From a virus (taxonomy: Duplodnaviria > Caudoviricetes): a stretch of 64,000 bases of DNA. Positions within the stretch are counted from its first letter, which is position 1. Each line of letters starts with the position of its first letter. Under the pieces are notes generated by a model. That model saw nothing but the letters and a program-made list of their open reading frames with translations. It was not told where the DNA came from and did not search any database. The DNA lies in IMG/VR virus record IMGVR_UViG_3300033069_001185, positions 32,001-96,000 of that record; one strand, 5' to 3'. The position numbers and the translations under genes are program-made. Below are positions 1 through 64,000 of this stretch, piece by piece.

Positions 1-113
1 GCACCTCCGGAACCAGTAGCGATAATGAGACCGTTCTCCACCAGAATGTAGGCCCAGCCAATCGCTCCAGAAGAGCTGCCGTCGGAGCTACCATCTGCGT
101 AAATCGAAATCAA
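1..113 (-). CDS. RNase HI-like protein, N-terminal part (runs off window start)
   Basis: Manual translation from TTG at 113 (TTGA overlap with upstream stop): LISIYADGSSDGSSSGAIGWAYILV, matching the RNase H N-terminal IY.DGS...G.G(W) motif. Confidence 0.65.
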   Translation of the reverse strand, partial: MISIYADGSSDGSSSGAIGWAYILVENGLIIATGSGG

Positions 114-625
114 TTCATGTATCCAGTAGGCTTGGTCGGAGCCCTTGTGGGTTGCTTCTCTGCATCTTTTTGATATCCGGCATTTTCAAACAAGTGTCGG
201 AGTTTTCCTTGAATAGCCAAAATCTTGTCAGCCGCCCATTTTGTCTCTGACTCCGGATCGTCTTTCGAAATGGCCAGATTGGTAGAATACAGCTTGACAT
301 AGATATTGTACATTTCAGGACTGAAAAACAATGTACCGGTCTTGGCAGACTTTGACTGCAACTCATTCTTTGCCAAAATGAAGATCTCGTCAGCCACTTC
401 CAAACGGTCATGAGCAGTCAGTACGCGAAGTACCATGTCTTCCTTGTCGTCAGTGCCGTGGATCTGGTCGCGAACAATAATGGCAAAAAGATAGCGGTTA
501 TAAGTCCGCGCATCGTCGATGTCTTCAATTGATACAGATATGGTTCGGTTCATTCCAGTCCTCATTGATAAGAATTTCACAGAAAAAGACACCGTTATAG
601 TACACGATATCCCCCGGCATTCCAC
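110..625 (-). CDS. hypothetical protein (true start probably near 565)
   Basis: ORF in tightly packed minus-strand run; no motif recognised. Confidence 0.55.
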   Translation of the reverse strand: MECRGISCTITVSFSVKFLSMRTGMNRTISVSIEDIDDARTYNRYLFAIIVRDQIHGTDDKEDMVLRVLTAHDRLEVADEIFILAKNELQSKSAKTGTLFFSPEMYNIYVKLYSTNLAISKDDPESETKWAADKILAIQGKLRHLFENAGYQKDAEKQPTRAPTKPTGYMN

Positions 626-770
626 CCTCTTTCAAAATAAAACTCGTTACTTCTTGGATCGTGGTTGCATCTGAACCGCATTCAAAGATTTTGCCGTCTT
701 GGTTATTGATATACTTGACGGTCAGAACGTCTTTGCCTTCCACAATCCACTCTGCATTCGGTTTGTTCAT
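525..770 (-). CDS. hypothetical protein, probably leaderless
   Basis: 81-aa ORF whose ATG lies 7 nt downstream of a sigma70-like -10 box. Confidence 0.6.
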   Translation of the reverse strand: MNKPNAEWIVEGKDVLTVKYINNQDGKIFECGSDATTIQEVTSFILKEGGMPGDIVYYNGVFFCEILINEDWNEPNHICIN

Positions 771-777
771 GTTTCAG

Positions 778-807
778 AGACTATCAATATCTACTGACTC
801 CTGTCAA
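778..807 (-). promoter_or_regulatory. sigma70-like promoter TTGACA-N18-TAGTCT with extended TG
   Basis: Minus strand aggTTGACAggagtcagtagatatTGaTAGTCT; same architecture at 1895-1924 and 42845-42874. Confidence 0.6.
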
Positions 808-875
808 CCTGAAAAGATCGTCGAGGTTCAAATACACTTCTCACCTACGGCTTCTTTGGTGGTTAGCTTCTTCAT
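784..875 (-). pseudogene. collapsed remnant of NxDD-tail family gene
   Basis: ATG at 875 gives MKKLTTKEAVGEKCI* (compare LKKLTQEE at 44362); another frame gives VYLNLDDLFRLTGVSRY*, the family C-terminal motif. Confidence 0.55.
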
Positions 876-1612
876 TAGATATCGACAAGGACTCTTTTCC
901 AGAAGTCTTTGTTCTCATTTTCCCGTTTGTAGCCCATTGGGTTTGCTAGAACATGTGTGCCAGCATTGTCATAGTCACAGGCCGTATGGGTATGGCCATG
1001 GAGCCAGTTCTTCGGATGCTCGGTCATGCTTGTTGCACAGTTGTCATAGAAAAAACAATTCAAATTGCTTCCACGGTGCTTTGGAGCAACGCTTTTGATA
1101 AACGGAAGATGATGGCTGATTACTGTAGTCTCCGGAGTGATCTTAGGCAATAGGTCCTTCTTGAATCTTTCGTTCAATCGATAGGCAGTGGTTTGAATAT
1201 CGTCCACATGGATATAATCGGTAAATCGAGTCAGCCAGTACAGTTCGGTGTCGGGCCGAGGAAACCACAACGTACCTCCAAGAAAATGTTTGCCTTGGAC
1301 TGTTTTTTCTGTATTGTTAAGTAAATGTACGTTTTTATAACCTATTGATTCAAATGTTTTGGTCGCCAGTTCGATGCTAGTAGCATAGGATTCATGGTTG
1401 CCGAACACATATAAAACGTCTTTGTACATACCAGCAAACCGATCCATTTGCTTCTTGGCTCGTACTTGATGTTCGGCAGACCAGTTAGTAATGTCACCAG
1501 CAAGTACCAGCAAATCAACCTTTGGTTGGTGACCTAGCTTATAGAAAAACTGATCAACATCTTCGTTTAATAGGTGTTCGAAGTGCAAGTCACTACATAG
1601 ATGGATTTTCAT
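875..1612 (-). CDS. calcineurin-like metallophosphoesterase
   Basis: Motifs SDLH, AGDI, GNHE, SHH, HGHTH. Confidence 0.92.
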   Translation of the reverse strand: MKIHLCSDLHFEHLLNEDVDQFFYKLGHQPKVDLLVLAGDITNWSAEHQVRAKKQMDRFAGMYKDVLYVFGNHESYATSIELATKTFESIGYKNVHLLNNTEKTVQGKHFLGGTLWFPRPDTELYWLTRFTDYIHVDDIQTTAYRLNERFKKDLLPKITPETTVISHHLPFIKSVAPKHRGSNLNCFFYDNCATSMTEHPKNWLHGHTHTACDYDNAGTHVLANPMGYKRENENKDFWKRVLVDI

Positions 1613-1854
1613 GGTAGCGTTTGTTCCGGAGGAGCGATTTTGTTAGATTCAAGGGTCTTCACAACAGCTTCTAGTCCGATGGAATCAACAAGGCTTTCGA
1701 AATCACTCTTTGAATTCAGGAGATAAATGCAGGCGGCTTCAGGGCCTGAACGAGAAGCATCGAAAAACCCACGGGTGTAAGCTTCCGCCTCGGCTTCTGT
1801 ATCAAAACGTTCAACAGAGAAATCAGACACATGAACAATGAAAAGAACGTACAT
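1609..1854 (-). CDS. hypothetical protein
   Basis: AAGGAG RBS upstream; ATGA overlap with the next gene. Confidence 0.7.
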   Translation of the reverse strand: MYVLFIVHVSDFSVERFDTEAEAEAYTRGFFDASRSGPEAACIYLLNSKSDFESLVDSIGLEAVVKTLESNKIAPPEQTLP

Positions 1855-1894
1855 AACATTAATCTCCTTGGTAAGACAGTCTTTTAGATTGAGT

Positions 1895-1924
1895 ATGGTA
1901 TCATACTTATCAATACTGTGTCAA
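1895..1924 (-). promoter_or_regulatory. sigma70-like promoter TTGACA-N18-TACCAT with extended TG
   Basis: gagTTGACAcagtattgataagtaTGaTACCAT in the divergent intergenic gap. Confidence 0.7.
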
Positions 1925-1946
1925 CTCTTCAAAAGGAATATATCAA

Positions 1947-2327
1947 ATGAATACCAAGAGCTTTACTGTTGATGTAAAAGGATCTGTTACTGGGGAAACC
2001 TACAAAGGCTTGTTCAAGGTGAAACCTCTTTTATCACACAAAGACAAGCTTCGTCGTGACGAAATTCGCAGATCTTTGCTAGGAGAGAAAGCCACTGACG
2101 CCAGCGAGAATGCGCAAACTATGGCCAGCATTTTTAGCAAAATCTACATCCACGTTATAGACGCACCGTCATGGTGGACCAATGCAGATAACGGTTCAGA
2201 CCTATTAGACGAAGAACCTGTACAACAGGTATTGACCGAAATCCTGAAAATTGAATCAGATCAGATTGAATCAGTCAAGAAACAGGGCGAAGAAGCCAAA
2301 AAGGTCTTAGCTACCGAAGAGAAGTAA
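1947..2327 (+). CDS. putative tail assembly chaperone (gpG-like)
   Basis: AAGGA RBS; small protein two genes before the tape measure; APSWW motif. Confidence 0.6.
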   Translation: MNTKSFTVDVKGSVTGETYKGLFKVKPLLSHKDKLRRDEIRRSLLGEKATDASENAQTMASIFSKIYIHVIDAPSWWTNADNGSDLLDEEPVQQVLTEILKIESDQIESVKKQGEEAKKVLATEEK

Positions 2328-2329
2328 AC

Positions 2330-2836
2330 GTGAATTACTACGAAGCCCTCAGACTGAGGGCTATGCGGTCCGTTTTGAAGCCGGACTCAGACTATCAAAT
2401 CCGTAATGTACTTCGATGGTATAGCAAAACATACCATACTCCCCTACATTTTGTCGAAACTCTACCATTAGAGGTCATTTTTACGGCCTTCTATGAAGAA
2501 CAATACGAGAAAATGTCTGAGGAAGACCGTGAAGCTGAATTGCAAGCTTTGCTAGAAACCGACGAACAAAGAATCGCCAGAGAGAAGCGAAAAGACGAGG
2601 AAGAGGCTTCTGAGTATGAGTTCTTCAACCTGACAGCCAAAGCTTCCGCCGAAAAGAAATCCCCAGCAAAAGACGTTATATCAAAAATTCCGGATAGGTT
2701 TGACCAACTATCACAGTCTCTCAAAGACTTCAATGATAAACTAGAGGCTTTAGATCCCAAACCTCCTCCAGAGATTGATATGAAGTTCGTTTCCGAGTCG
2801 GAATTCGAAGATTTACTCAAGGGGAAGCCAGAGTAA
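2330..2836 (+). CDS. putative second tail chaperone (gpT-like)
   Basis: Acidic helical protein directly before the tape measure; RWYSKTYHTPL motif. Confidence 0.5.
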   Translation: MNYYEALRLRAMRSVLKPDSDYQIRNVLRWYSKTYHTPLHFVETLPLEVIFTAFYEEQYEKMSEEDREAELQALLETDEQRIAREKRKDEEEASEYEFFNLTAKASAEKKSPAKDVISKIPDRFDQLSQSLKDFNDKLEALDPKPPPEIDMKFVSESEFEDLLKGKPE

Positions 2837-2866
2837 TCTCTATATCAATACCCCCACACTTAGTCG

Positions 2867-5329
2867 GTGCCTATGTCAGACGAGAATGGCAAAACAATTA
2901 AATTCAAATTCGAGATTGATCAACAATCGTTCAATTCCGTCAAGCAGGCCATTGAGTCGCTAGGACAGAGTTTTAGCAAAATCAATGCCGCTGCTGGTGG
3001 ATTGATGGGTGGTGGTGGGCTTGCCAATATCTCTGTTGGCGGACAAAGCCCCGGAAAACAACAATTAGTGCAAGCTGCGGCTGCCAAGACCCAAGGATCT
3101 TCACAGGTCTCTGGTCCAAGCATGACTAAAGTCATTCTGGACAACGCCTCAGCCTTCAAGAAATTCGCTGCCGAGGGTAAAGAATCTTCAAAGATAATGA
3201 CTGACGCTTTGAAGCGTGACTTGACAGAACAGGAACGTTCATTAGATGAGCTGCAACTCAAACTGAAAAACCTTTCTGAGGAATATCAGGCAGCTACGAA
3301 AGCCCAAAAGGACTTTCTCAATGCCGGAAAGACCGGACAAGCTGCGGCCATGGGTGCCCACGCTACTAACATTTCCAACCAAATCTCCGCAACCTCAGGC
3401 CAAGTCCTCCAGACCAATAATCAACTAGCAAACGCCCAACAGCTTATTGGTGGTGGTTTCGGCGGTTTCATGCAGGCGGTGGGTTACGGTGGCTCTGGCT
3501 TTGGTGGCGGATATTTGGGAGCCCTAAGAGGTCTTGGCACTTCCGCTGCCGGTGCCTTTATGGTTGCCAATTTTGCAGCAGATCAAAGTCTTGCCGGGGA
3601 ACGGTCAATCAATACTGCCGGTGCTCAAAGGGGGGACCTGATTCGTAATTCCATGCGCAAGCTGGTTGCTGGGGATTACAAAGATCTTTTCTTCGCAGAC
3701 GGCGATCCCGAATTCAAAAAGCTTTTCAAGAAAGAAGCAACGAAAGGCGTCGATTACGCTAAGGAAATCAGCCTCAAAAATGCGGTACTGTCTGCCATAG
3801 CGCCTCCGTTGGCGTTAGGTGGTTTGGCGGGACAGTTTAAAGAGAGTTATGATAGTGGAAACCTAGCGAGAGACTTCAAGGGATTGGGTCGAGGCCTAGG
3901 TCAGCTTGCGGGTGAAGTGCCGATCTTGGGATCTCTTTTACGGGCTGGCGGTATTGTTGGGCCAGACGTAGGCGGTGGAGCTTTTGGAGGATTTACGACG
4001 GCTGCTCAGGCGGATGCACAAACCGCTCAGGCACAGGCAACTATCGATAATAATAGAAGAGCACAAGTTCTGGCGGAAATGTCAATAGACAAGTATCAAG
4101 GGCAAAGGGGCCTTTCGATGCAGGCGCAAAGAATCATGGGAATGTCTGGGTTTGGACTAGACAAACACGGTATGCCAATCAACAGCGTCGCAAGGCTGGA
4201 CGACAAGCTCATGGCTCAGGGCTATAATACGTCCGAATTAATATCTGCAACCTCTCAACTGATTGGCGGTGGTGGCCGAAAATTTGCTAGCCAAAACGCT
4301 TATCAATTAATGGCAGCGGCTGCCAGCGGGCTCGGTGGTTTCGGAGAACTTCTAGGCTCAAGCGCCCGTTCCGGAGCCGGGACTAGTCTTGCTTATGGGG
4401 CTCTTGGTGGTAAAATAGGAGATCAGGCAGGCGTAGCATTAGGTAGCGCGATCGCTCAAGGTGGTTTTGATCCCAGAGGTACGACAAGTGGTCTTGGAGT
4501 TCTCGCCGCAGTCCAGTCTGGGTTCTCTTTCGACGGACAGGCTACCGATTTCAATCAAGTACAGAGAATTCAGCAAGGATTAAGGGTTGGAGACGCCATA
4601 ACTGGTGGATCTCTCGACGGATATCAAAGAGGCAGAAACGTTGTAGGTGCCCAGCGCGTTCTGGGAGGAGGAGCTTCTACCTACGCCATTGACTATCTAG
4701 CAAATGGTATGACGATGAAGCAACGACTCGACGCTTCTCGTGGAGAGTTGACGAATTCAGCAAAAGCTATCGGCCTAACGTCAGACCAAATCAAAGCGGC
4801 GACTTCAGATCAATTAGGCTCGGTTCTAGATAGGTTTTTTGTTCAGAACACAAATGACCCGGCATCCAGAGCGGTAGCCAAATTCAGGGCCTCCGGGAAA
4901 AGCCTAGACGAATTTGTAAAAGGAGCTAATTCCGAAGATAAGTCGGCGCTTATGGGGGCCTACAATTTTGCCATGGGAGGTAAAGAAGAAGAAGGAGTTG
5001 CCGGTCTGTTCGGTCTAGCCGAGGGGTTTGGAGCCAAGGATTTTAAAAAGGGCGGTGTGGGTAGAAAACTCACCGGCCTAGAAGCGGACGATGCCCAAGC
5101 TCAAGCAGAGAAGCAAAAACGTATAACGGCGGAAATGGAACGTAATTTTGGGAAATTGAGTGAAAAGGTAGCTGCATCTACTGGATCTTTTGATAAGCTC
5201 AATACATTCTCTGAAAACTTAGGGGCAAGCGCCGAAGATTTTATAAAAGCAATGAAAGACACAACTACCGTAATGAAGACATTTGTAGATAAGGTCGGCG
5301 CTCAGGTAGGGTTCAAGAGGACGCCATAA
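2867..5329 (+). CDS. tail tape measure protein
   Basis: 820 aa, Ala/Gly/Gln-rich helical with coiled coils; lies between chaperones and baseplate genes. Confidence 0.75.
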   Translation: MPMSDENGKTIKFKFEIDQQSFNSVKQAIESLGQSFSKINAAAGGLMGGGGLANISVGGQSPGKQQLVQAAAAKTQGSSQVSGPSMTKVILDNASAFKKFAAEGKESSKIMTDALKRDLTEQERSLDELQLKLKNLSEEYQAATKAQKDFLNAGKTGQAAAMGAHATNISNQISATSGQVLQTNNQLANAQQLIGGGFGGFMQAVGYGGSGFGGGYLGALRGLGTSAAGAFMVANFAADQSLAGERSINTAGAQRGDLIRNSMRKLVAGDYKDLFFADGDPEFKKLFKKEATKGVDYAKEISLKNAVLSAIAPPLALGGLAGQFKESYDSGNLARDFKGLGRGLGQLAGEVPILGSLLRAGGIVGPDVGGGAFGGFTTAAQADAQTAQAQATIDNNRRAQVLAEMSIDKYQGQRGLSMQAQRIMGMSGFGLDKHGMPINSVARLDDKLMAQGYNTSELISATSQLIGGGGRKFASQNAYQLMAAAASGLGGFGELLGSSARSGAGTSLAYGALGGKIGDQAGVALGSAIAQGGFDPRGTTSGLGVLAAVQSGFSFDGQATDFNQVQRIQQGLRVGDAITGGSLDGYQRGRNVVGAQRVLGGGASTYAIDYLANGMTMKQRLDASRGELTNSAKAIGLTSDQIKAATSDQLGSVLDRFFVQNTNDPASRAVAKFRASGKSLDEFVKGANSEDKSALMGAYNFAMGGKEEEGVAGLFGLAEGFGAKDFKKGGVGRKLTGLEADDAQAQAEKQKRITAEMERNFGKLSEKVAASTGSFDKLNTFSENLGASAEDFIKAMKDTTTVMKTFVDKVGAQVGFKRTP

Positions 5330-5331
5330 AA

Positions 5332-7269
5332 ATGACAAACTCATTTAACGTTCTTAACGATTTCAAAGGTGGAACGGACAGCTATGTCTCTACCAGTCCG
5401 TTCTGGATTGTCGCCATCTATCGATTAAGAAACCCAAATACATTTAATCGTAAATGGAAATCCGGCGTAGGTTCCATCCCGGACGGTGTAGACATTTTCA
5501 GCAAGCCTTTGATATTATCAGACAGTTGTCCCCAAATATCAATATCTTCAACCAAATCCAGACCGATCACTTCCTTACAGGGATTGCTATATCCTACAGA
5601 AGACTTTCTAAAGAAAATCTTCCCCGGCGATTACGCATTTGCTTGGATGATGAATAACAAAGAAACATATGATTCCGTACTTGAAAGATTGAATAGAAAT
5701 GAGGCTTGTAATTTTTTTACAGACGGGTTTAAATTTTTTGGCAAAATTGAAAGCATTCGGAAGCAAATTGTACAAAATCCAGAAGGACACAAAATGTCCC
5801 GGTACTCATTCAACGCTACCGGGTTCTCCGAATTTGACAATACACTTTTCTACGACCCATATCTAGCAGAAAAGACTCCAGAATTGGGGACATATTTTGG
5901 CAAACTAGGTACAGAGTTAAACTCTATCATTGCCAACAACGGCCTCGGCATAAGCGTAACTCGGGCCATTCCCGTTCTGGTCGATCTTCTCATGGGCAGC
6001 GGAGTTCCGTCGAATCTGGCCAGAGGCAATACAGATCCCGCGCTACGTTCTACTGCTGGCTTGGAAGGCGAATATTCATATATCCTGCCAAAGTCTATTG
6101 GGGCAGTTATGGGCAAGACTCTCAGCTCCAAGAACGGGGGCGTCATGGCATATGCAGACCTTCTTGAAATGATCTATGGAATCCAAAAATATTCCGACTC
6201 ACAAATAATCAGCATAGACCTAGACGAAATCGGCTTGGCAGCAAATGGGAAAAAATCCCAAAACCTTTATCGAGAGAAACATCTAGGAAGGCCGTTCACT
6301 CCAGACGGCACCGGAGATGAGTCAAGCCGCAGGTTCACTGGTATTGAAATGCTTGGAACGTTTACTCCAGATAATCCACAATTTTTCAATACCAGTATCT
6401 GGAATATCTTAAGACAGTATCTCAATCCTGTCGTGAATGAAATGTACGTCACATTACGGGTTAATAATTCTGGACGTGTAGTCCCTACGCTAGTCCTAAG
6501 ACAACACCCATATACCACAAACAGATATACCGGGGATCTGGAAGTTACCAAATTCGACAATCTACCTCGTTGGATCATACCTGATGTTTTGATAAAATCG
6601 ATAGATCTCGGTAGAAGTGACGCATTGCGTGTGAATTTTGTCCATACATACGGTTCGAATCAGGCCAATGGTTCTCGTGGCATGTCTGAACAAATAGTCC
6701 AGAACCCACCAGTAAGGGACGATATTGATATAGCAAGAAGCGGTTTCAGGCCTTACATGCAATCCGTCCCTTGCTCAATAAGCGATACCCGCAGTAGTTC
6801 TAATGGTAGGGGCCAGCCAGCCAAGTGGATGGAAATCCTATCCGACTTCACGATGGGGCAGCACTTGACGCTTACTGGCAGTATCAATACAGTTGGAATA
6901 CAATCCCCTATATGCATAGGAGACAACATTGAGTACGATGGGGCATTGTTCCATATTGAATCTGTTACTCATACATGCTCTGAATCTTCAGACGGGAAAA
7001 AGGATTTCTCTACGACTCTACAACTGAGCCACGGAGTAAGCGCCTCTATACCAAACAACGACTTTCAGATCTATGCAAATGTTGAAGGCACTCCGTCATT
7101 AACTACCAACGACCCCGCCGTAAACACTGACGGCTTTAGCGCAAGCGAAGATACGGAGACTTATGGTACATTAATCGAGCCTGTTCAAACAGACTTTTCG
7201 GTTGACGCAGAGCCGCCCGCTGAGGATAAAAGGTTGGGTAATAGCCGTAAGTTCCCGGAGTTTAAATAA
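5332..7269 (+). CDS. baseplate hub protein (gp27/gpD-like)
   Basis: Follows the tape measure; C-terminal GIQSPICIGDNIEY...FHIESVTH...STTLQLSHG is typical of a hub. Confidence 0.65.
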   Translation: MTNSFNVLNDFKGGTDSYVSTSPFWIVAIYRLRNPNTFNRKWKSGVGSIPDGVDIFSKPLILSDSCPQISISSTKSRPITSLQGLLYPTEDFLKKIFPGDYAFAWMMNNKETYDSVLERLNRNEACNFFTDGFKFFGKIESIRKQIVQNPEGHKMSRYSFNATGFSEFDNTLFYDPYLAEKTPELGTYFGKLGTELNSIIANNGLGISVTRAIPVLVDLLMGSGVPSNLARGNTDPALRSTAGLEGEYSYILPKSIGAVMGKTLSSKNGGVMAYADLLEMIYGIQKYSDSQIISIDLDEIGLAANGKKSQNLYREKHLGRPFTPDGTGDESSRRFTGIEMLGTFTPDNPQFFNTSIWNILRQYLNPVVNEMYVTLRVNNSGRVVPTLVLRQHPYTTNRYTGDLEVTKFDNLPRWIIPDVLIKSIDLGRSDALRVNFVHTYGSNQANGSRGMSEQIVQNPPVRDDIDIARSGFRPYMQSVPCSISDTRSSSNGRGQPAKWMEILSDFTMGQHLTLTGSINTVGIQSPICIGDNIEYDGALFHIESVTHTCSESSDGKKDFSTTLQLSHGVSASIPNNDFQIYANVEGTPSLTTNDPAVNTDGFSASEDTETYGTLIEPVQTDFSVDAEPPAEDKRLGNSRKFPEFK

Positions 7270-7271
7270 AA

Positions 7272-8345
7272 ATGGCAAATATTCTTCCAGATGGCACCGT
7301 AGTGCCAAGCTATTTTTCGACAGAGCCCAAAGGTACTTATCGGCCAAATCAAAACCAGAACAATGTTCCGTTGCGGGTTGGTGAAGTTAGAAGCATCGTG
7401 TATCCATCAGATCCTTTGTCTGTATCAAAAAGATACGTGGAATATACAGTGGCCGTATTCCATCAAGAAGGAGACTCTCCTGTCACTACCACTATGTATA
7501 ATGGATGTACAGTCACAAATCTGTTTGGCGGGTTTGCTGACGAACTGTCTTACACCCTTCGTTCAGACAATCAGCCTGCTGAGGGAGTCGGCGTAGGATC
7601 TAAAGTATTGATACTATGCGTTAATGGAACAACCTCCGATGCTTTCATTGTCGGGGGAATACGTGATGTTAATACAGGACGAGATAACGACCTAGATCAC
7701 CAAAGCGAAGGCCACAACCTTTTCTTTGAATTCAATGGCATACAGTTTGCTATCAATAATGATGGCGAAATGAAACTAACATTCCGTGGAGCAACAAAGA
7801 CCGATTCTACCCTCAGGGACGATGCAGTCCCCAGTGCTGAAGGCAGTTATATTCAAATAGATCGGCAGGGCAGTATCAAAATAGCTACGCCAAGCGAAGA
7901 CCAGTTCATAACTGTAGATCACCAGAATAGAAAGATTGAAATACAGGCCCAAAGTCAATGGAATACCGTTGTTCATGGCGAAACGAATCTAACGGCTGAC
8001 GGTTTTGTTAACATTAGATCTGCCGGTGTTCATGTTGGCGATGCTACGAATCACTGGATGCTTGGAGACACTTATAGGACTGCGGAATCTACCCTAAACA
8101 ATACTCTTGCCGGACAGGCAACGGCACTTTCAGCTTTAATGGCTACGGCTGGTTCTGCTCTTACTACTGCTACTCCGCTGAATGCTATTCCAATTATCGG
8201 TGGAGTGCTGGCTGCTGCCCCACTAGCTATCGCGGCTAGCGCACTCACGGCGGCTGCTCCGATTCACGCTTCAATCTCGGCTGCAACTTCAGCATTCGAA
8301 GCCGCTGCTCCGACCTATCTCTCTACCAAAAACCTCAACGACTAA
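7272..8345 (+). CDS. baseplate central spike (gp5/gpV-like)
   Basis: N-terminal OB-fold pattern (GEVRSIV...VGSKVLILCVNG...AFIVGG), then beta-repeats and an Ala-rich C-terminus. Confidence 0.7.
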   Translation: MANILPDGTVVPSYFSTEPKGTYRPNQNQNNVPLRVGEVRSIVYPSDPLSVSKRYVEYTVAVFHQEGDSPVTTTMYNGCTVTNLFGGFADELSYTLRSDNQPAEGVGVGSKVLILCVNGTTSDAFIVGGIRDVNTGRDNDLDHQSEGHNLFFEFNGIQFAINNDGEMKLTFRGATKTDSTLRDDAVPSAEGSYIQIDRQGSIKIATPSEDQFITVDHQNRKIEIQAQSQWNTVVHGETNLTADGFVNIRSAGVHVGDATNHWMLGDTYRTAESTLNNTLAGQATALSALMATAGSALTTATPLNAIPIIGGVLAAAPLAIAASALTAAAPIHASISAATSAFEAAAPTYLSTKNLND

Positions 8346-8352
8346 GCCCATT

Positions 8353-8952
8353 ATGCCAATCAAAGTCAGACCATCGGAACAAACGCTGCTTGATACTATA
8401 GGATCGGAGTTCAACGATATCAATAGTAATGGGCTACAGGTTCAGCCCTCGACTGCATATGCGGCTACCGTATATCCCATTTCCGGCTATGCGGCAAGTG
8501 TTCCTCCAGCTTCTGCCAATGAGACGAAAGTCAAAGACGGTGCCAAAGGTATGATGGCTTCGCTGATCAGACACACCGCCCCTCTTCTGGATTCTGGCGA
8601 AACGCTGTCTCCAAGTATCAGCTTCACTGGCACTGCGACTAATCTTCTCGTCAAGGTCCTGTCAGAAAGCCTTGAAGTTCAAAGAAAAGTATTGATTTCA
8701 GCCAATTTTAGTGCTGTTTCTGACTCTACCAATACTCGATTGGACTATTGGATTGATGTAAACGGCGTTTCTACCTCAGTTTACAAGTTTTTCTTCAACA
8801 ACGCCACACACCACGAGAACATTTCAGGCAGTTGGGTAGTCACACTACCTATCGGTGCGGTCACCATTACGCTTAAAGCAATTCGAGGGTCTGGTTCTGG
8901 GACTTTAAGCCTCAATTCCGATGACTTTGTAGCAATAACTCTGGCAGGATAA
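8353..8952 (+). CDS. virion structural protein
   Basis: Beta-rich C-terminal domain in the baseplate operon. Confidence 0.5.
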   Translation: MPIKVRPSEQTLLDTIGSEFNDINSNGLQVQPSTAYAATVYPISGYAASVPPASANETKVKDGAKGMMASLIRHTAPLLDSGETLSPSISFTGTATNLLVKVLSESLEVQRKVLISANFSAVSDSTNTRLDYWIDVNGVSTSVYKFFFNNATHHENISGSWVVTLPIGAVTITLKAIRGSGSGTLSLNSDDFVAITLAG

Positions 8953-8962
8953 TCTTTTTGAT

Positions 8963-11485
8963 ATGAGTGAACGAGAAAACAAAGCCGGGTCTAATGGCGT
9001 AATCACTACGCAGGCCGTACTGAATCGATCGACGGTTACGTTTATCAATCAGCCGACGGGTACAGCTAGGTTTCCAGAAAAAGACGTTTCGCTTTTCGAA
9101 AAGGCCGAAATCCAAGGCAATCGCTGGAATAAAAAGTACCCATACCAGCTTGTAGTTGTCAAGAAGCTTGAGAAAAACGCTGGTTATGCGCGGACTTCTA
9201 CTCAGTTTACACTACCGATTCCGCCACAGCAACTCGATATTGATATGCCGTTTGCGATTACCACCTCAGCCACCTTGGGTGGTGTCGTGGAAGAGCACAA
9301 CGGTGCGCCTTTCCGTATGATCTCCATGTCGGGAACTACGGGGGTTCTACCGCTTAAAGGCTCTGCCGGTGTTGCGCAAAGCCTTAACCCGATCCAATCG
9401 GTGTTCGCCGGTACTAGTCAGGCGATTGGGCGCGTAGCAAGTTCTGTATCAAAAATTGTCAATTCAACAGAACCGAATGTGGTTCCGGATTCTGAGTTTG
9501 AAGTAATCAACTCCGATATCAATACCACGTCTGGGTACTATCAGTTCCACTTATTGCGAACGTTCCTTGAAAACTACGCAAATAAGAAAAAGACTATTGA
9601 AGGTAGAGACTTTCGGCTGGCTTTGTGTCTATGGAAAGACAACAGCGTTTACCTAGTAACGCCCATGAACTTCCGCCTGTCCAGAGGTGTTGCATCTCCG
9701 TTCGAATATCAATATTCACTACAATTCAAAGCGTTTGCAAGAATCAATCTTGAGACTACCGATTACGATCAGACCCACAGTCCAATCGGCAGAGACCCCG
9801 GAGCCTTGGCTGCGATTATCAATAAAATTGACGCAGCAAGACAAGTCCTCTCAGCTAGTAGCAATGTTCTGTCTGCTGTACGATCTGACAGTAACAATGC
9901 CCTCTTCGAACCGGTTCGTCAAGTTGTTCTAGGGCTGAAAGATATTGCCGGTATTGCTCAGAAGGTCATCGATCTACCAGCCAATATAGTAATAGATACA
10001 ATGAAATCAACTCTGGAGACTATCAATAGTACCAGCGGTATTTCTCTACAGACTCAGTGGCCGAATGCAACAATCGATGAGTTGAGACAAATGCTTGATC
10101 TTGCAGTCAACTCTTCAATTTCTGAAACCAAGTCTGGGCTTATGTCTGGAGACGAGGGACAACAGTTTTCAGATCGTACAGCTATTTCTAGATCACCCAA
10201 CCCAATCGTTTCCAGCTACAAAAATCCTAACAAGATTTATGGGCTTCTGTCAAGTATTGATATATCGCAATTGAAGCTGTCTCCGGCCATCCAACAGAAA
10301 ATCAATCAAGAAAAATTCAAAGCCAGAAACCAAACACGCAAAGACTTTGAAAACACCAGAGATTCTGTTCTCACGGTAATGACCGACTATGCAGAAGCTG
10401 TAGGTCTGGGTAACGAAACCTATAACAATACTTTCGGTATTACCACGAAACAATCAACTGTCAACAAAGTAGCAACCGACGAAGATATCGAGCTTTTGTT
10501 TCATCTAAACGAAATGGTTCTTGAACTTAACAAGCTTTGTGTCTCGAACAAGATGGATCCGGCACGTATTGATACTCTTCAATTCGTTGCAGGACTTGCT
10601 TCAGGATCCGGCATTGCATTTAATGTGCCAGCTTCCAAATATTCCGTTCCGTACCTTTATAACCATACGCTTGAGCAAATGGCGGACAAATATCTCGGTG
10701 ATCCAAACCGATGGATCGAAATCGCGACTCTAAACGGTCTGCAAGAGCCATATGTGGACGAAACAGGTTTTGATATTGACCTGTTGGTCAATGGATATAG
10801 CAATTCTATTGAAGTCGCAGACTCAAGCAATTTGTACATTGGCCAGCCGGTTTATATTTCGAGCTTGACGGAAAACAATGAGTCCCGTCGCATTACAGGC
10901 ATTGCCAAGATATCCGAAAGCCAATGGGTCATTACTCTGAGTGGTGATGGAGATCTAGACAGATTTAAGGTTGCAGATAAAAGCAAAATCCATGCCTACT
11001 TGCCCAACACCGTAAATAGCCAGATGTCTATTTACATTCCTTCTGACGAGCCCACGGAAGAGGACGACTGGAAAACAAAGCAGATCGAAGGCGTGGATTA
11101 CTTTGACAGCCTGATTCGTGTGGGTGGCATTTCGTTGCTTCTATCACCAACGAACGATATTGTTTTTGATAGTAATGGCTCAAAACTTGCAGTCGGGCTA
11201 ACGAATATTGTTCAAAAGGCTAAGATCGCCCTTTCTACTCCTCGTGGAGCTTTACTACACCATAAATCCTATGGCTTGCCCGTTCAGGTTGGTCAATCAA
11301 CGGCAGACGTTTCGGCTCAGGACATCCTACAGGCCGTACAGCAGATGTTTGAAGGAGATCGTACATTCAGTGGAGTTACTGGAATTACCGTACTAAAGAG
11401 TGGGCCGTCTACCCAGATTACTGCCAATATCGGTATTTCTGGAGTACAGAAGAATATACCAATATCTGTGAACATTCAAAGATAA
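8963..11485 (+). CDS. baseplate protein: tube-initiator-like N-terminus, LysM-like segment and gp25-like C-terminus
   Basis: TLEQMADKYLGDPNRWIEIATLNGL (LysM/gpX-like); C-terminal ALSTPRGALLHHKSYGL (gp25/gpW-like). Confidence 0.65.
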   Translation: MSERENKAGSNGVITTQAVLNRSTVTFINQPTGTARFPEKDVSLFEKAEIQGNRWNKKYPYQLVVVKKLEKNAGYARTSTQFTLPIPPQQLDIDMPFAITTSATLGGVVEEHNGAPFRMISMSGTTGVLPLKGSAGVAQSLNPIQSVFAGTSQAIGRVASSVSKIVNSTEPNVVPDSEFEVINSDINTTSGYYQFHLLRTFLENYANKKKTIEGRDFRLALCLWKDNSVYLVTPMNFRLSRGVASPFEYQYSLQFKAFARINLETTDYDQTHSPIGRDPGALAAIINKIDAARQVLSASSNVLSAVRSDSNNALFEPVRQVVLGLKDIAGIAQKVIDLPANIVIDTMKSTLETINSTSGISLQTQWPNATIDELRQMLDLAVNSSISETKSGLMSGDEGQQFSDRTAISRSPNPIVSSYKNPNKIYGLLSSIDISQLKLSPAIQQKINQEKFKARNQTRKDFENTRDSVLTVMTDYAEAVGLGNETYNNTFGITTKQSTVNKVATDEDIELLFHLNEMVLELNKLCVSNKMDPARIDTLQFVAGLASGSGIAFNVPASKYSVPYLYNHTLEQMADKYLGDPNRWIEIATLNGLQEPYVDETGFDIDLLVNGYSNSIEVADSSNLYIGQPVYISSLTENNESRRITGIAKISESQWVITLSGDGDLDRFKVADKSKIHAYLPNTVNSQMSIYIPSDEPTEEDDWKTKQIEGVDYFDSLIRVGGISLLLSPTNDIVFDSNGSKLAVGLTNIVQKAKIALSTPRGALLHHKSYGLPVQVGQSTADVSAQDILQAVQQMFEGDRTFSGVTGITVLKSGPSTQITANIGISGVQKNIPISVNIQR

Positions 11486-11538
11486 TCTTTAGTCTAGGTT
11501 GGTTTTGATATAATTCCGCCCCAAGGACCCATCGAATC

Positions 11539-14500
11539 ATGGCAAGTGTTCCTACACCCAAATCTTTCAATCAAATTCTAGGAGACGCGCTAGACGCGCT
11601 CACTAGTCGATTGGGCATTCCCAAATTGCCGCCCGGCGATCCTATTCTGTCTATTCTGGAAGCGACCAGCCAGTCAGACTTCAGAACCTCTCAGGACATT
11701 TTTCAACTGCTCAACTCAATCGTACTTGACCGTGCGACGGGATTGGCTTTGGACAGAATCGCTGCTGATGAAGATTTAGCTCGGTATTCAGAAAGCCCCG
11801 CGACCGGTACTGTAACCATCTCTGATACTTCTTTCGAAAAGAAACAGAGCACTATTTTCCAAGGACTTTCTGCTCCTGCTGTGGGCTCGACGACTATCAA
11901 TGTCGTATCTGCTCTCGGCTGGCCCGGCACTGGCAATATTTATATTGGCAGAGGTACTACCGAATATGAAGGTCCAATACCATATTCCAGCATTGTTGAC
12001 AATGGTACTTATTGGACTATCAATTTAACTACCAATACTACAAAATACCATAACCTAGGATCGGGCGTTGTTCTGGCTCAGGGCGGCAATCGACAGATCG
12101 CTTCCGGGACTGTGGTGCAAACTCCACAGGGCAATGCTGGTACGGCAGTTCAATTCACCGTTCAATATACCGCCGTTATTCCTGATGGCGAAACCGAAAT
12201 TACTTCTGTCCAAGTTGTAGCGAAGAAGCCGGGAGTAATCGGCAATGCTTCCGCAAACTCGGTGAATTCATTCACAAGTGCTCCCTTCACTGGTGCTGCC
12301 GTTAACAATACGACTCCATATACCAATGGACGAGCCACCGAAGAAGACAATACTTTTAGAGAAAGAATCCGTACCGCGAGACAGTCAAAGCAAAAGGGCA
12401 TAGCTCTTGCAATCAAGAGTGGTGTGATTGGTGCTGTTGCTACTGACGAGAACCGCAGAATTCTGTCTTCGTCTTTGGTGGCAAGAGAAGGTTATCCAAC
12501 GACCCTGTATATTGACGACGGCTCGGGCTACGAAGAGAAAACCCAAGGTACTCCTTTCGAAGTGATCGTTGACTCAGCTTTGGGTGGCGAACGCTATTTT
12601 GATTTGGCCGAAGGTCGTCCTGTAACAAAAGCCTTTGCCACCACTAGCCTATCAGCCCCTTTTATTTTACAGCCAAATGCACAATTAGCCGTCAAGGTCG
12701 GTGGTAAAACGTACATTCACAGCTTTACCTCGACATCATTCCGGTCTATTGATAGCGCAACGGCATACGAAGTGGCAGCGTCTATCAACTCCAACCCAGC
12801 GCTTGGGTTTAATGCTAGAACGATTGAAAACGGCAAAAGAGTATCGTTGTTTGCCGTAGCCGACACAGGCGAAGACATTGAAGTTGTTGCCCCAGTGCAA
12901 GGATCAATTGATGCCAATATATATCTTGGCTTTCCTACCGGTGCCAACAATACCCTAAGACTCTACAAAAACGACGTTCTATTATCAAAAGACGGCTCAA
13001 TTGCCAGTATCGCTTCTAACCCCCAATCAGCTTGGGGCTCAACCTCTGATGGAGAAACTCTGTCTATTGTGGTTGATGGGACTCCGGCCTTTACCGTTAC
13101 TATCAATGATTCAGATTTCGTCAACGCCGGAACTCCTTATAATACCGTTGTCTCTACGAACAGTACAGATAGCTGGGCCAAAGTATTGAATTACCTGATT
13201 CCCGGCGTAACCGCAACTGCGAACTCTGGAATTGTAACAATAACTTCGAACCTAGGGAAAACCTCAAGGGCTTCTGTAGAAATCCTCGCCGGTAGTTCTC
13301 TGGTTTCTAATGGGCTGTTTAATGTTTCGGTATCTCAAGGTTCTGATTCCGACTATACTCTGAACAGAAATCGCGGTCAAATCAGACTCGAAGAAGCGTT
13401 GTCTGTTGGAGATCGGCTCACGGCTGGTTCTTATGATACTCGGGCATTCATTGAAAGCGATTCGATTGGCACTATCAATCTAGGCTCAAATGCTAATTTG
13501 TGGTTTAGCGTTGACGGCAATGCCAGAATAATACCAACCGGACTATTGACGGGATCGGCTCTTGTCATTACCAGCTCTGTGACCGCTTATGGTAAGAGAG
13601 TTCGTGCAACCGCTTCCACGAGTGTTTTTGATAGTGTAAATGTATTGGACTGGATCATCATAGACGACCCAGCGCTTAGTGCGAATGCAGGTGCTTTCAA
13701 GATTGTTAGAAAATCCTCAACTTGGATTGAGTGGGAAAGAGAATCTGCGTTTGCGGGTACTGGTTCGTTTACGCTGTCTGCTGGCGGATTTACTGTTGCC
13801 AGAACGACCGATCAGATCCAAAAAGTAACAATACCTTCTGGCACTAACTATACTGCATTGACTCTTGTTGCTGCTATCAATAACTCAATTCTGGGTGCAA
13901 AAGCTTCTGTTTATAGGACTACTAAAATCCGGGTTCAGACCAACTCGTTCGCTAGTGGCAGTATTGCTCTTTTATCGGCAGATGCCGCAGGTAAGCAGCT
14001 ATTACTACCAATTGCTAGCGCTGTTGTCAATGTCGATTCTCATCTTGCCAGCGTTGTGGGTAATCCTCAGGCTGGTACTCCAAGCTTTGAGAACACTCTT
14101 AAGGCCAGTTCAACTACCGGCCCAGACAATTTTGATTCAGCAACCCTTGGTACTATCAATGAGGGACAACTCATTGTTGCCGACAAGCCAGTGAGCGACG
14201 GAATCGGTCGTGACTCCAATAGAACACACGTTAGCGCGATCGAAGATATTGCTACTAACACTATATCATTGCGGACGCCAGTTCTCAATAGCTGGCTCAC
14301 GGACGATGCGGTCTATCATGCCCGCCCGTTTGCTCTTAATCCTACTGATACTTTCGGTCTTATCATTGACTCGGAGCAAATCACCCATAGGTACAACCTG
14401 AATCTGTGGCGCAAAGTCAAGGCAACCACCAACGTCTATGGACTTACCAACGACTTCACAGATGCCGACAACGGCAATGCTTCTTTGGCTAGCGCTTTCG

Positions 14501-17061
14501 GTCTTGATTTTGATTTCACTGATTTCGCAGCTTACATGAAAGCCCGTGTCCGTACCCATGTTGTGGGCGGACTCAATACCGATAGAACTATTCTATATAA
14601 GTATGCAAGATTTGGACCAGAAGGTGAGCTTGCGCGACTACAGTATCGCTACCCATCACAACCTTCAAAGGCCGTAGCTCTTACCACCGAAACAACCAGT
14701 TCCGATAATGTAAATATTGTTATCAATCTTCCGTCAGGTGCAGCGCGTACCGGCCACACAATGAGACCTTCATCGAAAGTGGGTTTCAATACTCTTGCCG
14801 CACCTGTCGCAGGTCTTTATACCTATACCGTAACCCTCAGTCTAGATCTAACCCAGATCCAACGAACAGTCATTAACGTTGCAACCGCAACCGTAGCTCT
14901 CCCCGCTGGCATTACCGATCACGGCCTCAATATTGGTAATCGAATCTATCTTGTATCGACCGACGGCGCTTTCCCGTCTGGCTTGAAGTTGATTACGGCC
15001 AGACCGCCGGCCCCGGCCACCACCTTTGATTACGTCGACTCAGGCCCCATCGTAGGCGCAAGCCCTAATGCAGGTTCGGTATCGTTTGATAGTGTTGGCG
15101 AAGTCACGCTGAATGGTTCTACCGTGATTGTCGGAGACATTTTCGGCCAGCACAATCTGAACACAGGGACCGGTGGTGGTTCCAGAATCTCAGCCATTGC
15201 TGGCAACAATAGAAGCTTTAACATTACTTCAGACTTTGCTGCCGCTGTGAATACTACGATCAACTGGACACCGATTGGCAGTGCTGGGTTCTCTTACAGC
15301 TTTTTTCCGATCAATGCGGCTACTGCTACTGGCTTGGCTATTGCTAGCGCGGTCAATGCAATGAATGCATCAGTAACGGCAACAAACCTTGGTGCTGGCC
15401 TAAGCGTTATTGACTATGCAACTTACGAGCCAGCTCCTAATGGAGAAGGTGCGCTAACTCCTTGGTATACGCTCAGCGATGGTTTGAATTGGATCAAGTC
15501 CCAAACGAACCCTTTGCTTGTTGCAAATAACTACACCTTTGATTTTAAAAAGAGCATCACGGCTGGTCTAGGTACTGACTCTAATTGGTCTACCGAAGAC
15601 GTTCGCTTGGTGCCCACTACGGCCAAAAATATAGTCGATTTCCTGAATTCTACGGCAACTTCTGGGCTCCGTTCTGTAGCAATGGCGGAACTCACAGACA
15701 ACGGCCAAAGACCTCAAATCTCTTCACTGAAGATCGGGTCTTCTGGCTCTGTAGCAGTAAATGGTGGTTCTGGCAATAGCTACTTTGCTACAGCCAAAAC
15801 CAGCGCCGTAGCGACAAACTCCAACGCCCGCTGCATTGTGTCTTTTGATACATCAGACACCCAAGGTCTTTCGGCCAATCAATGGGTCGTTCTACAGAAC
15901 TCAACGGCTGTACCAAAAACCAGATTGTCTGCAACGACTACATTCAACTCTATTGATACTTCTGGAAACGTTGTTCTTTCCGTAACAAGAGCTTGGGACT
16001 GGGCCAATACCGCTGCGGCTTCTGTTACTGGGGACTGGGAAGTTATCAAGAACGGTAACTTTGTTCAGATGCGTGCCACTTCAGGAACACCCGCCGTTGG
16101 GGTAAAAGAAGGGGACTTCGCTATCATTAACATTACTTCCGGCTCTACGAGTAATGAATTTCTGTCTGGAGTTCGAATCGTTCGGGTTTCAGCGGATGGC
16201 AAAGTTTTCTGGATCGAAAGTCCCAACGCTACCGAAGAAATTGCTACTGCAACGATTCACTTCGTCACATATGACAGTGTTGTTCCGGGCGATGTACTAT
16301 CAATAAATAGCTCAATTCTAGGAGTTGGCAATGTAGGCCAATGGGTAGTTGAATCAATCGATCTGACCGACCGATTCAGATTCAAGTTGGCCACAGGTAC
16401 TGTTGCTCCAGTTGCGTTAGTCGTTCCTGTTACGCTCAATAGCGAAGCCGGACTGGTCCATGTGATTGAGAGAGCCCCTTCCAAACTGTTCAAGCAAATC
16501 CGAACTATTTTCCCAAATTCCGCTACGATGTCTACGGTCAAATTCACGACCAGTGAAGGTTATAGCAAAATTGGTCCGTTTGCCGGAACCATCCTCCAGT
16601 CTTTGGACAAACTAAACTTCAGCACCACACCTGCTTTCGGCTCAGACGCTTACACGCATAACACTGGTCTTATAGCAGAATGCAACGCCATTGTCTATGG
16701 CAAAGAATCAGATCCTTCTACTTACCCCGGTCTCGCTGCTGCTGGTGTGAATATCAATATCACAGGACCGCTGATCAAGAAAATTCAAGTCTCATTGGCA
16801 ATCAGAGCTTCTATCAATACTCAAAGCGTTATTGATAGAGTCAAGTCTGAGGTGGCTGCTGTTATCAATAATACGGCCATCGGTGCTCCAATTGCCATCA
16901 GCTCTTTGGTTCAAGCCGCCCAAAGCGTAAACGGAGTAACTGCCGTAACCGTACTCAGCCCTCTTTACGGTTCGGGCTCAGATCTAATTTCAGTTCAACC
17001 TTTCGAAAAACCTCTTGTCTTGGACGTTGATTCAGACGTTCTTGTCTCTCTTGTGGGATAA
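11539..17061 (+). CDS. baseplate wedge protein, J/gp6-like, greatly expanded
   Basis: ATGLALDRIA, PGVIGNA, GRATEEDNTFRERI at the N-terminus; C-terminal INNTAIGAPIAISSLVQAAQSVNGV; about 1400 aa of inserted beta domains. Confidence 0.85.
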   Translation: MASVPTPKSFNQILGDALDALTSRLGIPKLPPGDPILSILEATSQSDFRTSQDIFQLLNSIVLDRATGLALDRIAADEDLARYSESPATGTVTISDTSFEKKQSTIFQGLSAPAVGSTTINVVSALGWPGTGNIYIGRGTTEYEGPIPYSSIVDNGTYWTINLTTNTTKYHNLGSGVVLAQGGNRQIASGTVVQTPQGNAGTAVQFTVQYTAVIPDGETEITSVQVVAKKPGVIGNASANSVNSFTSAPFTGAAVNNTTPYTNGRATEEDNTFRERIRTARQSKQKGIALAIKSGVIGAVATDENRRILSSSLVAREGYPTTLYIDDGSGYEEKTQGTPFEVIVDSALGGERYFDLAEGRPVTKAFATTSLSAPFILQPNAQLAVKVGGKTYIHSFTSTSFRSIDSATAYEVAASINSNPALGFNARTIENGKRVSLFAVADTGEDIEVVAPVQGSIDANIYLGFPTGANNTLRLYKNDVLLSKDGSIASIASNPQSAWGSTSDGETLSIVVDGTPAFTVTINDSDFVNAGTPYNTVVSTNSTDSWAKVLNYLIPGVTATANSGIVTITSNLGKTSRASVEILAGSSLVSNGLFNVSVSQGSDSDYTLNRNRGQIRLEEALSVGDRLTAGSYDTRAFIESDSIGTINLGSNANLWFSVDGNARIIPTGLLTGSALVITSSVTAYGKRVRATASTSVFDSVNVLDWIIIDDPALSANAGAFKIVRKSSTWIEWERESAFAGTGSFTLSAGGFTVARTTDQIQKVTIPSGTNYTALTLVAAINNSILGAKASVYRTTKIRVQTNSFASGSIALLSADAAGKQLLLPIASAVVNVDSHLASVVGNPQAGTPSFENTLKASSTTGPDNFDSATLGTINEGQLIVADKPVSDGIGRDSNRTHVSAIEDIATNTISLRTPVLNSWLTDDAVYHARPFALNPTDTFGLIIDSEQITHRYNLNLWRKVKATTNVYGLTNDFTDADNGNASLASAFGLDFDFTDFAAYMKARVRTHVVGGLNTDRTILYKYARFGPEGELARLQYRYPSQPSKAVALTTETTSSDNVNIVINLPSGAARTGHTMRPSSKVGFNTLAAPVAGLYTYTVTLSLDLTQIQRTVINVATATVALPAGITDHGLNIGNRIYLVSTDGAFPSGLKLITARPPAPATTFDYVDSGPIVGASPNAGSVSFDSVGEVTLNGSTVIVGDIFGQHNLNTGTGGGSRISAIAGNNRSFNITSDFAAAVNTTINWTPIGSAGFSYSFFPINAATATGLAIASAVNAMNASVTATNLGAGLSVIDYATYEPAPNGEGALTPWYTLSDGLNWIKSQTNPLLVANNYTFDFKKSITAGLGTDSNWSTEDVRLVPTTAKNIVDFLNSTATSGLRSVAMAELTDNGQRPQISSLKIGSSGSVAVNGGSGNSYFATAKTSAVATNSNARCIVSFDTSDTQGLSANQWVVLQNSTAVPKTRLSATTTFNSIDTSGNVVLSVTRAWDWANTAAASVTGDWEVIKNGNFVQMRATSGTPAVGVKEGDFAIINITSGSTSNEFLSGVRIVRVSADGKVFWIESPNATEEIATATIHFVTYDSVVPGDVLSINSSILGVGNVGQWVVESIDLTDRFRFKLATGTVAPVALVVPVTLNSEAGLVHVIERAPSKLFKQIRTIFPNSATMSTVKFTTSEGYSKIGPFAGTILQSLDKLNFSTTPAFGSDAYTHNTGLIAECNAIVYGKESDPSTYPGLAAAGVNINITGPLIKKIQVSLAIRASINTQSVIDRVKSEVAAVINNTAIGAPIAISSLVQAAQSVNGVTAVTVLSPLYGSGSDLISVQPFEKPLVLDVDSDVLVSLVG

Positions 17062-17067
17062 AATCAA

Positions 17068-19503
17068 ATGCCTAATTTCGTTACCGACCTCACCACACTA
17101 CCAAACGGCAAGTCAGACCTGATTGTTAGTCCAGTTCCCGCTAACAATAAAGTAACTGCTACCGAGTGGAACACTACCATTCAGGCGGCTTACGATCTTC
17201 GTGGCCAATTACTTGAAGGTAACTATCACGGTCTTGTTGACACTATGACAGGAACGGCAGTTTCCGCTGCCGGTAAGTCTAGATTCAGACAGCGTGGGAA
17301 TTTCCTAGAAACGTCGATTGACGGCGCGCACTATCAAGTCATCAGCGAGAAAACTCCCGGTGTTATCAATGTTTGCTCGTTCGGAGCCGTCGGTGACGAC
17401 GCTACGGACAACGCTGCGGCTTTTGAAGCTGCATTTGCTTCGATTCCGAAAGACACGACCTATGGTAGAACGATTTACATTCCTCCGGGCAAGTATCGTT
17501 TTTCCAGATCTCTTAACATTACTCGCTGCGTAGTTCTATGCGGAGCTAGCGGTTGGGGCTGGTATTCTTCAAGTGTACTGAAATTCCCTGCCGGTGTCCA
17601 CGGCCTAATTATTCACGCTTACAATACGAATCCTGACGGCGAGCCCTTGCCGGGTGGTAACTGGGTAAGCGCTGGCTGGTCGATCTTGAGAGATTTCGGC
17701 GTAGAGTCCATGGGTTCAAACGCGACTACGGCCCATGGCGTGATTATGTATGCCCGTGCCAAGCTAGAAAACATGCATATTACTGGCTTCGAAAACGGTA
17801 ACGTTGTCAATATCGACACGACCTCCGGTGCCTTACCTGCATGGACACCATCTACTACCTATCGCGTAGGCGACTCTGTACATAACGCTACCGTCTGGGC
17901 TCCTTCTACAAGCTACGCTGCTGGCGATCGTGTATCAAACGCTGGGGAGTATTATTTCTGTGTCAGTCCCGGCACTTCAGCCGCTTCAGGCGGTCCTACT
18001 GGTCTTGGCGCGGGAATCGTAGACGGCGGCGTGACTTGGGATCGTTATAGTGGTTGGTATTACTGCAAAGGTGCAGGCACTTCAGCCGCTTCCGGTGGGC
18101 CGTCTGGCGTTAACTTCAGCATTGCCGATGGAGGTGTTACTTGGGGTTATATTGCCGGTACGAATGCGAACGGCTGGCAAATTTGGAACTGTCGAATCAC
18201 TGGTGGTATTAATTGCATCTATACTCGTGGCGGTGACGCCAATGCCGGAATGGCACTCGGTGTTGATACCGGCTACGCCACTAACCATTGTTTCTCTGAA
18301 AACTCGTTTCTGGGGAATGCATACATTGCCTGCCAAGCAGACTCAGGCGGTGGTATTCCTTACTACGCTATGAATGCCGCAGCGTCAAGCTCTTTTATCC
18401 ATTGCTATGCCGAAAACAATGTTAATCCATCAGAAATTCACCCCAACAGCACAGTTATTGGTGGCTGCACCGGCGCAGGGTTTCCCACTAGACCTTCTGG
18501 AGTAATCGGAAGACGAGCGGGTCCTATGGAATTCCAGTACCAGTACGGAACCGATAGGTTCACTACATTCGGTGAAGGGTCTTTCATGAGTATTTCTGGC
18601 TATGACAATGCCATTCGGTTTGTAGATTTCGGAACCACATATAGCGCTGGTGCCACCAGTCACATGTATACATGGAATTGGGCCGGTGCAGCCGGATTCA
18701 CGGGTTGGGGCTTCGCTGCTGACGATCGAGCGCATTATAAATATGGTTTTGAGGCTTCTAGATATGTCAATCCTACCCAGCTATGGACAGGTATCGGGTA
18801 CGGCTTACTAAACGAAGGCAAACGTATATCAAACTGCAATCCAACGGCTGGACAAACAAAACCGGCTCTGCAAGGCTTAGGGTTTGGTGGTCCAGTAACT
18901 GCTCAGTCCGGAGATATTGCTTTCAATAGACAGGCTGGTCGTGGTGATCCTCTTGGTTGGGTCTGTACCTCTTCCGGCACCGATTCTACATATGTTGGTG
19001 GACTAACGGCAACCACTAATGGTACAACCACCGTGACGCTTTCCGGTCCAAATCACATTACTCACGGCATTCAGGTTGGCGATCGTATTCAAATCGCAGG
19101 GACCTATACTCGCTTGGTTACCGACCGTGACGGTCCTAACTCAACTACCATTACGGTTGATTCTTCTGTTCCTGCTGGATCTGGTCAGGCCATTACGTAT
19201 GTCGCATCAACTTGGGCACGTATGCCGAGGATCGAAGGTGGGGCTATTGATAGTTCTGGAACTCCGGGGAATGTAACCCAAAATAGCTATTCAGGTCAAG
19301 TCGCATTTGCGATCGCTGGAACGACCGTAGTAGTCACCAACGCCTTTGCAGCAGTTGGTGACTACTGTTTGGCTACACTACAAACCGCCGACGGTACACT
19401 TACTTCCGTATCGGCTAACGTAACGGCCAGCACCATCACTTTAACAGGGAATGCACCTGCTACTGGCGTAACAAAGTGCTACTGGAAGCTTGAGAAGGCA
19501 TAA
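17068..19503 (+). CDS. tailspike / receptor-binding protein with pectate-lyase-like beta-helix and CBM-like inserts
   Basis: INVCSFGAVGDDATDNAAAFEAA...IYIPPGKY; WTPSTTYRVGD and WAPSTSYAAGD repeats. Confidence 0.8.
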   Translation: MPNFVTDLTTLPNGKSDLIVSPVPANNKVTATEWNTTIQAAYDLRGQLLEGNYHGLVDTMTGTAVSAAGKSRFRQRGNFLETSIDGAHYQVISEKTPGVINVCSFGAVGDDATDNAAAFEAAFASIPKDTTYGRTIYIPPGKYRFSRSLNITRCVVLCGASGWGWYSSSVLKFPAGVHGLIIHAYNTNPDGEPLPGGNWVSAGWSILRDFGVESMGSNATTAHGVIMYARAKLENMHITGFENGNVVNIDTTSGALPAWTPSTTYRVGDSVHNATVWAPSTSYAAGDRVSNAGEYYFCVSPGTSAASGGPTGLGAGIVDGGVTWDRYSGWYYCKGAGTSAASGGPSGVNFSIADGGVTWGYIAGTNANGWQIWNCRITGGINCIYTRGGDANAGMALGVDTGYATNHCFSENSFLGNAYIACQADSGGGIPYYAMNAAASSSFIHCYAENNVNPSEIHPNSTVIGGCTGAGFPTRPSGVIGRRAGPMEFQYQYGTDRFTTFGEGSFMSISGYDNAIRFVDFGTTYSAGATSHMYTWNWAGAAGFTGWGFAADDRAHYKYGFEASRYVNPTQLWTGIGYGLLNEGKRISNCNPTAGQTKPALQGLGFGGPVTAQSGDIAFNRQAGRGDPLGWVCTSSGTDSTYVGGLTATTNGTTTVTLSGPNHITHGIQVGDRIQIAGTYTRLVTDRDGPNSTTITVDSSVPAGSGQAITYVASTWARMPRIEGGAIDSSGTPGNVTQNSYSGQVAFAIAGTTVVVTNAFAAVGDYCLATLQTADGTLTSVSANVTASTITLTGNAPATGVTKCYWKLEKA

Positions 19504-20096
19504 TGATAATTTTTCAAGGCTTATTTCCACTAACTGACGATTCCGGCTCAGATCTGGTTGTCACTTCTGTGACTGCCAGTCCGGGCAATGTTGTTGTTGT
19601 GTTTAGTCACGCAATAACATTAACTGGCGCCTCTATCGTGTTTAGCAATTGGGTCATTAGCGGTGGAGTCTCTCCTCCTGCCGTTCTTAATGTTAGTCTG
19701 GTTGGCAATGTAGTAACAATAACTACGCCAGAAGATATTCTTGGGCAAACAAGAACGTTAACCGTACCTAACGGTATTGTTAAGTTTTCTGATGGTGCCC
19801 AAACCCTGCAAGCACCTTTCAGCTTCAATTTCCCAAGCTCGGGCGTCACTCCGATCGTAACTGGTATTGTTAACAGAGATGCCAAGACCATTGAGGTTAT
19901 TTTCAGCGAACCTGTGGTTGAATCAGAAGCCTTGAACATAGCTAACTACAGCATCTCGCCGTCTTTGGCCATAAGATCTGCCTCAAAAGTCCAAGACAAC
20001 CGTTACAGATTGGATTTGCTTCAGTTCCAAACGCCAGCAATAGAATACACGCTGACTGCGACTAATATTCACGATCTTGCTGGTAATGTTATTTAA
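19503..20096 (+). CDS. virion protein with two Ig-like (Big-type) domains
   Basis: IEVIFSEPV...ANYSI...YTLTATNIHDLAGN pattern. Confidence 0.7.
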   Translation: MIIFQGLFPLTDDSGSDLVVTSVTASPGNVVVVFSHAITLTGASIVFSNWVISGGVSPPAVLNVSLVGNVVTITTPEDILGQTRTLTVPNGIVKFSDGAQTLQAPFSFNFPSSGVTPIVTGIVNRDAKTIEVIFSEPVVESEALNIANYSISPSLAIRSASKVQDNRYRLDLLQFQTPAIEYTLTATNIHDLAGNVI

Positions 20097-20222
20097 AACC
20101 TGCTTTCCAGACGAGGCCAACCCAACAATCGCATCCGAAGTCCGAAGAAGTGCTTGCTGTCCGTACTTCCCGCTAGAACTTAGCCAGCGATAGTTATCGT
20201 CAAGCTTAGATCTTACGCCCAT
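20097..20222 (-). pseudogene. truncated third paralog of the pentapeptide/NxDD family
   Basis: MGVRSKLDDNYRWLSSSGKYGQQA resembles ARMDDHDLWLESKGTLGKRA of 20609-20962; the frame then runs into the convergent + strand gene. Confidence 0.45.
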
Positions 20223-20602
20223 TTTTTCTCCAGAAGCTCTTGATAGTCATCCATATTCAACGTCAATCCTGAACGCCAGATAGGAGGAGTTAGTGATGGA
20301 ACGTCAGGGGCATCTGTGTCCAGTCTCCAGCCCATATTACCTAATACTCGTATGGAGCATTCTTTAAAATATGCATCGACGAAAGCGGTTGATTGCCAAG
20401 TGACGCTCGCAAAATGACAACCATGGAAAACGGTGTTCTTTAACACAGCGTTTGGTCGAAAGACCGCTAACTTAAAGTTTTGGTTTTGAAATACCTGATC
20501 GGCCAGCATAGAGCCTTCAACAATGAGCCTTTGGCCTTTGGTGCTGTCTGTTAGCCACAATACGTGGTTACGCAACATGTAGGGAATGTTATAATTTGAC
20601 AT
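20213..20602 (-). CDS. pentapeptide-repeat-like protein with NxDD tail
   Basis: NHVLWL...KGQR cap, F-x4 repeats, C-terminal LNMDDYQELL. Confidence 0.75.
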   Translation of the reverse strand: MSNYNIPYMLRNHVLWLTDSTKGQRLIVEGSMLADQVFQNQNFKLAVFRPNAVLKNTVFHGCHFASVTWQSTAFVDAYFKECSIRVLGNMGWRLDTDAPDVPSLTPPIWRSGLTLNMDDYQELLEKKWA

Positions 20603-20963
20603 ACAGTGCTAGACCCCAAGTTCCCTGAGAATGTCTTTTCTATCAATGCCTTCTCGCCAGAAATTACTTAAATCCCCAGAATCGTTAGGGGCGTATTCGC
20701 AATCTATAAATTGCGCTGTTGATATATCACAAGAACTGGTAAGGTCGCTACCGCGAAAATCGCAATTCTCGAAACATGCCATGCCAAAGTCTACATTAGC
20801 GAACAAAACCTTACGAAAACTTCGGCTGACAATTCGTTCGTTCGGAAAGGACTCGTCGATAAATTGGGCTCTTTTCCCCAAAGTACCCTTGGACTCAAGC
20901 CACAAATCATGATCGTCCATTCTGGCTGCTATTGTTTTGGCGCTAATGTTATAATTTGACATA
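20585..20963. repeat. 19-bp direct repeat AATGTTATAATTTGACATA at 20585-20603 and 20945-20963 (5' ends of both genes, MSNYNI)
   Basis: Exact match read from the sequence. Confidence 0.9.
20609..20962 (-). CDS. pentapeptide-repeat protein
   Basis: HDLWL...GKRAQF; FANVDFGMACFENCDFRGSDL. Confidence 0.8.
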   Translation of the reverse strand: MSNYNISAKTIAARMDDHDLWLESKGTLGKRAQFIDESFPNERIVSRSFRKVLFANVDFGMACFENCDFRGSDLTSSCDISTAQFIDCEYAPNDSGDLSNFWREGIDRKDILRELGV

Positions 20964-20986
20964 GCTTTAATCTTAAGGATAACTAA

Positions 20987-23900
20987 ATGGCAAGTTCTAG
21001 CACTTTTATAGGCATTGGTTTATCAATACAAACTGTTACTTCTATCAATCGCGGAAGGACGGTTCGTGTACGTTTTACTAATGAACCCAAGCAAATCTCT
21101 ACCTCAGCCTCTGATGATGGCTTGAACGTTGCGAATTACACACTTACCGGTCCCGGTTTTGCTAACATTACCAGTTGTACCACAGTTGGCGGCGATACGC
21201 AAAGCATAGATTTGCACTTGGCAAGCCCCTTGTTCGGTGGCGAATGGCTGCTGACAATAGCCAACATCAAGTCTTCAACCGGAGTTCTCTGCGTTGCGCC
21301 TCTGAGTGGGTTTTTCACTGTTATAGCAAACAGCCAGCTTGCTATCAATAGCGGAGTTGAAGATTCTGAGAAAATCATTCGTAAACACCTGAACCCGGCA
21401 CTTGCTGGAGAGAACTGGACTGCATTGATTGCTGCCCTCTCGGTGGGCGACGAACATAATTTTAACAATGCCAAACTCGCTTTCGATCAGCTCTACAAGA
21501 CCTCAGCCTCTGGTCGGTTTTTGGATAGATTGGCAGCAAACGACGGAATTGCTAGACCGGCCAATGTAGGCCTAACAGACGAGATTTTCAGACAATACGC
21601 CATCAAGCTTAGCAATAAAAAGGTTGTAAATCAATCTGTTTTGGAAATGCTTGAGGTCTTCTATGGGACTGAATCGACCCGAGCGCACGCAACGACCGAT
21701 CTCTACGAGCCGTTTGTGTTGGCCGACGGTGACGATCTTAACATTACTATTGACGGTTTTTTGAAGTACAAAGTCGTATTTAAGTCAAGCGATTTCCTGA
21801 ATATTGCTCAGGCGAGAGCAGTTGAGGTAGCCAGTGCGATTACCAGAACATTTCTTCTGAATGGTTCTAAGGCCTTCGCGGTGCCTTTCACAGACTATCA
21901 AGGACTTACAAAAGTTCGTATCTACTCTCCAAGCCTAGGACTAAAAGGTAGCGTTCAGATCAGAGGCTCTGGTGGCGGTAAAGCTCAGAACTCCTTAGGG
22001 TTTGAAACTCGGCTTGGTGATGTCTATACGGGAACCATTGTCCCGAACCCTAGCGGGTCAAACATTCCGCTAGGCGTGGCTTGTGTGATTCCTCAAGCTT
22101 CCATGCTAGTTCCTTCACGTGCAGCGACTTCTCCTATTGCTGCTAAGTTGGGCGACGGTCGCATTGTGGTGGCTGGTGGCTATAACTTTGGGAATGGTAG
22201 TGCCAATTTTGGACTAGACATCTGGTCTGCGGACGGATTGACCAAAACTATCGGTCCGGATTTTCCTTACACCCAGTTGCCGCTCCATGCTGTTTCTTTG
22301 GGAAATGGCTCCATTCTGTTTGTAACAAACGAAAACAACAACTTCCCGTCACAGGCCAGTACGCTTAGCACTGGACTAACATTCACCACCAGACCAACCG
22401 TCAATCTCTTGTTCAACGAGTGCGCCTCGGTATCTCTACCGAACGGAAACGCTTTGTTTATCGGAGCTATTGACAATGTGGATTACACATCTGTTGTGGA
22501 ATACGACTACAATACCAATACTTGGATCTCCAGAACGCCGATCCCCGGAATTCTAGCCAATCGCCGTATTGCCAATGCGACGGTAATGAAAAACGGGAAT
22601 GTCCTTTTGACTGGCGGACAGTCGACTACCGACTCTTCCTATCCTTCTACGCATTACGTTTACAATCCAACCACTTTTGTCTGGACCACTGTTGCAAACT
22701 CTATGCCGGGTAGAACGTTCCATTCGGTTGGTAACTTCGAAGACGGTCGTGTGTTGATTGTAGGTGGACAGAACCAGTCCGGGTTCTTGAAAGACGTTTG
22801 GGAATACGATCCAAATACTAATTTATTCACCCAAAAAGAAGACTTCCCCTCTGAATACTATGGCCTCGCTGGTCCAGTACATAAACTTGACAACAACTAT
22901 ATGGTTTTGGTTGGTGGATACAGCAGCTCAGTTAGTGGTGGAACTAAATCTGTTTGGACCTACAACCCAAACCAAGACACTTGGGCAGAAACAACCGACG
23001 TTCTAAATGTAGGTAGATACGTCCATCAGTCGATCTACCAAGGTGGTTGTAAATTCTTCGTTGTAGGCGGTGCCAGAGAGTCATATGGTAACGTTTTGTC
23101 GGCAGAATTTATCAATCTAGACGCTGCTGCTCCATATGTTTCTCCAGAAAAAACTTTTTCTTGGGCTGCTGGCGGTACTCTTTCTGCGGCTAGAGCTTTC
23201 CCAAGTTCTATCAAAATGGACTCAGAGTCCAAAATTCTGGTTGTCGGCGGACAAAACGCCAACGATCTAACTTTTAGCTCGGTCAGCAATGCGGTGGATG
23301 TTGTCACTATTAGCAGCGGTGCCTCTAGTGCTGGTGCCAATCTGCCTTGGTCTGCGTCCCGAGTAAGCCTAGCCCAATTGACAGACGGTAACGTATTGGC
23401 TTGGGGTGGACAAACTACCACAGGTACTGTGAATAAGACGGCTATTTATGACGTAGCTGGAAATACTTGGACACAGCTATCGGCAGATGCCCTTGAGCTT
23501 GATTATGAACCCGGCAGTCACGCTTACGTAACAGACGGCGTTTCGGGAAGTCTTGGTATTCAGGGTACAAGTGACTTTACCATTAAGTTCACAATGAAGA
23601 GAGACGCTGCTCCTGATCCAACCACCTTATCGATTCTGAACAAAACCGGTGTTGTTGACGGCTGGAGTATTTTTCTCCAGAACAATGAGATTGTTGCTGT
23701 GATTGGCGATCCCACGAGTCCGGTAGTGGTGGGACCTACTACGGGTGGATTGGTCAATGATGTCAAATTTCATACCATAGAGTTTGGTAGACGGAGTGGC
23801 GATTTCTATATCAAAATCGATGGTATTGTTTGTGCAACACTAACAGACTCTATATCAATTACAGCCTCAACGGAAACTTTGTTTGTAGGACATAGGCCCA

Positions 23901-25420
23901 GTAGTAGACCATTCGAGGAAGACGCTAATCCGTCTACTCTGTTTACAGGGCTAAAAGCATTCTGGAAGTTGGACGGCGATGCAACTGACTATACAGGAAA
24001 CAACGACGCGGTTGCAACAAATTGTACCTTTAGCGCTGGTGTATGTGACGAATCGATAGAACTCACTGGCCTTACCAGTACCGTAGTCGCACCTCCCAAC
24101 GATCTGGACATAATGACAGATTTGACCGTTTCGTGTTGGATTCGTCCTACCGCCCATGCTAGCTATTATACAATCGTAGCCCATATGTTAGGTGGCGGTT
24201 GGCTCGACACCAACTATCATTTGATTATGTTGCCATCTGGGCATATCGCTCTGTTCGGCAGAGCAGACACCGGTGTTGTTGGCGCGGTCGCGAAATTGAA
24301 TACTTGGACCCATGTTGTAGCCACGAGAACTACTTCTGGCTATACGGAAATGTGGCACGACGGAACGAAGGTAAATACCGGAACAGGGCCTGTTCCGAAT
24401 TCAGTACCGACTGCCTCTACCCGAATTGGCTGCCGAGAAGACGCCTATGACTATTTCCGTGGAAAGATCGACGAAGTAGGTATTTGGAATCGCGTACTGA
24501 CCGATGACGAAATCGAAACGCTTTATGGCGTCGCTCAATTTAGCGCTTTTGGTGGTCAATTCAAGAATATAACAATACAATCAGATACGGCTCTTGAAGC
24601 AAAATGGTCTTTGAATCTCACCACGACCGACTCAAGCGGCAACTCAAGGGACCTGAACAAGACCGGTTCATCTTCATATCAATCCGACGATATCCTTCCG
24701 CAGGATATTTCAGACAATAGTATCCATGTAACCTCAGACGGCAGAATCTTCTCAGTAGGCGGGAAAACCAGTGCCGGAACCGCAATCAGAACTGTCTTTG
24801 AGTTCAACGAGACTGATTCAATCTGGGAAGTGCGAAATGCCCTGAATGTAGCCAGAGCTGGCCATACCTTTGCGACTCTCCCTTTCCGTGGAAACATTTC
24901 CTTAACGATGGGAGAAGCGTTTGTCGTAATGGGTGGATTTAACAACAGCACTCCAGTTACATCGATCGAGCATTACAATCTAGCTCAAGATTCTTGGACA
25001 ACACAACCGGTTGGCATCGGTGCTGCCAATATGTGGCGACTCCAGAGTGCCATAAGTTCTGACTCTATTATTTGGTGCGGAAACGGCAAGACCGACTTGG
25101 TAGACAGCGCATATCAAAATCTGAAATATTACGTTGCTTATGGAAATGTCTTCCCTACAGGTACGACAATATCTCATGTAGCAAAAAATGGTAAAATGCT
25201 CAACATTGACAATGGAGGCATTCTATCAATGTCGGACTCTTCTTCAAGTCTAATCTTAGATCCAGTTACCAGACAAACCTTTGCGACTACTTTCCCCTCT
25301 GGAGCAAGTTCTCCAGCCCTCGCAAGCTTTGCCATGGAATACGGTGCCAGTAAAGTCCTTTTGATTGGTGGACTCAAGAATGACGGTACACCGTTGAATA
25401 CGATTTGGATCGGGAGCTAA
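20987..25420 (+). CDS. baseplate-associated protein with Ig-like, Kelch propeller and LamG domains
   Basis: SASGRFLDRLA...GLTDEIFR (wedge-like); many Kelch blades (DGRVLIVGG...EYDP..N.W); LamG (WKLDG...GKIDEVGIWNRVL). Confidence 0.8.
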   Translation: MASSSTFIGIGLSIQTVTSINRGRTVRVRFTNEPKQISTSASDDGLNVANYTLTGPGFANITSCTTVGGDTQSIDLHLASPLFGGEWLLTIANIKSSTGVLCVAPLSGFFTVIANSQLAINSGVEDSEKIIRKHLNPALAGENWTALIAALSVGDEHNFNNAKLAFDQLYKTSASGRFLDRLAANDGIARPANVGLTDEIFRQYAIKLSNKKVVNQSVLEMLEVFYGTESTRAHATTDLYEPFVLADGDDLNITIDGFLKYKVVFKSSDFLNIAQARAVEVASAITRTFLLNGSKAFAVPFTDYQGLTKVRIYSPSLGLKGSVQIRGSGGGKAQNSLGFETRLGDVYTGTIVPNPSGSNIPLGVACVIPQASMLVPSRAATSPIAAKLGDGRIVVAGGYNFGNGSANFGLDIWSADGLTKTIGPDFPYTQLPLHAVSLGNGSILFVTNENNNFPSQASTLSTGLTFTTRPTVNLLFNECASVSLPNGNALFIGAIDNVDYTSVVEYDYNTNTWISRTPIPGILANRRIANATVMKNGNVLLTGGQSTTDSSYPSTHYVYNPTTFVWTTVANSMPGRTFHSVGNFEDGRVLIVGGQNQSGFLKDVWEYDPNTNLFTQKEDFPSEYYGLAGPVHKLDNNYMVLVGGYSSSVSGGTKSVWTYNPNQDTWAETTDVLNVGRYVHQSIYQGGCKFFVVGGARESYGNVLSAEFINLDAAAPYVSPEKTFSWAAGGTLSAARAFPSSIKMDSESKILVVGGQNANDLTFSSVSNAVDVVTISSGASSAGANLPWSASRVSLAQLTDGNVLAWGGQTTTGTVNKTAIYDVAGNTWTQLSADALELDYEPGSHAYVTDGVSGSLGIQGTSDFTIKFTMKRDAAPDPTTLSILNKTGVVDGWSIFLQNNEIVAVIGDPTSPVVVGPTTGGLVNDVKFHTIEFGRRSGDFYIKIDGIVCATLTDSISITASTETLFVGHRPSSRPFEEDANPSTLFTGLKAFWKLDGDATDYTGNNDAVATNCTFSAGVCDESIELTGLTSTVVAPPNDLDIMTDLTVSCWIRPTAHASYYTIVAHMLGGGWLDTNYHLIMLPSGHIALFGRADTGVVGAVAKLNTWTHVVATRTTSGYTEMWHDGTKVNTGTGPVPNSVPTASTRIGCREDAYDYFRGKIDEVGIWNRVLTDDEIETLYGVAQFSAFGGQFKNITIQSDTALEAKWSLNLTTTDSSGNSRDLNKTGSSSYQSDDILPQDISDNSIHVTSDGRIFSVGGKTSAGTAIRTVFEFNETDSIWEVRNALNVARAGHTFATLPFRGNISLTMGEAFVVMGGFNNSTPVTSIEHYNLAQDSWTTQPVGIGAANMWRLQSAISSDSIIWCGNGKTDLVDSAYQNLKYYVAYGNVFPTGTTISHVAKNGKMLNIDNGGILSMSDSSSSLILDPVTRQTFATTFPSGASSPALASFAMEYGASKVLLIGGLKNDGTPLNTIWIGS

Positions 25421-25423
25421 AAG

Positions 25424-28400
25424 ATGTCTGTCACTTGGGCAGTTACAAAACCTAGCCAAGACGTTATCCGGATGGAAGCTACCGGAGCAATTCCGCTCGA
25501 CCTGAATGAAGTTTGGATTGGCGACTATATCAATATCTACGGAACCGGATTCTCAGTAGAGAACAGGGGTTCTTTCGAAATAACCAACGTAGAAGTTTTC
25601 TATGTGACGGGAACATTATATCAAGCTTTGGAATTTGTCAATCCTACCGGTATTGCTGAATCCGCAGTGCAAAACTACAATTCCGATTTACAGTTTTTCC
25701 GTCCCAGTATCAATAACATTCAAGTGCCAAGCGGTAGAACCGTTGTAGTGTCTTCTACCATCAACAACAAGCTAAAAGTTGTAATTCCAGCCACAACAGC
25801 TATAGTAAATAGAGAGCTTTTCACCGCTGCGTATTTACACGACAACGAAAAGCTATCAATCCGATCTCTCGTCAGGAACAAAAATGGGCAAGTTACGGTT
25901 TATTACAACGAAAGTCCTGAATTTCCTCTTGCAGTTGGGAATCAGATTTATCTAGAGCAGATAGATCCTGCCTATCTTGATACGTTCACAGTTCCCTCTA
26001 CTGGTGCTTATACTGCGGCTTCATTGGCCGATAACATTACCGTCACCACTGCTTGCACCAATACTCAGGGCTATGTCAACGGCTCTCTTGTCGCGCTTGA
26101 AAATAATGAAGCCGCTTTGTTTGGTGGCTGGGGTCTGGTTGCTAGCACTCCTACTATCAATGTTGCAGGAGACCGATTTTCCATCACTGCCAGTTCTGTC
26201 GTTCCTTCTGGTACGATTGCTGCCGGGGCCGATATCTACACTTATGGTTGGACTCTGACGCAGACTGCCGGGAAAGAAAATTCCAAGGCTGTTTTGCTAA
26301 CGTCTGGAACCAAGATTGGCCAGATTCTTGTTAGTGGCGGCAATACCATCACTGAGGGCAATTACAATACCGGCTTGACGGTTTCTTCTCCCGGTACACA
26401 GATTCTTAATCCAACTACCGGTGTCGTCAGTTACTTTGACGCGATTGCTCCGACTGCCGGACATGCACAAGTACAAATCGTCGACGGACGTGTATTGATA
26501 ATCGGCGGCGTTACTACTCCATCGACGATCGATTATACCATTCAAAATAGAGCTTCCACTGCTATTTACATTTCAAATGCCAACGATAACGAGTTCGCAG
26601 CTACGGTAGGCGTTCCAGATTACAACCTGATCCAAGGTCGTGTCAATCCTTCTGTTGCAACGGTGCAGAATGGATTTGGAGTCCTGATCACTGGCGGGCA
26701 GGCCCTTGCCATTCCCTCACCAGCCGATAGCCTGACACTAGCAAAGTGGGGCTTTGACGAAGACTCAGGCTCAAATGCTGCTGACGCTCTTGGCGTTTAC
26801 AATCTTATTGGCTCAGGTACGACGGCGGCTGTGCTTGGAGCCAAAGTCATCAACGGCAGAGAGTTCACACAGGCCGCTGCCCATATGGCAGACAACGCCA
26901 GTGCTGGGGCCAGAGGCGACGCTGTTACTGCGCTAAACGGTGAGTGGACCGTAGAGTTCTGGTCTGCTGGAGCTTCTGGCACTTATCCCGGAAATATGAC
27001 TCTATCTGGAACGGGTACTGGGACCGTAGTCTCGTTTGGTACTCCGGCAAGCGAAATACAGGCCGACAACTGCTTGATGAGTATTTCTTTATCAGCGAAT
27101 ACCCTGACTTGGCGTTGGGAGAGAGGGGCCGGTACTGAAGTTACCGGCACTACGGCAAGCTTTGCCTCGTTACTGCTAGCAAACCGCTTCAATCACTTTG
27201 CTGTCCGAAAGACAAGTATCGGTGGAGGCAATTACAAGGTTGATGTTTTTGTCAACGGTAAGTATTTCGAGAACTTCCCAACCGTATTGAATTCTGACGG
27301 TGGCGTAAATACCAGCCGATTCTATGTTGCAAGAGATCCGGAAGGAACTACTGGTTTTAGCGGGGTTCTGGACGACATTCGTATATCAAAAGCTTCTCGC
27401 TCAGACATTGACATCCTCTTGACATACTTCAATTCTTGTGGTTCATTCCTTAGAACTCCAAGTGACTCTGACAGTACAAAAGCGTTTATTGGAAGACTGC
27501 TGAATAGTTGTGAATACTGGGATGGCTCGACGGTTGCTTCTGTAGCTCCGATGTCTTTGGCCAGAGTGTTCCATCACGCACTAACATTACCTGACGGTCG
27601 TGTTCTCGTAACTGGCGGGTTGGCTTACGATCCGACCAACTTTACCAAAGACATTAGAGACGTAAATTCAAGCGACGATTGGCACTCTCCTTCAGAGTCT
27701 ACTAACTTCGCAGAAGTCTACGACCCAGACTTGAATAAATGGTATCCGATTGCTCCCGCTGCTATTCGTAGGCACTCTCACCAAGCAATTTACATTCCAG
27801 AAAGAGACGCAGTTCTGGTTGTAGGTGGTGTATCAAAGCAAATCGACGGTCCGTCAGATAATGTTGGCGTTATTGAAATGCTTGACCTGAAAACCATGCA
27901 GTGGTCAAGCCTCGGGAAAACGTTACCGGCAGGATCATCAAATGCCGTTCGTCTGTCTAATGGGTTGGTTTTGATTGTTACCTCAGATCCTGACGGGATT
28001 GGTGGAACAAAGCGCACCCAGATGGTCCTTAATTTCCAATCAAAAGCCGTTTCTGGCGGTGGGCTCAATGGGTTTCATCAAATCACAGAAATTGGCTCTG
28101 GCTATTTCAAGTTCGAAACACCAGACTATCTACAAAGCACGTCGATATTCGGTAAACAGGACGATTCCAGCGCCAACACCATAACAAACGGCATCAGAAC
28201 TTCGAATATAACTACCATAACCTTAGGAATGCACAGTTTATCGATAGGAGATGTCGTCTGGGTTAATTTTAACGGTACTGGATTATTCTCTTCTGGTCTA
28301 AAAACCATCACAGCCGTTGGCACAACCACAATCAGTTATGCAGAGGTAGCGGCAAACCAAGCGTCAGTCTCTGTTGCTGGCGAAGTGTTTGTAAATTTTG

Positions 28401-28957
28401 CCAAAGAATCGAACGCTATCCCAACTAGAGCCGGAGGTACAGAAGTTGTCGGACCTTACGTATTCGATCAGGACTGTGGGTATTCGGTTACATCTATCAA
28501 AACAACCGTTGCCGATCCTGTAGAGAGCAATGGCCAATATTCAATTCTAGAACTGACCTCAAACGTAGGTTTTCCGGATCAAGAGGGCTGGGTAGTCATA
28601 GGCTTCGGCACTCAGTATCAAACCAAGCCTATCAAATATTTTGGCCTGTATGGTTCTATCGGAATTTTATTGGACTTTCAACACAAATTTACCGAAGACA
28701 TTCCACAGGGGACCGAAATCGTGCTGGTCACGAGAGAGTCACTGAACCCTGAGCTTGCCGGAGGGCTTTACGCCACGGCTTCTGATGCTGGTGTTGTAGC
28801 AGCAAAGAAAACTATCGAAACGATTGTGGCTGCCGGTGTCGATCTCGACTTTGACATAACCTATCCGGGAGATCGCGGGCTAGGTGCCGAAGGTTTTCCG
28901 TCAGAGGGCGAAGGCAAAACCAGCGATCAGCCTTATGTTTTCGGGGTAGATGAATAA
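25424..28957 (+). CDS. baseplate-associated protein with Kelch and LamG domains
   Basis: Kelch blades (LPDGRVLVTGG, AEVYDP..NKW); LamG (KWGFDE...GVLDDIRIS); C-terminal IETIVAAGV wedge-like motif. Confidence 0.78.
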   Translation: MSVTWAVTKPSQDVIRMEATGAIPLDLNEVWIGDYINIYGTGFSVENRGSFEITNVEVFYVTGTLYQALEFVNPTGIAESAVQNYNSDLQFFRPSINNIQVPSGRTVVVSSTINNKLKVVIPATTAIVNRELFTAAYLHDNEKLSIRSLVRNKNGQVTVYYNESPEFPLAVGNQIYLEQIDPAYLDTFTVPSTGAYTAASLADNITVTTACTNTQGYVNGSLVALENNEAALFGGWGLVASTPTINVAGDRFSITASSVVPSGTIAAGADIYTYGWTLTQTAGKENSKAVLLTSGTKIGQILVSGGNTITEGNYNTGLTVSSPGTQILNPTTGVVSYFDAIAPTAGHAQVQIVDGRVLIIGGVTTPSTIDYTIQNRASTAIYISNANDNEFAATVGVPDYNLIQGRVNPSVATVQNGFGVLITGGQALAIPSPADSLTLAKWGFDEDSGSNAADALGVYNLIGSGTTAAVLGAKVINGREFTQAAAHMADNASAGARGDAVTALNGEWTVEFWSAGASGTYPGNMTLSGTGTGTVVSFGTPASEIQADNCLMSISLSANTLTWRWERGAGTEVTGTTASFASLLLANRFNHFAVRKTSIGGGNYKVDVFVNGKYFENFPTVLNSDGGVNTSRFYVARDPEGTTGFSGVLDDIRISKASRSDIDILLTYFNSCGSFLRTPSDSDSTKAFIGRLLNSCEYWDGSTVASVAPMSLARVFHHALTLPDGRVLVTGGLAYDPTNFTKDIRDVNSSDDWHSPSESTNFAEVYDPDLNKWYPIAPAAIRRHSHQAIYIPERDAVLVVGGVSKQIDGPSDNVGVIEMLDLKTMQWSSLGKTLPAGSSNAVRLSNGLVLIVTSDPDGIGGTKRTQMVLNFQSKAVSGGGLNGFHQITEIGSGYFKFETPDYLQSTSIFGKQDDSSANTITNGIRTSNITTITLGMHSLSIGDVVWVNFNGTGLFSSGLKTITAVGTTTISYAEVAANQASVSVAGEVFVNFAKESNAIPTRAGGTEVVGPYVFDQDCGYSVTSIKTTVADPVESNGQYSILELTSNVGFPDQEGWVVIGFGTQYQTKPIKYFGLYGSIGILLDFQHKFTEDIPQGTEIVLVTRESLNPELAGGLYATASDAGVVAAKKTIETIVAAGVDLDFDITYPGDRGLGAEGFPSEGEGKTSDQPYVFGVDE

Positions 28958-29367
28958 TGCGAGCACGAACTTTAACAGCCGCCCATGCAGTTTGCTACAT
29001 TAACGGGCAAGTCTATGCGTTTGTCAATGGATTCAACTGGGATTCTCAAACCCCAGCTAGGCCTATTTACGGCCTAGACAGTGCCGACCCTTACGAACTT
29101 GCTCCTACCACCACCAAAGTGTCTGGAACTATTGGTGTTTTTAGGACCGTTGCCGACAAAGGCGCACAGGGCGCCGGTATGGTTCCGTATTTCGAGCAAG
29201 TACCGAACGGTAAGTATTTCTCTATATCAATAGTAGATAGATCTACGGATATGTTATTATTCCAATCTGATACAGCAATTTTGCAATCGGAGTCTTGGTC
29301 TATTCCAAGTAAAGGTTTGATAACTGGGCAGCTCAGATTTGAAGCCATAACGTGGACTAACCAGTAA
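28957..29367 (+). CDS. tail tube-fold protein (tube or tube-initiator paralog)
   Basis: 136 aa; PIYGLDSADPYELAP..KVSGTI and FEA C-terminus, a myophage tube-like pattern. Confidence 0.55.
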   Translation: MRARTLTAAHAVCYINGQVYAFVNGFNWDSQTPARPIYGLDSADPYELAPTTTKVSGTIGVFRTVADKGAQGAGMVPYFEQVPNGKYFSISIVDRSTDMLLFQSDTAILQSESWSIPSKGLITGQLRFEAITWTNQ

Positions 29368-29397
29368 TCTTTATATCATAACCCCCAAAGGATTCCT

Positions 29398-32184
29398 ATG
29401 TCCGTTCTTCGCAAACTCAATGTTTTGCCACAATTAAGAGTTGATGCTCCACACTTGCGAATGATCGAAAGCGCCGTAGCTGGCGATTTTGATACAGTCG
29501 TAGGTAAGATGATGGCCGGTGGTAAGCCGTTTGTTATTCGCGGTTTTACATTGATTGGGACCTCAGTTGGTTCCGCTGCAAATCAGATGACTCTTGTAAC
29601 AGCAGACTCCATCGCTGTCAACCTGAATGCTTCGGAATCTGGCTCGTTTCTATGGATCCCTGCAAACCGTCCCAATGAGACTCTGGATCCGGCCACTAAT
29701 GGTAAAGTCACAGGATCGTTCGCCTCAGGCGTTACAAACTACGTAGGCATTGACTTCAAAAGAAGCCCAGACGCTTCCACTACAGACTTGGCTAAATTCT
29801 TAGACGCGGACTCCCTCTCTAGTGTAAAGACTGAATCGACTAGAAGTATTCCCCTTGGACTAACTCTTGACTACCGTATTGTTATAAGCACGGTTCCGTT
29901 CTCAAGCACCCCCAATATCATTCCGATTGCTAAAGTCGTTACCAATGTTAACAATGCAATCAGTACGATTGTCGATGCACGACCGATGATGTACCGGCTT
30001 GCAACTGGTGGAGATTTTCCGAATAGCGAAAACGTATATTCTTGGCCGTTCAATCGTGCCGAGAATTCAAGTTCAAACCTGTTTTCAGGTGGTGACAAAA
30101 ACATTGCTAGCGAGAAAGACTGGCGTGACGCAATCATGTCCCGAATTTGGGAACTCGGTGGCGGCGAAAACTGGTACAGCCCAACTGCCGATCGCAATGT
30201 TAGGATGGTTTACGAGCCGGGTGTCGTGTTTTCGAACGGCCAAAACTTCGAAGGGGTTGCTAACAATCTGCACTGGCGTGGACTAAGCATTCTTTTCGAT
30301 AATGCAAACAGCCCCGGAGTTTATTACAACGAAATTGCCGATCAATTAGTGGACTCTGCTGGTTTAACAGACCTAGCCCCCGGTGAATGCATCTATGCAG
30401 ATATTGATCGTACCCAAAACCTGATCGGCGTCGCCGCTATCGTTGCTCAAAAAGCAGTAATGCAAACGCTAGGCAGTCCCGTCGTACCGGGCTCTCGTTA
30501 TATAATCGCTTGGCGAACTTCAGACGCTGGTAATTTTACCATTTGGACTCGTGATGGATCGTATCCGGTCGACTTTACATTCCAGCCTGCAACTCCAACC
30601 TCTCTTGGGGCTGTCAGACTAAATGTTCCGTCTGGTACGCCCGGAACGCCAACCGTTGTCACTTTAAATTCAACCAACAGTATTGCTATTGGAACTGTTG
30701 GCTACCCTGTTACCGGCAACAATACGGCTATAATTGCAACTGGCAGTGGGAGCGGTTCTGGCATTACCTCAACCGGTGGTGCTACTGGTAATGGTATTGT
30801 AGCAACTGGCGGAAGCACTTCGGGTGCTGGCGGTGTGTTTACTGGAACCGGAACTGGTAATGGTGTTACTGCCGTGTCGTCAAGTTCAATCTCATTTGCC
30901 GTATCTGCTCAAGGGTTTTCTCCGGTATCTTCAGCAGCTGGCGGTAAGGCTGGCCAATTTGTCGGTGGCGACGGGAGTGCCGCAACTATCGGAACGGCAA
31001 GGGCCGGTGGGGCTGGATCTAGGTTTTTTGGTGGTAACGGCAGTGCCACAAATCCGGGCGGGGCAGGTGGAGAAGGTATAGTCTCGGACGGTGGTTCTGG
31101 TGGTAATTCACCTGCTGGCACAGGTGGTGCGGGTGCCGTTGGCGGCCAATTTGTCGGTGGGGTTGGTGGAGATTCTTTCGCACCTTCTTTCCCCGGAGAT
31201 GGCGGGGCAGGTGTTTCGGCATTTGGTGCAGATTCTGGCATAAGAAATGACGGAGTTAGAACCAATGGCGGCGCTGGTGTAAGAGCCAGCGGTGGTGCTG
31301 GTTTTGCGGGCGGTGCTGGCGTAATCGGTACTGGCGGAGATGCGACACTAGGAGGCCTCGGCGGCGCAGGCGGTGTTTTCAGCGGGGCTGTTCAGGGTAT
31401 TGGAACGGCGGCTTCTGACGGCGTTGTTGCGATTGGTGGCGACGGAGGATCAGTAACTGGTCACGGAATTACAGCGATTAGCGGGGATGGCGGGTTTGGC
31501 GGTTATTTTTCTGGTGCTCTAGGTGGCGCTCGCTTTTTTGGTACAAACGCAAATGCTCCCGGCATCGAAGCATCTTCTAATGGAACGAGCACTGCTGTCA
31601 TTGCAAGCCCTCTCGGATCGGGCAAAGCTTTCTATGCGGTTGCTGGTGATGTCGTAATTCAAGCAGCAAATAGCTTCAGATATGACACAAATGTCACAAA
31701 AACTATGCACGTACCAATGTCGGATTTTCAATCGACAACGGAGGCTGGTTCTTTCAGTCCAATTGTAACGATTAGTACGGCCAATGCTTTGGCGAAACTG
31801 ACAAGCCAAACTTCTGGTCCTGCTACGGCTGCGGCTAAGATCCGATTACCTCACGGTGCGTATATCACCAGTATTGAATTTGCCGTACTGAACATAGACG
31901 GGGTGGCGCGAGATACTCGGTGGGCTATTGTTCATAATACTTATAATGTTGCTGGCTATTTTCCCACCGTTGTGCATCTTAGCGGAGGTCCCACTCAGAC
32001 AGTAACAGTTCCCAATTCGCCCCTACATTGGGTTCCGATTCCGATCACGGCTGGGTTGCAAGCTCCGGACGATGGATTCACGGGCATCTATCTCTCCCTA
32101 GATGCCACGACTTCAGTTCAACAGCTTCAGATTCATGGCGTTAAGGTGACTTACACCTACACGCTTGAATCACCAATGAGATAA
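29398..32184 (+). CDS. tail fibre / baseplate protein with Gly-rich repeats
   Basis: Non-repetitive N-terminal ~400 aa, long G-x-G-G repeat tract, C-terminal beta-sandwich (LPHGAYITSI). Confidence 0.65.
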   Translation: MSVLRKLNVLPQLRVDAPHLRMIESAVAGDFDTVVGKMMAGGKPFVIRGFTLIGTSVGSAANQMTLVTADSIAVNLNASESGSFLWIPANRPNETLDPATNGKVTGSFASGVTNYVGIDFKRSPDASTTDLAKFLDADSLSSVKTESTRSIPLGLTLDYRIVISTVPFSSTPNIIPIAKVVTNVNNAISTIVDARPMMYRLATGGDFPNSENVYSWPFNRAENSSSNLFSGGDKNIASEKDWRDAIMSRIWELGGGENWYSPTADRNVRMVYEPGVVFSNGQNFEGVANNLHWRGLSILFDNANSPGVYYNEIADQLVDSAGLTDLAPGECIYADIDRTQNLIGVAAIVAQKAVMQTLGSPVVPGSRYIIAWRTSDAGNFTIWTRDGSYPVDFTFQPATPTSLGAVRLNVPSGTPGTPTVVTLNSTNSIAIGTVGYPVTGNNTAIIATGSGSGSGITSTGGATGNGIVATGGSTSGAGGVFTGTGTGNGVTAVSSSSISFAVSAQGFSPVSSAAGGKAGQFVGGDGSAATIGTARAGGAGSRFFGGNGSATNPGGAGGEGIVSDGGSGGNSPAGTGGAGAVGGQFVGGVGGDSFAPSFPGDGGAGVSAFGADSGIRNDGVRTNGGAGVRASGGAGFAGGAGVIGTGGDATLGGLGGAGGVFSGAVQGIGTAASDGVVAIGGDGGSVTGHGITAISGDGGFGGYFSGALGGARFFGTNANAPGIEASSNGTSTAVIASPLGSGKAFYAVAGDVVIQAANSFRYDTNVTKTMHVPMSDFQSTTEAGSFSPIVTISTANALAKLTSQTSGPATAAAKIRLPHGAYITSIEFAVLNIDGVARDTRWAIVHNTYNVAGYFPTVVHLSGGPTQTVTVPNSPLHWVPIPITAGLQAPDDGFTGIYLSLDATTSVQQLQIHGVKVTYTYTLESPMR

Positions 32185-32188
32185 AACA

Positions 32189-32707
32189 ATGTCAACTGAT
32201 AATTTTAAACGTATTGATATAAATGTTTTATACCCCAATTTTCGGCAATTGATCGAAAAGTTAGTAGAGAACTGTCGTGCCCGTGGTGTCGAATACTACG
32301 CAACGTCTGGACTTAGAACTTGGGACGAACAATCAAAACTGTACGCACTTGGCCGAACCGTACCTAATGTAGATGCCACGCCAGAAAAGCCCATGGGCGG
32401 TATTGTTACCCAAGCAAAAGCTGGTCAAAGCTATCATAGCTACGGTATTGCTGTAGATTTTTGCCCCGACAAAGACAAAACCCGTGCTGGCCTACAGCCG
32501 GACTGGAACAGAGCTTCATATCAAATCCTAGCAGAAGAGGCTACCAAGCTTGGGCTGGAAGCCGGATACTATTGGAAATTCGTTGACAACCCTCACGTTC
32601 AATTGAAAATTTCTAAGAATGGGCTAACTCTTTTTGACTTGCAAAAGGCCTATGGCAATGGCGGACCCAAGGCCGTCGAGGCGCTGTTAAATAAGTTTTC
32701 GTGGTAA
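32189..32707 (+). CDS. endolysin, peptidase M15 (L-Ala-D-Glu/CwlK-like)
   Basis: GLRT..EQ..LYA.GRT, SYHSYGIAVD, DNPHVQ. Confidence 0.9.
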   Translation: MSTDNFKRIDINVLYPNFRQLIEKLVENCRARGVEYYATSGLRTWDEQSKLYALGRTVPNVDATPEKPMGGIVTQAKAGQSYHSYGIAVDFCPDKDKTRAGLQPDWNRASYQILAEEATKLGLEAGYYWKFVDNPHVQLKISKNGLTLFDLQKAYGNGGPKAVEALLNKFSW

Positions 32708-32730
32708 TCTTTCAGTCTAAGAGGCAATAA

Positions 32731-34626
32731 ATGTCCGGTAGAGTAATCCCCGCCAAACAAGATACCATTATCACAGCAGGTGCTGGTGGCGCTGCTACGA
32801 TCTCATCAGGCTCCATCCAGTCTTATTTCAAAAAGGCTCGTGTTTGGCTTAACAATATCGGTCAGCCTTCGGTTGAAGCTCTTATTGTTGATATCGATGT
32901 ACCAACTTCGACTCTTTATATCAGAATTTTGACCGGCAATCCAAATCCGGAGTACGGCTACAGTAACATTAGTGCCTATGCTGGCGGACTTATCTTCCAA
33001 AACGAACAGATTTGGTACGACGCTCCCCAACTAGTAACATTAACCAATGGCTCAACCGGTGGAGGAGGAGATGCTTCAGAAGCAACTCTAGTTCAAGTCC
33101 GCGATTCAGTCAAGGCCCAGATTGGCATTGCTGCAACACTTTGGACCGACGACTCTGGGGCGTATTACACCCGCAGAGAGTTGGTTAACCAAGGAACCGG
33201 TGCGATTACCATTGTTTGGGTCAATGCTGCCGGTGCTCCTGTCACTCCGGGTGTCGGTCTTCGTCCTGCTACAGGATCTGGCGGCTCTTCTGGCGGTCTT
33301 ACTGATGCAGAACTCCGTGCAACTCCTGTTCCAGTCTCCGTCAGCAGTCTGCCCTTGCCAGCAAGTGCTTCTACTCTTGCAGAACAACAAGCTCAAACGA
33401 CTAAGCTGACCGCTATTGATAACAAGATCCCTGTTGTGGGTCAGTCAAATATGGCTGGCTCGTTGCCGGTTGTTATTGCTAGCAATCAAAGTGTTCTTAG
33501 CATTCAGGCTTCTTCTTTGCCGCTTCCTTTGGGTGCTGCCACCGAAGCGACTCTTGCTTCAATTCTAACAAACACTGCCGCCCTCGACGCTCCTATTTCC
33601 GGTCTGGCAACTCAGGCAACTCTTGCCAACATCAACTCAAAGATAACGGCCTGCAATACCGGTGCCGTAGTCATTACTTCATCTGCCCTACCTACAGGAG
33701 CGGCTACCTCAGCGCTGCAAACCACAGGTAATACCACTTTATCCAGTATTGATACACGACTATCAAATCCGCTAACTGTTACCGGTCCGCTCACCGATGC
33801 TCAGCTAAGAGCTACCGCCGTTCCTGTCTCAGCCGCTTCTCTACCGCTACCTACTGGCGCGGCTACGGAATCAACCTTAGCCACACGTCTTTCTGAGGCT
33901 GGGTTTCAAGCAAGAATCAATACCCTTGGTCAGAAAACGATGGCGAACTCAACGCCTGTTGTTATTTCGTCCGATCAATCAAGTCTGCCAGTTACCGCTT
34001 CGTCGTTGCCGCTTCCGTCAGGCGCAGCAAGTGCGGCCAACCAAACCACAATCGGTGCGCAAACAACCAAAATAAACGACGGAACAAATACCGCTGCCGT
34101 TACCGCAGCAAACGCCCTTAAAGTAGATGGCTCTGCGGTAACCCAACCCGTCTCAGGCACCGTTGCCGTTAGCAACCTATCCACCCTATCCACACTAGCA
34201 GAACAGCAAACGCAAACCACCGCACTGTCGACTGCAAATGCCAGTCTCGCTAGTATTGATACAAAGACACCAAGCCTCGGACAGGCTATTGCTAATACAT
34301 CCGTTCCTGTTGTGTTGGCTTCAGATCAGTCGGCAGTTCCTGTCTCTTTTTCTGTTGCGTCAACTCTCCAGACCTCAGACGAATCGACACCATGGCTTCG
34401 TAGAATAGCAAAGCTATCAGAGTCATTGTCTGTGGTAGACTCGGCACAGCGCCAGCGTATCTCTTTAGATTCGATCGCGGCTGGCGTAACTTTACCCACC
34501 GTTACGTCTGTCGGTACTGTTACCACCGTTACGGGTGTCACTACTATGGCCGGTATGGATCGTGAAATGTATATCAATATCGCACGCCAAACGTATGCCA
34601 TGTGCATTCGTGCTAAAATAACGTAA
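32731..34626 (+). CDS. fibre-like virion protein with shared N-terminal adaptor domain
   Basis: Repeats LTDA.LRAT.VPVS, SLPLP.GAA, PVVI.S(N/D)QS; N-terminal ~95 aa homologous to 37253 and 38194 genes. Confidence 0.65.
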   Translation: MSGRVIPAKQDTIITAGAGGAATISSGSIQSYFKKARVWLNNIGQPSVEALIVDIDVPTSTLYIRILTGNPNPEYGYSNISAYAGGLIFQNEQIWYDAPQLVTLTNGSTGGGGDASEATLVQVRDSVKAQIGIAATLWTDDSGAYYTRRELVNQGTGAITIVWVNAAGAPVTPGVGLRPATGSGGSSGGLTDAELRATPVPVSVSSLPLPASASTLAEQQAQTTKLTAIDNKIPVVGQSNMAGSLPVVIASNQSVLSIQASSLPLPLGAATEATLASILTNTAALDAPISGLATQATLANINSKITACNTGAVVITSSALPTGAATSALQTTGNTTLSSIDTRLSNPLTVTGPLTDAQLRATAVPVSAASLPLPTGAATESTLATRLSEAGFQARINTLGQKTMANSTPVVISSDQSSLPVTASSLPLPSGAASAANQTTIGAQTTKINDGTNTAAVTAANALKVDGSAVTQPVSGTVAVSNLSTLSTLAEQQTQTTALSTANASLASIDTKTPSLGQAIANTSVPVVLASDQSAVPVSFSVASTLQTSDESTPWLRRIAKLSESLSVVDSAQRQRISLDSIAAGVTLPTVTSVGTVTTVTGVTTMAGMDREMYINIARQTYAMCIRAKIT

Positions 34627-34644
34627 AAAGGAAACTAAAACAAT

Positions 34645-37248
34645 ATGGCTATCACCAATTCGCTTAAAAAGCAAGTCGATCTTCCTGTTTGGGAATGGAC
34701 CCGTTTTGCTCCTGCTGCCTCTTCGGCCATTTCGTGCTCATGCTCAGCAGATAACTCTCTACACCATGAACAGAACGGAAGATACATTTATTATCTGATC
34801 GCTGCTTCTGGTTTTTGGCGTTACGATACCGTTACGGATACTTACGTACAATTAACTTCTCCTGCCGTTGCGCCTGCAACTTGGTCTTCGATGAAGTTCA
34901 GTGGTGCATATGGACAGGATGGCTTGGCGATTGCGGCGACTTCAAACACCATTACTGTCGCGGGACATTTCGGTAAAGTTCTGGAAGGTTTTGATATTCT
35001 TATTGTTAGCGGGACTGGTCGTGGGCAGCGCAGGACGATAACCAACGTTGCAGAGGCGGTTTCTGCTGATTCCGGCATCGTAACTGCTGTATCAAACGTA
35101 GCCGGTACTATCTCAATCACCGATACTACCAAAGCTTGGTCTGTAAATCAATGGGTTGGTTATAACGTTCGCATCACAGGTAACACTGGTGTAGGTCAAG
35201 TCCGTAAAGTTCTATACAATTCTTCTACTGTAATCACCCTTGGCGACGTAAACCGATCTGCCGATAACATTTGGTGCAATCCTGCTGTGTTTTCGCCAGC
35301 TATCAATGCCACGGCTGGTACTCAAGCGAATTATTCCATCGAATCAAGCGTAGCTACGGTAGACAGCAATTGGTCCGTTACTCCAGATACCACTTCTCAG
35401 TACCGAATTCAATCAGGCGCGATCAGCCTTGTTTCTTCTGCGGCGGCGACCCCCTTTTACACTAACCAATGGTATGATATTGCTACGGATACTTGGTATG
35501 TACGCACGTCTGGAACCCTTACCTTCGCAACGGTAGGTACGGACGGGGCAGTAGAAAGACTGGTCGAAAATGCAACCATTTGGGACCGTAGCACCGCTAC
35601 TGGCGGCACAACCACCACTCTGGTAGATACGAATCAGTCTTGGACGACAAATCAATGGGCTGGCTATTGGGTACGAATCTACAGCGGGACGGGTGAAGGC
35701 CAGATCCGCCAGATCTTTTCAAACACCGATACTACGTTAACGTGGTCAACTGTTGGCACAGCCCCTACGACGACCAGCAAATATATCATTGAAGGTTTTG
35801 ACTGCGGAACCGCTACCTCAGGTGCGGCTTCCACACTAACCGATTCCACGAAATCGTGGACTACCAATCAATGGGCCAACTATGCGGTCAAAATTACTGC
35901 CGGTACTGGTATTGGACAAGTGGCGGCGATTGCTAGCAATACGGGCACGGCACTTACCATTGTCAAGCCTTGGACCACCAATCCAGACAACACCTCTGTC
36001 TATTGTATTCAGGGAGATTCCGACAAGCAATTGCTGATGCTGGGCGGCTCAGCCGGTACGCTAATTCAAAACATCAATGACGATCTGCCATCATGGGGTA
36101 GACTGATTGATTCTGGCGCGGCAAGAAGTGCCTCGGTTCAGTTTGACGATCAAAAGGCTGTAGCCATTGCCTCAGTGTCTAACGCTACTACTACTGCAAC
36201 GGTTACCACAACAGTCAGCCATTCTTTTAAGGTTGGTCAATCGGTCGTCGTTCGCGGCTGTACTGATGCTAACTTTAACGGTACTTTCACTATCGCAACC
36301 GTGCCATCGCTTACTACCTTTACTTATACCATGGGTGGTACTCCGGCGTCTACAACCTTAGCAAACGCCCAATCCACCACAACCCTTTCGGATGCTACTA
36401 AGTCTTGGACTGTAAACCAGTGGGCTGGATTCATGGTCTATATGACCACCACAGCCGTGACTGCGGGTACTGGGGCGGCCACGATGCAAGCGTTTCAGAT
36501 CGCCAGCAATACGGCCACTACATTAACATTCGTTGCGGCTGGTACTGCACCTACTAACGGCGTTTCGCGCTATGTCATTGCCCCTAGATCTGCGGTCGGA
36601 GCGTTGGACAACGGTATCGCTACTGGTGCCCAGTCAACCACAACCCTACAAGACACCACAAAGACATGGGTCGTAAACATCTTTGCTGGTAAGCGTGTTA
36701 AGTTCCTTGGCGGAACCGGTATTTCTCAAGAATTGCTTATTACGTCTAATACTTCGAATACTCTAACATTCGGTGTCGCTACCGCTCCTGTAGCTGGCGC
36801 TACTAGCTATGCTATTTTGGAACAACCAGCTCGTGGTACTGGAACCACGCTTAACTGGGGCTTCGGACAAAGCGCTCCTACCCATAAGGGCCGATATATG
36901 TTTAGTGCTCGTGGTGGCGCGGCCATCGGCTTTGACCGTCTCGACATTCCAACCGATCGCTGGCAGTTAATGCCAATCACTCCGCAAATTGAAACCCTAA
37001 CAACCGGTTCGATGTATGCATATGACGGCAGAGACAGGCTGTACTTTACAAAAGACGCTACCCAGCGCGTATACTATCTCGATATTGTTACAAACACGGT
37101 CCATGGCGCTTCTATGTTCCCATATGCTGCCCCGGTGGCTGTGATCGGAAACCGTATGGAGATTTTTGAAACGGTTGATGGGCTAAAATACCTATGGCTT
37201 AACCGCTCGTCATTCACAGAATGCTTCCGCACCTTGCTGTTCTACTAA
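34645..37248 (+). CDS. virion protein with beta-propeller-like ends and 5 T-L-x-D-x-T-K-S-W-x-x-N-Q-W-A-G repeats
   Basis: Repeats visible in translation; FWRYD...DT.W blades; AAGGA RBS. Confidence 0.65.
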   Translation: MAITNSLKKQVDLPVWEWTRFAPAASSAISCSCSADNSLHHEQNGRYIYYLIAASGFWRYDTVTDTYVQLTSPAVAPATWSSMKFSGAYGQDGLAIAATSNTITVAGHFGKVLEGFDILIVSGTGRGQRRTITNVAEAVSADSGIVTAVSNVAGTISITDTTKAWSVNQWVGYNVRITGNTGVGQVRKVLYNSSTVITLGDVNRSADNIWCNPAVFSPAINATAGTQANYSIESSVATVDSNWSVTPDTTSQYRIQSGAISLVSSAAATPFYTNQWYDIATDTWYVRTSGTLTFATVGTDGAVERLVENATIWDRSTATGGTTTTLVDTNQSWTTNQWAGYWVRIYSGTGEGQIRQIFSNTDTTLTWSTVGTAPTTTSKYIIEGFDCGTATSGAASTLTDSTKSWTTNQWANYAVKITAGTGIGQVAAIASNTGTALTIVKPWTTNPDNTSVYCIQGDSDKQLLMLGGSAGTLIQNINDDLPSWGRLIDSGAARSASVQFDDQKAVAIASVSNATTTATVTTTVSHSFKVGQSVVVRGCTDANFNGTFTIATVPSLTTFTYTMGGTPASTTLANAQSTTTLSDATKSWTVNQWAGFMVYMTTTAVTAGTGAATMQAFQIASNTATTLTFVAAGTAPTNGVSRYVIAPRSAVGALDNGIATGAQSTTTLQDTTKTWVVNIFAGKRVKFLGGTGISQELLITSNTSNTLTFGVATAPVAGATSYAILEQPARGTGTTLNWGFGQSAPTHKGRYMFSARGGAAIGFDRLDIPTDRWQLMPITPQIETLTTGSMYAYDGRDRLYFTKDATQRVYYLDIVTNTVHGASMFPYAAPVAVIGNRMEIFETVDGLKYLWLNRSSFTECFRTLLFY

Positions 37249-37252
37249 CATT

Positions 37253-38182
37253 ATGTCAGGTTTATTGCTGCCAGATTCGAGAATTACTGTAACAGCGGCT
37301 GCTGCTAATGGTTATTTGACTGTTAGCTCAACTAGCGGTCTATACGTTAAAACTATTTGCTGGCTTACTCTTACCAGCGGTGCAAGCCCAGTACAAGTAG
37401 AAATCACCGAAATCTCAGGTACTAGTGTGGGAGTTCGGTTTGTACAATCCATCGGCTCAGGACCGAATTACGGCAGATCGAACGTTTCTGCTTACAATGC
37501 CGGTGGGTACTTGTATCAAAACGAACAGTTTTTGTATCGTTCTGGAGACATTGCGGCGTTGGGTATTCTAGCAACAGGCCTTGAGGCTTACTGGAAGATG
37601 GATGACGGTACGGATTCTACCGGTAACCACAACCTAACTCTTAGTAACATCACATTTGCTCCCGGTAAGATCGGAAACGCCGCAAACTACAATAGCATAA
37701 CAAGTACTGTCATTGCTCCGAGTCTTGACATTTTGACTAACCTGACGGTATCGGCTTGGGTCTACCCCACCCAGCATGCTGATTACTATACGATAGCTGC
37801 GCATATGATTGGTGGCGGTTGGCTCGACACCAACTATCATTTGATCATGCTTCCGGCTGGTGATGTTGCGCTGTTTGGTACAGGAGACACAGGCATTACC
37901 AATTCTTCTATTATGCCTCTGAATACTTGGACGCATGTTGTAGCCACAAGAACCACAACCGGTTACACGGAAATGTGGACAAACGGTGTAAAAACCAACA
38001 CCGGCACGGGACCAGCACCGCATTCTGTGCCTGCTGGGTTAGTTTACGTTGGGTGTCGTGGAGATTCTTATTCCTATTGGCAGGGCGCAATCGATGAAGT
38101 AGGTATTTGGTCTAGAGTGTTACCAGACGATCAGATCGCTATGCTATACAACGCAGGTTCTGGAATCAGTTATCCATTTTAA
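37253..38182 (+). CDS. adaptor domain plus LamG (concanavalin-like) protein
   Basis: GLEAYWKMDD...GAIDEVGIWSRVL; LamG close to that in 20987-25420. Confidence 0.8.
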   Translation: MSGLLLPDSRITVTAAAANGYLTVSSTSGLYVKTICWLTLTSGASPVQVEITEISGTSVGVRFVQSIGSGPNYGRSNVSAYNAGGYLYQNEQFLYRSGDIAALGILATGLEAYWKMDDGTDSTGNHNLTLSNITFAPGKIGNAANYNSITSTVIAPSLDILTNLTVSAWVYPTQHADYYTIAAHMIGGGWLDTNYHLIMLPAGDVALFGTGDTGITNSSIMPLNTWTHVVATRTTTGYTEMWTNGVKTNTGTGPAPHSVPAGLVYVGCRGDSYSYWQGAIDEVGIWSRVLPDDQIAMLYNAGSGISYPF

Positions 38183-38193
38183 GGAGTTTTGAT

Positions 38194-38496
38194 ATGGCTG
38201 GAAAATTAATCAATGAAGTCAGAGCAACAGTAACGGCGGCTACCGCTGCCGGATACTTGACCGTCAGTTCGGCTACAGGTCTGTATGTCAATGCATATGG
38301 CTGGCTCACGCTGACTGCTGGTGGCTCTCAGGTACGGGTACAGATTACCAGTATTTCTGGTACAACCATTGGCGTTAAGCTGGTAGGCAATGTGCCCAAC
38401 TATGGCAGATCTGACGTAAGTGCGTATAATGCCGGTGGATATCTTAATCAAGAGGCGCAGTTGATTTACAATCCGAATGACAAGCCACTTGATTAA
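38194..38496 (+). CDS. stand-alone adaptor-domain protein
   Basis: AAGGAG RBS; paralog of the N-terminus of 37253-38182. Confidence 0.75.
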   Translation: MAGKLINEVRATVTAATAAGYLTVSSATGLYVNAYGWLTLTAGGSQVRVQITSISGTTIGVKLVGNVPNYGRSDVSAYNAGGYLNQEAQLIYNPNDKPLD

Positions 38497-38499
38497 TAC

Positions 38500-38916
38500 T
38501 TACCATAAATTTGCATAAAGTCGATACATATCGTCTAGATTGGCCGTAACATCACCAACATCACCTAATAGCAAGTCATTTGCATCTGCCACAAGAAAAT
38601 ATTTGTTAGGACCAAACATAATGGCGCAGGGCGAGTAGGTGCTTAGGGCAAAATTCTTAGCCTCAAGAATGCTTAGATCTAGCACACAGTTTGAAAAACA
38701 GGCTCCTTCTACATCAGCACCGAAGAAGTCGATTCTATCCATTTTTAATGTACCAACCTTTTGAAACTTAGAAGAACTGAAGTCAATTCCTCGCAAATCC
38801 ATATTGCTAAAATTTGCTCGACAGCCGGTCCGCTTACTACCGTGTCTAAGCTGATATAGCCATGCGTGATGTTCTCGTACTGAGTTTATAACCTCGGTGT
38901 AAGAAGGTCTATACAT
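38500..38916 (-). CDS. pentapeptide-repeat protein with NxDD tail
   Basis: EHHAWL...GCRANFSNMDLRGIDFS; tail ANLDDMYRLY. Confidence 0.8.
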   Translation of the reverse strand: MYRPSYTEVINSVREHHAWLYQLRHGSKRTGCRANFSNMDLRGIDFSSSKFQKVGTLKMDRIDFFGADVEGACFSNCVLDLSILEAKNFALSTYSPCAIMFGPNKYFLVADANDLLLGDVGDVTANLDDMYRLYANLW

Positions 38917-39358
38917 ATAGATGCTCGAATAGTCGATAGAAATCGTCTATATTCAGACTATGTGGTCCATGTGGCCCATTCGACGAAGACATGAGATGAG
39001 CCAGATCTTTAAATTGTAAGTCCGGACATGCTTTCAAATAAAACCCGGCCCCTATTTTAGTTTCGTATGCGATATAGATGATGTTCTCTTGGGAGCTACT
39101 ACTCCGTAGCGCAGCGCTAATAGCTCCTTTGGCATGAAATAGCCAAGTAGCTGTGATTATGCATGTAGAGATATTCGCGCTTTCGAAATTGGTCCGACTA
39201 TCATAAATCACGCTTGTAAAATCCCAGCCCTTAAGATCCATACCAGACACATCCATACAGCTAAGATCGGCCCGCGCTCCGGTTCGTCCAGCAGTATCTA
39301 ACCATGATATATGGTCAGCACACATTATATCGATATCATACTGCGTAGGCCTATACAT
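38909..39358 (-). CDS. pentapeptide-repeat protein with NxDD tail
   Basis: DHISWL...GARADLSCMDVSGMDL; tail LNIDDFYRLF. Confidence 0.8.
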   Translation of the reverse strand: MYRPTQYDIDIMCADHISWLDTAGRTGARADLSCMDVSGMDLKGWDFTSVIYDSRTNFESANISTCIITATWLFHAKGAISAALRSSSSQENIIYIAYETKIGAGFYLKACPDLQFKDLAHLMSSSNGPHGPHSLNIDDFYRLFEHLYV

Positions 39359-39361
39359 GGT

Positions 39362-39733
39362 TTACCGAAAGTCTTCAGGCAATGTTTGCCACTGTCCATT
39401 CCGATACATGGTAAACATTCCAACCAGACCTGTTTGATCTTCAATGATAAAGATCGCAGCGTCCCGTTCGTCATCAACGATCGACGTAGCAAACAACGCG
39501 CTCTTAAGCTTTACTTTGGTTTGGGTTGCTCGGCTTACGTCTGAGCACATACCCTTGACACTATTCGTAATCGAAAGTCGTCGTGCGGCTTTCTTTGCTG
39601 CATCGTACTCGTAACCTCCATCTTGGACCTGATTCACAACGCCAGCGTCTGGCTTTGACTGTTTGACAGTAGGAACCGGAGTGTCAACCGATACTCCGGC
39701 AGAAAGAATGATAGCAATCAATAGGTTTTTCAT
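39362..39733 (-). CDS. secreted hypothetical protein
   Basis: Signal peptide MKNLLIAIILSAG. Confidence 0.6.
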   Translation of the reverse strand: MKNLLIAIILSAGVSVDTPVPTVKQSKPDAGVVNQVQDGGYEYDAAKKAARRLSITNSVKGMCSDVSRATQTKVKLKSALFATSIVDDERDAAIFIIEDQTGLVGMFTMYRNGQWQTLPEDFR

Positions 39734-40203
39734 TTGTATTTCCTCATGTTACCACGAATAAGTTGTCTGCGAGCAGGTGTTAGAAAATCCACGAACAATA
39801 CACCTTTCATATGGTCGTGTTCGTGTTGTAGCACATGTCCAAGCAATCCATCCACAGTTTCTGTGGTGTGTTTCATTTGAAGATCGTCGTACTCGATATC
39901 AATACTCTCGTATCGCCTGACAGTATCAAAAAAACCCGGCAAAGACAGACAGCCTTCCAGCATTGGGACTTTGGGTTGGGTAGATTTTACCTTCAGGTTC
40001 AAATATACCTGAAGACCTTTGCCAACGTCGGCAACGATAACTTGTTTGAGAACGCCAATCTGAACCGCAGATAGCCCTACGCCACCTGCGATCTTCATGG
40101 ATTCATGCATATCAGACACTAGCTGTTTGATATCGTCCGTTACTTCAGCCACAGGCTCGCTTATTTTCTTAAGAGTAGGGTGTGGCCAAAGCAAGATTTT
40201 CAC
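39730..40203 (-). CDS. def: peptide deformylase
   Basis: GVGLSAVQIG, EGCLS, QHEHDH motifs. Confidence 0.95.
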   Translation of the reverse strand: MKILLWPHPTLKKISEPVAEVTDDIKQLVSDMHESMKIAGGVGLSAVQIGVLKQVIVADVGKGLQVYLNLKVKSTQPKVPMLEGCLSLPGFFDTVRRYESIDIEYDDLQMKHTTETVDGLLGHVLQHEHDHMKGVLFVDFLTPARRQLIRGNMRKYK

Positions 40204-40212
40204 AGTAATCCT

Positions 40213-40551
40213 TTAATTGAGTAGATCGTCGTCTTTGCGCTTATCCCCAACACCGCCCAGCAAGTCTTTGATTTCTTGCTCAAGATTGGACATCTGCGCT
40301 TTCATTGAGGTCGAATTCAAAAGCCCAAGCGCCTTCTGAAGCTCTTCCTCTTGCTTGAGTTCTTCTGGAGTAAGCTGACCGAACTCAGCGAACATCGAAT
40401 TACAGCGGGTACATGCATGTACTTCTACAGTACCGTTTCCTTCAGACTTTGCCTGAATAAATCTGGGGAGGGTCTGTCCAGCCTTCCATTTTTGGTGGCC
40501 AACAACAGCGCATTTGATTTTATTGAGTAGGTTTTTCATTGTTTTTCCCAT
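40213..40551 (-). CDS. hypothetical protein with possible Zn site
   Basis: C...GH and CTRC. Confidence 0.55.
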   Translation of the reverse strand: MGKTMKNLLNKIKCAVVGHQKWKAGQTLPRFIQAKSEGNGTVEVHACTRCNSMFAEFGQLTPEELKQEEELQKALGLLNSTSMKAQMSNLEQEIKDLLGGVGDKRKDDDLLN

Positions 40552-40757
40552 TTGTCACAGACATTACATTCAGTTTCTTGGTTATACCAAACTTCACAGC
40601 CGTTTTCTCCATAAACCATACAAAGCAGTTGTTGGCAAGTATCTGTATGGGACTGTACACATTTGTAGTTAAATTCTCTGTATATCTGACCACCGAAGAT
40701 AAATAGCGCTCCGGCAACAAGGAAAACGAAACAGAATTCAAACCAATCAATCTTCAT
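40536..40757 (-). CDS. small membrane-anchored Cys-rich protein
   Basis: N-terminal TM segment; C-x6-C...C...CxxC. Confidence 0.55.
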   Translation of the reverse strand: MKIDWFEFCFVFLVAGALFIFGGQIYREFNYKCVQSHTDTCQQLLCMVYGENGCEVWYNQETECNVCDKWEKQ

Positions 40758-41049
40758 TGTTTAGATATTGCTTCAGTTCGTTGTTTTTGTCAAGGCCCTT
40801 CTTTTGATATACAATCTGGCTTTTATCAATAACCATTACAACAGGTACAGCTTGGATTTTGTAATCTTCGTGAAGATCTGACTTCGTGCAATCAATCTTC
40901 ACGAACGTTGCGTCTACTTCGTCCTCTAGCTCTTCTAGCTGAATAGCGGTCTGTTTGCAAGGCTGGCAGGTTGGCGTGCAAAAGAAAACAACAGTAGGTC
41001 CTGAATCCAATACTGCGGCAAGGGCTTCTTTGGTAGTAATTTCAATCAT
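40747..41049 (-). CDS. thioredoxin
   Basis: CQPC active site, cis-Pro motif IQAVP. Confidence 0.88.
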   Translation of the reverse strand: MIEITTKEALAAVLDSGPTVVFFCTPTCQPCKQTAIQLEELEDEVDATFVKIDCTKSDLHEDYKIQAVPVVMVIDKSQIVYQKKGLDKNNELKQYLNNED

Positions 41050-41216
41050 TTGAGTAGATCTCTCTTCTTTAGCTTGAGGGTTTTGATTAGCTTATTAAGA
41101 TTAGCGGCAACCGACTTATTAAGCTTATTCGAAGGCTCGGCCTGCAAAAAGTACCGAAGAACCAGCCTGTCTTCACCCTCGCCTACACGCACTACTATAT
41201 CAATCTTAGTTTTCAT
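41046..41216 (-). CDS. small basic hypothetical protein (56 aa, not in ORF track)
   Basis: MKTKIDIVVRVGEG...KKRDLLK, with ATGA overlaps at both ends. Confidence 0.6.
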   Translation of the reverse strand: MKTKIDIVVRVGEGEDRLVLRYFLQAEPSNKLNKSVAANLNKLIKTLKLKKRDLLK

Positions 41217-42202
41217 TTATGTTCAGTCCCGCTGTTGCGCATTTTATATTCTTCGCTCACTGCCTTCAGGACCACACGACCGACTTCCATATCGAATGTT
41301 TCCTTGGTTGGTCGCAAAATCACACCTTCCCGGATTGTATTGGCATCCAACGTAGACATGCCTGACCGGAGAGCTAGAACTTCTTCTGTGAAAGGGCCTC
41401 TGTAGAGTTCCGGAACGTTTTCCAGACCCACAGAATTCACCATCGCAACCCGATCGTCATAATCCAGAAACTTTCGGGCAACAGTGTCAAAAATATCAAA
41501 GACCTTGAACCTAAAACCCTCTTCCGGAGGAACTCCATACTTAAGGTCTTGAACCGCTCCATATGTTTCTCCAAAGAAGGCCATGTTAGGACAAGCCTTC
41601 AGCCTGTTCTCCAAATCATACTTCAGGGCGATTTTCCACCACAGGCTGTTACCGTCCTTCTTTTTGATGCACCCGTGACTACCAACCCACAGACGATCAT
41701 CCTTGTACAAGAAGCGACTATTGCACCCATGGATCTTTTCTGTGACTACAACGTCTTCTCCGGACTTCAATACCGGATACTTGAAATAAGACTCAACGGA
41801 ATATACTGGCATGTACTGAGGATCTGACTCATTGTCGGTCCTCATACTGAAATCTTCCGGCTCTACATACTTGGTTACTCCAAGAGATTCGGAAGCTTCT
41901 TGACCCTCTTGCATATCGATACTGGGCTTAATCAGAACGCCTTCTGAATAGATACCGCGAAGACGAACCGGCTTGATTCTGTATGTACCGCCTTTGCCCT
42001 TCTTATCCAAGAAGGAGAACTCCGGACGGGCTAGATCTACTACTGCGTCATAAGGAACATAAACGGCCAGATCCCCAACAGAGAATTGCTCTGTTCTGAA
42101 AATGACGTTCTGGCCGAAAACCTGTGTTATTGATAGAGAATCAGCATTTGGGTGCTTGCCAAGCTTATCAATCTTAACGACCTGTACGCTGAAATTGCTC
42201 AT
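41213..42202 (-). CDS. RNA ligase (DRB0094/Rnl5-like) with N-terminal OB fold
   Basis: HPNADSL N-terminus, TEKIHG motif I, FFGE, VFDI, REGVI, LKAVS. Confidence 0.9.
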   Translation of the reverse strand: MSNFSVQVVKIDKLGKHPNADSLSITQVFGQNVIFRTEQFSVGDLAVYVPYDAVVDLARPEFSFLDKKGKGGTYRIKPVRLRGIYSEGVLIKPSIDMQEGQEASESLGVTKYVEPEDFSMRTDNESDPQYMPVYSVESYFKYPVLKSGEDVVVTEKIHGCNSRFLYKDDRLWVGSHGCIKKKDGNSLWWKIALKYDLENRLKACPNMAFFGETYGAVQDLKYGVPPEEGFRFKVFDIFDTVARKFLDYDDRVAMVNSVGLENVPELYRGPFTEEVLALRSGMSTLDANTIREGVILRPTKETFDMEVGRVVLKAVSEEYKMRNSGTEHK

Positions 42203-42205
42203 TGG

Positions 42206-42515
42206 TTATCCCCAAAATAGTCTATAGCAATCATCCAGATTAATGATTGTGTTGTGACTATACACTTCTATCTGGTCAATTGTCAATGACGGTCTATCTT
42301 TTTCTTTAGAATTAATATACACACCCTAGCGTTCCGCAAAACAAAACGCAACTTAGGTGTGAGCCAGTAAAATCACAATATCGACAATCAGATCCCGAAA
42401 AGTCAATACCAAGAAGGTGGTATCCGGCGAAGTTTGCATGGGACAGATTCATTTTCGTAAAACTACCTCGGCCATAAAGAATTTTTCTGATTTCTTTTTG
42501 AGTAGGTCTCTACAT
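42206..42515 (-). pseudogene. pseudogene of pentapeptide/NxDD family
   Basis: ATG TAG AGA CCT ACT CAA (M*RPTQ versus paralog MYRPTQ); NLSHANFAG..LLGIDFSGSDCRYCDFTGS; frameshift near 42320; tail IINLDDCYRLFWG*. Confidence 0.75.
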
Positions 42516-42838
42516 TACAGTTTCATTTTCTGAAGTCTGCCTTCAGAGTTAGTGAAAAATACAGTCTTTACTCCGTTCTGCCTCAAATATTCTTCACACT
42601 TCGGACATGGCTTGGCATTGCCGAATGTACCATCTTTCCTGAACCGGATCGAATAGACTTTTGTTCCTTTGCGCATACTGGGCCAAAGACATTCCAAAGC
42701 TCTCACTTCTGCGTGTACTTTATTGAAGTTGGACTTAAAGGCGACAATAGCGCCGCCAGAAACCACAAAAGCCGCATGATGATGCTGCTTGTGGTTTGAC
42801 TTTCGACAAGTTTTGATAGCAGATTCAAGATTAAACAT
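42515..42838 (-). CDS. Zn-dependent cytidine/dCMP deaminase-fold protein
   Basis: HAE and PCPKC motifs. Confidence 0.85.
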   Translation of the reverse strand: MFNLESAIKTCRKSNHKQHHHAAFVVSGGAIVAFKSNFNKVHAEVRALECLWPSMRKGTKVYSIRFRKDGTFGNAKPCPKCEEYLRQNGVKTVFFTNSEGRLQKMKL

Positions 42839-42844
42839 AGTAGG

Positions 42845-42874
42845 TTTATATCACATAATGATATGAAATGTCAA
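42845..42874 (-). promoter_or_regulatory. sigma70-like promoter TTGACA-N18-TATAAA, leaderless deaminase mRNA
   Basis: aggTTGACAtttcatatcattatgTGaTATAAA, then 6 nt to the ATG. Confidence 0.72.
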
Positions 42875-43032
42875 CCTAATAGAAGGGATACGTCCAAGCC
42901 CAAATCGAGGCATTTTTGATAAATGTCTGAATTCACAATGAAGACAGTCACTACTCCCGGTTTACTATTTCCGATGGATGGGAGAGAAAACGCGTCTGGT
43001 TCTCTGTCGTTTATTGAAATAAAAACCGGCAA
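42871..43032 (-). CDS. small hypothetical protein (53 aa, TTG start)
   Basis: AAGGA RBS upstream of TTG; manual translation MPVFISINDRE...LLLG. Confidence 0.4.
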   Translation of the reverse strand: MPVFISINDREPDAFSLPSIGNSKPGVVTVFIVNSDIYQKCLDLGLDVSLLLG

Positions 43033-43160
43033 GGGTCTGTTTCCTTAGGCTTATCCGGATTTATAGGCTCTGGAGGAGGGGTCGGTATCTCAAGCTGTGG
43101 GCGTTCTGTTATCACTGGTTTTTTCTTTGTCTTATCGATAAGCCAAGGAGGCAGATCCAT
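43011..43160 (-). CDS. small Pro-rich protein (49 aa)
   Basis: MDLPPWLIDK...ERPQLEIPTPPPEP; TAATG overlap with upstream ORF. Confidence 0.5.
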   Translation of the reverse strand: MDLPPWLIDKTKKKPVITERPQLEIPTPPPEPINPDKPKETDPCRFLFQ

Positions 43161-43333
43161 TACTCGTCACCGTTTTCGGTGTTTGCTTTGATATAGGCCT
43201 CAAATTCTGCAATCTTCTTTTCTACTGCCTTCATCTTTTCTTCTAGGATAGCTACGGTATCGACACAGCGATCAAACTCGTCGCACGCTGAGCACTGATA
43301 ACCGTTATAATAGTCTTCGCATGTACATTTCAT
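43160..43333 (-). CDS. small Cys-rich coiled-coil protein (57 aa)
   Basis: MKCTCEDYYNGYQCSAC...; ATGA overlap. Confidence 0.55.
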   Translation of the reverse strand: MKCTCEDYYNGYQCSACDEFDRCVDTVAILEEKMKAVEKKIAEFEAYIKANTENGDE

Positions 43334-43974
43334 CGGAAACGCTCCGTTAAGATATCAAAAACAACCTTTTCAACTGTAGCACGATCTGGTTCGTCTGGCA
43401 ACAAAGACTTGTTTTTGATATCTGCCCATGACTCTTTGTAGTAGACAAATTCTTTCTCAACGTCAGACCACGGCGTCTGACCAGAACGGATCTTCAATAA
43501 ATCGGGGATATCCTTTTCTCTCCTTACGACAAACCCTCCGGTCGTTAAGACCTCGTTCCCGGTACGAAGGAGTCTGATTAGGTGCATTGCGTCTTTTCTG
43601 TCAAAGCCGTTCTTGATAATTCTTTGGTAATTGCCAATAGCATAGCCTAGATATGTATGGGCGAGCTTCTTGCTTAGGAAAGCCCTCCTGTGAGTTCTCA
43701 GTTGGCTAGCGAACTCGTCTTCAAACAGGATGCAATCCCTAGGAGCAAATAATGTTTCCAACACGTTGGGATTGCCGGACAAGCACATATTGATATACTT
43801 ACGGAACTCCCAAAACATGACATCGCCATCGCCTGCAATTGACTCAGGCCCTTTGCTAAGGCCAAAGAAGTGTTGGTCCGATGGAAGATACCAGCCACGG
43901 ATATCTAGATCTGAATCTTGAACATTAGTTCCATACATGTAACTACCTGCGATTACTTTGTAATTAGGATTCAT
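43330..43974 (-). CDS. Pol-beta-family nucleotidyltransferase (RlaP/YcgL-like)
   Basis: GSYMYG...SDLDIRG, GNPNVLETL, KDAMHLIRLL. Confidence 0.85.
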   Translation of the reverse strand: MNPNYKVIAGSYMYGTNVQDSDLDIRGWYLPSDQHFFGLSKGPESIAGDGDVMFWEFRKYINMCLSGNPNVLETLFAPRDCILFEDEFASQLRTHRRAFLSKKLAHTYLGYAIGNYQRIIKNGFDRKDAMHLIRLLRTGNEVLTTGGFVVRREKDIPDLLKIRSGQTPWSDVEKEFVYYKESWADIKNKSLLPDEPDRATVEKVVFDILTERFR

Positions 43975-44362
43975 ACCATTCCATAAAGTCGTCTATGTTC
44001 ATAAGAGTATCGCTTGAATGGTCCTGCCATTCCTTGTCGATGCGGTCTGTCGTATGTTCACCAATTCCAAACCACCATACTACACTGAAACTTTTCGGTT
44101 TCAGCCAGTTGAATTTAACGAATCTTGCCTCAAGTAGCTGTTTCTTTGACAAGTCGGTGTCCCGAAAAACACAGCTATTGAATACAGTGCCAGTAAGCTT
44201 TGTGTTTGTAAAGTTGCTTTTTCTTAGCAACCTATTCGAGAAAATCAATCCCGATAGATCCATATTGCTAAAATCAGCAGGTATGAAATTAGGATCAAAC
44301 CAGCGGATTTCGTCTGTTTTGTCAAGATAACAATCCAGTTCTTCTTGGGTTAACTTTTTCAA
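43964..44362 (-). CDS. pentapeptide-repeat protein with NxDD tail (start likely TTG at 44362)
   Basis: ADFSNMDLSGLIFS..SNFTNTKLTGTVF; tail MNIDDFMEWY. Confidence 0.8.
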   Translation of the reverse strand: MKKLTQEELDCYLDKTDEIRWFDPNFIPADFSNMDLSGLIFSNRLLRKSNFTNTKLTGTVFNSCVFRDTDLSKKQLLEARFVKFNWLKPKSFSVVWWFGIGEHTTDRIDKEWQDHSSDTLMNIDDFMEWYES

Positions 44363-44760
44363 AATTCCCCCCAAAACTGCAACCAATTATCAACATTTAA
44401 CTGAGGATTAAAGAGCCTATTGCATAATAGTAATAGACCGTCCATGTCTTGGGAGTCCGGAGCGTCGGTAGTAAGTTCAATATATCTACCGCCTGCTGTT
44501 TTGTATATCCTACAACGACCAAAATAGGCGCTCAGTAGTTGTTCTGTAGTAAAGTAACAGCCAGAAATGTCACTATAAAAAAACGTAGCACCCGTCAGCT
44601 TGCAATTGGTAAAATTGCTATATGAGAAATCAAAATTGCTAAAGTCGGTCCAAGACAGATCCATATCGCTAAAATCAGCCCGTTGGCCCTTAGAAGAGTC
44701 CGCTAGCCATTTCACATGCTCAGTGTTAATTTCTAGAAGAGTGGGTCTAGTCAATATCAT
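44359..44760 (-). CDS. pentapeptide-repeat protein with NxDN tail
   Basis: EHVKWL..KGQRADFSDMDLSWTDFSNFDFSYSNF; tail LNVDNWLQFW. Confidence 0.82.
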   Translation of the reverse strand: MILTRPTLLEINTEHVKWLADSSKGQRADFSDMDLSWTDFSNFDFSYSNFTNCKLTGATFFYSDISGCYFTTEQLLSAYFGRCRIYKTAGGRYIELTTDAPDSQDMDGLLLLCNRLFNPQLNVDNWLQFWGEF

Positions 44761-44761
44761 A

Positions 44762-45982
44762 TCAATACCAACAAACACTCAAGTTCTGTTTTGATCTCGT
44801 AAGTGCCGTATACAGCCAGCGACGGCCCGTCATACTGAAAGGCTTCACTGTTTCCTCCAAGACCACCAATACGTCATTTGCCTCTGAACCCTGAGACTTA
44901 TGACAACTCAGTACATAGCCGTAATTTGCACTTACATATACACAGGATTCCGGCAGAACTCCAGAGCTTTTCTTTCTTTTGAGGAGTTTCTTGCACCCAT
45001 TGCTAGCTGCCGACGGGCTGATCTTCATTTCGCCTTGGAGTTCTTGTTGGGAGATCAGACAGTGTTTACCCCCAACAAGCTCTACATACCAGTAATCAAC
45101 GATATCGCTCTGTCCTGTGAACCGATCTGTTACCTTTACGGTTTCAATTCTTTCGACGACCCGTTTGATTACATAGACTTCGCCATTCAGTACCTCATTG
45201 ATATAGTTATTCTTGATAATCAACAAAGGCTCGGTGTCTTCTGGACGACTCATTCGACCGAGCGTTTTTCTGATTGCTTGGTTCAGTCTGTGTCTCGTTT
45301 CGTTGGTGTGGCAAATCACCATACCTTCTTTGGACCATATATCAATACTTTTATCAATAAGCTCGGTCTTATCAACAGAAGGCACGTCGGAAAGTTGTAG
45401 GGCGAATGAATTAGAAGTCCTGACTGCCGTAGCCACCTTGATTATGATACTTTCTTCTGCTTGCCTAAGAACTTCAGACAGGTTCACCCTATAGTCGGCA
45501 TCCATAAGGAAAACACTGAAGCCTGCGTTTTCGGTATCGACCGGGGGTAATTGGAATTCGTCACCAATCAATATCAGGTTTTTGCCCACATTGCTACAAG
45601 TTTCTAGAAGATCTTTGTATAGATCGAAAGTAACCATTGAGGCTTCGTCGATAACGATTGCGTGGTACTTTGGCAGTTCTATATCAATAAGGTCCTTGGA
45701 GGTAAAGTCTAGATTGCCGGTGTTTTGGTCTTCTTTGACTGAATACATCCATTTATGGATCGTTGAGGCTCTGCAACCGGCTACTTCTGCGGCTCTTAGA
45801 GCTGCTTTTCCCGTCGGAGCCAGAACCAGAATACCGTCGGTCTCAGCCAATACTCTCAAAAGACTGGTCTTACCAGTCCCAGCCGGACCATTAACAATAC
45901 AGACGCCTCCTCCGTTAGGGTGCGAAATTCCCAAGTCACGAAAGGCATCCAAAGCCTGTTGCTGTCCTTTTGTTAAGTTCAC
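44762..45982 (-). CDS. SF1B helicase (Dda/RecD2-like)
   Basis: GPAGTGKT, APTGKAA, DEASM, GDEFQLPPV, HKSQGSE, YTALTR. Confidence 0.92.
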   Translation of the reverse strand: MNLTKGQQQALDAFRDLGISHPNGGGVCIVNGPAGTGKTSLLRVLAETDGILVLAPTGKAALRAAEVAGCRASTIHKWMYSVKEDQNTGNLDFTSKDLIDIELPKYHAIVIDEASMVTFDLYKDLLETCSNVGKNLILIGDEFQLPPVDTENAGFSVFLMDADYRVNLSEVLRQAEESIIIKVATAVRTSNSFALQLSDVPSVDKTELIDKSIDIWSKEGMVICHTNETRHRLNQAIRKTLGRMSRPEDTEPLLIIKNNYINEVLNGEVYVIKRVVERIETVKVTDRFTGQSDIVDYWYVELVGGKHCLISQQELQGEMKISPSAASNGCKKLLKRKKSSGVLPESCVYVSANYGYVLSCHKSQGSEANDVLVVLEETVKPFSMTGRRWLYTALTRSKQNLSVCWY

Positions 45983-47121
45983 TCTAGGATGTCCATACGA
46001 TTTGGGCCAAAACTCGCTGCAAATTCAACGGTCGGGAAAGTAGATCTCATAAAGTCTAGAACTTCGTAAACGAAAGCGCCTAAAGTGAGACCTTGTGCCG
46101 GAATGTACTTGGCAGAAAAGCCAAGTCCGAATGCCGAAAAGCTACCATATTGATACAATACGTCAAGCTTCGTCAGGTACACCTTATAGCACCCATTGAT
46201 ACGAATTGCATACTGAAGTTCTTTGAGGTCCATGTGAGCAATCCTGCGAGGTCGTCCAGTAGTCGCTCCGAATTCCCCGCCCAATTGTCGCAAACCCTCT
46301 GCTGCTGCGATCTCCCACTCATAAGGAAGATGCCCATTGCCAACTCTAGTAGTATAGGCCTTTGCTACGCCGATACAGTTATTGATATAGTGAGGGGGAA
46401 AACCAGTGCCAGTTGCGGCTCCACCAGCCGTACAATTGCTGCTAGTGACATAAGGATAGGTGCCGTGATCAACGTCTAGCATTGTTCCTTGCGCGCCTTC
46501 GAAGATCACACCGCCAGAAGCAATCATGTCTGGCACAAGGTCTTCCACAGAGAACCGATTTGGAAAAGAGTTTCCAGACAGACCAATAACCCGCAAGCCC
46601 TTTCTCCCAACCTTGTCTTCGTAGGCCGGTCCAATCCCTCGATTCGTAGTACCAATATGACCGTTTGTTTCTTTGTCCCTCGAAACGTGCTCTTTGGTTA
46701 TGACATGAGCCCTAGGACTCACGTAAATATTGCTTTCCGTATCCACTCCTAGATCGGAAATCATCTTGATCTCGTCATTTAGCTGATCAATATCGACGAC
46801 ACAGCCGTTACCGATAAAGCAAGTCTTACGGCTAAAGATTCCGGAAGGCACTTGGTGCAAAACCACTTTCTTCCCATTATCCAGATAGACCGTATGGCCA
46901 GCGTTGTTGCCGCCTTGATAACGGGCAACGTATCGATAGTACCCGTCTCGGCAAAGGTAGTCAATGATTTTACCTTTACCTTCGTCTCCGTACTGTAAGC
47001 CTACAACTACTGTATTTAATCTTGGCAATTTACGGCTCCACTTGAGATATTTCGCAGATTCTACACCATTACCCATGAAACAACAACCCCGAGGGTTCGC
47101 CTCGGGGTTTATATCATTCAA
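45979..47121 (-). CDS. purA: adenylosuccinate synthetase (compact form)
   Basis: QYGDEGKGK, NNAGHT, EGAQG, YPYVTSS, TTGRPRR, TKLD. Confidence 0.93.
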   Translation of the reverse strand: MNDINPEANPRGCCFMGNGVESAKYLKWSRKLPRLNTVVVGLQYGDEGKGKIIDYLCRDGYYRYVARYQGGNNAGHTVYLDNGKKVVLHQVPSGIFSRKTCFIGNGCVVDIDQLNDEIKMISDLGVDTESNIYVSPRAHVITKEHVSRDKETNGHIGTTNRGIGPAYEDKVGRKGLRVIGLSGNSFPNRFSVEDLVPDMIASGGVIFEGAQGTMLDVDHGTYPYVTSSNCTAGGAATGTGFPPHYINNCIGVAKAYTTRVGNGHLPYEWEIAAAEGLRQLGGEFGATTGRPRRIAHMDLKELQYAIRINGCYKVYLTKLDVLYQYGSFSAFGLGFSAKYIPAQGLTLGAFVYEVLDFMRSTFPTVEFAASFGPNRMDILE

Positions 47122-48505
47122 AATCAGACAGCATGTAGGTATCAGACTCTTTGGGGATCAGTTCTTTGTAGTTCTCACTCAAGAACCACTTCCAGCGGTG
47201 GGGAAATTCCGGTCTGACGTGATCACCATACCCGTCAGTGATTACCCAAACAGTTGAAGGGTACTTGGACTCTTTCGCCTGAACAATCTTTTGGATACCG
47301 TCTTCAATACAACTGAAACTGGTTCCGCCGAATCCATAAGCCTTGCCTGATTTCAAGTCGGTCGGATAAACCTGTGTATCAAAGCAGAACAATTTAACAT
47401 CAAACCGCTCTTCTGGCAATGTCCGTGCTGCATTGAAGAACCGCTGAGCAAGGTGGGCACAGCTACCGGAGGTGTCCAAGAAGAACCAGACACAAATCCG
47501 TGACTTCTCGTACTCGTCGATCTCGTCCTCTGAAGGAAGCATCAGGTCGCTCGACAATGTAGCAAATCGGCGTGCGGGCTTGATCCATTGTTCGTCGATT
47601 TTAGCCTCAAGGTACTTGCGAGCCCAGTCTTTGACAATGGTCTCCCACTTTTTCTTTGGGAAAACTTTTTCTGTCTTGACGTTCACCCAGCTATTGCCAG
47701 CATCAGCACCAGCCTTCTTGGTGGGAGAATCAACTTTCTTCTCAAGTTCCTTAAGCTCTTTTTCCACCATTTGCTTGAACTTCTTCTTGGCCTTCATGTC
47801 ATTGGAGTCTGTATTATCCAGAACCTCTTTCATGGCCTGTTCAAACTCTTTGGTAACGAAAGACTCAAGCCCGTCGTGGTCGTCAACCGACGACATTGAG
47901 TCAACTTGCTGGCCAAAGCCCGGAGTCTTTTCGAGTTCTTCTTTGATAAGATTGTAGTAGAACTCGAAACTGTTACCTACGGGAGGAATGGCAGATGCCT
48001 TAGCAAAAACCGTGTCAACCCAGCAGTACATATTCTTGGGATCGATCTCTGCCCTATCAAAACCCATGCAATCAACAATGAAGTGATTCACAACGACATC
48101 CAGAGCCAAGTTGGCGTTGTGGAGTTCGGGTCCACGGAGCAAGTTGATGCGTGCTCCATGGTAGAAAAAGACGTGCAAGCATTCGTGGCTGACAACGAAC
48201 AGCTTTTGTTCAAAATTGAGGGAATCCCAAAACACCGGATTAACCACAAAGTCAATGCACTCGCCAATCTTATCAAAATACACAGCCGCAGTCTTGACTT
48301 CCTTAGAAAACCGTGGCTTTGACAGCGACCAGAACTTCTCGAATACCGTGAAGTGTGGCTGGAGCCCTTCTGCCACATCTCGGAACTCTTCCATCGAAAA
48401 CCGACGGTTTGGGATCACCGAAGATTCGTTGTCTGTTTCTGGCACTGCCTGAATGGTTTGTGTTTGCATATTTATGGTTATATCCGGTGTTTGAGTGTGG
48501 GTCAA
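47114..48505 (-). CDS. metallopeptidase-like (HExxH) plus VWA domain protein (DUF2201 type)
   Basis: HECLH, LDTSGS MIDAS motif, GGTSF, ITDG. Confidence 0.88.
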   Translation of the reverse strand: MTHTQTPDITINMQTQTIQAVPETDNESSVIPNRRFSMEEFRDVAEGLQPHFTVFEKFWSLSKPRFSKEVKTAAVYFDKIGECIDFVVNPVFWDSLNFEQKLFVVSHECLHVFFYHGARINLLRGPELHNANLALDVVVNHFIVDCMGFDRAEIDPKNMYCWVDTVFAKASAIPPVGNSFEFYYNLIKEELEKTPGFGQQVDSMSSVDDHDGLESFVTKEFEQAMKEVLDNTDSNDMKAKKKFKQMVEKELKELEKKVDSPTKKAGADAGNSWVNVKTEKVFPKKKWETIVKDWARKYLEAKIDEQWIKPARRFATLSSDLMLPSEDEIDEYEKSRICVWFFLDTSGSCAHLAQRFFNAARTLPEERFDVKLFCFDTQVYPTDLKSGKAYGFGGTSFSCIEDGIQKIVQAKESKYPSTVWVITDGYGDHVRPEFPHRWKWFLSENYKELIPKESDTYMLSDFE

Positions 48506-48511
48506 CGTTTA

Positions 48512-49918
48512 TTATGGAGTGGGCGTATTGCGCATTTGAGTCATCTTGCCCACAACCGTCTTTGCGTCAATCAAAGTATCCCACTTGACTCCCGCCTGTT
48601 CCAGAACCTTGGTGACATACGCAAACATGGGAATCAGGTTCTTGTATCGTTCACGCATCACGGTGGGGTGACTGGCTCCAGAGCAGACACCTTCAATCAT
48701 CTTGATTGCTTCGGTAGCGGACGCTGAAGTCAGATCCTTTGAGGGGAGTTCCTTGTTCAATTCGTCGTAGAGAGCTTGACGAACCTGAGTACCATTGACC
48801 GGCATGGCCTTCAGGGCTTGAATTTTAGAAGCAAATCCCTTCTCGGTAGCATTGGGATTGTCCCACGTCTCTTTGCTCAGGTCCAAGTCTGAGATGCTGG
48901 TGTGCTTGAGGATAACCGCCTTGCAAGCTTCTGACATTTGACCAGACTTTGAAGCAGCAATCTCTTTGATAACAGACTTGAACTCTTCGTAGTTCGCATC
49001 AGAAAGGACGTGCTCCTTTACATTTGCGTGCTGGTTCATAAGCGTGGTGATGCGCTCAGAGCCAATCACTGGCAAGAAGAACGAAAGAAGGGCTTCTTTC
49101 TTGACAATGTGGGGGTGGGCAACGGCATAGTTGTTTTCACCAGCCAACCACTTACGAGCAGCGGCTTTGTCACCAGACTTCATGAGTTTCTCAAGCTGCT
49201 GGGTCGTAGGACCATTACGCAACTGGGTCAGGAGCGTAGCGTGATTGATACTTTCGTGGAGCAGTGGCCGGATATCGCCGTCCATTGTGTGCATGTCGAG
49301 GACGTAATCCAGACGACGAGGTGAAAGCTTGTCCTTGGCCTCAGGCTTCAGTTCGTTCCACCACTCAATGGCCACGTCGGCAACTTCCCGACCAAACTTC
49401 TTTCGGAAATATTCCGCATCAGGCTTGTAAGCCACATTCACAATCACCTGAAAGCGGTCCATTTGTGCAGGATCCAAAGCCTCGACATCATACTTACTGG
49501 CCTCGTCTTCCTCAGGATTGACAGCCGCCCAAACCATCTTGAGATTCGGGAACTTTTTCCCGTTGATTGACTTGAACTGGATGATCTCCATCATCGCGTT
49601 CTTGACCTTCTTTGGGCAACGGTTTGCTTCGTCGAGGAAGATCGCCTCAATCTCAGGATCGAGGAAAGCCTTAGGACGAACAAGATCGAGGTACTTTTCG
49701 CCAGTCTTTTCGTCCACAAACTCCTTCGGAATGCCGATGAAGTCTACGAATGCGTCAAGGGTGGCTCCCGAGAAGTACAGATACTTCTTGCCGTTGCGCT
49801 TGAAAGCCTCCAGAACTCGGGCAGTCTTACCAACGCCGTGCTTACCACGGAGAAGGACGTTGAGGTTGTTCTTGATCCAGAAATCGAGGTTTGAGTCAGT
49901 AAAGTGATTAGCAGCCAT
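48512..49918 (-). CDS. MoxR-like AAA+ ATPase, partner of the VWA protein
   Basis: GKHGVGKT, FLDEANR, LDPAQMDRF, SPRRL. Confidence 0.88.
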   Translation of the reverse strand: MAANHFTDSNLDFWIKNNLNVLLRGKHGVGKTARVLEAFKRNGKKYLYFSGATLDAFVDFIGIPKEFVDEKTGEKYLDLVRPKAFLDPEIEAIFLDEANRCPKKVKNAMMEIIQFKSINGKKFPNLKMVWAAVNPEEDEASKYDVEALDPAQMDRFQVIVNVAYKPDAEYFRKKFGREVADVAIEWWNELKPEAKDKLSPRRLDYVLDMHTMDGDIRPLLHESINHATLLTQLRNGPTTQQLEKLMKSGDKAAARKWLAGENNYAVAHPHIVKKEALLSFFLPVIGSERITTLMNQHANVKEHVLSDANYEEFKSVIKEIAASKSGQMSEACKAVILKHTSISDLDLSKETWDNPNATEKGFASKIQALKAMPVNGTQVRQALYDELNKELPSKDLTSASATEAIKMIEGVCSGASHPTVMRERYKNLIPMFAYVTKVLEQAGVKWDTLIDAKTVVGKMTQMRNTPTP

Positions 49919-49979
49919 TTGTGTTTGACCTTTGGTTTGTTTGTTTAGTTTTGTACAACGATTGTGGTTCTACGCTCTT

Positions 49980-50429
49980 TTAAGAAGCTGTCAACTGCTG
50001 TTCGGCTTTTTTGTACATTATTGATACAACGTTTTGGAATGACATTCCTTTTGATACTTCCAAGGTAATATCAAAAAACTGATCTTCCGTCAAGCTGAAA
50101 GAGGGTCGTGAATACAAGACCCTATTGGTCGCCGCAATTACCTTAAGAAAGGCTTCATCAAACGGAGCCAACTTGAAGATAAAAAGATTGTTGACACTCA
50201 CCCAAATCCCGGTCTTATCTGGCTGAAGAACCAGACACTTGTCTCCGAAGTGATTCCGGGCATATGCAGTTACTATTCCATAGGTGCCAATAGGAAACTT
50301 ACGGCCCTTTGTAACAATAACGATATCTCCAACAATCGGAGGGTTGGGGATCTTTGACTGAGAGTGGTAGCTGGCAAGAGCTTCGATACGGTCTGCGGGA
50401 AGTGAAAGGAACTGTTGGGTTTTGTTCAT
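49980..50429 (-). CDS. hypothetical protein with SH3/KOW-like segment
   Basis: GDIVIVTKGRKFPIGTYG. Confidence 0.6.
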   Translation of the reverse strand: MNKTQQFLSLPADRIEALASYHSQSKIPNPPIVGDIVIVTKGRKFPIGTYGIVTAYARNHFGDKCLVLQPDKTGIWVSVNNLFIFKLAPFDEAFLKVIAATNRVLYSRPSFSLTEDQFFDITLEVSKGMSFQNVVSIMYKKAEQQLTAS

Positions 50430-50441
50430 TCCTTACTTATA

Positions 50442-50699
50442 TCAAGGCTCTTCACTGTTTACAAGATCATAAACATAACAATAATCGTCTAGATTCATTT
50501 CTACGTTTTCTAAATTTTTCTGAATATTTGGCTTCGAACCAATTTTTTTGTCAAGGGATTTACGTTCAATATCTATCTTGTCACACTGAATCGAAATATC
50601 CAGATATCCATATATCCGGGCAATCCTACTTGTTCCTGCGCTTACTCTGTCAGAACCAAGAACAGCAAGCAAAAGAGAGGGGCTGGTCAAGTTATTCAT
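50442..50699 (-). CDS. small protein with NxDD tail, no pentapeptide repeats
   Basis: Tail EMNLDDYCYVY. Confidence 0.65.
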   Translation of the reverse strand: MNNLTSPSLLLAVLGSDRVSAGTSRIARIYGYLDISIQCDKIDIERKSLDKKIGSKPNIQKNLENVEMNLDDYCYVYDLVNSEEP

Positions 50700-50922
50700 C
50701 GGTATCTAGTAGCTCGTAAAACCTATAGTAGTCGTCTAAGTTGACTGAAAGCTTAGAAAAGGAGCTTAGCCTAAGGTTGTCAAATCCGTCGAGATCTAAA
50801 CAAGCATTACTGACAAAAATAGAAGCGCCGTCGGTTGCTGAGCCTGCAAACGTATAGCCGTGACTGAGGTCATACTTGCTGAGCTTTTCTGGCAAAGCCA
50901 GATATTTGTTCTTTTTCTTCAT
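50692..50922 (-). CDS. small protein with NxDD tail, no pentapeptide repeats
   Basis: Tail SVNLDDYYRFY; ATGA overlap. Confidence 0.68.
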   Translation of the reverse strand: MKKKNKYLALPEKLSKYDLSHGYTFAGSATDGASIFVSNACLDLDGFDNLRLSSFSKLSVNLDDYYRFYELLDTDE

Positions 50923-51938
50923 ATGGGCTTCGCCATCGGGTCGTTTTTGCCATGAGGGGTGCCCTCTCGGTGTCCGTTGGAGGTCACTTCGGCAAAAATT
51001 GCGTTCCGTCGTAGTTCTTCTAGGGTTCTTGCGCCACTATATGATAGTCCAGAACGAATACCACCTTTCAGTTCGACCAAAACACCACCTACAGGCCCTT
51101 TTCTGCTAGGTTGATAGGTGACTCCCTCTGGAGTGCCATTTCCAACAGACCCACGGAATTCTTTCTGAGCTTCCGCAGAGGCCATTCCTCTGAAGTCCGA
51201 TCTTGGACATTCATCTGTACCGCCTAGCATTCCACCTAGCATAACAGCGTCAGCACCGGCAGCAAGGGCTTTAACAATATCTCCACTACTGCGAATGCCT
51301 CCGTCGGCAATCGTGTGAATACCAGAGTCACGAGCGGCACGAGCGCAGTTCTCGATTGCAGTGATCTGCGGAACTCCATGGCCAGTGACGACTCTGGTCG
51401 TACATGCAGATCCCGGACCGACCCCGACCTTGACTACATCCGCTCCTCCTTGATAAAGGATATTTACTCCTTCGGATGTCGCAACATTACCCGCAATAAC
51501 GGTTTTGAAGCCAATTTTCTTGAGTTCTGAACACATCATGCTTGCACGATTGCTTGCTGCATGGGCAATATCAAGGCAAACCGTCTCGACTCCCGTATCA
51601 AAATACGCCTTTGCCGCTTCCAAGTCCAGCGCCTGAATGCCAACGCTGGGGATAACGGTACTTGTCATTCCAAGTGACTGAAGCTTCTTGATCCAGTGCA
51701 AAACAGTCTTTGTGTCTGCATATCTGTGCAAAATACCAGCACCGCCAGCAAGATCCATTGCTGCGGCCATGGAGACTTCTGTAATACAATCCATATTCGC
51801 ACTAAAGATAGGAATATCTAATTCCAGATGCCCGACTTTTGTCTTTATATCCACCTCAGATCTGCTCTTAATGTCAGAAATCTGAGGGATAAGAATAACG
51901 TCATCAAACGTGAACATCTTTTGTTTCAAAAAAATCAA
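50919..51938 (-). CDS. IMP dehydrogenase / GMP reductase family enzyme (no CBS domains)
   Basis: [40 protein letters not shown]. Confidence 0.92.
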
Positions 51939-51950
51939 AGGGCGGTTCTC

Positions 51951-52760
51951 CTAATAGTTACAGGCAATAATTTCCGATACCTTGCCACGTCCAGAACCCT
52001 TGGAGTTGAGAACTCTTGAGGCTTTTACTTCATGGCAATTCAAATGTTTGTATAGCTCGCGAGTGAAGTCGCACCAAGAATTACTTATCATGACCTTAAT
52101 ATCATTCCTAGTAAGAATGTCAACGTGTTTCACTAGTTCGATTTGGTCTTGCAGGGAAAACCCATCTGCGCTATAGTTAGCAAAATTCGAAGTAGAACTT
52201 ATTGGGGCATATGGAGGGTCCAGATAGACAAAAGAATTTGGTTGGATCTCCGATACCATATCTTTAAAAGAGCTTTGAGCTATCGTTACACCTTGCAGGG
52301 CTATGCTGGCTTCAAGTAGCTCTTCTTTGTTTAGCTTGGGTTTACCAGTACCGATCGGACTGTTGAAGTAACCCTTTGAATTTACTCGATAGAGTCCGTT
52401 AAAACAGGCTTTGTTTAGATACAAAAGACGTGAGGCTACGTCTAGCTCGCTGGCTGTAGACCAATTCAGATCTCGATCAAGGGCACGAATAGCATAGTAT
52501 TCCGATTTGGAGTGCCGTTCTTCCAGAAACTTTACCCTTAATGCCAGTTCTTCTGGATTATCTCTGACCTGTCGATAAGTAACAATAAGCTCTTTGTTTA
52601 TATCAAAAAGATGGGAGTTCTTAGGCTGGAGATCGAAGAAAACCGCTCCGCCACCCACAAAAGGTTCGTAATAATGCTCGAACCCCACAGGCATGAGGCG
52701 TTTAATTTCACCTAGAAGTTGCCGCTTGCCACCAACCCACTTTAAAAATGCCTTAGCCAT
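51951..52760 (-). CDS. dam: Dam-family DNA adenine methyltransferase
   Basis: LKWVGGK, EPFVGGG, FNGLYRVN, YLDPPY. Confidence 0.92.
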   Translation of the reverse strand: MAKAFLKWVGGKRQLLGEIKRLMPVGFEHYYEPFVGGGAVFFDLQPKNSHLFDINKELIVTYRQVRDNPEELALRVKFLEERHSKSEYYAIRALDRDLNWSTASELDVASRLLYLNKACFNGLYRVNSKGYFNSPIGTGKPKLNKEELLEASIALQGVTIAQSSFKDMVSEIQPNSFVYLDPPYAPISSTSNFANYSADGFSLQDQIELVKHVDILTRNDIKVMISNSWCDFTRELYKHLNCHEVKASRVLNSKGSGRGKVSEIIACNY

Positions 52761-53127
52761 TTTTAAAAACCTTCTTCAATCCGCACCCTTGGCATACGAC
52801 TAGTCTTCCGGTCGGCATTTTGACTTCTTTGATTTCTGGACTCTGACAGGTTTCACAAGTTTGGATTTTAACTTGTGGCATAGTTTTTGCATGATCCGCA
52901 AGAGCGGACTCTTCCCTGTCTGCAATGATATGGATCTGTTTGTCCAACAACCTGCTCAACCGAGCTACCTCTCTTCTAAGCTGGGCATTCTCTCTCCTGA
53001 GATCCGAAAGCTCTTTATTATTACGTTCGTCTCTTTTTGGCTTGTGTCCAACTAGACGCTTGTTACTCATTGGTTTAAATGCCTTTCGGTTTACTCGGTT
53101 TCTTGCCGCTGTAACTCTACCACCCAT
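52753..53127 (-). CDS. coiled-coil plus Zn-ribbon protein
   Basis: LRRENAQLRREVARL; CETC...CQGC. Confidence 0.65.
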   Translation of the reverse strand: MGGRVTAARNRVNRKAFKPMSNKRLVGHKPKRDERNNKELSDLRRENAQLRREVARLSRLLDKQIHIIADREESALADHAKTMPQVKIQTCETCQSPEIKEVKMPTGRLVVCQGCGLKKVFKNG

Positions 53128-53312
53128 TTCAGACCATCATGAAACATTTTCAAAGACTCAAACCGACCGGCTTCTGTCTCCAAGAGCATTGGAGACGTAC
53201 CTAACGTATGGATAAGGTTCTGTTGGTGCGTCAAACCCTCCAAAGTAAAGGCTTCGCACGGGTCACTTTCGTAGCGAACCTTAAAGCAATAAAGGTCGCC
53301 ACCCATTGACAT
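53091..53312 (-). CDS. hypothetical protein
   Basis: AGGA RBS before ATG at 53312. Confidence 0.5.
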   Translation of the reverse strand: MSMGGDLYCFKVRYESDPCEAFTLEGLTHQQNLIHTLGTSPMLLETEAGRFESLKMFHDGLKWVVELQRQETE

Positions 53313-53319
53313 TTTTGTC

Positions 53320-53487
53320 CTAGAAGTTTTCATCTCGCTCTTCGTCTTCGTCGATTGTAATTTCTTCTCTATCAACAAGTTCCTCTTTGAGGGCTATAGC
53401 AAAATCGATCCGCTCGGACTTTTTGACTTTGGGCAGGTATTCCAAGAAAAGCTCTTCAATCAGTTCGTCAAAATCTTTCTTTAACAT
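53320..53487 (-). CDS. small acidic protein (55 aa, not in ORF track)
   Basis: MLKKDFDELIEELF...DEDEERDENF; GAAGGGG RBS. Confidence 0.6.
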   Translation of the reverse strand: MLKKDFDELIEELFLEYLPKVKKSERIDFAIALKEELVDREEITIDEDEERDENF

Positions 53488-53640
53488 TCAGGTCCCCTTC
53501 GTAGTTGGCGTAGCAAAACTTCTGTCGTATACCTGTTGTGCGCTCAATGTAGCGCGCATCGCTGCGGGCTTGCAGGCAGTGCTGATACAGCTCGAAACGG
53601 TTCGAAGCTCAGCAGCGGTAATTGTAATTTTCTTTCTCAT
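53488..53640 (-). CDS. small hypothetical protein inside MTase cassette (50 aa)
   Basis: ATGA overlap with the MTase stop. Confidence 0.4.
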   Translation of the reverse strand: MRKKITITAAELRTVSSCISTACKPAAMRATLSAQQVYDRSFATPTTKGT

Positions 53641-54361
53641 GGGAGCACCTGAAAAACAACTTCTGATGTGATTGCCTTGCCTGTCGCACTGCGGAGACCT
53701 TGTTTCGATGTTGTCTGCCAAAGGATCGGCCCTCGGGCGTTGTGCTCGTACTCTGAGACCAGCACAGTATGTCGCTGTGCTTGCTCGCGTGCCCATTTAT
53801 AGAACTGCTCTGTGTCGAAAGCGATGCTGTAGCCTGTAGTGCCCTCGTAAGGCGGATCGCAATAGATCAGGCCTGATCCTTTGGGGATCTCCGCGTTCTG
53901 GTAATCGCCGACTGACAACTGCACACCTGTCAGATCGATTTTTGAAAGACTCCTCACTGCGCTAATTGCTGCTGAGATTTTGTTACCGCGCTTCTCATCT
54001 TTAACAAAACCACGAAAAAAGCCACCTCCGAATGAGCACCCAAAGCCAACGAACCCCACAAGCCAGTCGGGATAGGCGTCTTTGTTGTTCTTCACTTGTT
54101 GGTGAAACTCTTTTGTGATCACATCGGGGAACTCGCCTCTCCGCTGTGCTCTTTCGAGCACTGCAATCACGTACTTGTTCCCATCGTTCGCGTAGCGGTT
54201 CGGGTGATCCACGTTGGTCACCACGTTGCCAGCGCCGCAAAACAGATCGAGAAAGAAATCTTTGCCCTTCGCTTGCTCGGTCAGAAAGGCCCCGAGCTTT
54301 TTTCTGATTCGATACTTTCCACCAAGATACCGCATTACAGGTCCCCCTTCGTAGTTGGCGT
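53489..54361. repeat. direct repeats CAGGTCCCC(C)TTCGTAGTTGGCGT at 53489-53511 and 54338-54361
   Basis: 23/24-bp match differing by one C; flanks the MTase cassette. Confidence 0.9.
53637..54335 (-). CDS. second DNA adenine methyltransferase (D12 class)
   Basis: MRYLGGK, DLFCGAG, YCDPPY; start ATG at 54335 after GAAGGGGG. Confidence 0.88.
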   Translation of the reverse strand: MRYLGGKYRIRKKLGAFLTEQAKGKDFFLDLFCGAGNVVTNVDHPNRYANDGNKYVIAVLERAQRRGEFPDVITKEFHQQVKNNKDAYPDWLVGFVGFGCSFGGGFFRGFVKDEKRGNKISAAISAVRSLSKIDLTGVQLSVGDYQNAEIPKGSGLIYCDPPYEGTTGYSIAFDTEQFYKWAREQAQRHTVLVSEYEHNARGPILWQTTSKQGLRSATGKAITSEVVFQVLP

Positions 54362-54972
54362 TAAAAATCCGCGCCAATTTTGATACCACCCATGCCCTGA
54401 CCCGTTGTCGATCCCATACCCCAAACGCCCAAGAAGAACGGCCCTACGATTCTACGTTCGACCTCTCCTCCGACTAGGTAAGAGTTGATTCCGGGTACTG
54501 GAAGGATTTGGGGGCTTACGCCGCCCAAGACTCCTAGGTGCCATTGGGGTAAGATTGGCTCGATCTTCTTTTCTACAATCTTTTCGCGCTCTACAACGAC
54601 TTGCTTCTCAACTTCAACAACCTTTACTTCCGTACTGTTTGACTTTTCATGGACAACGGTATCAATATTTTTCTCTTCTACTTCTTTCGTTAGAACTGTA
54701 CCGTCTGGACGCTTTTCTTCGTTTTTCTCTCTACGCCAGCGTTCTACAATCTGGGTGTCTTTTACCTTGACAATCTCAATTCTAACCTTTTCTTTCTCTA
54801 CAACGACTTGCTTCTCAACTTCAACTACCTTGATCTTCTCTTCAATCTTGACCTGACCTTGATTCATATAGCCACCCATGGCAAAGCCACAGACAAGACA
54901 AACCAGACAGATCAGTAGCCAGACTCCATTATTGGAGAACCACTGCTTGATATTATCGAACATTTTTGGCAA
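54361..54972 (-). CDS. membrane-anchored protein, spanin-like candidate
   Basis: N-terminal TM, charged stalk with KVVEVEKQVVVE twice, C-terminal beta-strands ending in F. Confidence 0.55.
   Translation of the reverse strand: MPKMFDNIKQWFSNNGVWLLICLVCLVCGFAMGGYMNQGQVKIEEKIKVVEVEKQVVVEKEKVRIEIVKVKDTQIVERWRREKNEEKRPDGTVLTKEVEEKNIDTVVHEKSNSTEVKVVEVEKQVVVEREKIVEKKIEPILPQWHLGVLGGVSPQILPVPGINSYLVGGEVERRIVGPFFLGVWGMGSTTGQGMGGIKIGADF
54589..54825. repeat. 30-bp intragenic direct repeat CTCTACAACGACTTGCTTCTCAACTTCAAC (54589-54618, 54796-54825)
   Basis: Exact match encoding VEVEKQVVVE. Confidence 0.85.
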
Positions 54973-55450
54973 ATCCTTCGGCTACGGCTTCCGATGCGCT
55001 GAAGAACTTCTCTTCACAGGCCCATTTACGGATCATGCTGACCGGGATGCCGGTTTCTTGGTGAATGACTTTGTAGTATTTTTCGTTGTTTTGCTCAACT
55101 TGACCGGCTAAGCGAGAAACATCGTCAACATTGGTATGTCCCTGCATGACAACAGAACCGTTGTGAATCATTAGCTCGCAGTTCTTGGACAAGAACCGCT
55201 CTTGACTGGCTAGAAAAATGATAGTGGCAATAGAGCAAACTTCGCCAATGCCATAAATCACTACCTTATTCTTCAGACTTTTGATACAATCAAAAAGGGC
55301 GTACCCAACATAGTCTTCGCCACCGGGAGAAGAAATAACAATATCAATCTGGCCCTTTGTCTCGTCAAGGTCTCTCAGGACTGGAATGCTGCTGAGGGTG
55401 TTTGTATCAATGTGACCAAAGATATATACGGTTCGTTGTGGGTTTTTCAT
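54953..55450 (-). CDS. clpP: ClpP-like protease
   Basis: ISSPGG, catalytic Ser in EVCSIA, His in LMIHN, FSASEAV.EG. Confidence 0.88.
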   Translation of the reverse strand: MKNPQRTVYIFGHIDTNTLSSIPVLRDLDETKGQIDIVISSPGGEDYVGYALFDCIKSLKNKVVIYGIGEVCSIATIIFLASQERFLSKNCELMIHNGSVVMQGHTNVDDVSRLAGQVEQNNEKYYKVIHQETGIPVSMIRKWACEEKFFSASEAVAEGFAKNVR

Positions 55451-55474
55451 AAAAACCAATATAGCACAACGCGA

Positions 55475-56938
55475 TTACCAAGTTTTATCTTCCGGCAGAG
55501 CTTTATTGATATACTGGTTGAGAATTTCGTCCGTAATGTGGCTTAGGCTACTGGTTCCTCGATACCAAACGGCTCCTAGGCTATTAGAGTGAGTAGTACA
55601 CTTTGCGTAATTAGTCTTCGCCAATACAGACATCTCTGTCTCGCTCGATCGGGACTTGCAAAGGTGGAAAATGATTCTTTCGCCGTACTTTGAATTGCGG
55701 TTCAGGGTAATCAGATTGGTCGCTACCATTACAGGGCCAAATGACTCCGAACTATCCTCTGAGGTGATCAGGCGATCATGCGTTCCGTGCTCGCCCTGAA
55801 AACGATTGTTTTTACTGGCTTCTCTGTTCGTTTGCTGTGCCAAAATTGCATGGAACTTGTGTTTCAGCGCTAACTGTACGAAGTAGTTATATGTCCATGC
55901 ATCAACATGCCTACGCTCTTTATTGATAGAATCCGCACTGGTGAGTTTAGCTGGGTAGTCGTCAATGACAAGATCGAATCCTTGTCCCGTCCGTTGGATT
56001 TCTTCGGTCTGCTTTTTCTCAATAATCCGGCCCACTTCTTCTACGGTTAGGCCGGGTTGGTTCATTGGTACATAGCGGAAATACTTCTTCAGAAAGTTAG
56101 ACCCGCCAGTAAACAACAATGGGTCGGTTTTGTAAAGAACCATCAGTTCAGCAAAGGTTTTTTGCGTGAGGCAAGACCAGATTTTATTCTGAATGTCTTC
56201 CGGTCTCCCCTCGTGTGTAATGAACAGTACCTTTTTGAACTCTTTTACGTTAGCAATAGCCGTGGTTACTAGAAAGCTTGTCTTGCCAACGTTGGTAGAA
56301 GCCATCACTACCGTCGTATCGCCCTTCAGAAGGCTCCCCTTGGCACACGTAGGATCAATTATCTTGTCCAGTACATCCAGCCCTGTAGTCAGGGCTCCGA
56401 GCTTTTCTGTCTCTACACCTGAAAAATGGTTCTGCCAGTTAGTAAAGTCAACTTCGTCTTCTTCGAAGAACTTTACGTCTTGGTATGATCTAACAGTTTG
56501 CTCAAGTACGTCATAGGCTTGGCTGATCTTCTTGGCGTTGAACAGTTCTGAAGATTTTGTTACAGACTCAAGATAGATACGGCATTTTAGCCACATCGAC
56601 AACTCGTTGACCATTGCTTCTAGGTCGAAATCAACCTTTTTGGTCAGAGCTATCTCAATCGCGGCTAAGCATTTTGTGCGATTTGCTACATCTTTGCCTT
56701 GAAAGTCCAAGGAAAAGGTAACGTCTTCTTTGGTAGGCATCTTTGCCAAACTAGGATCGTTGTCTTTGGTCCACTTTAAATACAGCCCCCAGACTTCCCC
56801 GGCCCATGGATTGCTAAACCAGTTCTTCTTGATTTTGTCACGGCACTGGTGGTAAAAGTTTTTGTTAGTCAACAGGTGCCCAAGTAGGCCGTGCTGTTTG
56901 GTCTCGTTGAATGGTAGTGATTCTTGCGTCAGTTCCAT
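55475..56938 (-). CDS. dnaB: replicative DNA helicase (DnaB/gp41-like)
   Basis: LTTGL..LD, ASTNVGKT, VIDDY, AQQTNRE, KSR. Confidence 0.85.
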   Translation of the reverse strand: MELTQESLPFNETKQHGLLGHLLTNKNFYHQCRDKIKKNWFSNPWAGEVWGLYLKWTKDNDPSLAKMPTKEDVTFSLDFQGKDVANRTKCLAAIEIALTKKVDFDLEAMVNELSMWLKCRIYLESVTKSSELFNAKKISQAYDVLEQTVRSYQDVKFFEEDEVDFTNWQNHFSGVETEKLGALTTGLDVLDKIIDPTCAKGSLLKGDTTVVMASTNVGKTSFLVTTAIANVKEFKKVLFITHEGRPEDIQNKIWSCLTQKTFAELMVLYKTDPLLFTGGSNFLKKYFRYVPMNQPGLTVEEVGRIIEKKQTEEIQRTGQGFDLVIDDYPAKLTSADSINKERRHVDAWTYNYFVQLALKHKFHAILAQQTNREASKNNRFQGEHGTHDRLITSEDSSESFGPVMVATNLITLNRNSKYGERIIFHLCKSRSSETEMSVLAKTNYAKCTTHSNSLGAVWYRGTSSLSHITDEILNQYINKALPEDKTW

Positions 56939-56941
56939 CGA

Positions 56942-57934
56942 TTACCAGTCCTTTTTAATGTAAAGAAAAATCTTATTGTTACTGAACCTTTCACAGGCTT
57001 TGAAAAGTTTGTGTACTTCCTCAAAAGTCATAGCCCCAAGGTCGCCCTCTTTAACTCTCATATCAAAGATTTCTAGATCTCTGAATTGCTCAACCAGCTT
57101 GGCCACTTCTCTGGTTGCATCTGCGTCCAAAGCAATATAGACCTTGCGTACTCCTGAGTTTTTGATAATATCAATCTGAGTCCTAGAAACGGCCTTACCC
57201 ATTGTCGCTACGTTGCCGCCGCACAAGTCGGCCTTTATACCATCAATAGGACCTTCTGTGAGCACACAGTGATCGCTTCCGCTTAGGTTGTTCCTGAACA
57301 TAAGCGCTTGGTCTTTTTTGAACCCCAAACTGGTCAGTGCCTTGGGAATGGTTACCAGTTTTTGTGTTTCTTCGTCAACGTAAGACTCCCCACCGATGTA
57401 ACGGCCCTGCCAACCTAACAGTCTTTTTTGATCGTAGACCGGGAAGATAACTCTTCGGGTACTGGGAGAGTATCTGAGATCGTACTTCTGGGCTATATCA
57501 AAAGGAACCCCACGGCCAAGTAAGTAGTCAACTGCCGGTTTGCTATACTCACTATTCAATGATATAATGTCAGCAGTGAAGCTGACCTCGGGAAGAATGA
57601 CCTCGGTAGAGAGTACGATTTCGTCGTCTAGAAAGTCCTTGTCTGTCAGATGAAGATCAATGAAAACTCCCGAAACCTCAGAAACCTGTTCCCCATATAA
57701 CCGAGAGCGTATTTCAGAAAATGAAAGATTGGTAAGTTCTGCCAGTGCGTATTCTGGCCTGCCTTGAAAGTTATCAATCTCTTTGCAATAGAAACAGACA
57801 AAGCGGCCATCGCCGCGTCTAATGTACAGCTTGTCCCTTTTCCTGCACTTCGGGCAGGTCATAATAAAAGAGCGGGTGCCAGTTTTGAATTTGACACCCG
57901 CTTCTTCCATTATTGCTACTACTTCTTTTTCCAT
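56942..57934 (-). CDS. DNA primase (Zn finger plus TOPRIM)
   Basis: CPKC...CFYC, RVIFP, WQGR, TEGPID, ALDAD. Confidence 0.88.
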   Translation of the reverse strand: MEKEVVAIMEEAGVKFKTGTRSFIMTCPKCRKRDKLYIRRGDGRFVCFYCKEIDNFQGRPEYALAELTNLSFSEIRSRLYGEQVSEVSGVFIDLHLTDKDFLDDEIVLSTEVILPEVSFTADIISLNSEYSKPAVDYLLGRGVPFDIAQKYDLRYSPSTRRVIFPVYDQKRLLGWQGRYIGGESYVDEETQKLVTIPKALTSLGFKKDQALMFRNNLSGSDHCVLTEGPIDGIKADLCGGNVATMGKAVSRTQIDIIKNSGVRKVYIALDADATREVAKLVEQFRDLEIFDMRVKEGDLGAMTFEEVHKLFKACERFSNNKIFLYIKKDW

Positions 57935-57935
57935 T

Positions 57936-59066
57936 TTACGCCGATTGTTCTTCTACCAAGGTTTCGTTCACTTCAACCGAATCAGGACGCTTCCGGTGGT
58001 TGGTTAGCTCTCGCTTACGAACATCTGCAAGCACTCTTTGGCAAAGATCTGGATCTTGCTTTAGAGCAGCCAGCAAAGCCTTCTGGCCAGTCCACTTGTT
58101 TCCCTCAAACGTATAGCTCATTGAGGTAGGCTTTTCAATCGATTTCCGACCCACACCCAGAATAAGAGCTTCTTCGTGAGTATTGATAATACCGAAGTCG
58201 TAGTCCAGAGTGAACTCCCCAACACGGTTCTTCGGCCCTAGAGAAGAATTGACCATCTTGACTCTGACTTTATGCCCAGTACGTTCTGAGTTGTCCATGA
58301 AGTCCGTCATTTCTTCGTTTTCTAGCTTGTTCCCCTCAAGATTGGTTCGACCTTCTTTTGAGAGGTTGGGTTCAACCATCATGAAGTATTCGCAGAAGTG
58401 CTGAACACCGAAAGCAACCGCTGCTTTGGTTTTTTCGCCTCGCATCTGAGCCGCCATGTCCATCTGGGCACGCAACTGAGCCGTAATAATAAGGCTGATC
58501 TTGTATTTTCGAATGACAGGAAGAATGCGTTTCAGGCCTTTTTGGTAAGTCATTGCTTCGTCACCGATTTGTTGGACTAGCACAGAGTCAGCGTTTAGGT
58601 TTCGAATGCCCTGAATACCAGACAGTGAGTCAATGATAATGAGCTTGATCGGAGCCCCTTCTTCGCATAGGGCAGCTACATCCTTTTCAATGTAGTCAAA
58701 CACCTTATCTGGCTCGTTGGTCTGTTCGATTTTGTACCGGTCTATATCAATACCGAAGTTCTGTGCTGCCTCGTCCAAGTCGTTCATCTGGAAATGGTCT
58801 CGGAACTCAGTATCGAACTTGATAGCAATAGCCTCGGGATCTGCTTGGTGTAACTTACCTACGAAACTGTTACAAATTACGGTCTTGCCTGCCTTGGGAG
58901 GGCCATACAGTAGTAGAGTAGCTCCTCTTGGCAAACCCCAACCCTTACCGAATGTAAAGTTGAGCGACGGGCTATGGGTTTCAAGGACTTCGGCATGTAC
59001 ATTGTATCGATCTTTGATAGCGTTTTCAGATTTAAGGAGTTTGTCCATCCATTTGTTTTTACTCAT
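57936..59066 (-). CDS. recA: RecA/UvsX recombinase
   Basis: GPPKAGKT, FDTE, IIDSL. Confidence 0.88.
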   Translation of the reverse strand: MSKNKWMDKLLKSENAIKDRYNVHAEVLETHSPSLNFTFGKGWGLPRGATLLLYGPPKAGKTVICNSFVGKLHQADPEAIAIKFDTEFRDHFQMNDLDEAAQNFGIDIDRYKIEQTNEPDKVFDYIEKDVAALCEEGAPIKLIIIDSLSGIQGIRNLNADSVLVQQIGDEAMTYQKGLKRILPVIRKYKISLIITAQLRAQMDMAAQMRGEKTKAAVAFGVQHFCEYFMMVEPNLSKEGRTNLEGNKLENEEMTDFMDNSERTGHKVRVKMVNSSLGPKNRVGEFTLDYDFGIINTHEEALILGVGRKSIEKPTSMSYTFEGNKWTGQKALLAALKQDPDLCQRVLADVRKRELTNHRKRPDSVEVNETLVEEQSA

Positions 59067-59081
59067 ATTTTGTGAATCCTC

Positions 59082-59618
59082 TTAGTATCTGGTTTTGCCA
59101 AAATAGCCTTGAGTGGGTGACGAATCTGGACCGGGAAGGCTCATTTTCGCATGGAAACTATCCCCAAGGATTTTCTTGACAGCGGTATATGACATTTCGA
59201 TTGACTTCTTCTTGCCTTCTAGTAGGGTTTTGAATGAATGTAGTATCGTTTCGGTTTCTTGTGCAGATTGATAGTCGGGATCCAGATCAATAATTGCCTG
59301 TCTGGTGGTCTCGTTGGTCTGTAAGCCTCTCTCTTTCAGGATTGAGGGTACTTTATCCAGTACGATAACCGCCTTGATTTCTCTGGATTTACGACAGGCT
59401 GTCTCGTATTCGTACTCAACAGCCGACACCATCGAAACAAGCTCCGCATATGCTTGGTTGAAAACCGCCATCAACTCCGGAGCTTTACCCGGAGTGATGG
59501 ACGCGATTTCTTCCGTTCTGTTTTCTGCAAAACGGATAGCCTTCATATCAAAAACCAGAGGTTCTGAATTAGGTAAACCTCTGGGGATTGACAGTTCGTC
59601 TTTACTTTGCATTGGCAA
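59082..59618 (-). CDS. helical protein, possibly UvsY-like recombination mediator
   Basis: Between SSB and RecA; IIDLDPDY helical pattern. Confidence 0.45.
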   Translation of the reverse strand: MPMQSKDELSIPRGLPNSEPLVFDMKAIRFAENRTEEIASITPGKAPELMAVFNQAYAELVSMVSAVEYEYETACRKSREIKAVIVLDKVPSILKERGLQTNETTRQAIIDLDPDYQSAQETETILHSFKTLLEGKKKSIEMSYTAVKKILGDSFHAKMSLPGPDSSPTQGYFGKTRY

Positions 59619-60594
59619 AGCTCTTTAGAAAGTCATCGGCACTGGCCGGGAGACTCGGAGAGGGTTGTACTGGTGCTGACTGGACCACCTGTTGAGTAAC
59701 CTTGGGCTCCATCTGAGGAATCGCCATGGTGGGAGTGGTAGTGGCAGGAGTAGGTGAAGCCTCCCTCTTTCCTTGGGCAAATACCGCAGCGGCTACGTTC
59801 AGATCACCAGCGGAATCGACGAGGCTACGAATCTGGGCATAGGTGAGCTTCGTCGTACACTGAGTCAGGTCTACCAATGCGTCGATCTTCGCAGCGTCCT
59901 CTTCTACTAGAGGGGCTGACTTGATTACCTTAGCGCTCTTGCCGTCCGGTAAGGTTATAACCTCCAACATTACTTCAACGTCGGTATCGGCCTGACTACC
60001 CTTTAGACCGTTCTTGGTGAACTTGAAGAAAACGCCAGTTTCAGCGTCTAGGGCATGGATACCTTCCTCCTTGACCAAGCGCTTCATCTTTTCTTCTAGC
60101 TTCAGCTTGACTTTGTGACCAAGAAGAAGAACGTTCCACTCGCCCGACATGTTCTTGGCATAGCAATACCACTTATTGTCAAGGTTGTGTTCTTGGAGCC
60201 ACTTCTGGAATGGCAATAGTGCATTTTTGATAGCATCAGCACTCCGGCCTTCTCCTTGCATCTTGACCCGCAAGGATTCCATCATGTTCTTCTGCTCTTC
60301 GATCTTCCGACACTCCGGACACTCTTGCTCAACCAGCTTGGTCTTGTAGTTGACCTTCTCGATGCACTCGAACGGTTTGGCACGAACCTTGTCTGGACTT
60401 CCATCCACTGCTACGCCGTAGCCGAAATGGATCTTGTGGAATGTTGCAAACAGGCCCTTTTCCAACAATGACCGTACTGGAGGTGCAATACGGTAAATGT
60501 TATCCTGTCCTTCCTTGATTTTGTAAAATGGCTTATACGTACTATTACTGCCGTTCTTGTTGCCGTCTAGGTTTACTTTTCCGAAATAACTCAT
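59602..60594 (-). CDS. single-stranded DNA-binding protein (gp32-like)
   Basis: NIYRIAPP...H...C...CPEC; low-complexity tail ending ADDFL. Confidence 0.7.
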   Translation of the reverse strand: MSYFGKVNLDGNKNGSNSTYKPFYKIKEGQDNIYRIAPPVRSLLEKGLFATFHKIHFGYGVAVDGSPDKVRAKPFECIEKVNYKTKLVEQECPECRKIEEQKNMMESLRVKMQGEGRSADAIKNALLPFQKWLQEHNLDNKWYCYAKNMSGEWNVLLLGHKVKLKLEEKMKRLVKEEGIHALDAETGVFFKFTKNGLKGSQADTDVEVMLEVITLPDGKSAKVIKSAPLVEEDAAKIDALVDLTQCTTKLTYAQIRSLVDSAGDLNVAAAVFAQGKREASPTPATTTPTMAIPQMEPKVTQQVVQSAPVQPSPSLPASADDFLKSFANAK

Positions 60595-60599
60595 AATAT

Positions 60600-61328
60600 T
60601 TAGCTTCCTTTTAAGTATTTTTTGATATCGTTGAACATCTTTAGTGCTTCGCTATTGTATGATTCAGGTTCTTTTGCTACAGTGTGTTTAATGTACTTTG
60701 ACCGAAACAGCGTTTTACCAAGCCAGTCCTGTTCGGTCTCAGGAACGTTCTTGACAAGAACAACGGTTACTTTGTCCTTGATTTTTTCAGCCAAAGCCGT
60801 TTTATGTACGGCTCCTTTCAGATACGACTGTTGTAGTTTCTTGCCATTGGCAAGCTCTACGATGCCTTTTACCACGGCATGGAGTTGGCTATCCGAATTA
60901 ATTTCAACGTTATCCATGGCGGATAGGCTGATTTCAAACTCTTCGCCAGTCGCACGGCCATAGTCAGATAATTCTTTAACGATAGCGTTGTATTGCGCTG
61001 AAGCGAATAGATTGGCTATGCTCATTGTTTGTCGAGTTCGATCGGCTAGCAATCTGTAGCATTCTTCTCCATCTACAACCATTGCTCCTAGCTCTTTTGC
61101 GGCCTCGGAAAGGTTCTTCTGCTGATCGGCTGTACCAGACACAAACGCGAGAACGACTGTTTGATCGAAAGCTTTTAGGTATTTCGCCTCAAGCTCTGGC
61201 TGTGCTCGGATTGCGTCTTGTTGGCGCATGAGCCTTCCGGGTCTCGTTGTCAAATCTCCTAGAATTTCTGCTTCGATGGCCTTTTTGTTTTCTGAAAGTT
61301 CTTGTACAATACTTTTCAAGTCGCTCAT
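60600..61328 (-). CDS. hypothetical protein
   Basis: 242-aa ORF in replication cluster with ATGA overlap. Confidence 0.65.
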   Translation of the reverse strand: MSDLKSIVQELSENKKAIEAEILGDLTTRPGRLMRQQDAIRAQPELEAKYLKAFDQTVVLAFVSGTADQQKNLSEAAKELGAMVVDGEECYRLLADRTRQTMSIANLFASAQYNAIVKELSDYGRATGEEFEISLSAMDNVEINSDSQLHAVVKGIVELANGKKLQQSYLKGAVHKTALAEKIKDKVTVVLVKNVPETEQDWLGKTLFRSKYIKHTVAKEPESYNSEALKMFNDIKKYLKGS

Positions 61329-62584
61329 TCTGATGATTCCTCTTTTGATTCTTCTGGAATTACTCCGTTAAATGCTGGCTGTAAGATTTTTGCAGACAGC
61401 AACTTTATAGGTTTATCAGGTTTTTGCAAAACTTTCAACAAAACAATTGAACCTTCTGCTGATTTAATGTTACAATCCCAATCGACTAGCTGTATACGAA
61501 CCCCATCAACATCGTAGATTCTATCAATAGAAGTCTTCACTTCCCCGTCTTTTTTGAAAGTAAAGACTCTTTCTTCTACTACGAAAGCAAGAAAACAAGC
61601 TTCGTAGCCCTGAATGGGCATCAAGTGACCTTTAGTCTGTAGCATTTCCAGACCGTCACCACCCAATATTACCACAGGATTCGCTCTACCATACTTCTGT
61701 TCTTGGTACTCATAGACCACAGACATTGTTCCGGCGTAGTTCTTTAGCCTAGAGGTTATCTGGCTAGGGAACTTCTTTGCACAAATAGGCCTAATGTCCT
61801 TAACATAGGTTCCATTGATCTTCTTTTGTAACTGGAACTGGTCCAGTTCGTCGATCTTAAGGTATTCATCAGCTATCGACTTCTTAGTCTTCTTGGTTCC
61901 TAGAATTACCTGAGCAGACGTTTCGTATAGCTTAAGCTTGTCGTAGAGGGACAGATCTTCTGGGTTATTGAAAAGGCCGTCCATAGCGCCAGAGATAATA
62001 AGCGTAGTTGCTACTTTGCTATTGACAGCAGACAGTGCCTTTTTCTTTGATACAGTTTTTACAAGTTGCCCATTCTTTTCGGCAGTCTTGGTAACCATCG
62101 TTGCGTTTTTGTTTCTGTGCTCTTCAATCTTGTTGAGAAAGTCCGTAACGGAACTGTACGGAGCGCCTTGCTGGATCTGGTTGTGGGCCTTTTCTCCGAT
62201 CCCGTGTAGCATTGATATAGGTGCTCGAATCTTGCCGTCCACAATATCAAAATTACTACCGCTATAACGGATATCCGGAGGTTGAACCAAATGATGGCAG
62301 TATTGCCAGAACTTTGTATCAATCTCGTTCTTATCTGCATTGCGAAGAATGGCGGTCCACCATTCAAGAGGATAATGGTGTTTTAGCCAAGCACAAGCAT
62401 ATGTAATATGGGAGTACCCAACGGCATGGCTTTTGCAGTTGTGCGCCACGCTGCCATTTTCCAGTATAAAGTTGTGGTTTTTAGGAACTGTAATGTCGTA
62501 AACTTCTCTTTTTCCTAGAGACTTTATTGACTTTATCTTGAGCGTCTTGAATGGACGCTTCTGGCCTTCTTCCGTAGAGGTCAT
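61325..62584 (-). CDS. dnaE: split intein C-half (49 aa) fused to DNA polymerase III alpha C-extein
   Basis: VYDITV..NHNFIL.NG.VAHN then CKSHAVGYS..TY..AWLK.HYP; HhH GIGEK; GGAG upstream of ATG at 62584. Confidence 0.92.
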   Translation of the reverse strand: MTSTEEGQKRPFKTLKIKSIKSLGKREVYDITVPKNHNFILENGSVAHNCKSHAVGYSHITYACAWLKHHYPLEWWTAILRNADKNEIDTKFWQYCHHLVQPPDIRYSGSNFDIVDGKIRAPISMLHGIGEKAHNQIQQGAPYSSVTDFLNKIEEHRNKNATMVTKTAEKNGQLVKTVSKKKALSAVNSKVATTLIISGAMDGLFNNPEDLSLYDKLKLYETSAQVILGTKKTKKSIADEYLKIDELDQFQLQKKINGTYVKDIRPICAKKFPSQITSRLKNYAGTMSVVYEYQEQKYGRANPVVILGGDGLEMLQTKGHLMPIQGYEACFLAFVVEERVFTFKKDGEVKTSIDRIYDVDGVRIQLVDWDCNIKSAEGSIVLLKVLQKPDKPIKLLSAKILQPAFNGVIPEESKEESSE

Positions 62585-63539
62585 ATAGTTGCTTCTCCCA
62601 TAACTGATGTTCTCCTTCCCAAAACACCGCGTAGGCATACCCCTCTCCGATCGCGATATCTTTCTTTGCTTTATCGTTTTTGATGTTTCTCTTTACCAAC
62701 TCTACCATAGAACCAGTTTTGCTGGTAAGCTTATGCCAGAAATCGCCATGCATCTCTATCAGGCAGTTAAGCTTTGGACTAAAGATATCGAATGATTTGT
62801 TTCTTAGCTTAAATTCAATAGTGGCGTCGGGATCTAGTGTTTGTATCAATTCAAACAATACTCTGTGAGGAAACGTCACTCTCCATCTAGAAATCAGATT
62901 CGAGGCAGAGAACGCCGCTGCTCTTTTGCATTTATCGGAAGCCTTCTGTCCTATAGATATTCTACGGCCTCTCTTTTCTTTTAAAAGCCGGTCCAAAACG
63001 GTCATGTCGTAGTCTGCCGATCTCAAAAAAAGAGTCCTAAAATTGACTATATCATCTTCGTCTGAAAACAAGAACATAAAATTAGGAAACTGCCGATCTA
63101 CTAGAGGCTTGAGGTCTTTAAAGCAAAGATCGTTGTACAAAAAATCTTCAGACATTAACGACAGAAACTCTGTAACTTGCTGTTTTGTATAAGGAAAGCT
63201 CTTGCTTAGCACAGAAGGATTGAGTGCCCCTCTTCTAGAGATGCCAAGCTTATCCGAGCCTTCCGGTGTCATTACTCCGATATTTCGTGGAGAGACAAAC
63301 GACCAGTCTTCTATCGTTGTTTGTCTCCGCATAACAGAAATCCACCAGTCGGTGTCTCTTTTTGCGGAGACCCCCTCCGATCTTTTCCACGCCCATTCAT
63401 GGTCGGTTTTTGTAGCAAACAACTCTTTCAGCTCTGCTTTTCTCTCTGGGCCGAGAGTGCATTTAGGGCTTTGGGTGTGTATTTTTGCTGTGTTGCTGCT
63501 TATTTCTTTCCCGCAGTCGCAAGTGATTCTTCTTGGCAT
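62481..63539 (-). mobile_element. free-standing Vsr/DUF559-like homing endonuclease between intein halves
   Basis: FDIF...LIEMHGDFWH...NDKAK...GY..AVFWE; N-terminal CxC..H..C; GGAGG RBS. Confidence 0.82.
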
Positions 63540-64000
63540 TGAATAAAGACCTCCGTGTCTTTATTCAAGATTAGGTCTTTTAGTGTAACCCACTCGCCTT
63601 GATATAAGAATTTATGATCTTCGGTAGCCTTGATCGTAGATCCGTCTTCCAGTTCAATCTCAAACACTTCTTTGATTCCGCTAGAAAACTTGGCAGAAGG
63701 AATGATATATTCTGTCTGGTTTGTCTCCATATCCAGACTCAAGACTGATATTTCTCCTTTCGACTTGACCAAATCCTCCATTCTCATAGGACCGACGTTT
63801 GTCACTATCTTTTGGTCTCCGTCGATACAAAAACCGTAATTTGCAAACGTCACCATCATCTCCCACAAACGCTCTGCTGTCTGCTGGCCCAGCTTTGGAA
63901 TGGCTCCGTTCATAAAGACAGAACGATCTGCCAGAACTTTGGCCAACTGTTTCTTCGAAGTATGAACCCGAAAGTTATCCGCCTCGGCCCCTGTGGTGTT
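63500..64000 (-). CDS. dnaE: DNA polymerase III alpha N-extein (partial) plus split intein N-half (109 aa, 63829-63503)
   Basis: Open to window end (AEADNFR...LWEMMVTFANYGF), then CIDGD...IKATEDHKFL (intein blocks A and B), then stop. Confidence 0.92.
   Translation of the reverse strand, partial: NTTGAEADNFRVHTSKKQLAKVLADRSVFMNGAIPKLGQQTAERLWEMMVTFANYGFCIDGDQKIVTNVGPMRMEDLVKSKGEISVLSLDMETNQTEYIIPSAKFSSGIKEVFEIELEDGSTIKATEDHKFLYQGEWVTLKDLILNKDTEVFIQCQEESLATAGKK

Follow-up and report, generated by a model that had tools for sequence, protein, structure and literature searches.

Several small proteins of an uncultured 128-kb phage (128,385-bp genome) from rivers, sludge, and soil end in the same short motif. 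Is this tail a tag on unrelated proteins, or does it belong to one gene family? We analyzed a stretch of 64,000 nucleotides (bases 32001 to 96000 of the genome; here, the window), for which a preliminary description had claimed nine such loci on the minus strand. We found all nine in the reported places and on that strand (Table 1). We defined the full motif as hydrophobic-N-hydrophobic-D-D/N-aromatic-x-x-hydrophobic and scanned the whole genome in six frames. The motif occurred 11 times, always on the minus strand and with a stop 11 to 17 residues downstream. Eight intact genes, of 158 crudely called ones, carried it, each time within the last 18 residues. By chance, 1000 within-protein shuffles gave a mean of 0.11 per proteome (maximum, 2) and 0.003 per proteome at 20 or fewer residues from the C terminus. 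The proposed C-terminal enrichment is therefore real.

A profile search of the genome found a family larger than had been reported, with about sixteen copies: 12 intact genes, one gene whose tail has diverged, and three broken remnants. The 12 intact members scored at E ≤ 1e-14, well apart from all else in the genome. Ten members are short pentapeptide-repeat proteins (PRPs) with a common N-terminal helix, and three are proteins of 63 to 85 aa that have only the tail in common with them. Five of the intact members and one of the remnants lie beyond the window. One of these five is on the plus strand, so the statement that all members are on the minus strand holds for the nine loci in the window but not for the family. 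Inside the window, the paralogue at 20609 to 20962 is a member in addition to the nine. The loci at 784 and 42206 are indeed broken genes, the first split between frames and the second interrupted by a stop and a frameshift.

Table 1. Loci of the tail-bearing family in the window
Feature	Position	Strand	Remarks
Remnant	784..875	-	15-codon start piece (828-875) and 18-codon tail piece (784-840) in different frames; repeat body deleted; start ATG overlaps stop of upstream phosphoesterase gene; tail HMM, 8-11 bits
PRP + C-terminal extension + tail, 129 aa	20213..20602	-	64.6 bits; tail kept in orthologue P0047
PRP paralogue with diverged tail, 117 aa	20609..20962	-	Tandem with 20213
PRP + tail, 138 aa	38500..38916	-	Start overlaps end of 38909 by 8 nt
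Degenerate PRP + tail, 149 aa	38909..39358	-	G-P-H repeat linker precedes tail
Pseudogene of a PRP-plus-tail member	42206..42520	-	Codon 2 is a stop; one frameshift
PRP + tail, 132 aa from TTG 44362 (most likely start)	43964..44362	-	TTGA overlap with stop of 44359
PRP + tail, 133 aa from ATG (139 aa from GTG at 44778)	44359..44757	-	
Small 85-aa protein, tail only, PRP not detectable	50442..50699	-	
Small 76-aa protein, tail only, PRP not detectable	50692..50922	-	Start overlaps stop of IMPDH/GMP-reductase-family gene

We found that the proteins at 20609, 38500, 43964, and 44359 matched PF00805 at 22.8 to 36.1 bits (cutoff, 20.2). In the same Pfam search, the matches of 20213 were all to related models and fell below cutoff; 38909, 50442, and 50692 had no match, although 38909 still aligns with the PRP family. 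Because PF00805 passes for only part of the members, PRP membership holds for the family core and not for every member. The PRP members have the N-terminal helix, the first coil, and the cap helix in common. AF2 gave a confident PRP body (pLDDT, 80 to 95 over residues 1 to 70/80) with a short strand every 5 residues, and the best Foldseek matches were all PRP structures (best E value, 1.5e-3; probability, 1.0). Both results are those of a right-handed quadrilateral beta-helix. The repeat region covers about 50 to 60 residues (2 to 3 coils) in most members. The PRP members range from 117 to at least 207 aa; two canonical copies have more coils, and the length of the canonical copy varies (121, 166, or at least 207 aa) across strains or copies.

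The three small proteins resemble the PRP members in the tail and nowhere else that we could detect. Upstream of the tail, a leave-out HMM of the pre-tail region gave zero matches between the two groups, and hhalign gave a probability of 0.06. This agrees with the earlier view that the two such loci in the window, 50442 and 50692, have unrelated bodies. The same short C-terminal motif therefore stands on differing bodies, as a portable tag would, but 10 of the 13 bodies are paralogues within a single PRP family. The idea of variable payloads applies to the three small proteins and not to the other ten. Judged by these comparisons, the set is a gene family with three tail-only derivatives rather than an assortment of unrelated effectors.

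Conservation along the proteins is uneven. Among 11 orthologue pairs, which are mutually nonindependent and drawn from few lineages, the tail core was identical at 97 of 110 positions (88%) with 0 gaps. The 20 residues preceding the tail are indel prone (142/212 identical [67%], 14 gaps), and the remaining sequence was identical at 938 of 1123 positions (84%). Diverged orthologues in sister phages (about 55 to 75% identity) all keep the tail pattern. The residues themselves vary more: 20213 and P0047 agree at just 6 of 10 core positions, 44359 has N for the second D and a W at the aromatic position, and 20609 has a D-x-x-D capping box and I-L-R-E-L, with 9 of 10 tail positions kept in its orthologue P0074. 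These alignments indicate that the tail pattern is constrained and the exact residues are not.

Differences between strains include in-frame linker indels directly before the tail. The G-P-H linker of 38909 is 9 nt longer in strain X11 and 12 nt shorter in strain X9. In 50442, strain X9 has also lost 10 nt and 8 nt upstream of the tail, two deletions that jointly preserve the tail frame, and in 44359 it has an 11-nt insertion at 44534. It lacks 43964 (deletion of 43423 to 44330), and about 247 other bases take the place of the pseudogene stretch from 42328 to 42503. The 50692 protein is identical or differs by 1 residue across 8 contigs from three sources.

As had been proposed, conservation is at the protein level. 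Tail codons vary synonymously (N, 10 AAT and 5 AAC; first D, 10 GAC and 4 GAT) in agreement with genome-wide usage, and the 27-nt core has a mean pairwise nucleotide identity of 56%. When we searched a representative set standing for about 15 billion proteins, we found no tail outside this phage and its sister phages, nor did the tail match any Pfam family, solved structure, or DUF5758. The claim that no described system has this tag stands across the protein, Pfam, and structure searches. By these measures, the tail is a protein-level element under selection, conserved well beyond chance and restricted to this phage lineage.

The motif looks like a textbook example of a helix start. It appears to combine a hydrophobic staple (a hydrophobic residue before the N-cap and an aromatic at N4) with a capping box (N at the N-cap and D at N3), followed by a likely amphipathic face (positions 1, 4, 5, 7, and 8) and a conserved Arg at position 6. 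In both models, AF2 placed a helix at the tail, with a pLDDT of 45 to 62; at such low values, this helix may also form the core of a small folded domain at the C terminus.

We propose, with about even confidence, that these genes form a lineage-specific accessory PRP family in which the predicted N-capped amphipathic helix at the C terminus is a tethered interaction element. The tail helix probably serves as a shared binding handle. According to this model, the members would be fast-turning-over accessory genes of the phage lineage. A core member would run from an N-terminal capping helix (H-x-x-W-L) through 2 to 3 beta-helix coils to the cap helix, and then through a poorly conserved beta-rich stretch and a variable linker to the 10- to 12-residue C-terminal helix. 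Variable recognition would be the task of the beta-helix. The tail, selected independently of the body, would bind one common surface, which may be another family member (homo- or hetero-oligomerization) or a single hub in the phage or the host. The three small proteins would be tail-bearing derivatives with other or unrecognizable bodies and could bind there too, perhaps as competitors or adaptors. The common docking tag suggested earlier is consistent with a conserved tail on a fast-evolving linker; it is plausible but unproven, and the suggested partners (protease, AAA+, or capsid) are candidates only.

The members lie among replication, nucleotide-metabolism, and RNA-repair genes. Neighbors encode a peptide deformylase, an RNA ligase, an RlaP nucleotidyltransferase, a helicase, an adenylosuccinate synthetase homologue, and a protein of the IMPDH/GMP reductase family. 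All members are outside the plus-strand structural operons or antisense to them, as 20213 is within a structural gene block. This placement suggests a role in host takeover or counterdefense.

Could the tail instead be purely structural? It would then be the only helix in a small alpha/beta domain (3 to 4 strands plus the helix) that all paralogues have inherited at the C terminus; each small protein would be a stand-alone copy with strands diverged past recognition, and there would be no shared external partner. We consider this somewhat unlikely. Low-confidence AF2 and ESM Atlas models place a 3- to 4-strand sheet ahead of the tail, and therefore the tail could be a small-domain core helix and not a free handle. 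In the AF2 model of P0004, the tail helix comes after four strands, and residues 112 to 153 of the Atlas model align to small beta-sheet domains. Each small protein has 45 to 67 beta-prone residues ahead of its tail, in the full-length MAFFT alignment they line up with the C-terminal portion of the PRPs, and a capping box with a hydrophobic staple is a folding signal. Against this, pLDDT falls to 45 to 62 in that region, and neither the leave-out HMM nor hhalign detected a sequence signal outside the tail. Moreover, the segment from sheet to helix is the most variable and indel prone, with G-P-H expansion and contraction, which would be odd in the interior of a compact 50-residue domain.

A wider role for the tail is unlikely in our estimation: a portable helix that docks a set of putatively early phage proteins, both beta-helix modules and small proteins, on one hub (a host machine or a phage protease or ATPase), with the small tail-only proteins as competitors or regulators. 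Such an arrangement would resemble tag-and-hub systems such as the poxvirus ankyrin/PRANC families and encapsulin cargo-loading peptides.

The preliminary description compared the bodies to the DNA mimics Qnr and MfpA. Qnr-type PRPs dimerize via a C-terminal helix, and the tail might act likewise, as in Qnr, MfpA, and AlbG, giving dimers that modulate host gyrase or block DNA-binding defense enzymes. The confirmed PRP fold and the mild acidity of most members fit this, but the analogy fails on size, family scores, and charge, and we regard it as very unlikely. Most members have 2 to 3 coils rather than the 8 to 10 of Qnr/MfpA, NCBIfam Qnr/MfpA scores are 16 to 31 bits against cutoffs of 240 to 500, and net charge runs from -8 to +2, with one member at pI 8.7. 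In coil number and charge, these proteins do not fit the 8- to 10-coil rod that forms a strongly electronegative, DNA-sized dimer. PDB profile matches are confined to the repeat region and never include the tail, the tail showed no similarity to Qnr/MfpA/AlbG, and PRP is undetectable in three of the tail bearers.

Least probable of all is a packaging or processing signal, for prohead targeting and coinjection or for a ClpP-like or prohead protease, on the analogy of encapsulin cargo-loading peptides and the T4 capsid-targeting sequence: the C-terminal placement on several differing bodies and the putative ClpP-like and prohead protease genes in the ORF list would suit it, but the members lie outside the structural operons or antisense to them and the extreme C terminus is not conserved, which also makes a C-degron unlikely.

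Multicopy PRP families are recurrent in large uncultured phages. The tethered interaction helix that we favor would be an unusually clean handle, with a strongly specified 10-residue helix on a variable tether that is present on three non-PRP proteins as well. A single tail peptide could serve as bait for the partner and might thereby lead to the pathway on which these phage PRPs act. Should the partner be a host hub, phage accessory proteins of this class would have their first mechanism. If self-association or folding is all that the tail mediates, the family adds one more case of lineage-specific expansion.

Among known systems, the Rfr-fold PRPs of PF00805/PF13599, including the widespread "YjbI-like" proteins of phages and bacteria with an H-x-x-W-L helix at the N terminus, share with our family that helix, coils of A(D/N)LXX repeats, and a cap helix of the T/S-x-x-Q-L type. 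By Foldseek, the fold predicted here matches those of Np275/276, Rfr23, MfpA, and AT2G44920. Compared with other PRPs, most members are very short (2 to 3 coils) and degenerate and carry the C-terminal extension and tail, a combination found on no other PRP among the about 15 billion proteins. Two candidate identities were rejected. HalA (Hailong antiphage effector; PDB 9nyi) weakly matches the N-helix-plus-PRP part (model, 18 to 27 bits; chain, 20.8 bits), no more strongly than generic PRPs do; the NF051894 cutoff is 250 bits, and the members have 117 to 173 aa without the transmembrane channel part. For a ricin-B-type beta-trefoil (QxW), the sole match was a CEL-III repeat (E value, 2.5 to 3.9; 11 to 12 bits) with no Pfam match, which we took as chance.

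The phage PRPs with DUF5758 (PF19062), such as P0035 and P0043, are alike in having an N-terminal helix, a variable-length PRP, and a conserved nonrepeat C-terminal module, and in fast change of copy and repeat number. They differ in that the conserved part here is merely a roughly 10-residue helix, which also occurs on non-PRP proteins. PF19062 had zero matches in 11 C-terminal regions at E ≤ 10, and we rejected kinship of the modules (hhalign probability, 0.05). Salmonella PipB2 joins a PRP body to a C-terminal LFNEF kinesin-docking motif, and human KCTD9 joins a BTB domain to a PRP. These proteins are eukaryote directed or eukaryotic, their docking motif differs, and the PipB/PipB2 models reach 55 to 58 bits on the P0009 repeats against cutoffs of 274 and 354. 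The likeness is one of function only, with a PRP for recognition or as a scaffold and, attached to it, a short element for docking or oligomerization.

The preliminary description had listed nine loci that end in a common tail, a C-terminal helix motif of about 10 residues, and we found that all nine exist as described. It had also named enrichment of the motif at C termini over a shuffled proteome as a check. In six frames genome-wide, the full motif occurred 11 times, always on the minus strand and 11 to 17 residues ahead of the stop. Of 158 crudely called genes, 8 had it, compared to 0.11 expected from 1,000 within-protein shuffles and 0.003 expected near the C terminus. Among 15 copies of the tail, N at position 0 was invariant (15/15) and was followed by D at positions 2 (14/15) and 3 (13/15), an aromatic Y, F, or W at 4 (12/15), any residue at 5, R at 6 (8/15), and L at 7 (10/15), with hydrophobic residues at −1, 1, and 8. 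We take this pattern to be an amphipathic helix that opens with a capping box (N-cap N and N3 D) and a hydrophobic staple (N′ and N4).

At the invariant N and D positions, synonymous codons vary roughly as they do in the genome at large, and copies of the 27-nt tail core are only 56% identical at the nucleotide level. This supports the earlier claim that conservation is at the protein level and indicates that it is old, reflecting neither recent copying nor a DNA signal. DNA-level explanations of the tail were rejected: we found no conserved nucleotide motif, and the overlap with downstream starts and ribosome-binding sites touches only the last few codons.

We compared a profile of the family C-terminal regions (alignment A2) with the six-frame translation. 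Twelve intact genes were set apart (E values of 1e-14 to 6e-22), three remnants came next at 8 to 14 bits, and nothing else exceeded 7.4 bits. Looser N-x-D candidates (genome positions 369, 22784, 23560, 26534, 26788, and 27161) scored at most 6.3 bits and were discarded. The diverged tail of one paralogue (20609-20962) is kept at 9 of 10 positions in its orthologue. The two canonical pentapeptide-repeat protein (PRP) copies have near-identical C-terminal parts and differ in repeat number; one of them is cut short by the end of the contig, which may therefore be incomplete or circularly permuted. Two of the remnants, at 784-875 and genome 19554-19670, are independent and have the same odd shape, with a start piece of 15 to 18 codons and the whole repeat body deleted. 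These are probably out-of-frame internal deletions; alternatively, they may encode a frameshift-dependent mini-protein.

Family members, remnants, and genes of their setting. L002 and L004 are stretches of the same genome outside the window.
Feature	Coordinates	Strand	Details
Intact member outside the window	genome 19674-20141	-	
Intact member	genome 24646-25167	+	tail variant N-P-D-Q-F
Intact member, canonical PRP	genome 31141-31641 (L002:15141-15641)	-	166 aa
Intact member, second canonical PRP	genome 127762 to contig end 128385 (L004:15762-16385)	-	at least 207 aa
Intact member, non-PRP protein	genome 9039-9230	-	63 aa
Further PRP paralogue	window 20609-20962	-	diverged tail (D-x-x-D, then I-L-R-E-L)
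Broken locus	window 42206-42520		stop at codon 2 and frameshift
Remnants	window 784-875; genome 19554-19670 (L002:3554-3670)		translationally coupled ATG start piece and intact tail piece in different frames
Large structural proteins	window, ~1.9-38.5 kb block	+	
Peptide deformylase, RNA ligase, deaminase, RlaP-type nucleotidyltransferase, RecD/Pif1-like helicase, adenylosuccinate-synthetase homologue, IMPDH/GMP-reductase-family enzyme		-	minus-strand blocks
RNA ligase	window 41213-42202	-	phrog_968
RlaP-type RNA-repair nucleotidyltransferase	window 43330-43974	-	PF10127
Adenylosuccinate-synthetase homologue	window 45979-47121	-	380 aa; PF00709, 352 bits
Protein with DUF2201_N putative metallopeptidase domain, then protein without Pfam match	window 47114-49918	-	463 aa, then 468 aa; place of the putative AAA+/VWA pair named in the preliminary description

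The PRP members have in common an N-terminal helix (P-T-x-x-E-I ... H-x-x-W-L) and a first coil (G-x-R-A-x-F-S-N-M-D-L), followed by 2 or 3 degenerate coils (many more in the two canonical copies) and a cap helix (L-L-x-A-x-F). Downstream of the cap helix come a beta-prone stretch, in which a D-A-P-D-like turn is frequent, a linker very variable in length, and the tail. From the N-terminal helix to the cap helix, AF2 gave a pLDDT of 80 to 95, and Foldseek matched PRP structures only. A helix was predicted across the tail in both models, with a pLDDT past the cap helix of just 31 to 62. ESM Atlas matches, either PAS-like (0.92 to 0.94, with low shared features) or small-sheet structures (TM of 0.41 to 0.52), were uninformative. 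In the main rival to the reading that we favor, the tail would simply form the core helix of a small C-terminal domain with a fold of its own; we consider this rather unlikely.

The preliminary description had proposed checking whether the small non-PRP tail bearers (50442, 50692, and genome 9039-9230) have the same fold as the PRP members. In a global alignment, the small proteins lined up with the C-terminal part of the PRPs, a placement without statistical support. An HMM of the 50 pre-tail residues of nine PRP members did not recover the tail-less small proteins at an E value of ≤100, and profile-profile comparison of the two sets of pre-tail regions gave a probability of 0.06; pre-tail similarity was thus not detected by either method. 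The small proteins had no Pfam, PHROG, or NCBIfam match. The 76-aa protein weakly resembled a cold-shock protein (E values of 0.84 to 1.1) and a CEL-III ricin-type repeat (2.5 to 3.9), and we judged both similarities to be chance. As far as sequence comparison can detect, the tail is the only part common to all members.

In both database searches (one representative per 50% cluster of ~15 billion proteins; word-based, 5.8 billion clusters), the C-terminal region was confined to this phage and its sister phages, the latter on contigs of 154,917, 82,746, 56,521, and 43,881 bp and on smaller ones. The family alignment had no conserved stretch with which to look for related loci. Among viral contigs, the tail pattern in strict back-translation matched only a near-identical 43.9-kb contig, a scan of genome contigs matched only an unrelated archaeal PRP, and a single-protein word search returned the query alone. 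The tail pattern is present in all of the sister-phage orthologues P0032, P0033, P0034, P0047, and P0074 (~55 to 75% identity). Across 11 orthologue pairs, which are not independent, 97/110 tail core residues were identical, with 0 gaps; identity was 142/212, with 14 gaps, in the 20 residues ahead of the tail and 938/1123 in the remainder of the protein, with the same order in 9 of the 11 pairs.

Between strains, the G-P-H repeat in the linker of 38909 (window 38957-38990, minus strand) differs by an added 9-nt unit or a 12-nt deletion. In strain X9 (the 56,521-bp contig), 50442 has deletions of 10 and 8 nt that jointly leave the tail in frame, and 44359 has an 11-nt insertion. In the same strain, the pseudogene locus 42206-42520 is replaced and 43423-44330 is missing; with it, most of the RlaP gene and all of the PRP gene 43964 are lost. 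Depending on strain or copy, the length of the canonical PRP is 121 (sister phage), 166, or at least 207 aa. The family is thus in rapid flux: genes are duplicated, deleted, or decaying, and repeats are gained and lost. The tail stays constant. We give roughly even chances to the favored reading, an accessory PRP family that is specific to this lineage and in which the C-terminal helix is selected in its own right as a tethered interaction element. The putative interaction may be self- or hetero-association or docking to one external hub.

The window covers bases 32001-96000 of a single virus contig of 128,385 bp. Megablast against sequenced phages gave no match, and the GenBank phage collection contained no close relative; the only matches were a PRP from a Listeria phage and a structural protein of Myxococcus phage Mx1 (31% identity). 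By these comparisons, the phage is very distant from sequenced phages. Near-identical or related DNA is present in riverine, freshwater, activated-sludge, and soil metagenomes from several studies; no RNA data set figured among the sequencing runs listed. The RNA ligase and RlaP genes flank family members. The adenylosuccinate-synthetase homologue lies in a nucleotide-metabolism block, beside the helicase and near the IMPDH/GMP-reductase-family gene (50919-51938); PurZ of 2-aminoadenine (Z-base) genomes is one of the phage PurA homologues. A tandem PRP pair (20213-20962, minus strand) lies antisense between plus-strand structural genes (19503-20096 and 20987-25420) and, by analogy, is placed like a moron. 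Scanning around this pair for promoters and terminators yielded nothing above shuffles, and a simple scan found no sigma-70-like promoter. Elsewhere, at genome 26534-27926 (L002:10534-11926, minus strand), 3 or 4 small adjacent ORFs have a common aromatic-rich Y-x-Y-x-D-Y/W-W motif. One has an internal, tail-like M-N-I-D-D-A-Y, but its score against the family profile is just 6.3 bits. These ORFs may belong to a small paralogue family of their own.

The preliminary description had likened the PRP members to the DNA mimics Qnr and MfpA. This analogy did not hold up: the family scored 16 to 31 bits with the Qnr/MfpA models, versus cutoffs of 240 to 500, and its net charge of −8 to +2, together with a length of 2 or 3 coils, speaks against Qnr-like DNA mimicry. 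We therefore regard Qnr-like dimeric DNA mimics as improbable. That the tail is a packaging or protease signal seems slightly more improbable still. HalA (Hailong), considered for the idea of a PRP decoy, was rejected at 18 to 27 bits versus a cutoff of 250, a similarity generic to PRPs. With the PipB/PipB2 models, the family reached 55 to 58 bits versus cutoffs of 274 and 354, through the repeats only. The tail and C-terminal region had no match in Pfam or PDB sequences, nor did they match DUF5758, the domain in which phage PRPs usually end. Among PRPs at large, those that have this N-terminal helix end in other parts (DUF5758, BTB_2, channel, or HTH). Seen broadly, what such proteins share is the N-helix-plus-PRP module, and their C-terminal element is lineage specific.

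Follow-up and report, generated by a model that had tools for sequence, protein, structure and literature searches.

A fractured dnaE gene with a probable trans-splicing split intein and a predicted Vsr-like endonuclease in an uncultured phage

Introduction

The split intein of cyanobacterial DnaE is a cellular one, whose halves are encoded far apart in the genome and have no accompanying endonuclease, and gp41-1, gp41-8, NrdJ-1, and IMPDH-1 are fast natural split inteins that derive from fractured genes and are used as tools. In the Global Ocean Sampling (GOS) data, furthermore, Dassa, London, Stoddard, Schueler-Furman, and Pietrokovski described three loci (DnaE-1, DnaE-2, and DnaE-3) with a fractured dnaE, in which a free-standing endonuclease gene lies between the halves of a split intein (Dassa et al. 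2009, NAR 37:2560, PMC2677866). The endonuclease of DnaE-2 is Vsr-like, is longer than 315 aa, and has its nuclease domain at the C-terminus; in the fractured dnaE genes from GOS, the endonuclease and IntC genes overlap by 6-69 bp at the 3' end of the former, hairpins precede the endonuclease genes, and the integration points differ from that of the cyanobacterial intein (PMC2677866). Also, I-Bth0305I (PDB 3r3p), the prototype of the EDxHD homing endonucleases, has its gene inside a recA group I intron (PMC3239194). DnaE sites are not discussed by Novikova et al. (2016), and nothing useful was found in the literature on sliding inteins or on the PDB entry 7QIL.

Here, we describe a phage dnaE of this already known architecture, which a first-pass annotation had indeed recognized as such, and compare it with alleles and relatives at the same motif.

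Results

Layout of the fractured dnaE

The window, i.e., the whole stretch of 64,000 nucleotides that was analyzed, belongs to an uncultured phage, a relative of Myxococcus phage Mx1. Its dnaE is encoded by two adjacent ORFs on the same strand, the first of which ends with IntN while the second opens with IntC, and a free-standing endonuclease ORF with its own ATG and Shine-Dalgarno sequence is located between the two intein halves. The features are as follows (window positions):

63830-64000, minus strand: end of the dnaE N-extein (piece 2, fingers domain), ending with FANYGF; located by phmmer with Pol III alpha of E. coli and of Thermus aquaticus (Taq) as references
63503-63829, minus strand: IntN, 109 aa; Cys1 codon at 63829-63827, stop codon at 63502-63500
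63539-63568, minus strand: RNA hairpin with a perfect 12-bp stem and a 6-nt loop; -15.6 kcal/mol, z -3.28
62481-63539, minus strand: free-standing homing-endonuclease ORF, 352 aa, in a frame different from that of both intein halves
62490-62885, minus strand: predicted Vsr-like (EDxHD) catalytic domain, endonuclease residues 219-350; VIA-align, Foldseek, and hhalign
62438-62584, minus strand: IntC, 49 aa from the ATG at 62584, ending with HN; last Asn codon at 62440-62438
61325-62437, minus strand: dnaE C-extein, 370 aa plus stop codon, starting with Cys+1 (62437-62435) followed by KSH; HhH domain and C-terminal region

IntN and IntC share one reading frame, and the endonuclease ORF, which uses another, overlaps with the IntN ORF by 40 nt and with the IntC ORF by 104 nt; a GGAGG sequence is found 10 nt upstream of the endonuclease ATG. 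IntC and the C-extein together form a C part of 419 aa, and an in-frame ATG further upstream (62638) is a possible alternative start of IntC. The edge of the window falls within dnaE, and its N part runs on to a GTG at position 4994 of contig L003, resulting in an ORF of 497 aa. The gene has a further break, in the palm domain; this ORF is its piece 2, and a PHP/palm piece of 552 aa is encoded separately. The palm split has no intein but short extra peptides at the break; in this polymerase, therefore, non-covalent assembly is evidently possible. The first-pass annotation had listed the ORFs, the coordinates of the locus, the lengths and charges of the intein halves, the GGAGG sequence, and the two overlaps, all of which were found in the sequence as it had given them.

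A split intein in the YGFNKSH motif

In phmmer alignments, residue 388 of the N-extein, its last, fell on F813 of Taq Pol III alpha, and the C-extein (with a Pfam HHH_6 match) aligned with the Taq protein from N814 onward. Cys+1 thus aligns to N814 and takes the place of the conserved Asn in YGFNKSH, as had been proposed in the first-pass annotation. The N-extein sequence FAEY in the structure of the Ssp DnaE intein (1zde) aligns with FANY of the phage protein, and the cyanobacterial insertion site is therefore two residues upstream, again in agreement with the earlier reading. The phage intein is inserted after F (hereafter the F/C site) and not between Y and C of the cyanobacterial (E/G)YCFNKSH; it is hence related to the cyanobacterial DnaE split-intein allele but is a distinct allele.

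All residues for class-1 splicing are present, namely Cys1, TxxH (as T-E-D-H), the Asp/His of block F, the terminal HN, and Cys+1, with IntC carrying the motifs of both block F and block G. IntN is acidic (21 D/E vs 12 K/R), and IntC is basic (9 K/R vs 5 D/E). With the Pfam model Intein_splicing (PF14890), IntN and IntC scored 32.7 and 31.1 bits, respectively, against a cut-off of 35.8, and each covered half of the model; scores below the cut-off are expected because each query is a half-domain.

In phmmer searches of the PDB, the best matches of IntN were DnaE inteins (E 1e-9) and those of IntC were the IntC of Ssp and Npu DnaE (E 6e-8), whereas DnaB inteins were weaker (E 3e-6); neither half had gp41-1, gp41-8, NrdJ-1, or IMPDH-1 among its PDB sequence matches with E of 0.1 or below. 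The intein is broken in the same loop as the Npu and Ssp DnaE split inteins, and its halves are colinear with four contiguous mini-inteins of 125-141 aa that occupy the F/C site. Furthermore, inteins that are 40-51% identical to it, most of them with homologous endonuclease genes, are inserted directly downstream of F, N, or SH[S/A] in the motif, and one close IntC (P0125) occupies the cyanobacterial site itself. While the first-pass annotation had regarded the intein as likely to be an independent one, the best matches of both halves, the shared break loop, and the relatives staggered across the same motif speak against that idea; by sequence, the Npu DnaE halves are its nearest characterized relatives. 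The pair had also been put forward in that annotation as a candidate orthogonal trans-splicing tool; the kinship with Npu DnaE makes cross-reaction a real possibility. A tree of 13 intein sequences resolved an N/C clade but gave no resolution on the monophyly of the F/C or of the SH[S/A]/C inteins.

Given that the same dnaE is split in the palm domain with no intein, the halves might be relics that do not splice and that serve as a clasp, the dnaE pieces being joined non-covalently in the way of the palm split, where short extra peptides are found at the break; a fragmented RNR is documented to assemble non-covalently via domains of mobile-element origin (PMC3045599). Nonetheless, the splicing residues from Cys1 to Cys+1 are kept in the alignments with the 40-51% identical relatives and also with the contiguous mini-inteins, and Cys at the position of Cys+1 is otherwise a minority state, occurring in 11 of the 94 intein-less representatives of this DnaE clade. 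We thus regard non-splicing relics as improbable.

An endonuclease with a predicted Vsr fold

The endonuclease had no meaningful Pfam or PDB match in single-sequence and profile HMMER searches, in which rows for FliS and MoaC were noise, and its family was reached solely through the predicted fold (mean pLDDT 83.6) and hhalign. Residues 219-350 of the predicted model were superposed by VIA-align on Vsr with Z of 10.4 (1cw0) and 9.3 (1vsr) and on I-Bth0305I (3r3p) with Z of 9.1, and the best matches of the model in Foldseek were also Vsr. In hhalign against E. coli Vsr (E 3.5e-5, probability 72%), D251, H269, and D289 fell on D51, H69, and D97 of Vsr, and E262 was placed at the position of F62. 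A Glu at the position of Vsr F62 is a trait of the EDxHD family. Because the Vsr fold has the catalytic Asp/His/Asp in place, the endonuclease is assigned, on its predicted structure, to the EDxHD family with intact catalytic residues. D251, E262, H264, H269, and D289 are invariant in the alignment of the endonuclease homologues (A1). The nuclease domain at the C-terminus is preceded by a helical region and, at the N-terminus, by a cluster of Cys and His residues, among which Cys7, Cys9, and His21 are invariant. Taken together, the ORFs, the splicing residues, and the Vsr fold agree with the first-pass description of a dnaE fractured by a split intein and a Vsr-like endonuclease gene; the intein is a naturally split one of class 1, and the endonuclease is free-standing.

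The hairpin at the start of this gene encloses its Shine-Dalgarno sequence as well as the first base of the AUG, and none of 200 shuffled sequences folded as well. In a scan for promoters and terminators, the sites were no commoner than in shuffled sequence.

Relatives of the locus and intein-less alleles

The layout with three ORFs and homologous endonucleases was found in six diverged viral contigs (L005, L010, L011, L012, L014, and L015), in one of which (L005) the three ORFs are in three different frames; in the loci with this layout, the endonuclease always has its own Met start. In another contig, L004, the endonuclease has been deleted from between the split halves, leaving a remnant of 81 nt, and the stop codon, the ribosome-binding site, and the ATG-led IntC are kept. 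Also, stand-alone genes for IntC and the C-extein at the F/C site were present in at least 13 public protein clusters, and many of these begin exactly at the start of Npu IntC. When the whole locus was compared with cultured phages by blastn, and the endonuclease by tblastn, no match was obtained.

These relatives bear on two other ways to read the locus. A single contiguous intein with an in-frame endonuclease, broken by two compensating frameshifts in assembly or sequencing, would account for the frame shared by IntN and IntC and for an endonuclease ORF overlapping with both. Such an error is, however, very improbable: it would have to recur in six diverged contigs, including the one with three frames, and to supply the endonuclease with its own Met in every case, and it leaves unexplained both the locus with the two halves but no endonuclease and the numerous IntC genes starting where Npu IntC does. 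Moreover, independent assemblies, those of JGI and Logan, contain the 352-aa ORF at full length and 98% identity. Since I-Bth0305I is intron-encoded (PMC3239194), we also considered a group I intron in the intein-coding sequence, which would hold the endonuclease and be removed by RNA splicing to restore a contiguous intein. Here, no Rfam intron family was matched even at E up to 1, the endonuclease ORF overlaps with both intein ORFs, and the gap in L004 is just 81 nt with a stop codon, a ribosome-binding site, and an ATG; a group I intron was accordingly rejected and is the least credible of the readings considered here.

The predicted spliced product of 758 aa, composed of exteins of 388 and 370 aa, was matched without gaps by two intein-less proteins of the same length (P0008 and P0158) with 24-27 mismatches. 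P0008 is 97% identical to the predicted product and keeps YGF-C-KSH, and its residues 389-758 are 97% identical to the C-extein. The cassette is hence both present and absent among phages with 97% identical exteins, which fits a recent gain or loss. Relatives of P0008 were not found in the metagenome contigs or the genome contigs of the related-locus search, and a degenerate pattern for the junction of the intein-less allele had no match in the viral contigs. Bacillus phage G gp339, which we had considered as an IntC carrier, was rejected, as gp339 is intein-less.

Discussion

The locus is very probably a fractured gene as defined by Dassa et al. (2009), namely a trans-splicing cassette in the fingers motif of dnaE together with a mobile endonuclease, and the split intein is real and probably working. 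A cassette of IntN, the EDxHD/Vsr-like endonuclease gene, and IntC, which we propose to be mobile, sits in YGFNKSH, between F and the Cys that replaces Asn. After translation, the acidic IntN and the basic IntC would associate and splice in trans, joining the two exteins into the 758-aa polypeptide, which would in turn work with the separately encoded PHP/palm piece. Upon co-infection, the endonuclease would cut alleles free of the cassette or of the endonuclease, and recombination would copy the cassette in. In the model of Dassa et al., the predicted target is the allele that encodes the intein and not bare dnaE. The hairpin over the ribosome-binding site would hold translation of the endonuclease down, and this block may be lifted by ribosomes that traverse the hairpin in the course of translating the IntN ORF, or on a shorter transcript.

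The cassette might instead be fixed, with an endonuclease that has ceased to act in homing and has been domesticated or is being lost; the loss of the endonuclease in one relative (L004) and the burial of its ribosome-binding site in a strong hairpin are consistent with this. The catalytic residues are, however, invariant across seven homologues that are 31-98% identical, and the presence and absence of the cassette at 97% extein identity fits recent gain or loss, so that we consider an inactive endonuclease rather unlikely and favor a mobile one.

More tentatively, the YGFNKSH[S/A] motif might be a landing strip for a single lineage of Cys1/Cys+1 inteins, with the split intein of cyanobacterial DnaE as one of its members; we hold this to be possible rather than probable. 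Related inteins are found after Y, F (the present locus), N, and SH[S/A], most of them as cassettes of IntN, endonuclease, and IntC with homologous endonucleases. Each of the staggered insertions has exactly one extein residue replaced with the Cys nucleophile, so that the motif does not change in length. If the idea is true, intein-free alleles with Cys at the F/C position, the 97% identical one among them, would represent either the scars that precise loss of an intein leaves or landing sites that were pre-adapted, and this group of phages would record the steps of gain, shift, and loss in the homing cycle.

The finding leaves the known picture of inteins and polymerases unchanged. It adds a natural split intein pair (Cys1/Cys+1, a 109-aa IntN, and a 49-aa IntC, flanked by GF and CKS) to a family that has been mined for protein-ligation tools. 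The comparison set is, furthermore, unusually complete, with an intein-less allele at 97% protein identity, mini-inteins that occupy the F/C site in contiguous form, and relatives both bearing and having lost the endonuclease, and it spans stages of the gene-breaking model of 2009. There is also a lesson for annotation, in that three or four ORFs here correspond to one polymerase.

In terms of known systems, the locus shares with DnaE-1, -2, and -3 the broken dnaE, the endonuclease gene between the halves, the overlap with IntC, the hairpin, and a non-cyanobacterial integration point, but the overlap with IntC is longer here (104 nt vs 6-69 bp); these loci were compared through their published description, and the present locus could be identical to one of them. 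With I-Bth0305I, the endonuclease has in common the C-terminal nuclease domain of the predicted Vsr fold, the Asp/His/Asp residues, and an N-terminal DNA-binding region, but it differs in the location of its gene between intein halves and in the N-terminal Cys/His cluster, and no direct sequence match between the two was detected. The Ssp and Npu DnaE inteins have the same host protein and motif, the same class-1 chemistry with Cys1/Cys+1, the same break point, and likewise an acidic IntN and a basic IntC, with a moderate similarity that is confined to the conserved intein blocks; their insertion is after Y, whereas that of the phage intein is after F, two residues downstream. Unlike the cyanobacterial intein, furthermore, the one described here is in a phage and has adjacent halves with an endonuclease between them. 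This genomic architecture is also that of gp41-1, gp41-8, NrdJ-1, and IMPDH-1, which reside in different host genes.

Architecture of the dnaE locus

The window covers bases 32001-96000 of a 128-kb virus record in IMG/VR. Reading of the sequence at the right end of the window reveals three overlapping ORFs on the minus strand:

Stop at 63502-63500, minus strand, extending past the window: ORF 1 (the N part), with FANYGF followed by 109 residues (IntN) that start with Cys and contain T-E-D-H.
63539-62481, minus strand: ORF 2, an endonuclease of 352 aa, in a frame different from that of ORF 1.
62584 (ATG) to 61325 (stop), minus strand: ORF 3 (the C part), with IntC (49 residues, the last two His-Asn) followed by Cys-Lys-Ser-His and a further 366 residues.

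The first-pass annotation had described this locus as a fractured dnaE with an endonuclease between the halves of a split intein, and both the observation and the architecture are confirmed here. Its sizes of the intein halves (109 and 49 aa), their acidic/basic counts (21/12 and 5/9) and the ORF overlaps (40 and 104 nt) were, furthermore, reproduced exactly upon recounting. When the phage DNA outside the window (L003) was included, the N part was found to be a 497-aa ORF preceded by a separate 552-aa ORF, which encodes the PHP domain together with the first half of the palm; in this phage, dnaE is thus encoded in three pieces, with the endonuclease gene in addition.

The break in the palm has no intein and lies about 980 bases past the window's end (L003 4981-4994; 96980-96993 of the genome). 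Some 30 residues separate the catalytic PDIDLD from the end of the 552-aa piece, and the 497-aa piece starts at a GTG, overlaps its predecessor by 14 nt and has about 12 residues extra. DnaE of Myxococcus phage Mx1, the closest cultured relative, is continuous where this split falls. Since many representatives of 750-830 aa, including P0008, begin at the second piece, the palm split seems to be conserved within the clade and not to result from a sequencing error.

Four proteins are encoded directly downstream of dnaE (57936-61328, minus strand), one of 242 aa, an SSB-like protein of 330 aa, one of 178 aa and a RecA-like protein of 376 aa, and the gene order is the same as in Mx1 (hypothetical protein, SSB, RecA-like protein); the cassette thus lies beside the recombination genes that would serve homing.

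A split intein at a conserved DnaE motif

In a phmmer comparison with solved structures, Thermus aquaticus Pol III alpha is matched by the N-extein as far as F813 and by the C-extein from N814 onwards, and the Cys lies on N814. Mx1 DnaE, which is unsplit, has no intein and is 1289 aa long, has QYGF-N-RSH at the corresponding point. Also, the structure of the Ssp DnaE intein retains some extein residues, and its FAEY aligns to FANY of the phage; the cyanobacterial site is hence two residues upstream, as the annotation had placed it.

Each intein half matches Pfam Intein_splicing below threshold but covers the corresponding half of the model, and solved inteins are clearly matched by both (E 1e-9 for IntN and 6e-8 for IntC). 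When the C part was used as the query in an exhaustive HMMER search, contiguous mini-inteins of 125-141 aa at exactly the same site (after F, with Cys following; F/C) were found in four representatives (P0010, P0029, P0057 and P0059), two of which open with the first six residues of IntN. In an alignment, IntN plus IntC is colinear with these mini-inteins, and the break lies in the loop that holds a linker of 7-20 residues in the mini-inteins.

That the three-ORF layout is an assembly artefact is very unlikely, given five results. Six diverged viral contigs (L005, L010, L011, L012, L014 and L015) repeat the succession of an IntN stop, an endonuclease ORF and an IntC ORF, and the three ORFs of L005 use three different frames. 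L004, a close relative of L005, keeps both intein halves with just 81 nt between them; this spacer (L004 5869-5955) contains a stop, an RBS, an ATG and remnants from both ends of the endonuclease gene. Of the gene seen in L005, ~20 nt from its start and ~35 nt from its end remain, and L004 is a deletion derivative of a fractured locus. Equally against an artefact, stand-alone IntC-plus-C-extein genes at F/C form at least 13 protein clusters (50% identity), several beginning at the start point of Npu IntC; other assemblies, from JGI and Logan, contain the 352-aa endonuclease unbroken and at 98% identity; and a search of the locus region for intron families gave no match. At the fractured dnaE, we infer both splicing and homing. 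The L004 spacer also has an 8-bp inverted repeat.

Intein-less alleles with Cys

The predicted ligated product (388 + 370 aa) aligns end to end, with zero gaps and 24-27 mismatches, with P0008 and P0158, two 758-aa proteins from NCBI and Logan assemblies that have YGF-C-KSH at the junction. The cassette is thus absent, yet the Cys is present, in a close relative of the phage. P0008 and P0158 represent the predicted ligated product as a gene and so show the spliced sequence to be a viable polymerase; as they lack the cassette, moreover, its presence is polymorphic among near-identical phages.

Among the intein-less representatives, the +1 residue is Asn in 79 of 94 and Cys in 11. Cys replaces the conserved Asn of YGFNKSH, exactly at +1 of F/C, in intein-less P0008, P0158, P0054, P0061, P0076 and P0087, and further in P0090, P0095, P0106, P0113, P0116 and P0133. 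Each such allele is either a scar left by the precise loss of an intein or a receptive allele.

Kinship to other DnaE inteins

The intein had first been considered probably independent of the cyanobacterial one, but the evidence points in the opposite direction: the best solved matches for both halves are cyanobacterial DnaE inteins, whose scores for IntN are better than those of DnaB inteins by about three orders of magnitude, and related split inteins are staggered over nine residues of one DnaE motif. Homologous endonucleases, 29-34% identical to that of the phage, are present in the same six contigs, and the inteins of these loci are 40-47% identical to the phage intein. Their junctions are after N (L005 and L014) or after SH[S/A] (L010, L011, L012 and L015); L004 has the after-N junction with the endonuclease gene reduced to a remnant. 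By our count from printed sequences, furthermore, IntC of P0125, for which IntC alone is known, is ~65% identical to phage IntC and occupies the cyanobacterial site between Y and C. At all related insertion points, one extein residue is replaced by Cys+1, leaving the motif length unchanged.

In a small tree of 13 sequences, the after-N inteins form a supported clade with split and contiguous members, and the other site groups (F/C and after-SH[S/A]) have no resolution. Inteins of another group, mostly Ser1/Ser+1 and frequently long, occupy the site between K and S. A gut phage contig (MT835601.1; L008 980-3478) has a contiguous DnaE mini-intein with Cys1 and Ser+1 at FNK/SH, a site different from F/C. 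In L012, the IntC-plus-C-extein ORF (4474-4980) is just 169 aa with no same-strand continuation visible; its C-extein may be broken again or truncated.

The endonuclease and its hairpin

No direct sequence method named the family of the endonuclease. Seven homologues were used to build an AlphaFold2 model with a mean pLDDT of 83.6, in which residues 219-350 match Vsr (Z 10.4 and 9.3) and the catalytic domain of I-Bth0305I (Z 9.1), entries of which are also top-ranked by Foldseek. Profile comparison with E. coli Vsr (E 3.5e-5) places D251, H269 and D289 on Vsr D51, H69 and D97, and E262 on F62, the position holding a family-specific Glu (Dassa et al. 2009, PMC2677866); none of the four residues varies among the seven homologues. 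The fold match together with the placement and invariance of these residues identifies the endonuclease as a member of the EDxHD family (PMC3239194).

The endonuclease Shine-Dalgarno sequence and the first base of the AUG lie within a perfect 12-bp hairpin (63568-63539, z -3.3). Hairpins upstream of such genes have been reported (Dassa et al. 2009, PMC2677866). L005 lacks a comparable one, and the hairpin is hence not a family-wide feature.

Comparison with described fractured genes

Fractured loci have been described in 26 cases, three of them in dnaE with mutually different integration points, including a Vsr-like endonuclease at one (DnaE-2) and an endonuclease gene overlapping IntC (Dassa et al. 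2009, PMC2677866). Compared by description, every element of the phage locus fits that account, and the dnaE cassette adds to an already described architecture. According to the model proposed there, a mini-intein is first invaded by a free-standing endonuclease, and loss of the endonuclease follows (Dassa et al. 2009, PMC2677866); the relatives of the phage locus display the contiguous, fractured and endonuclease-deleted stages of this model.
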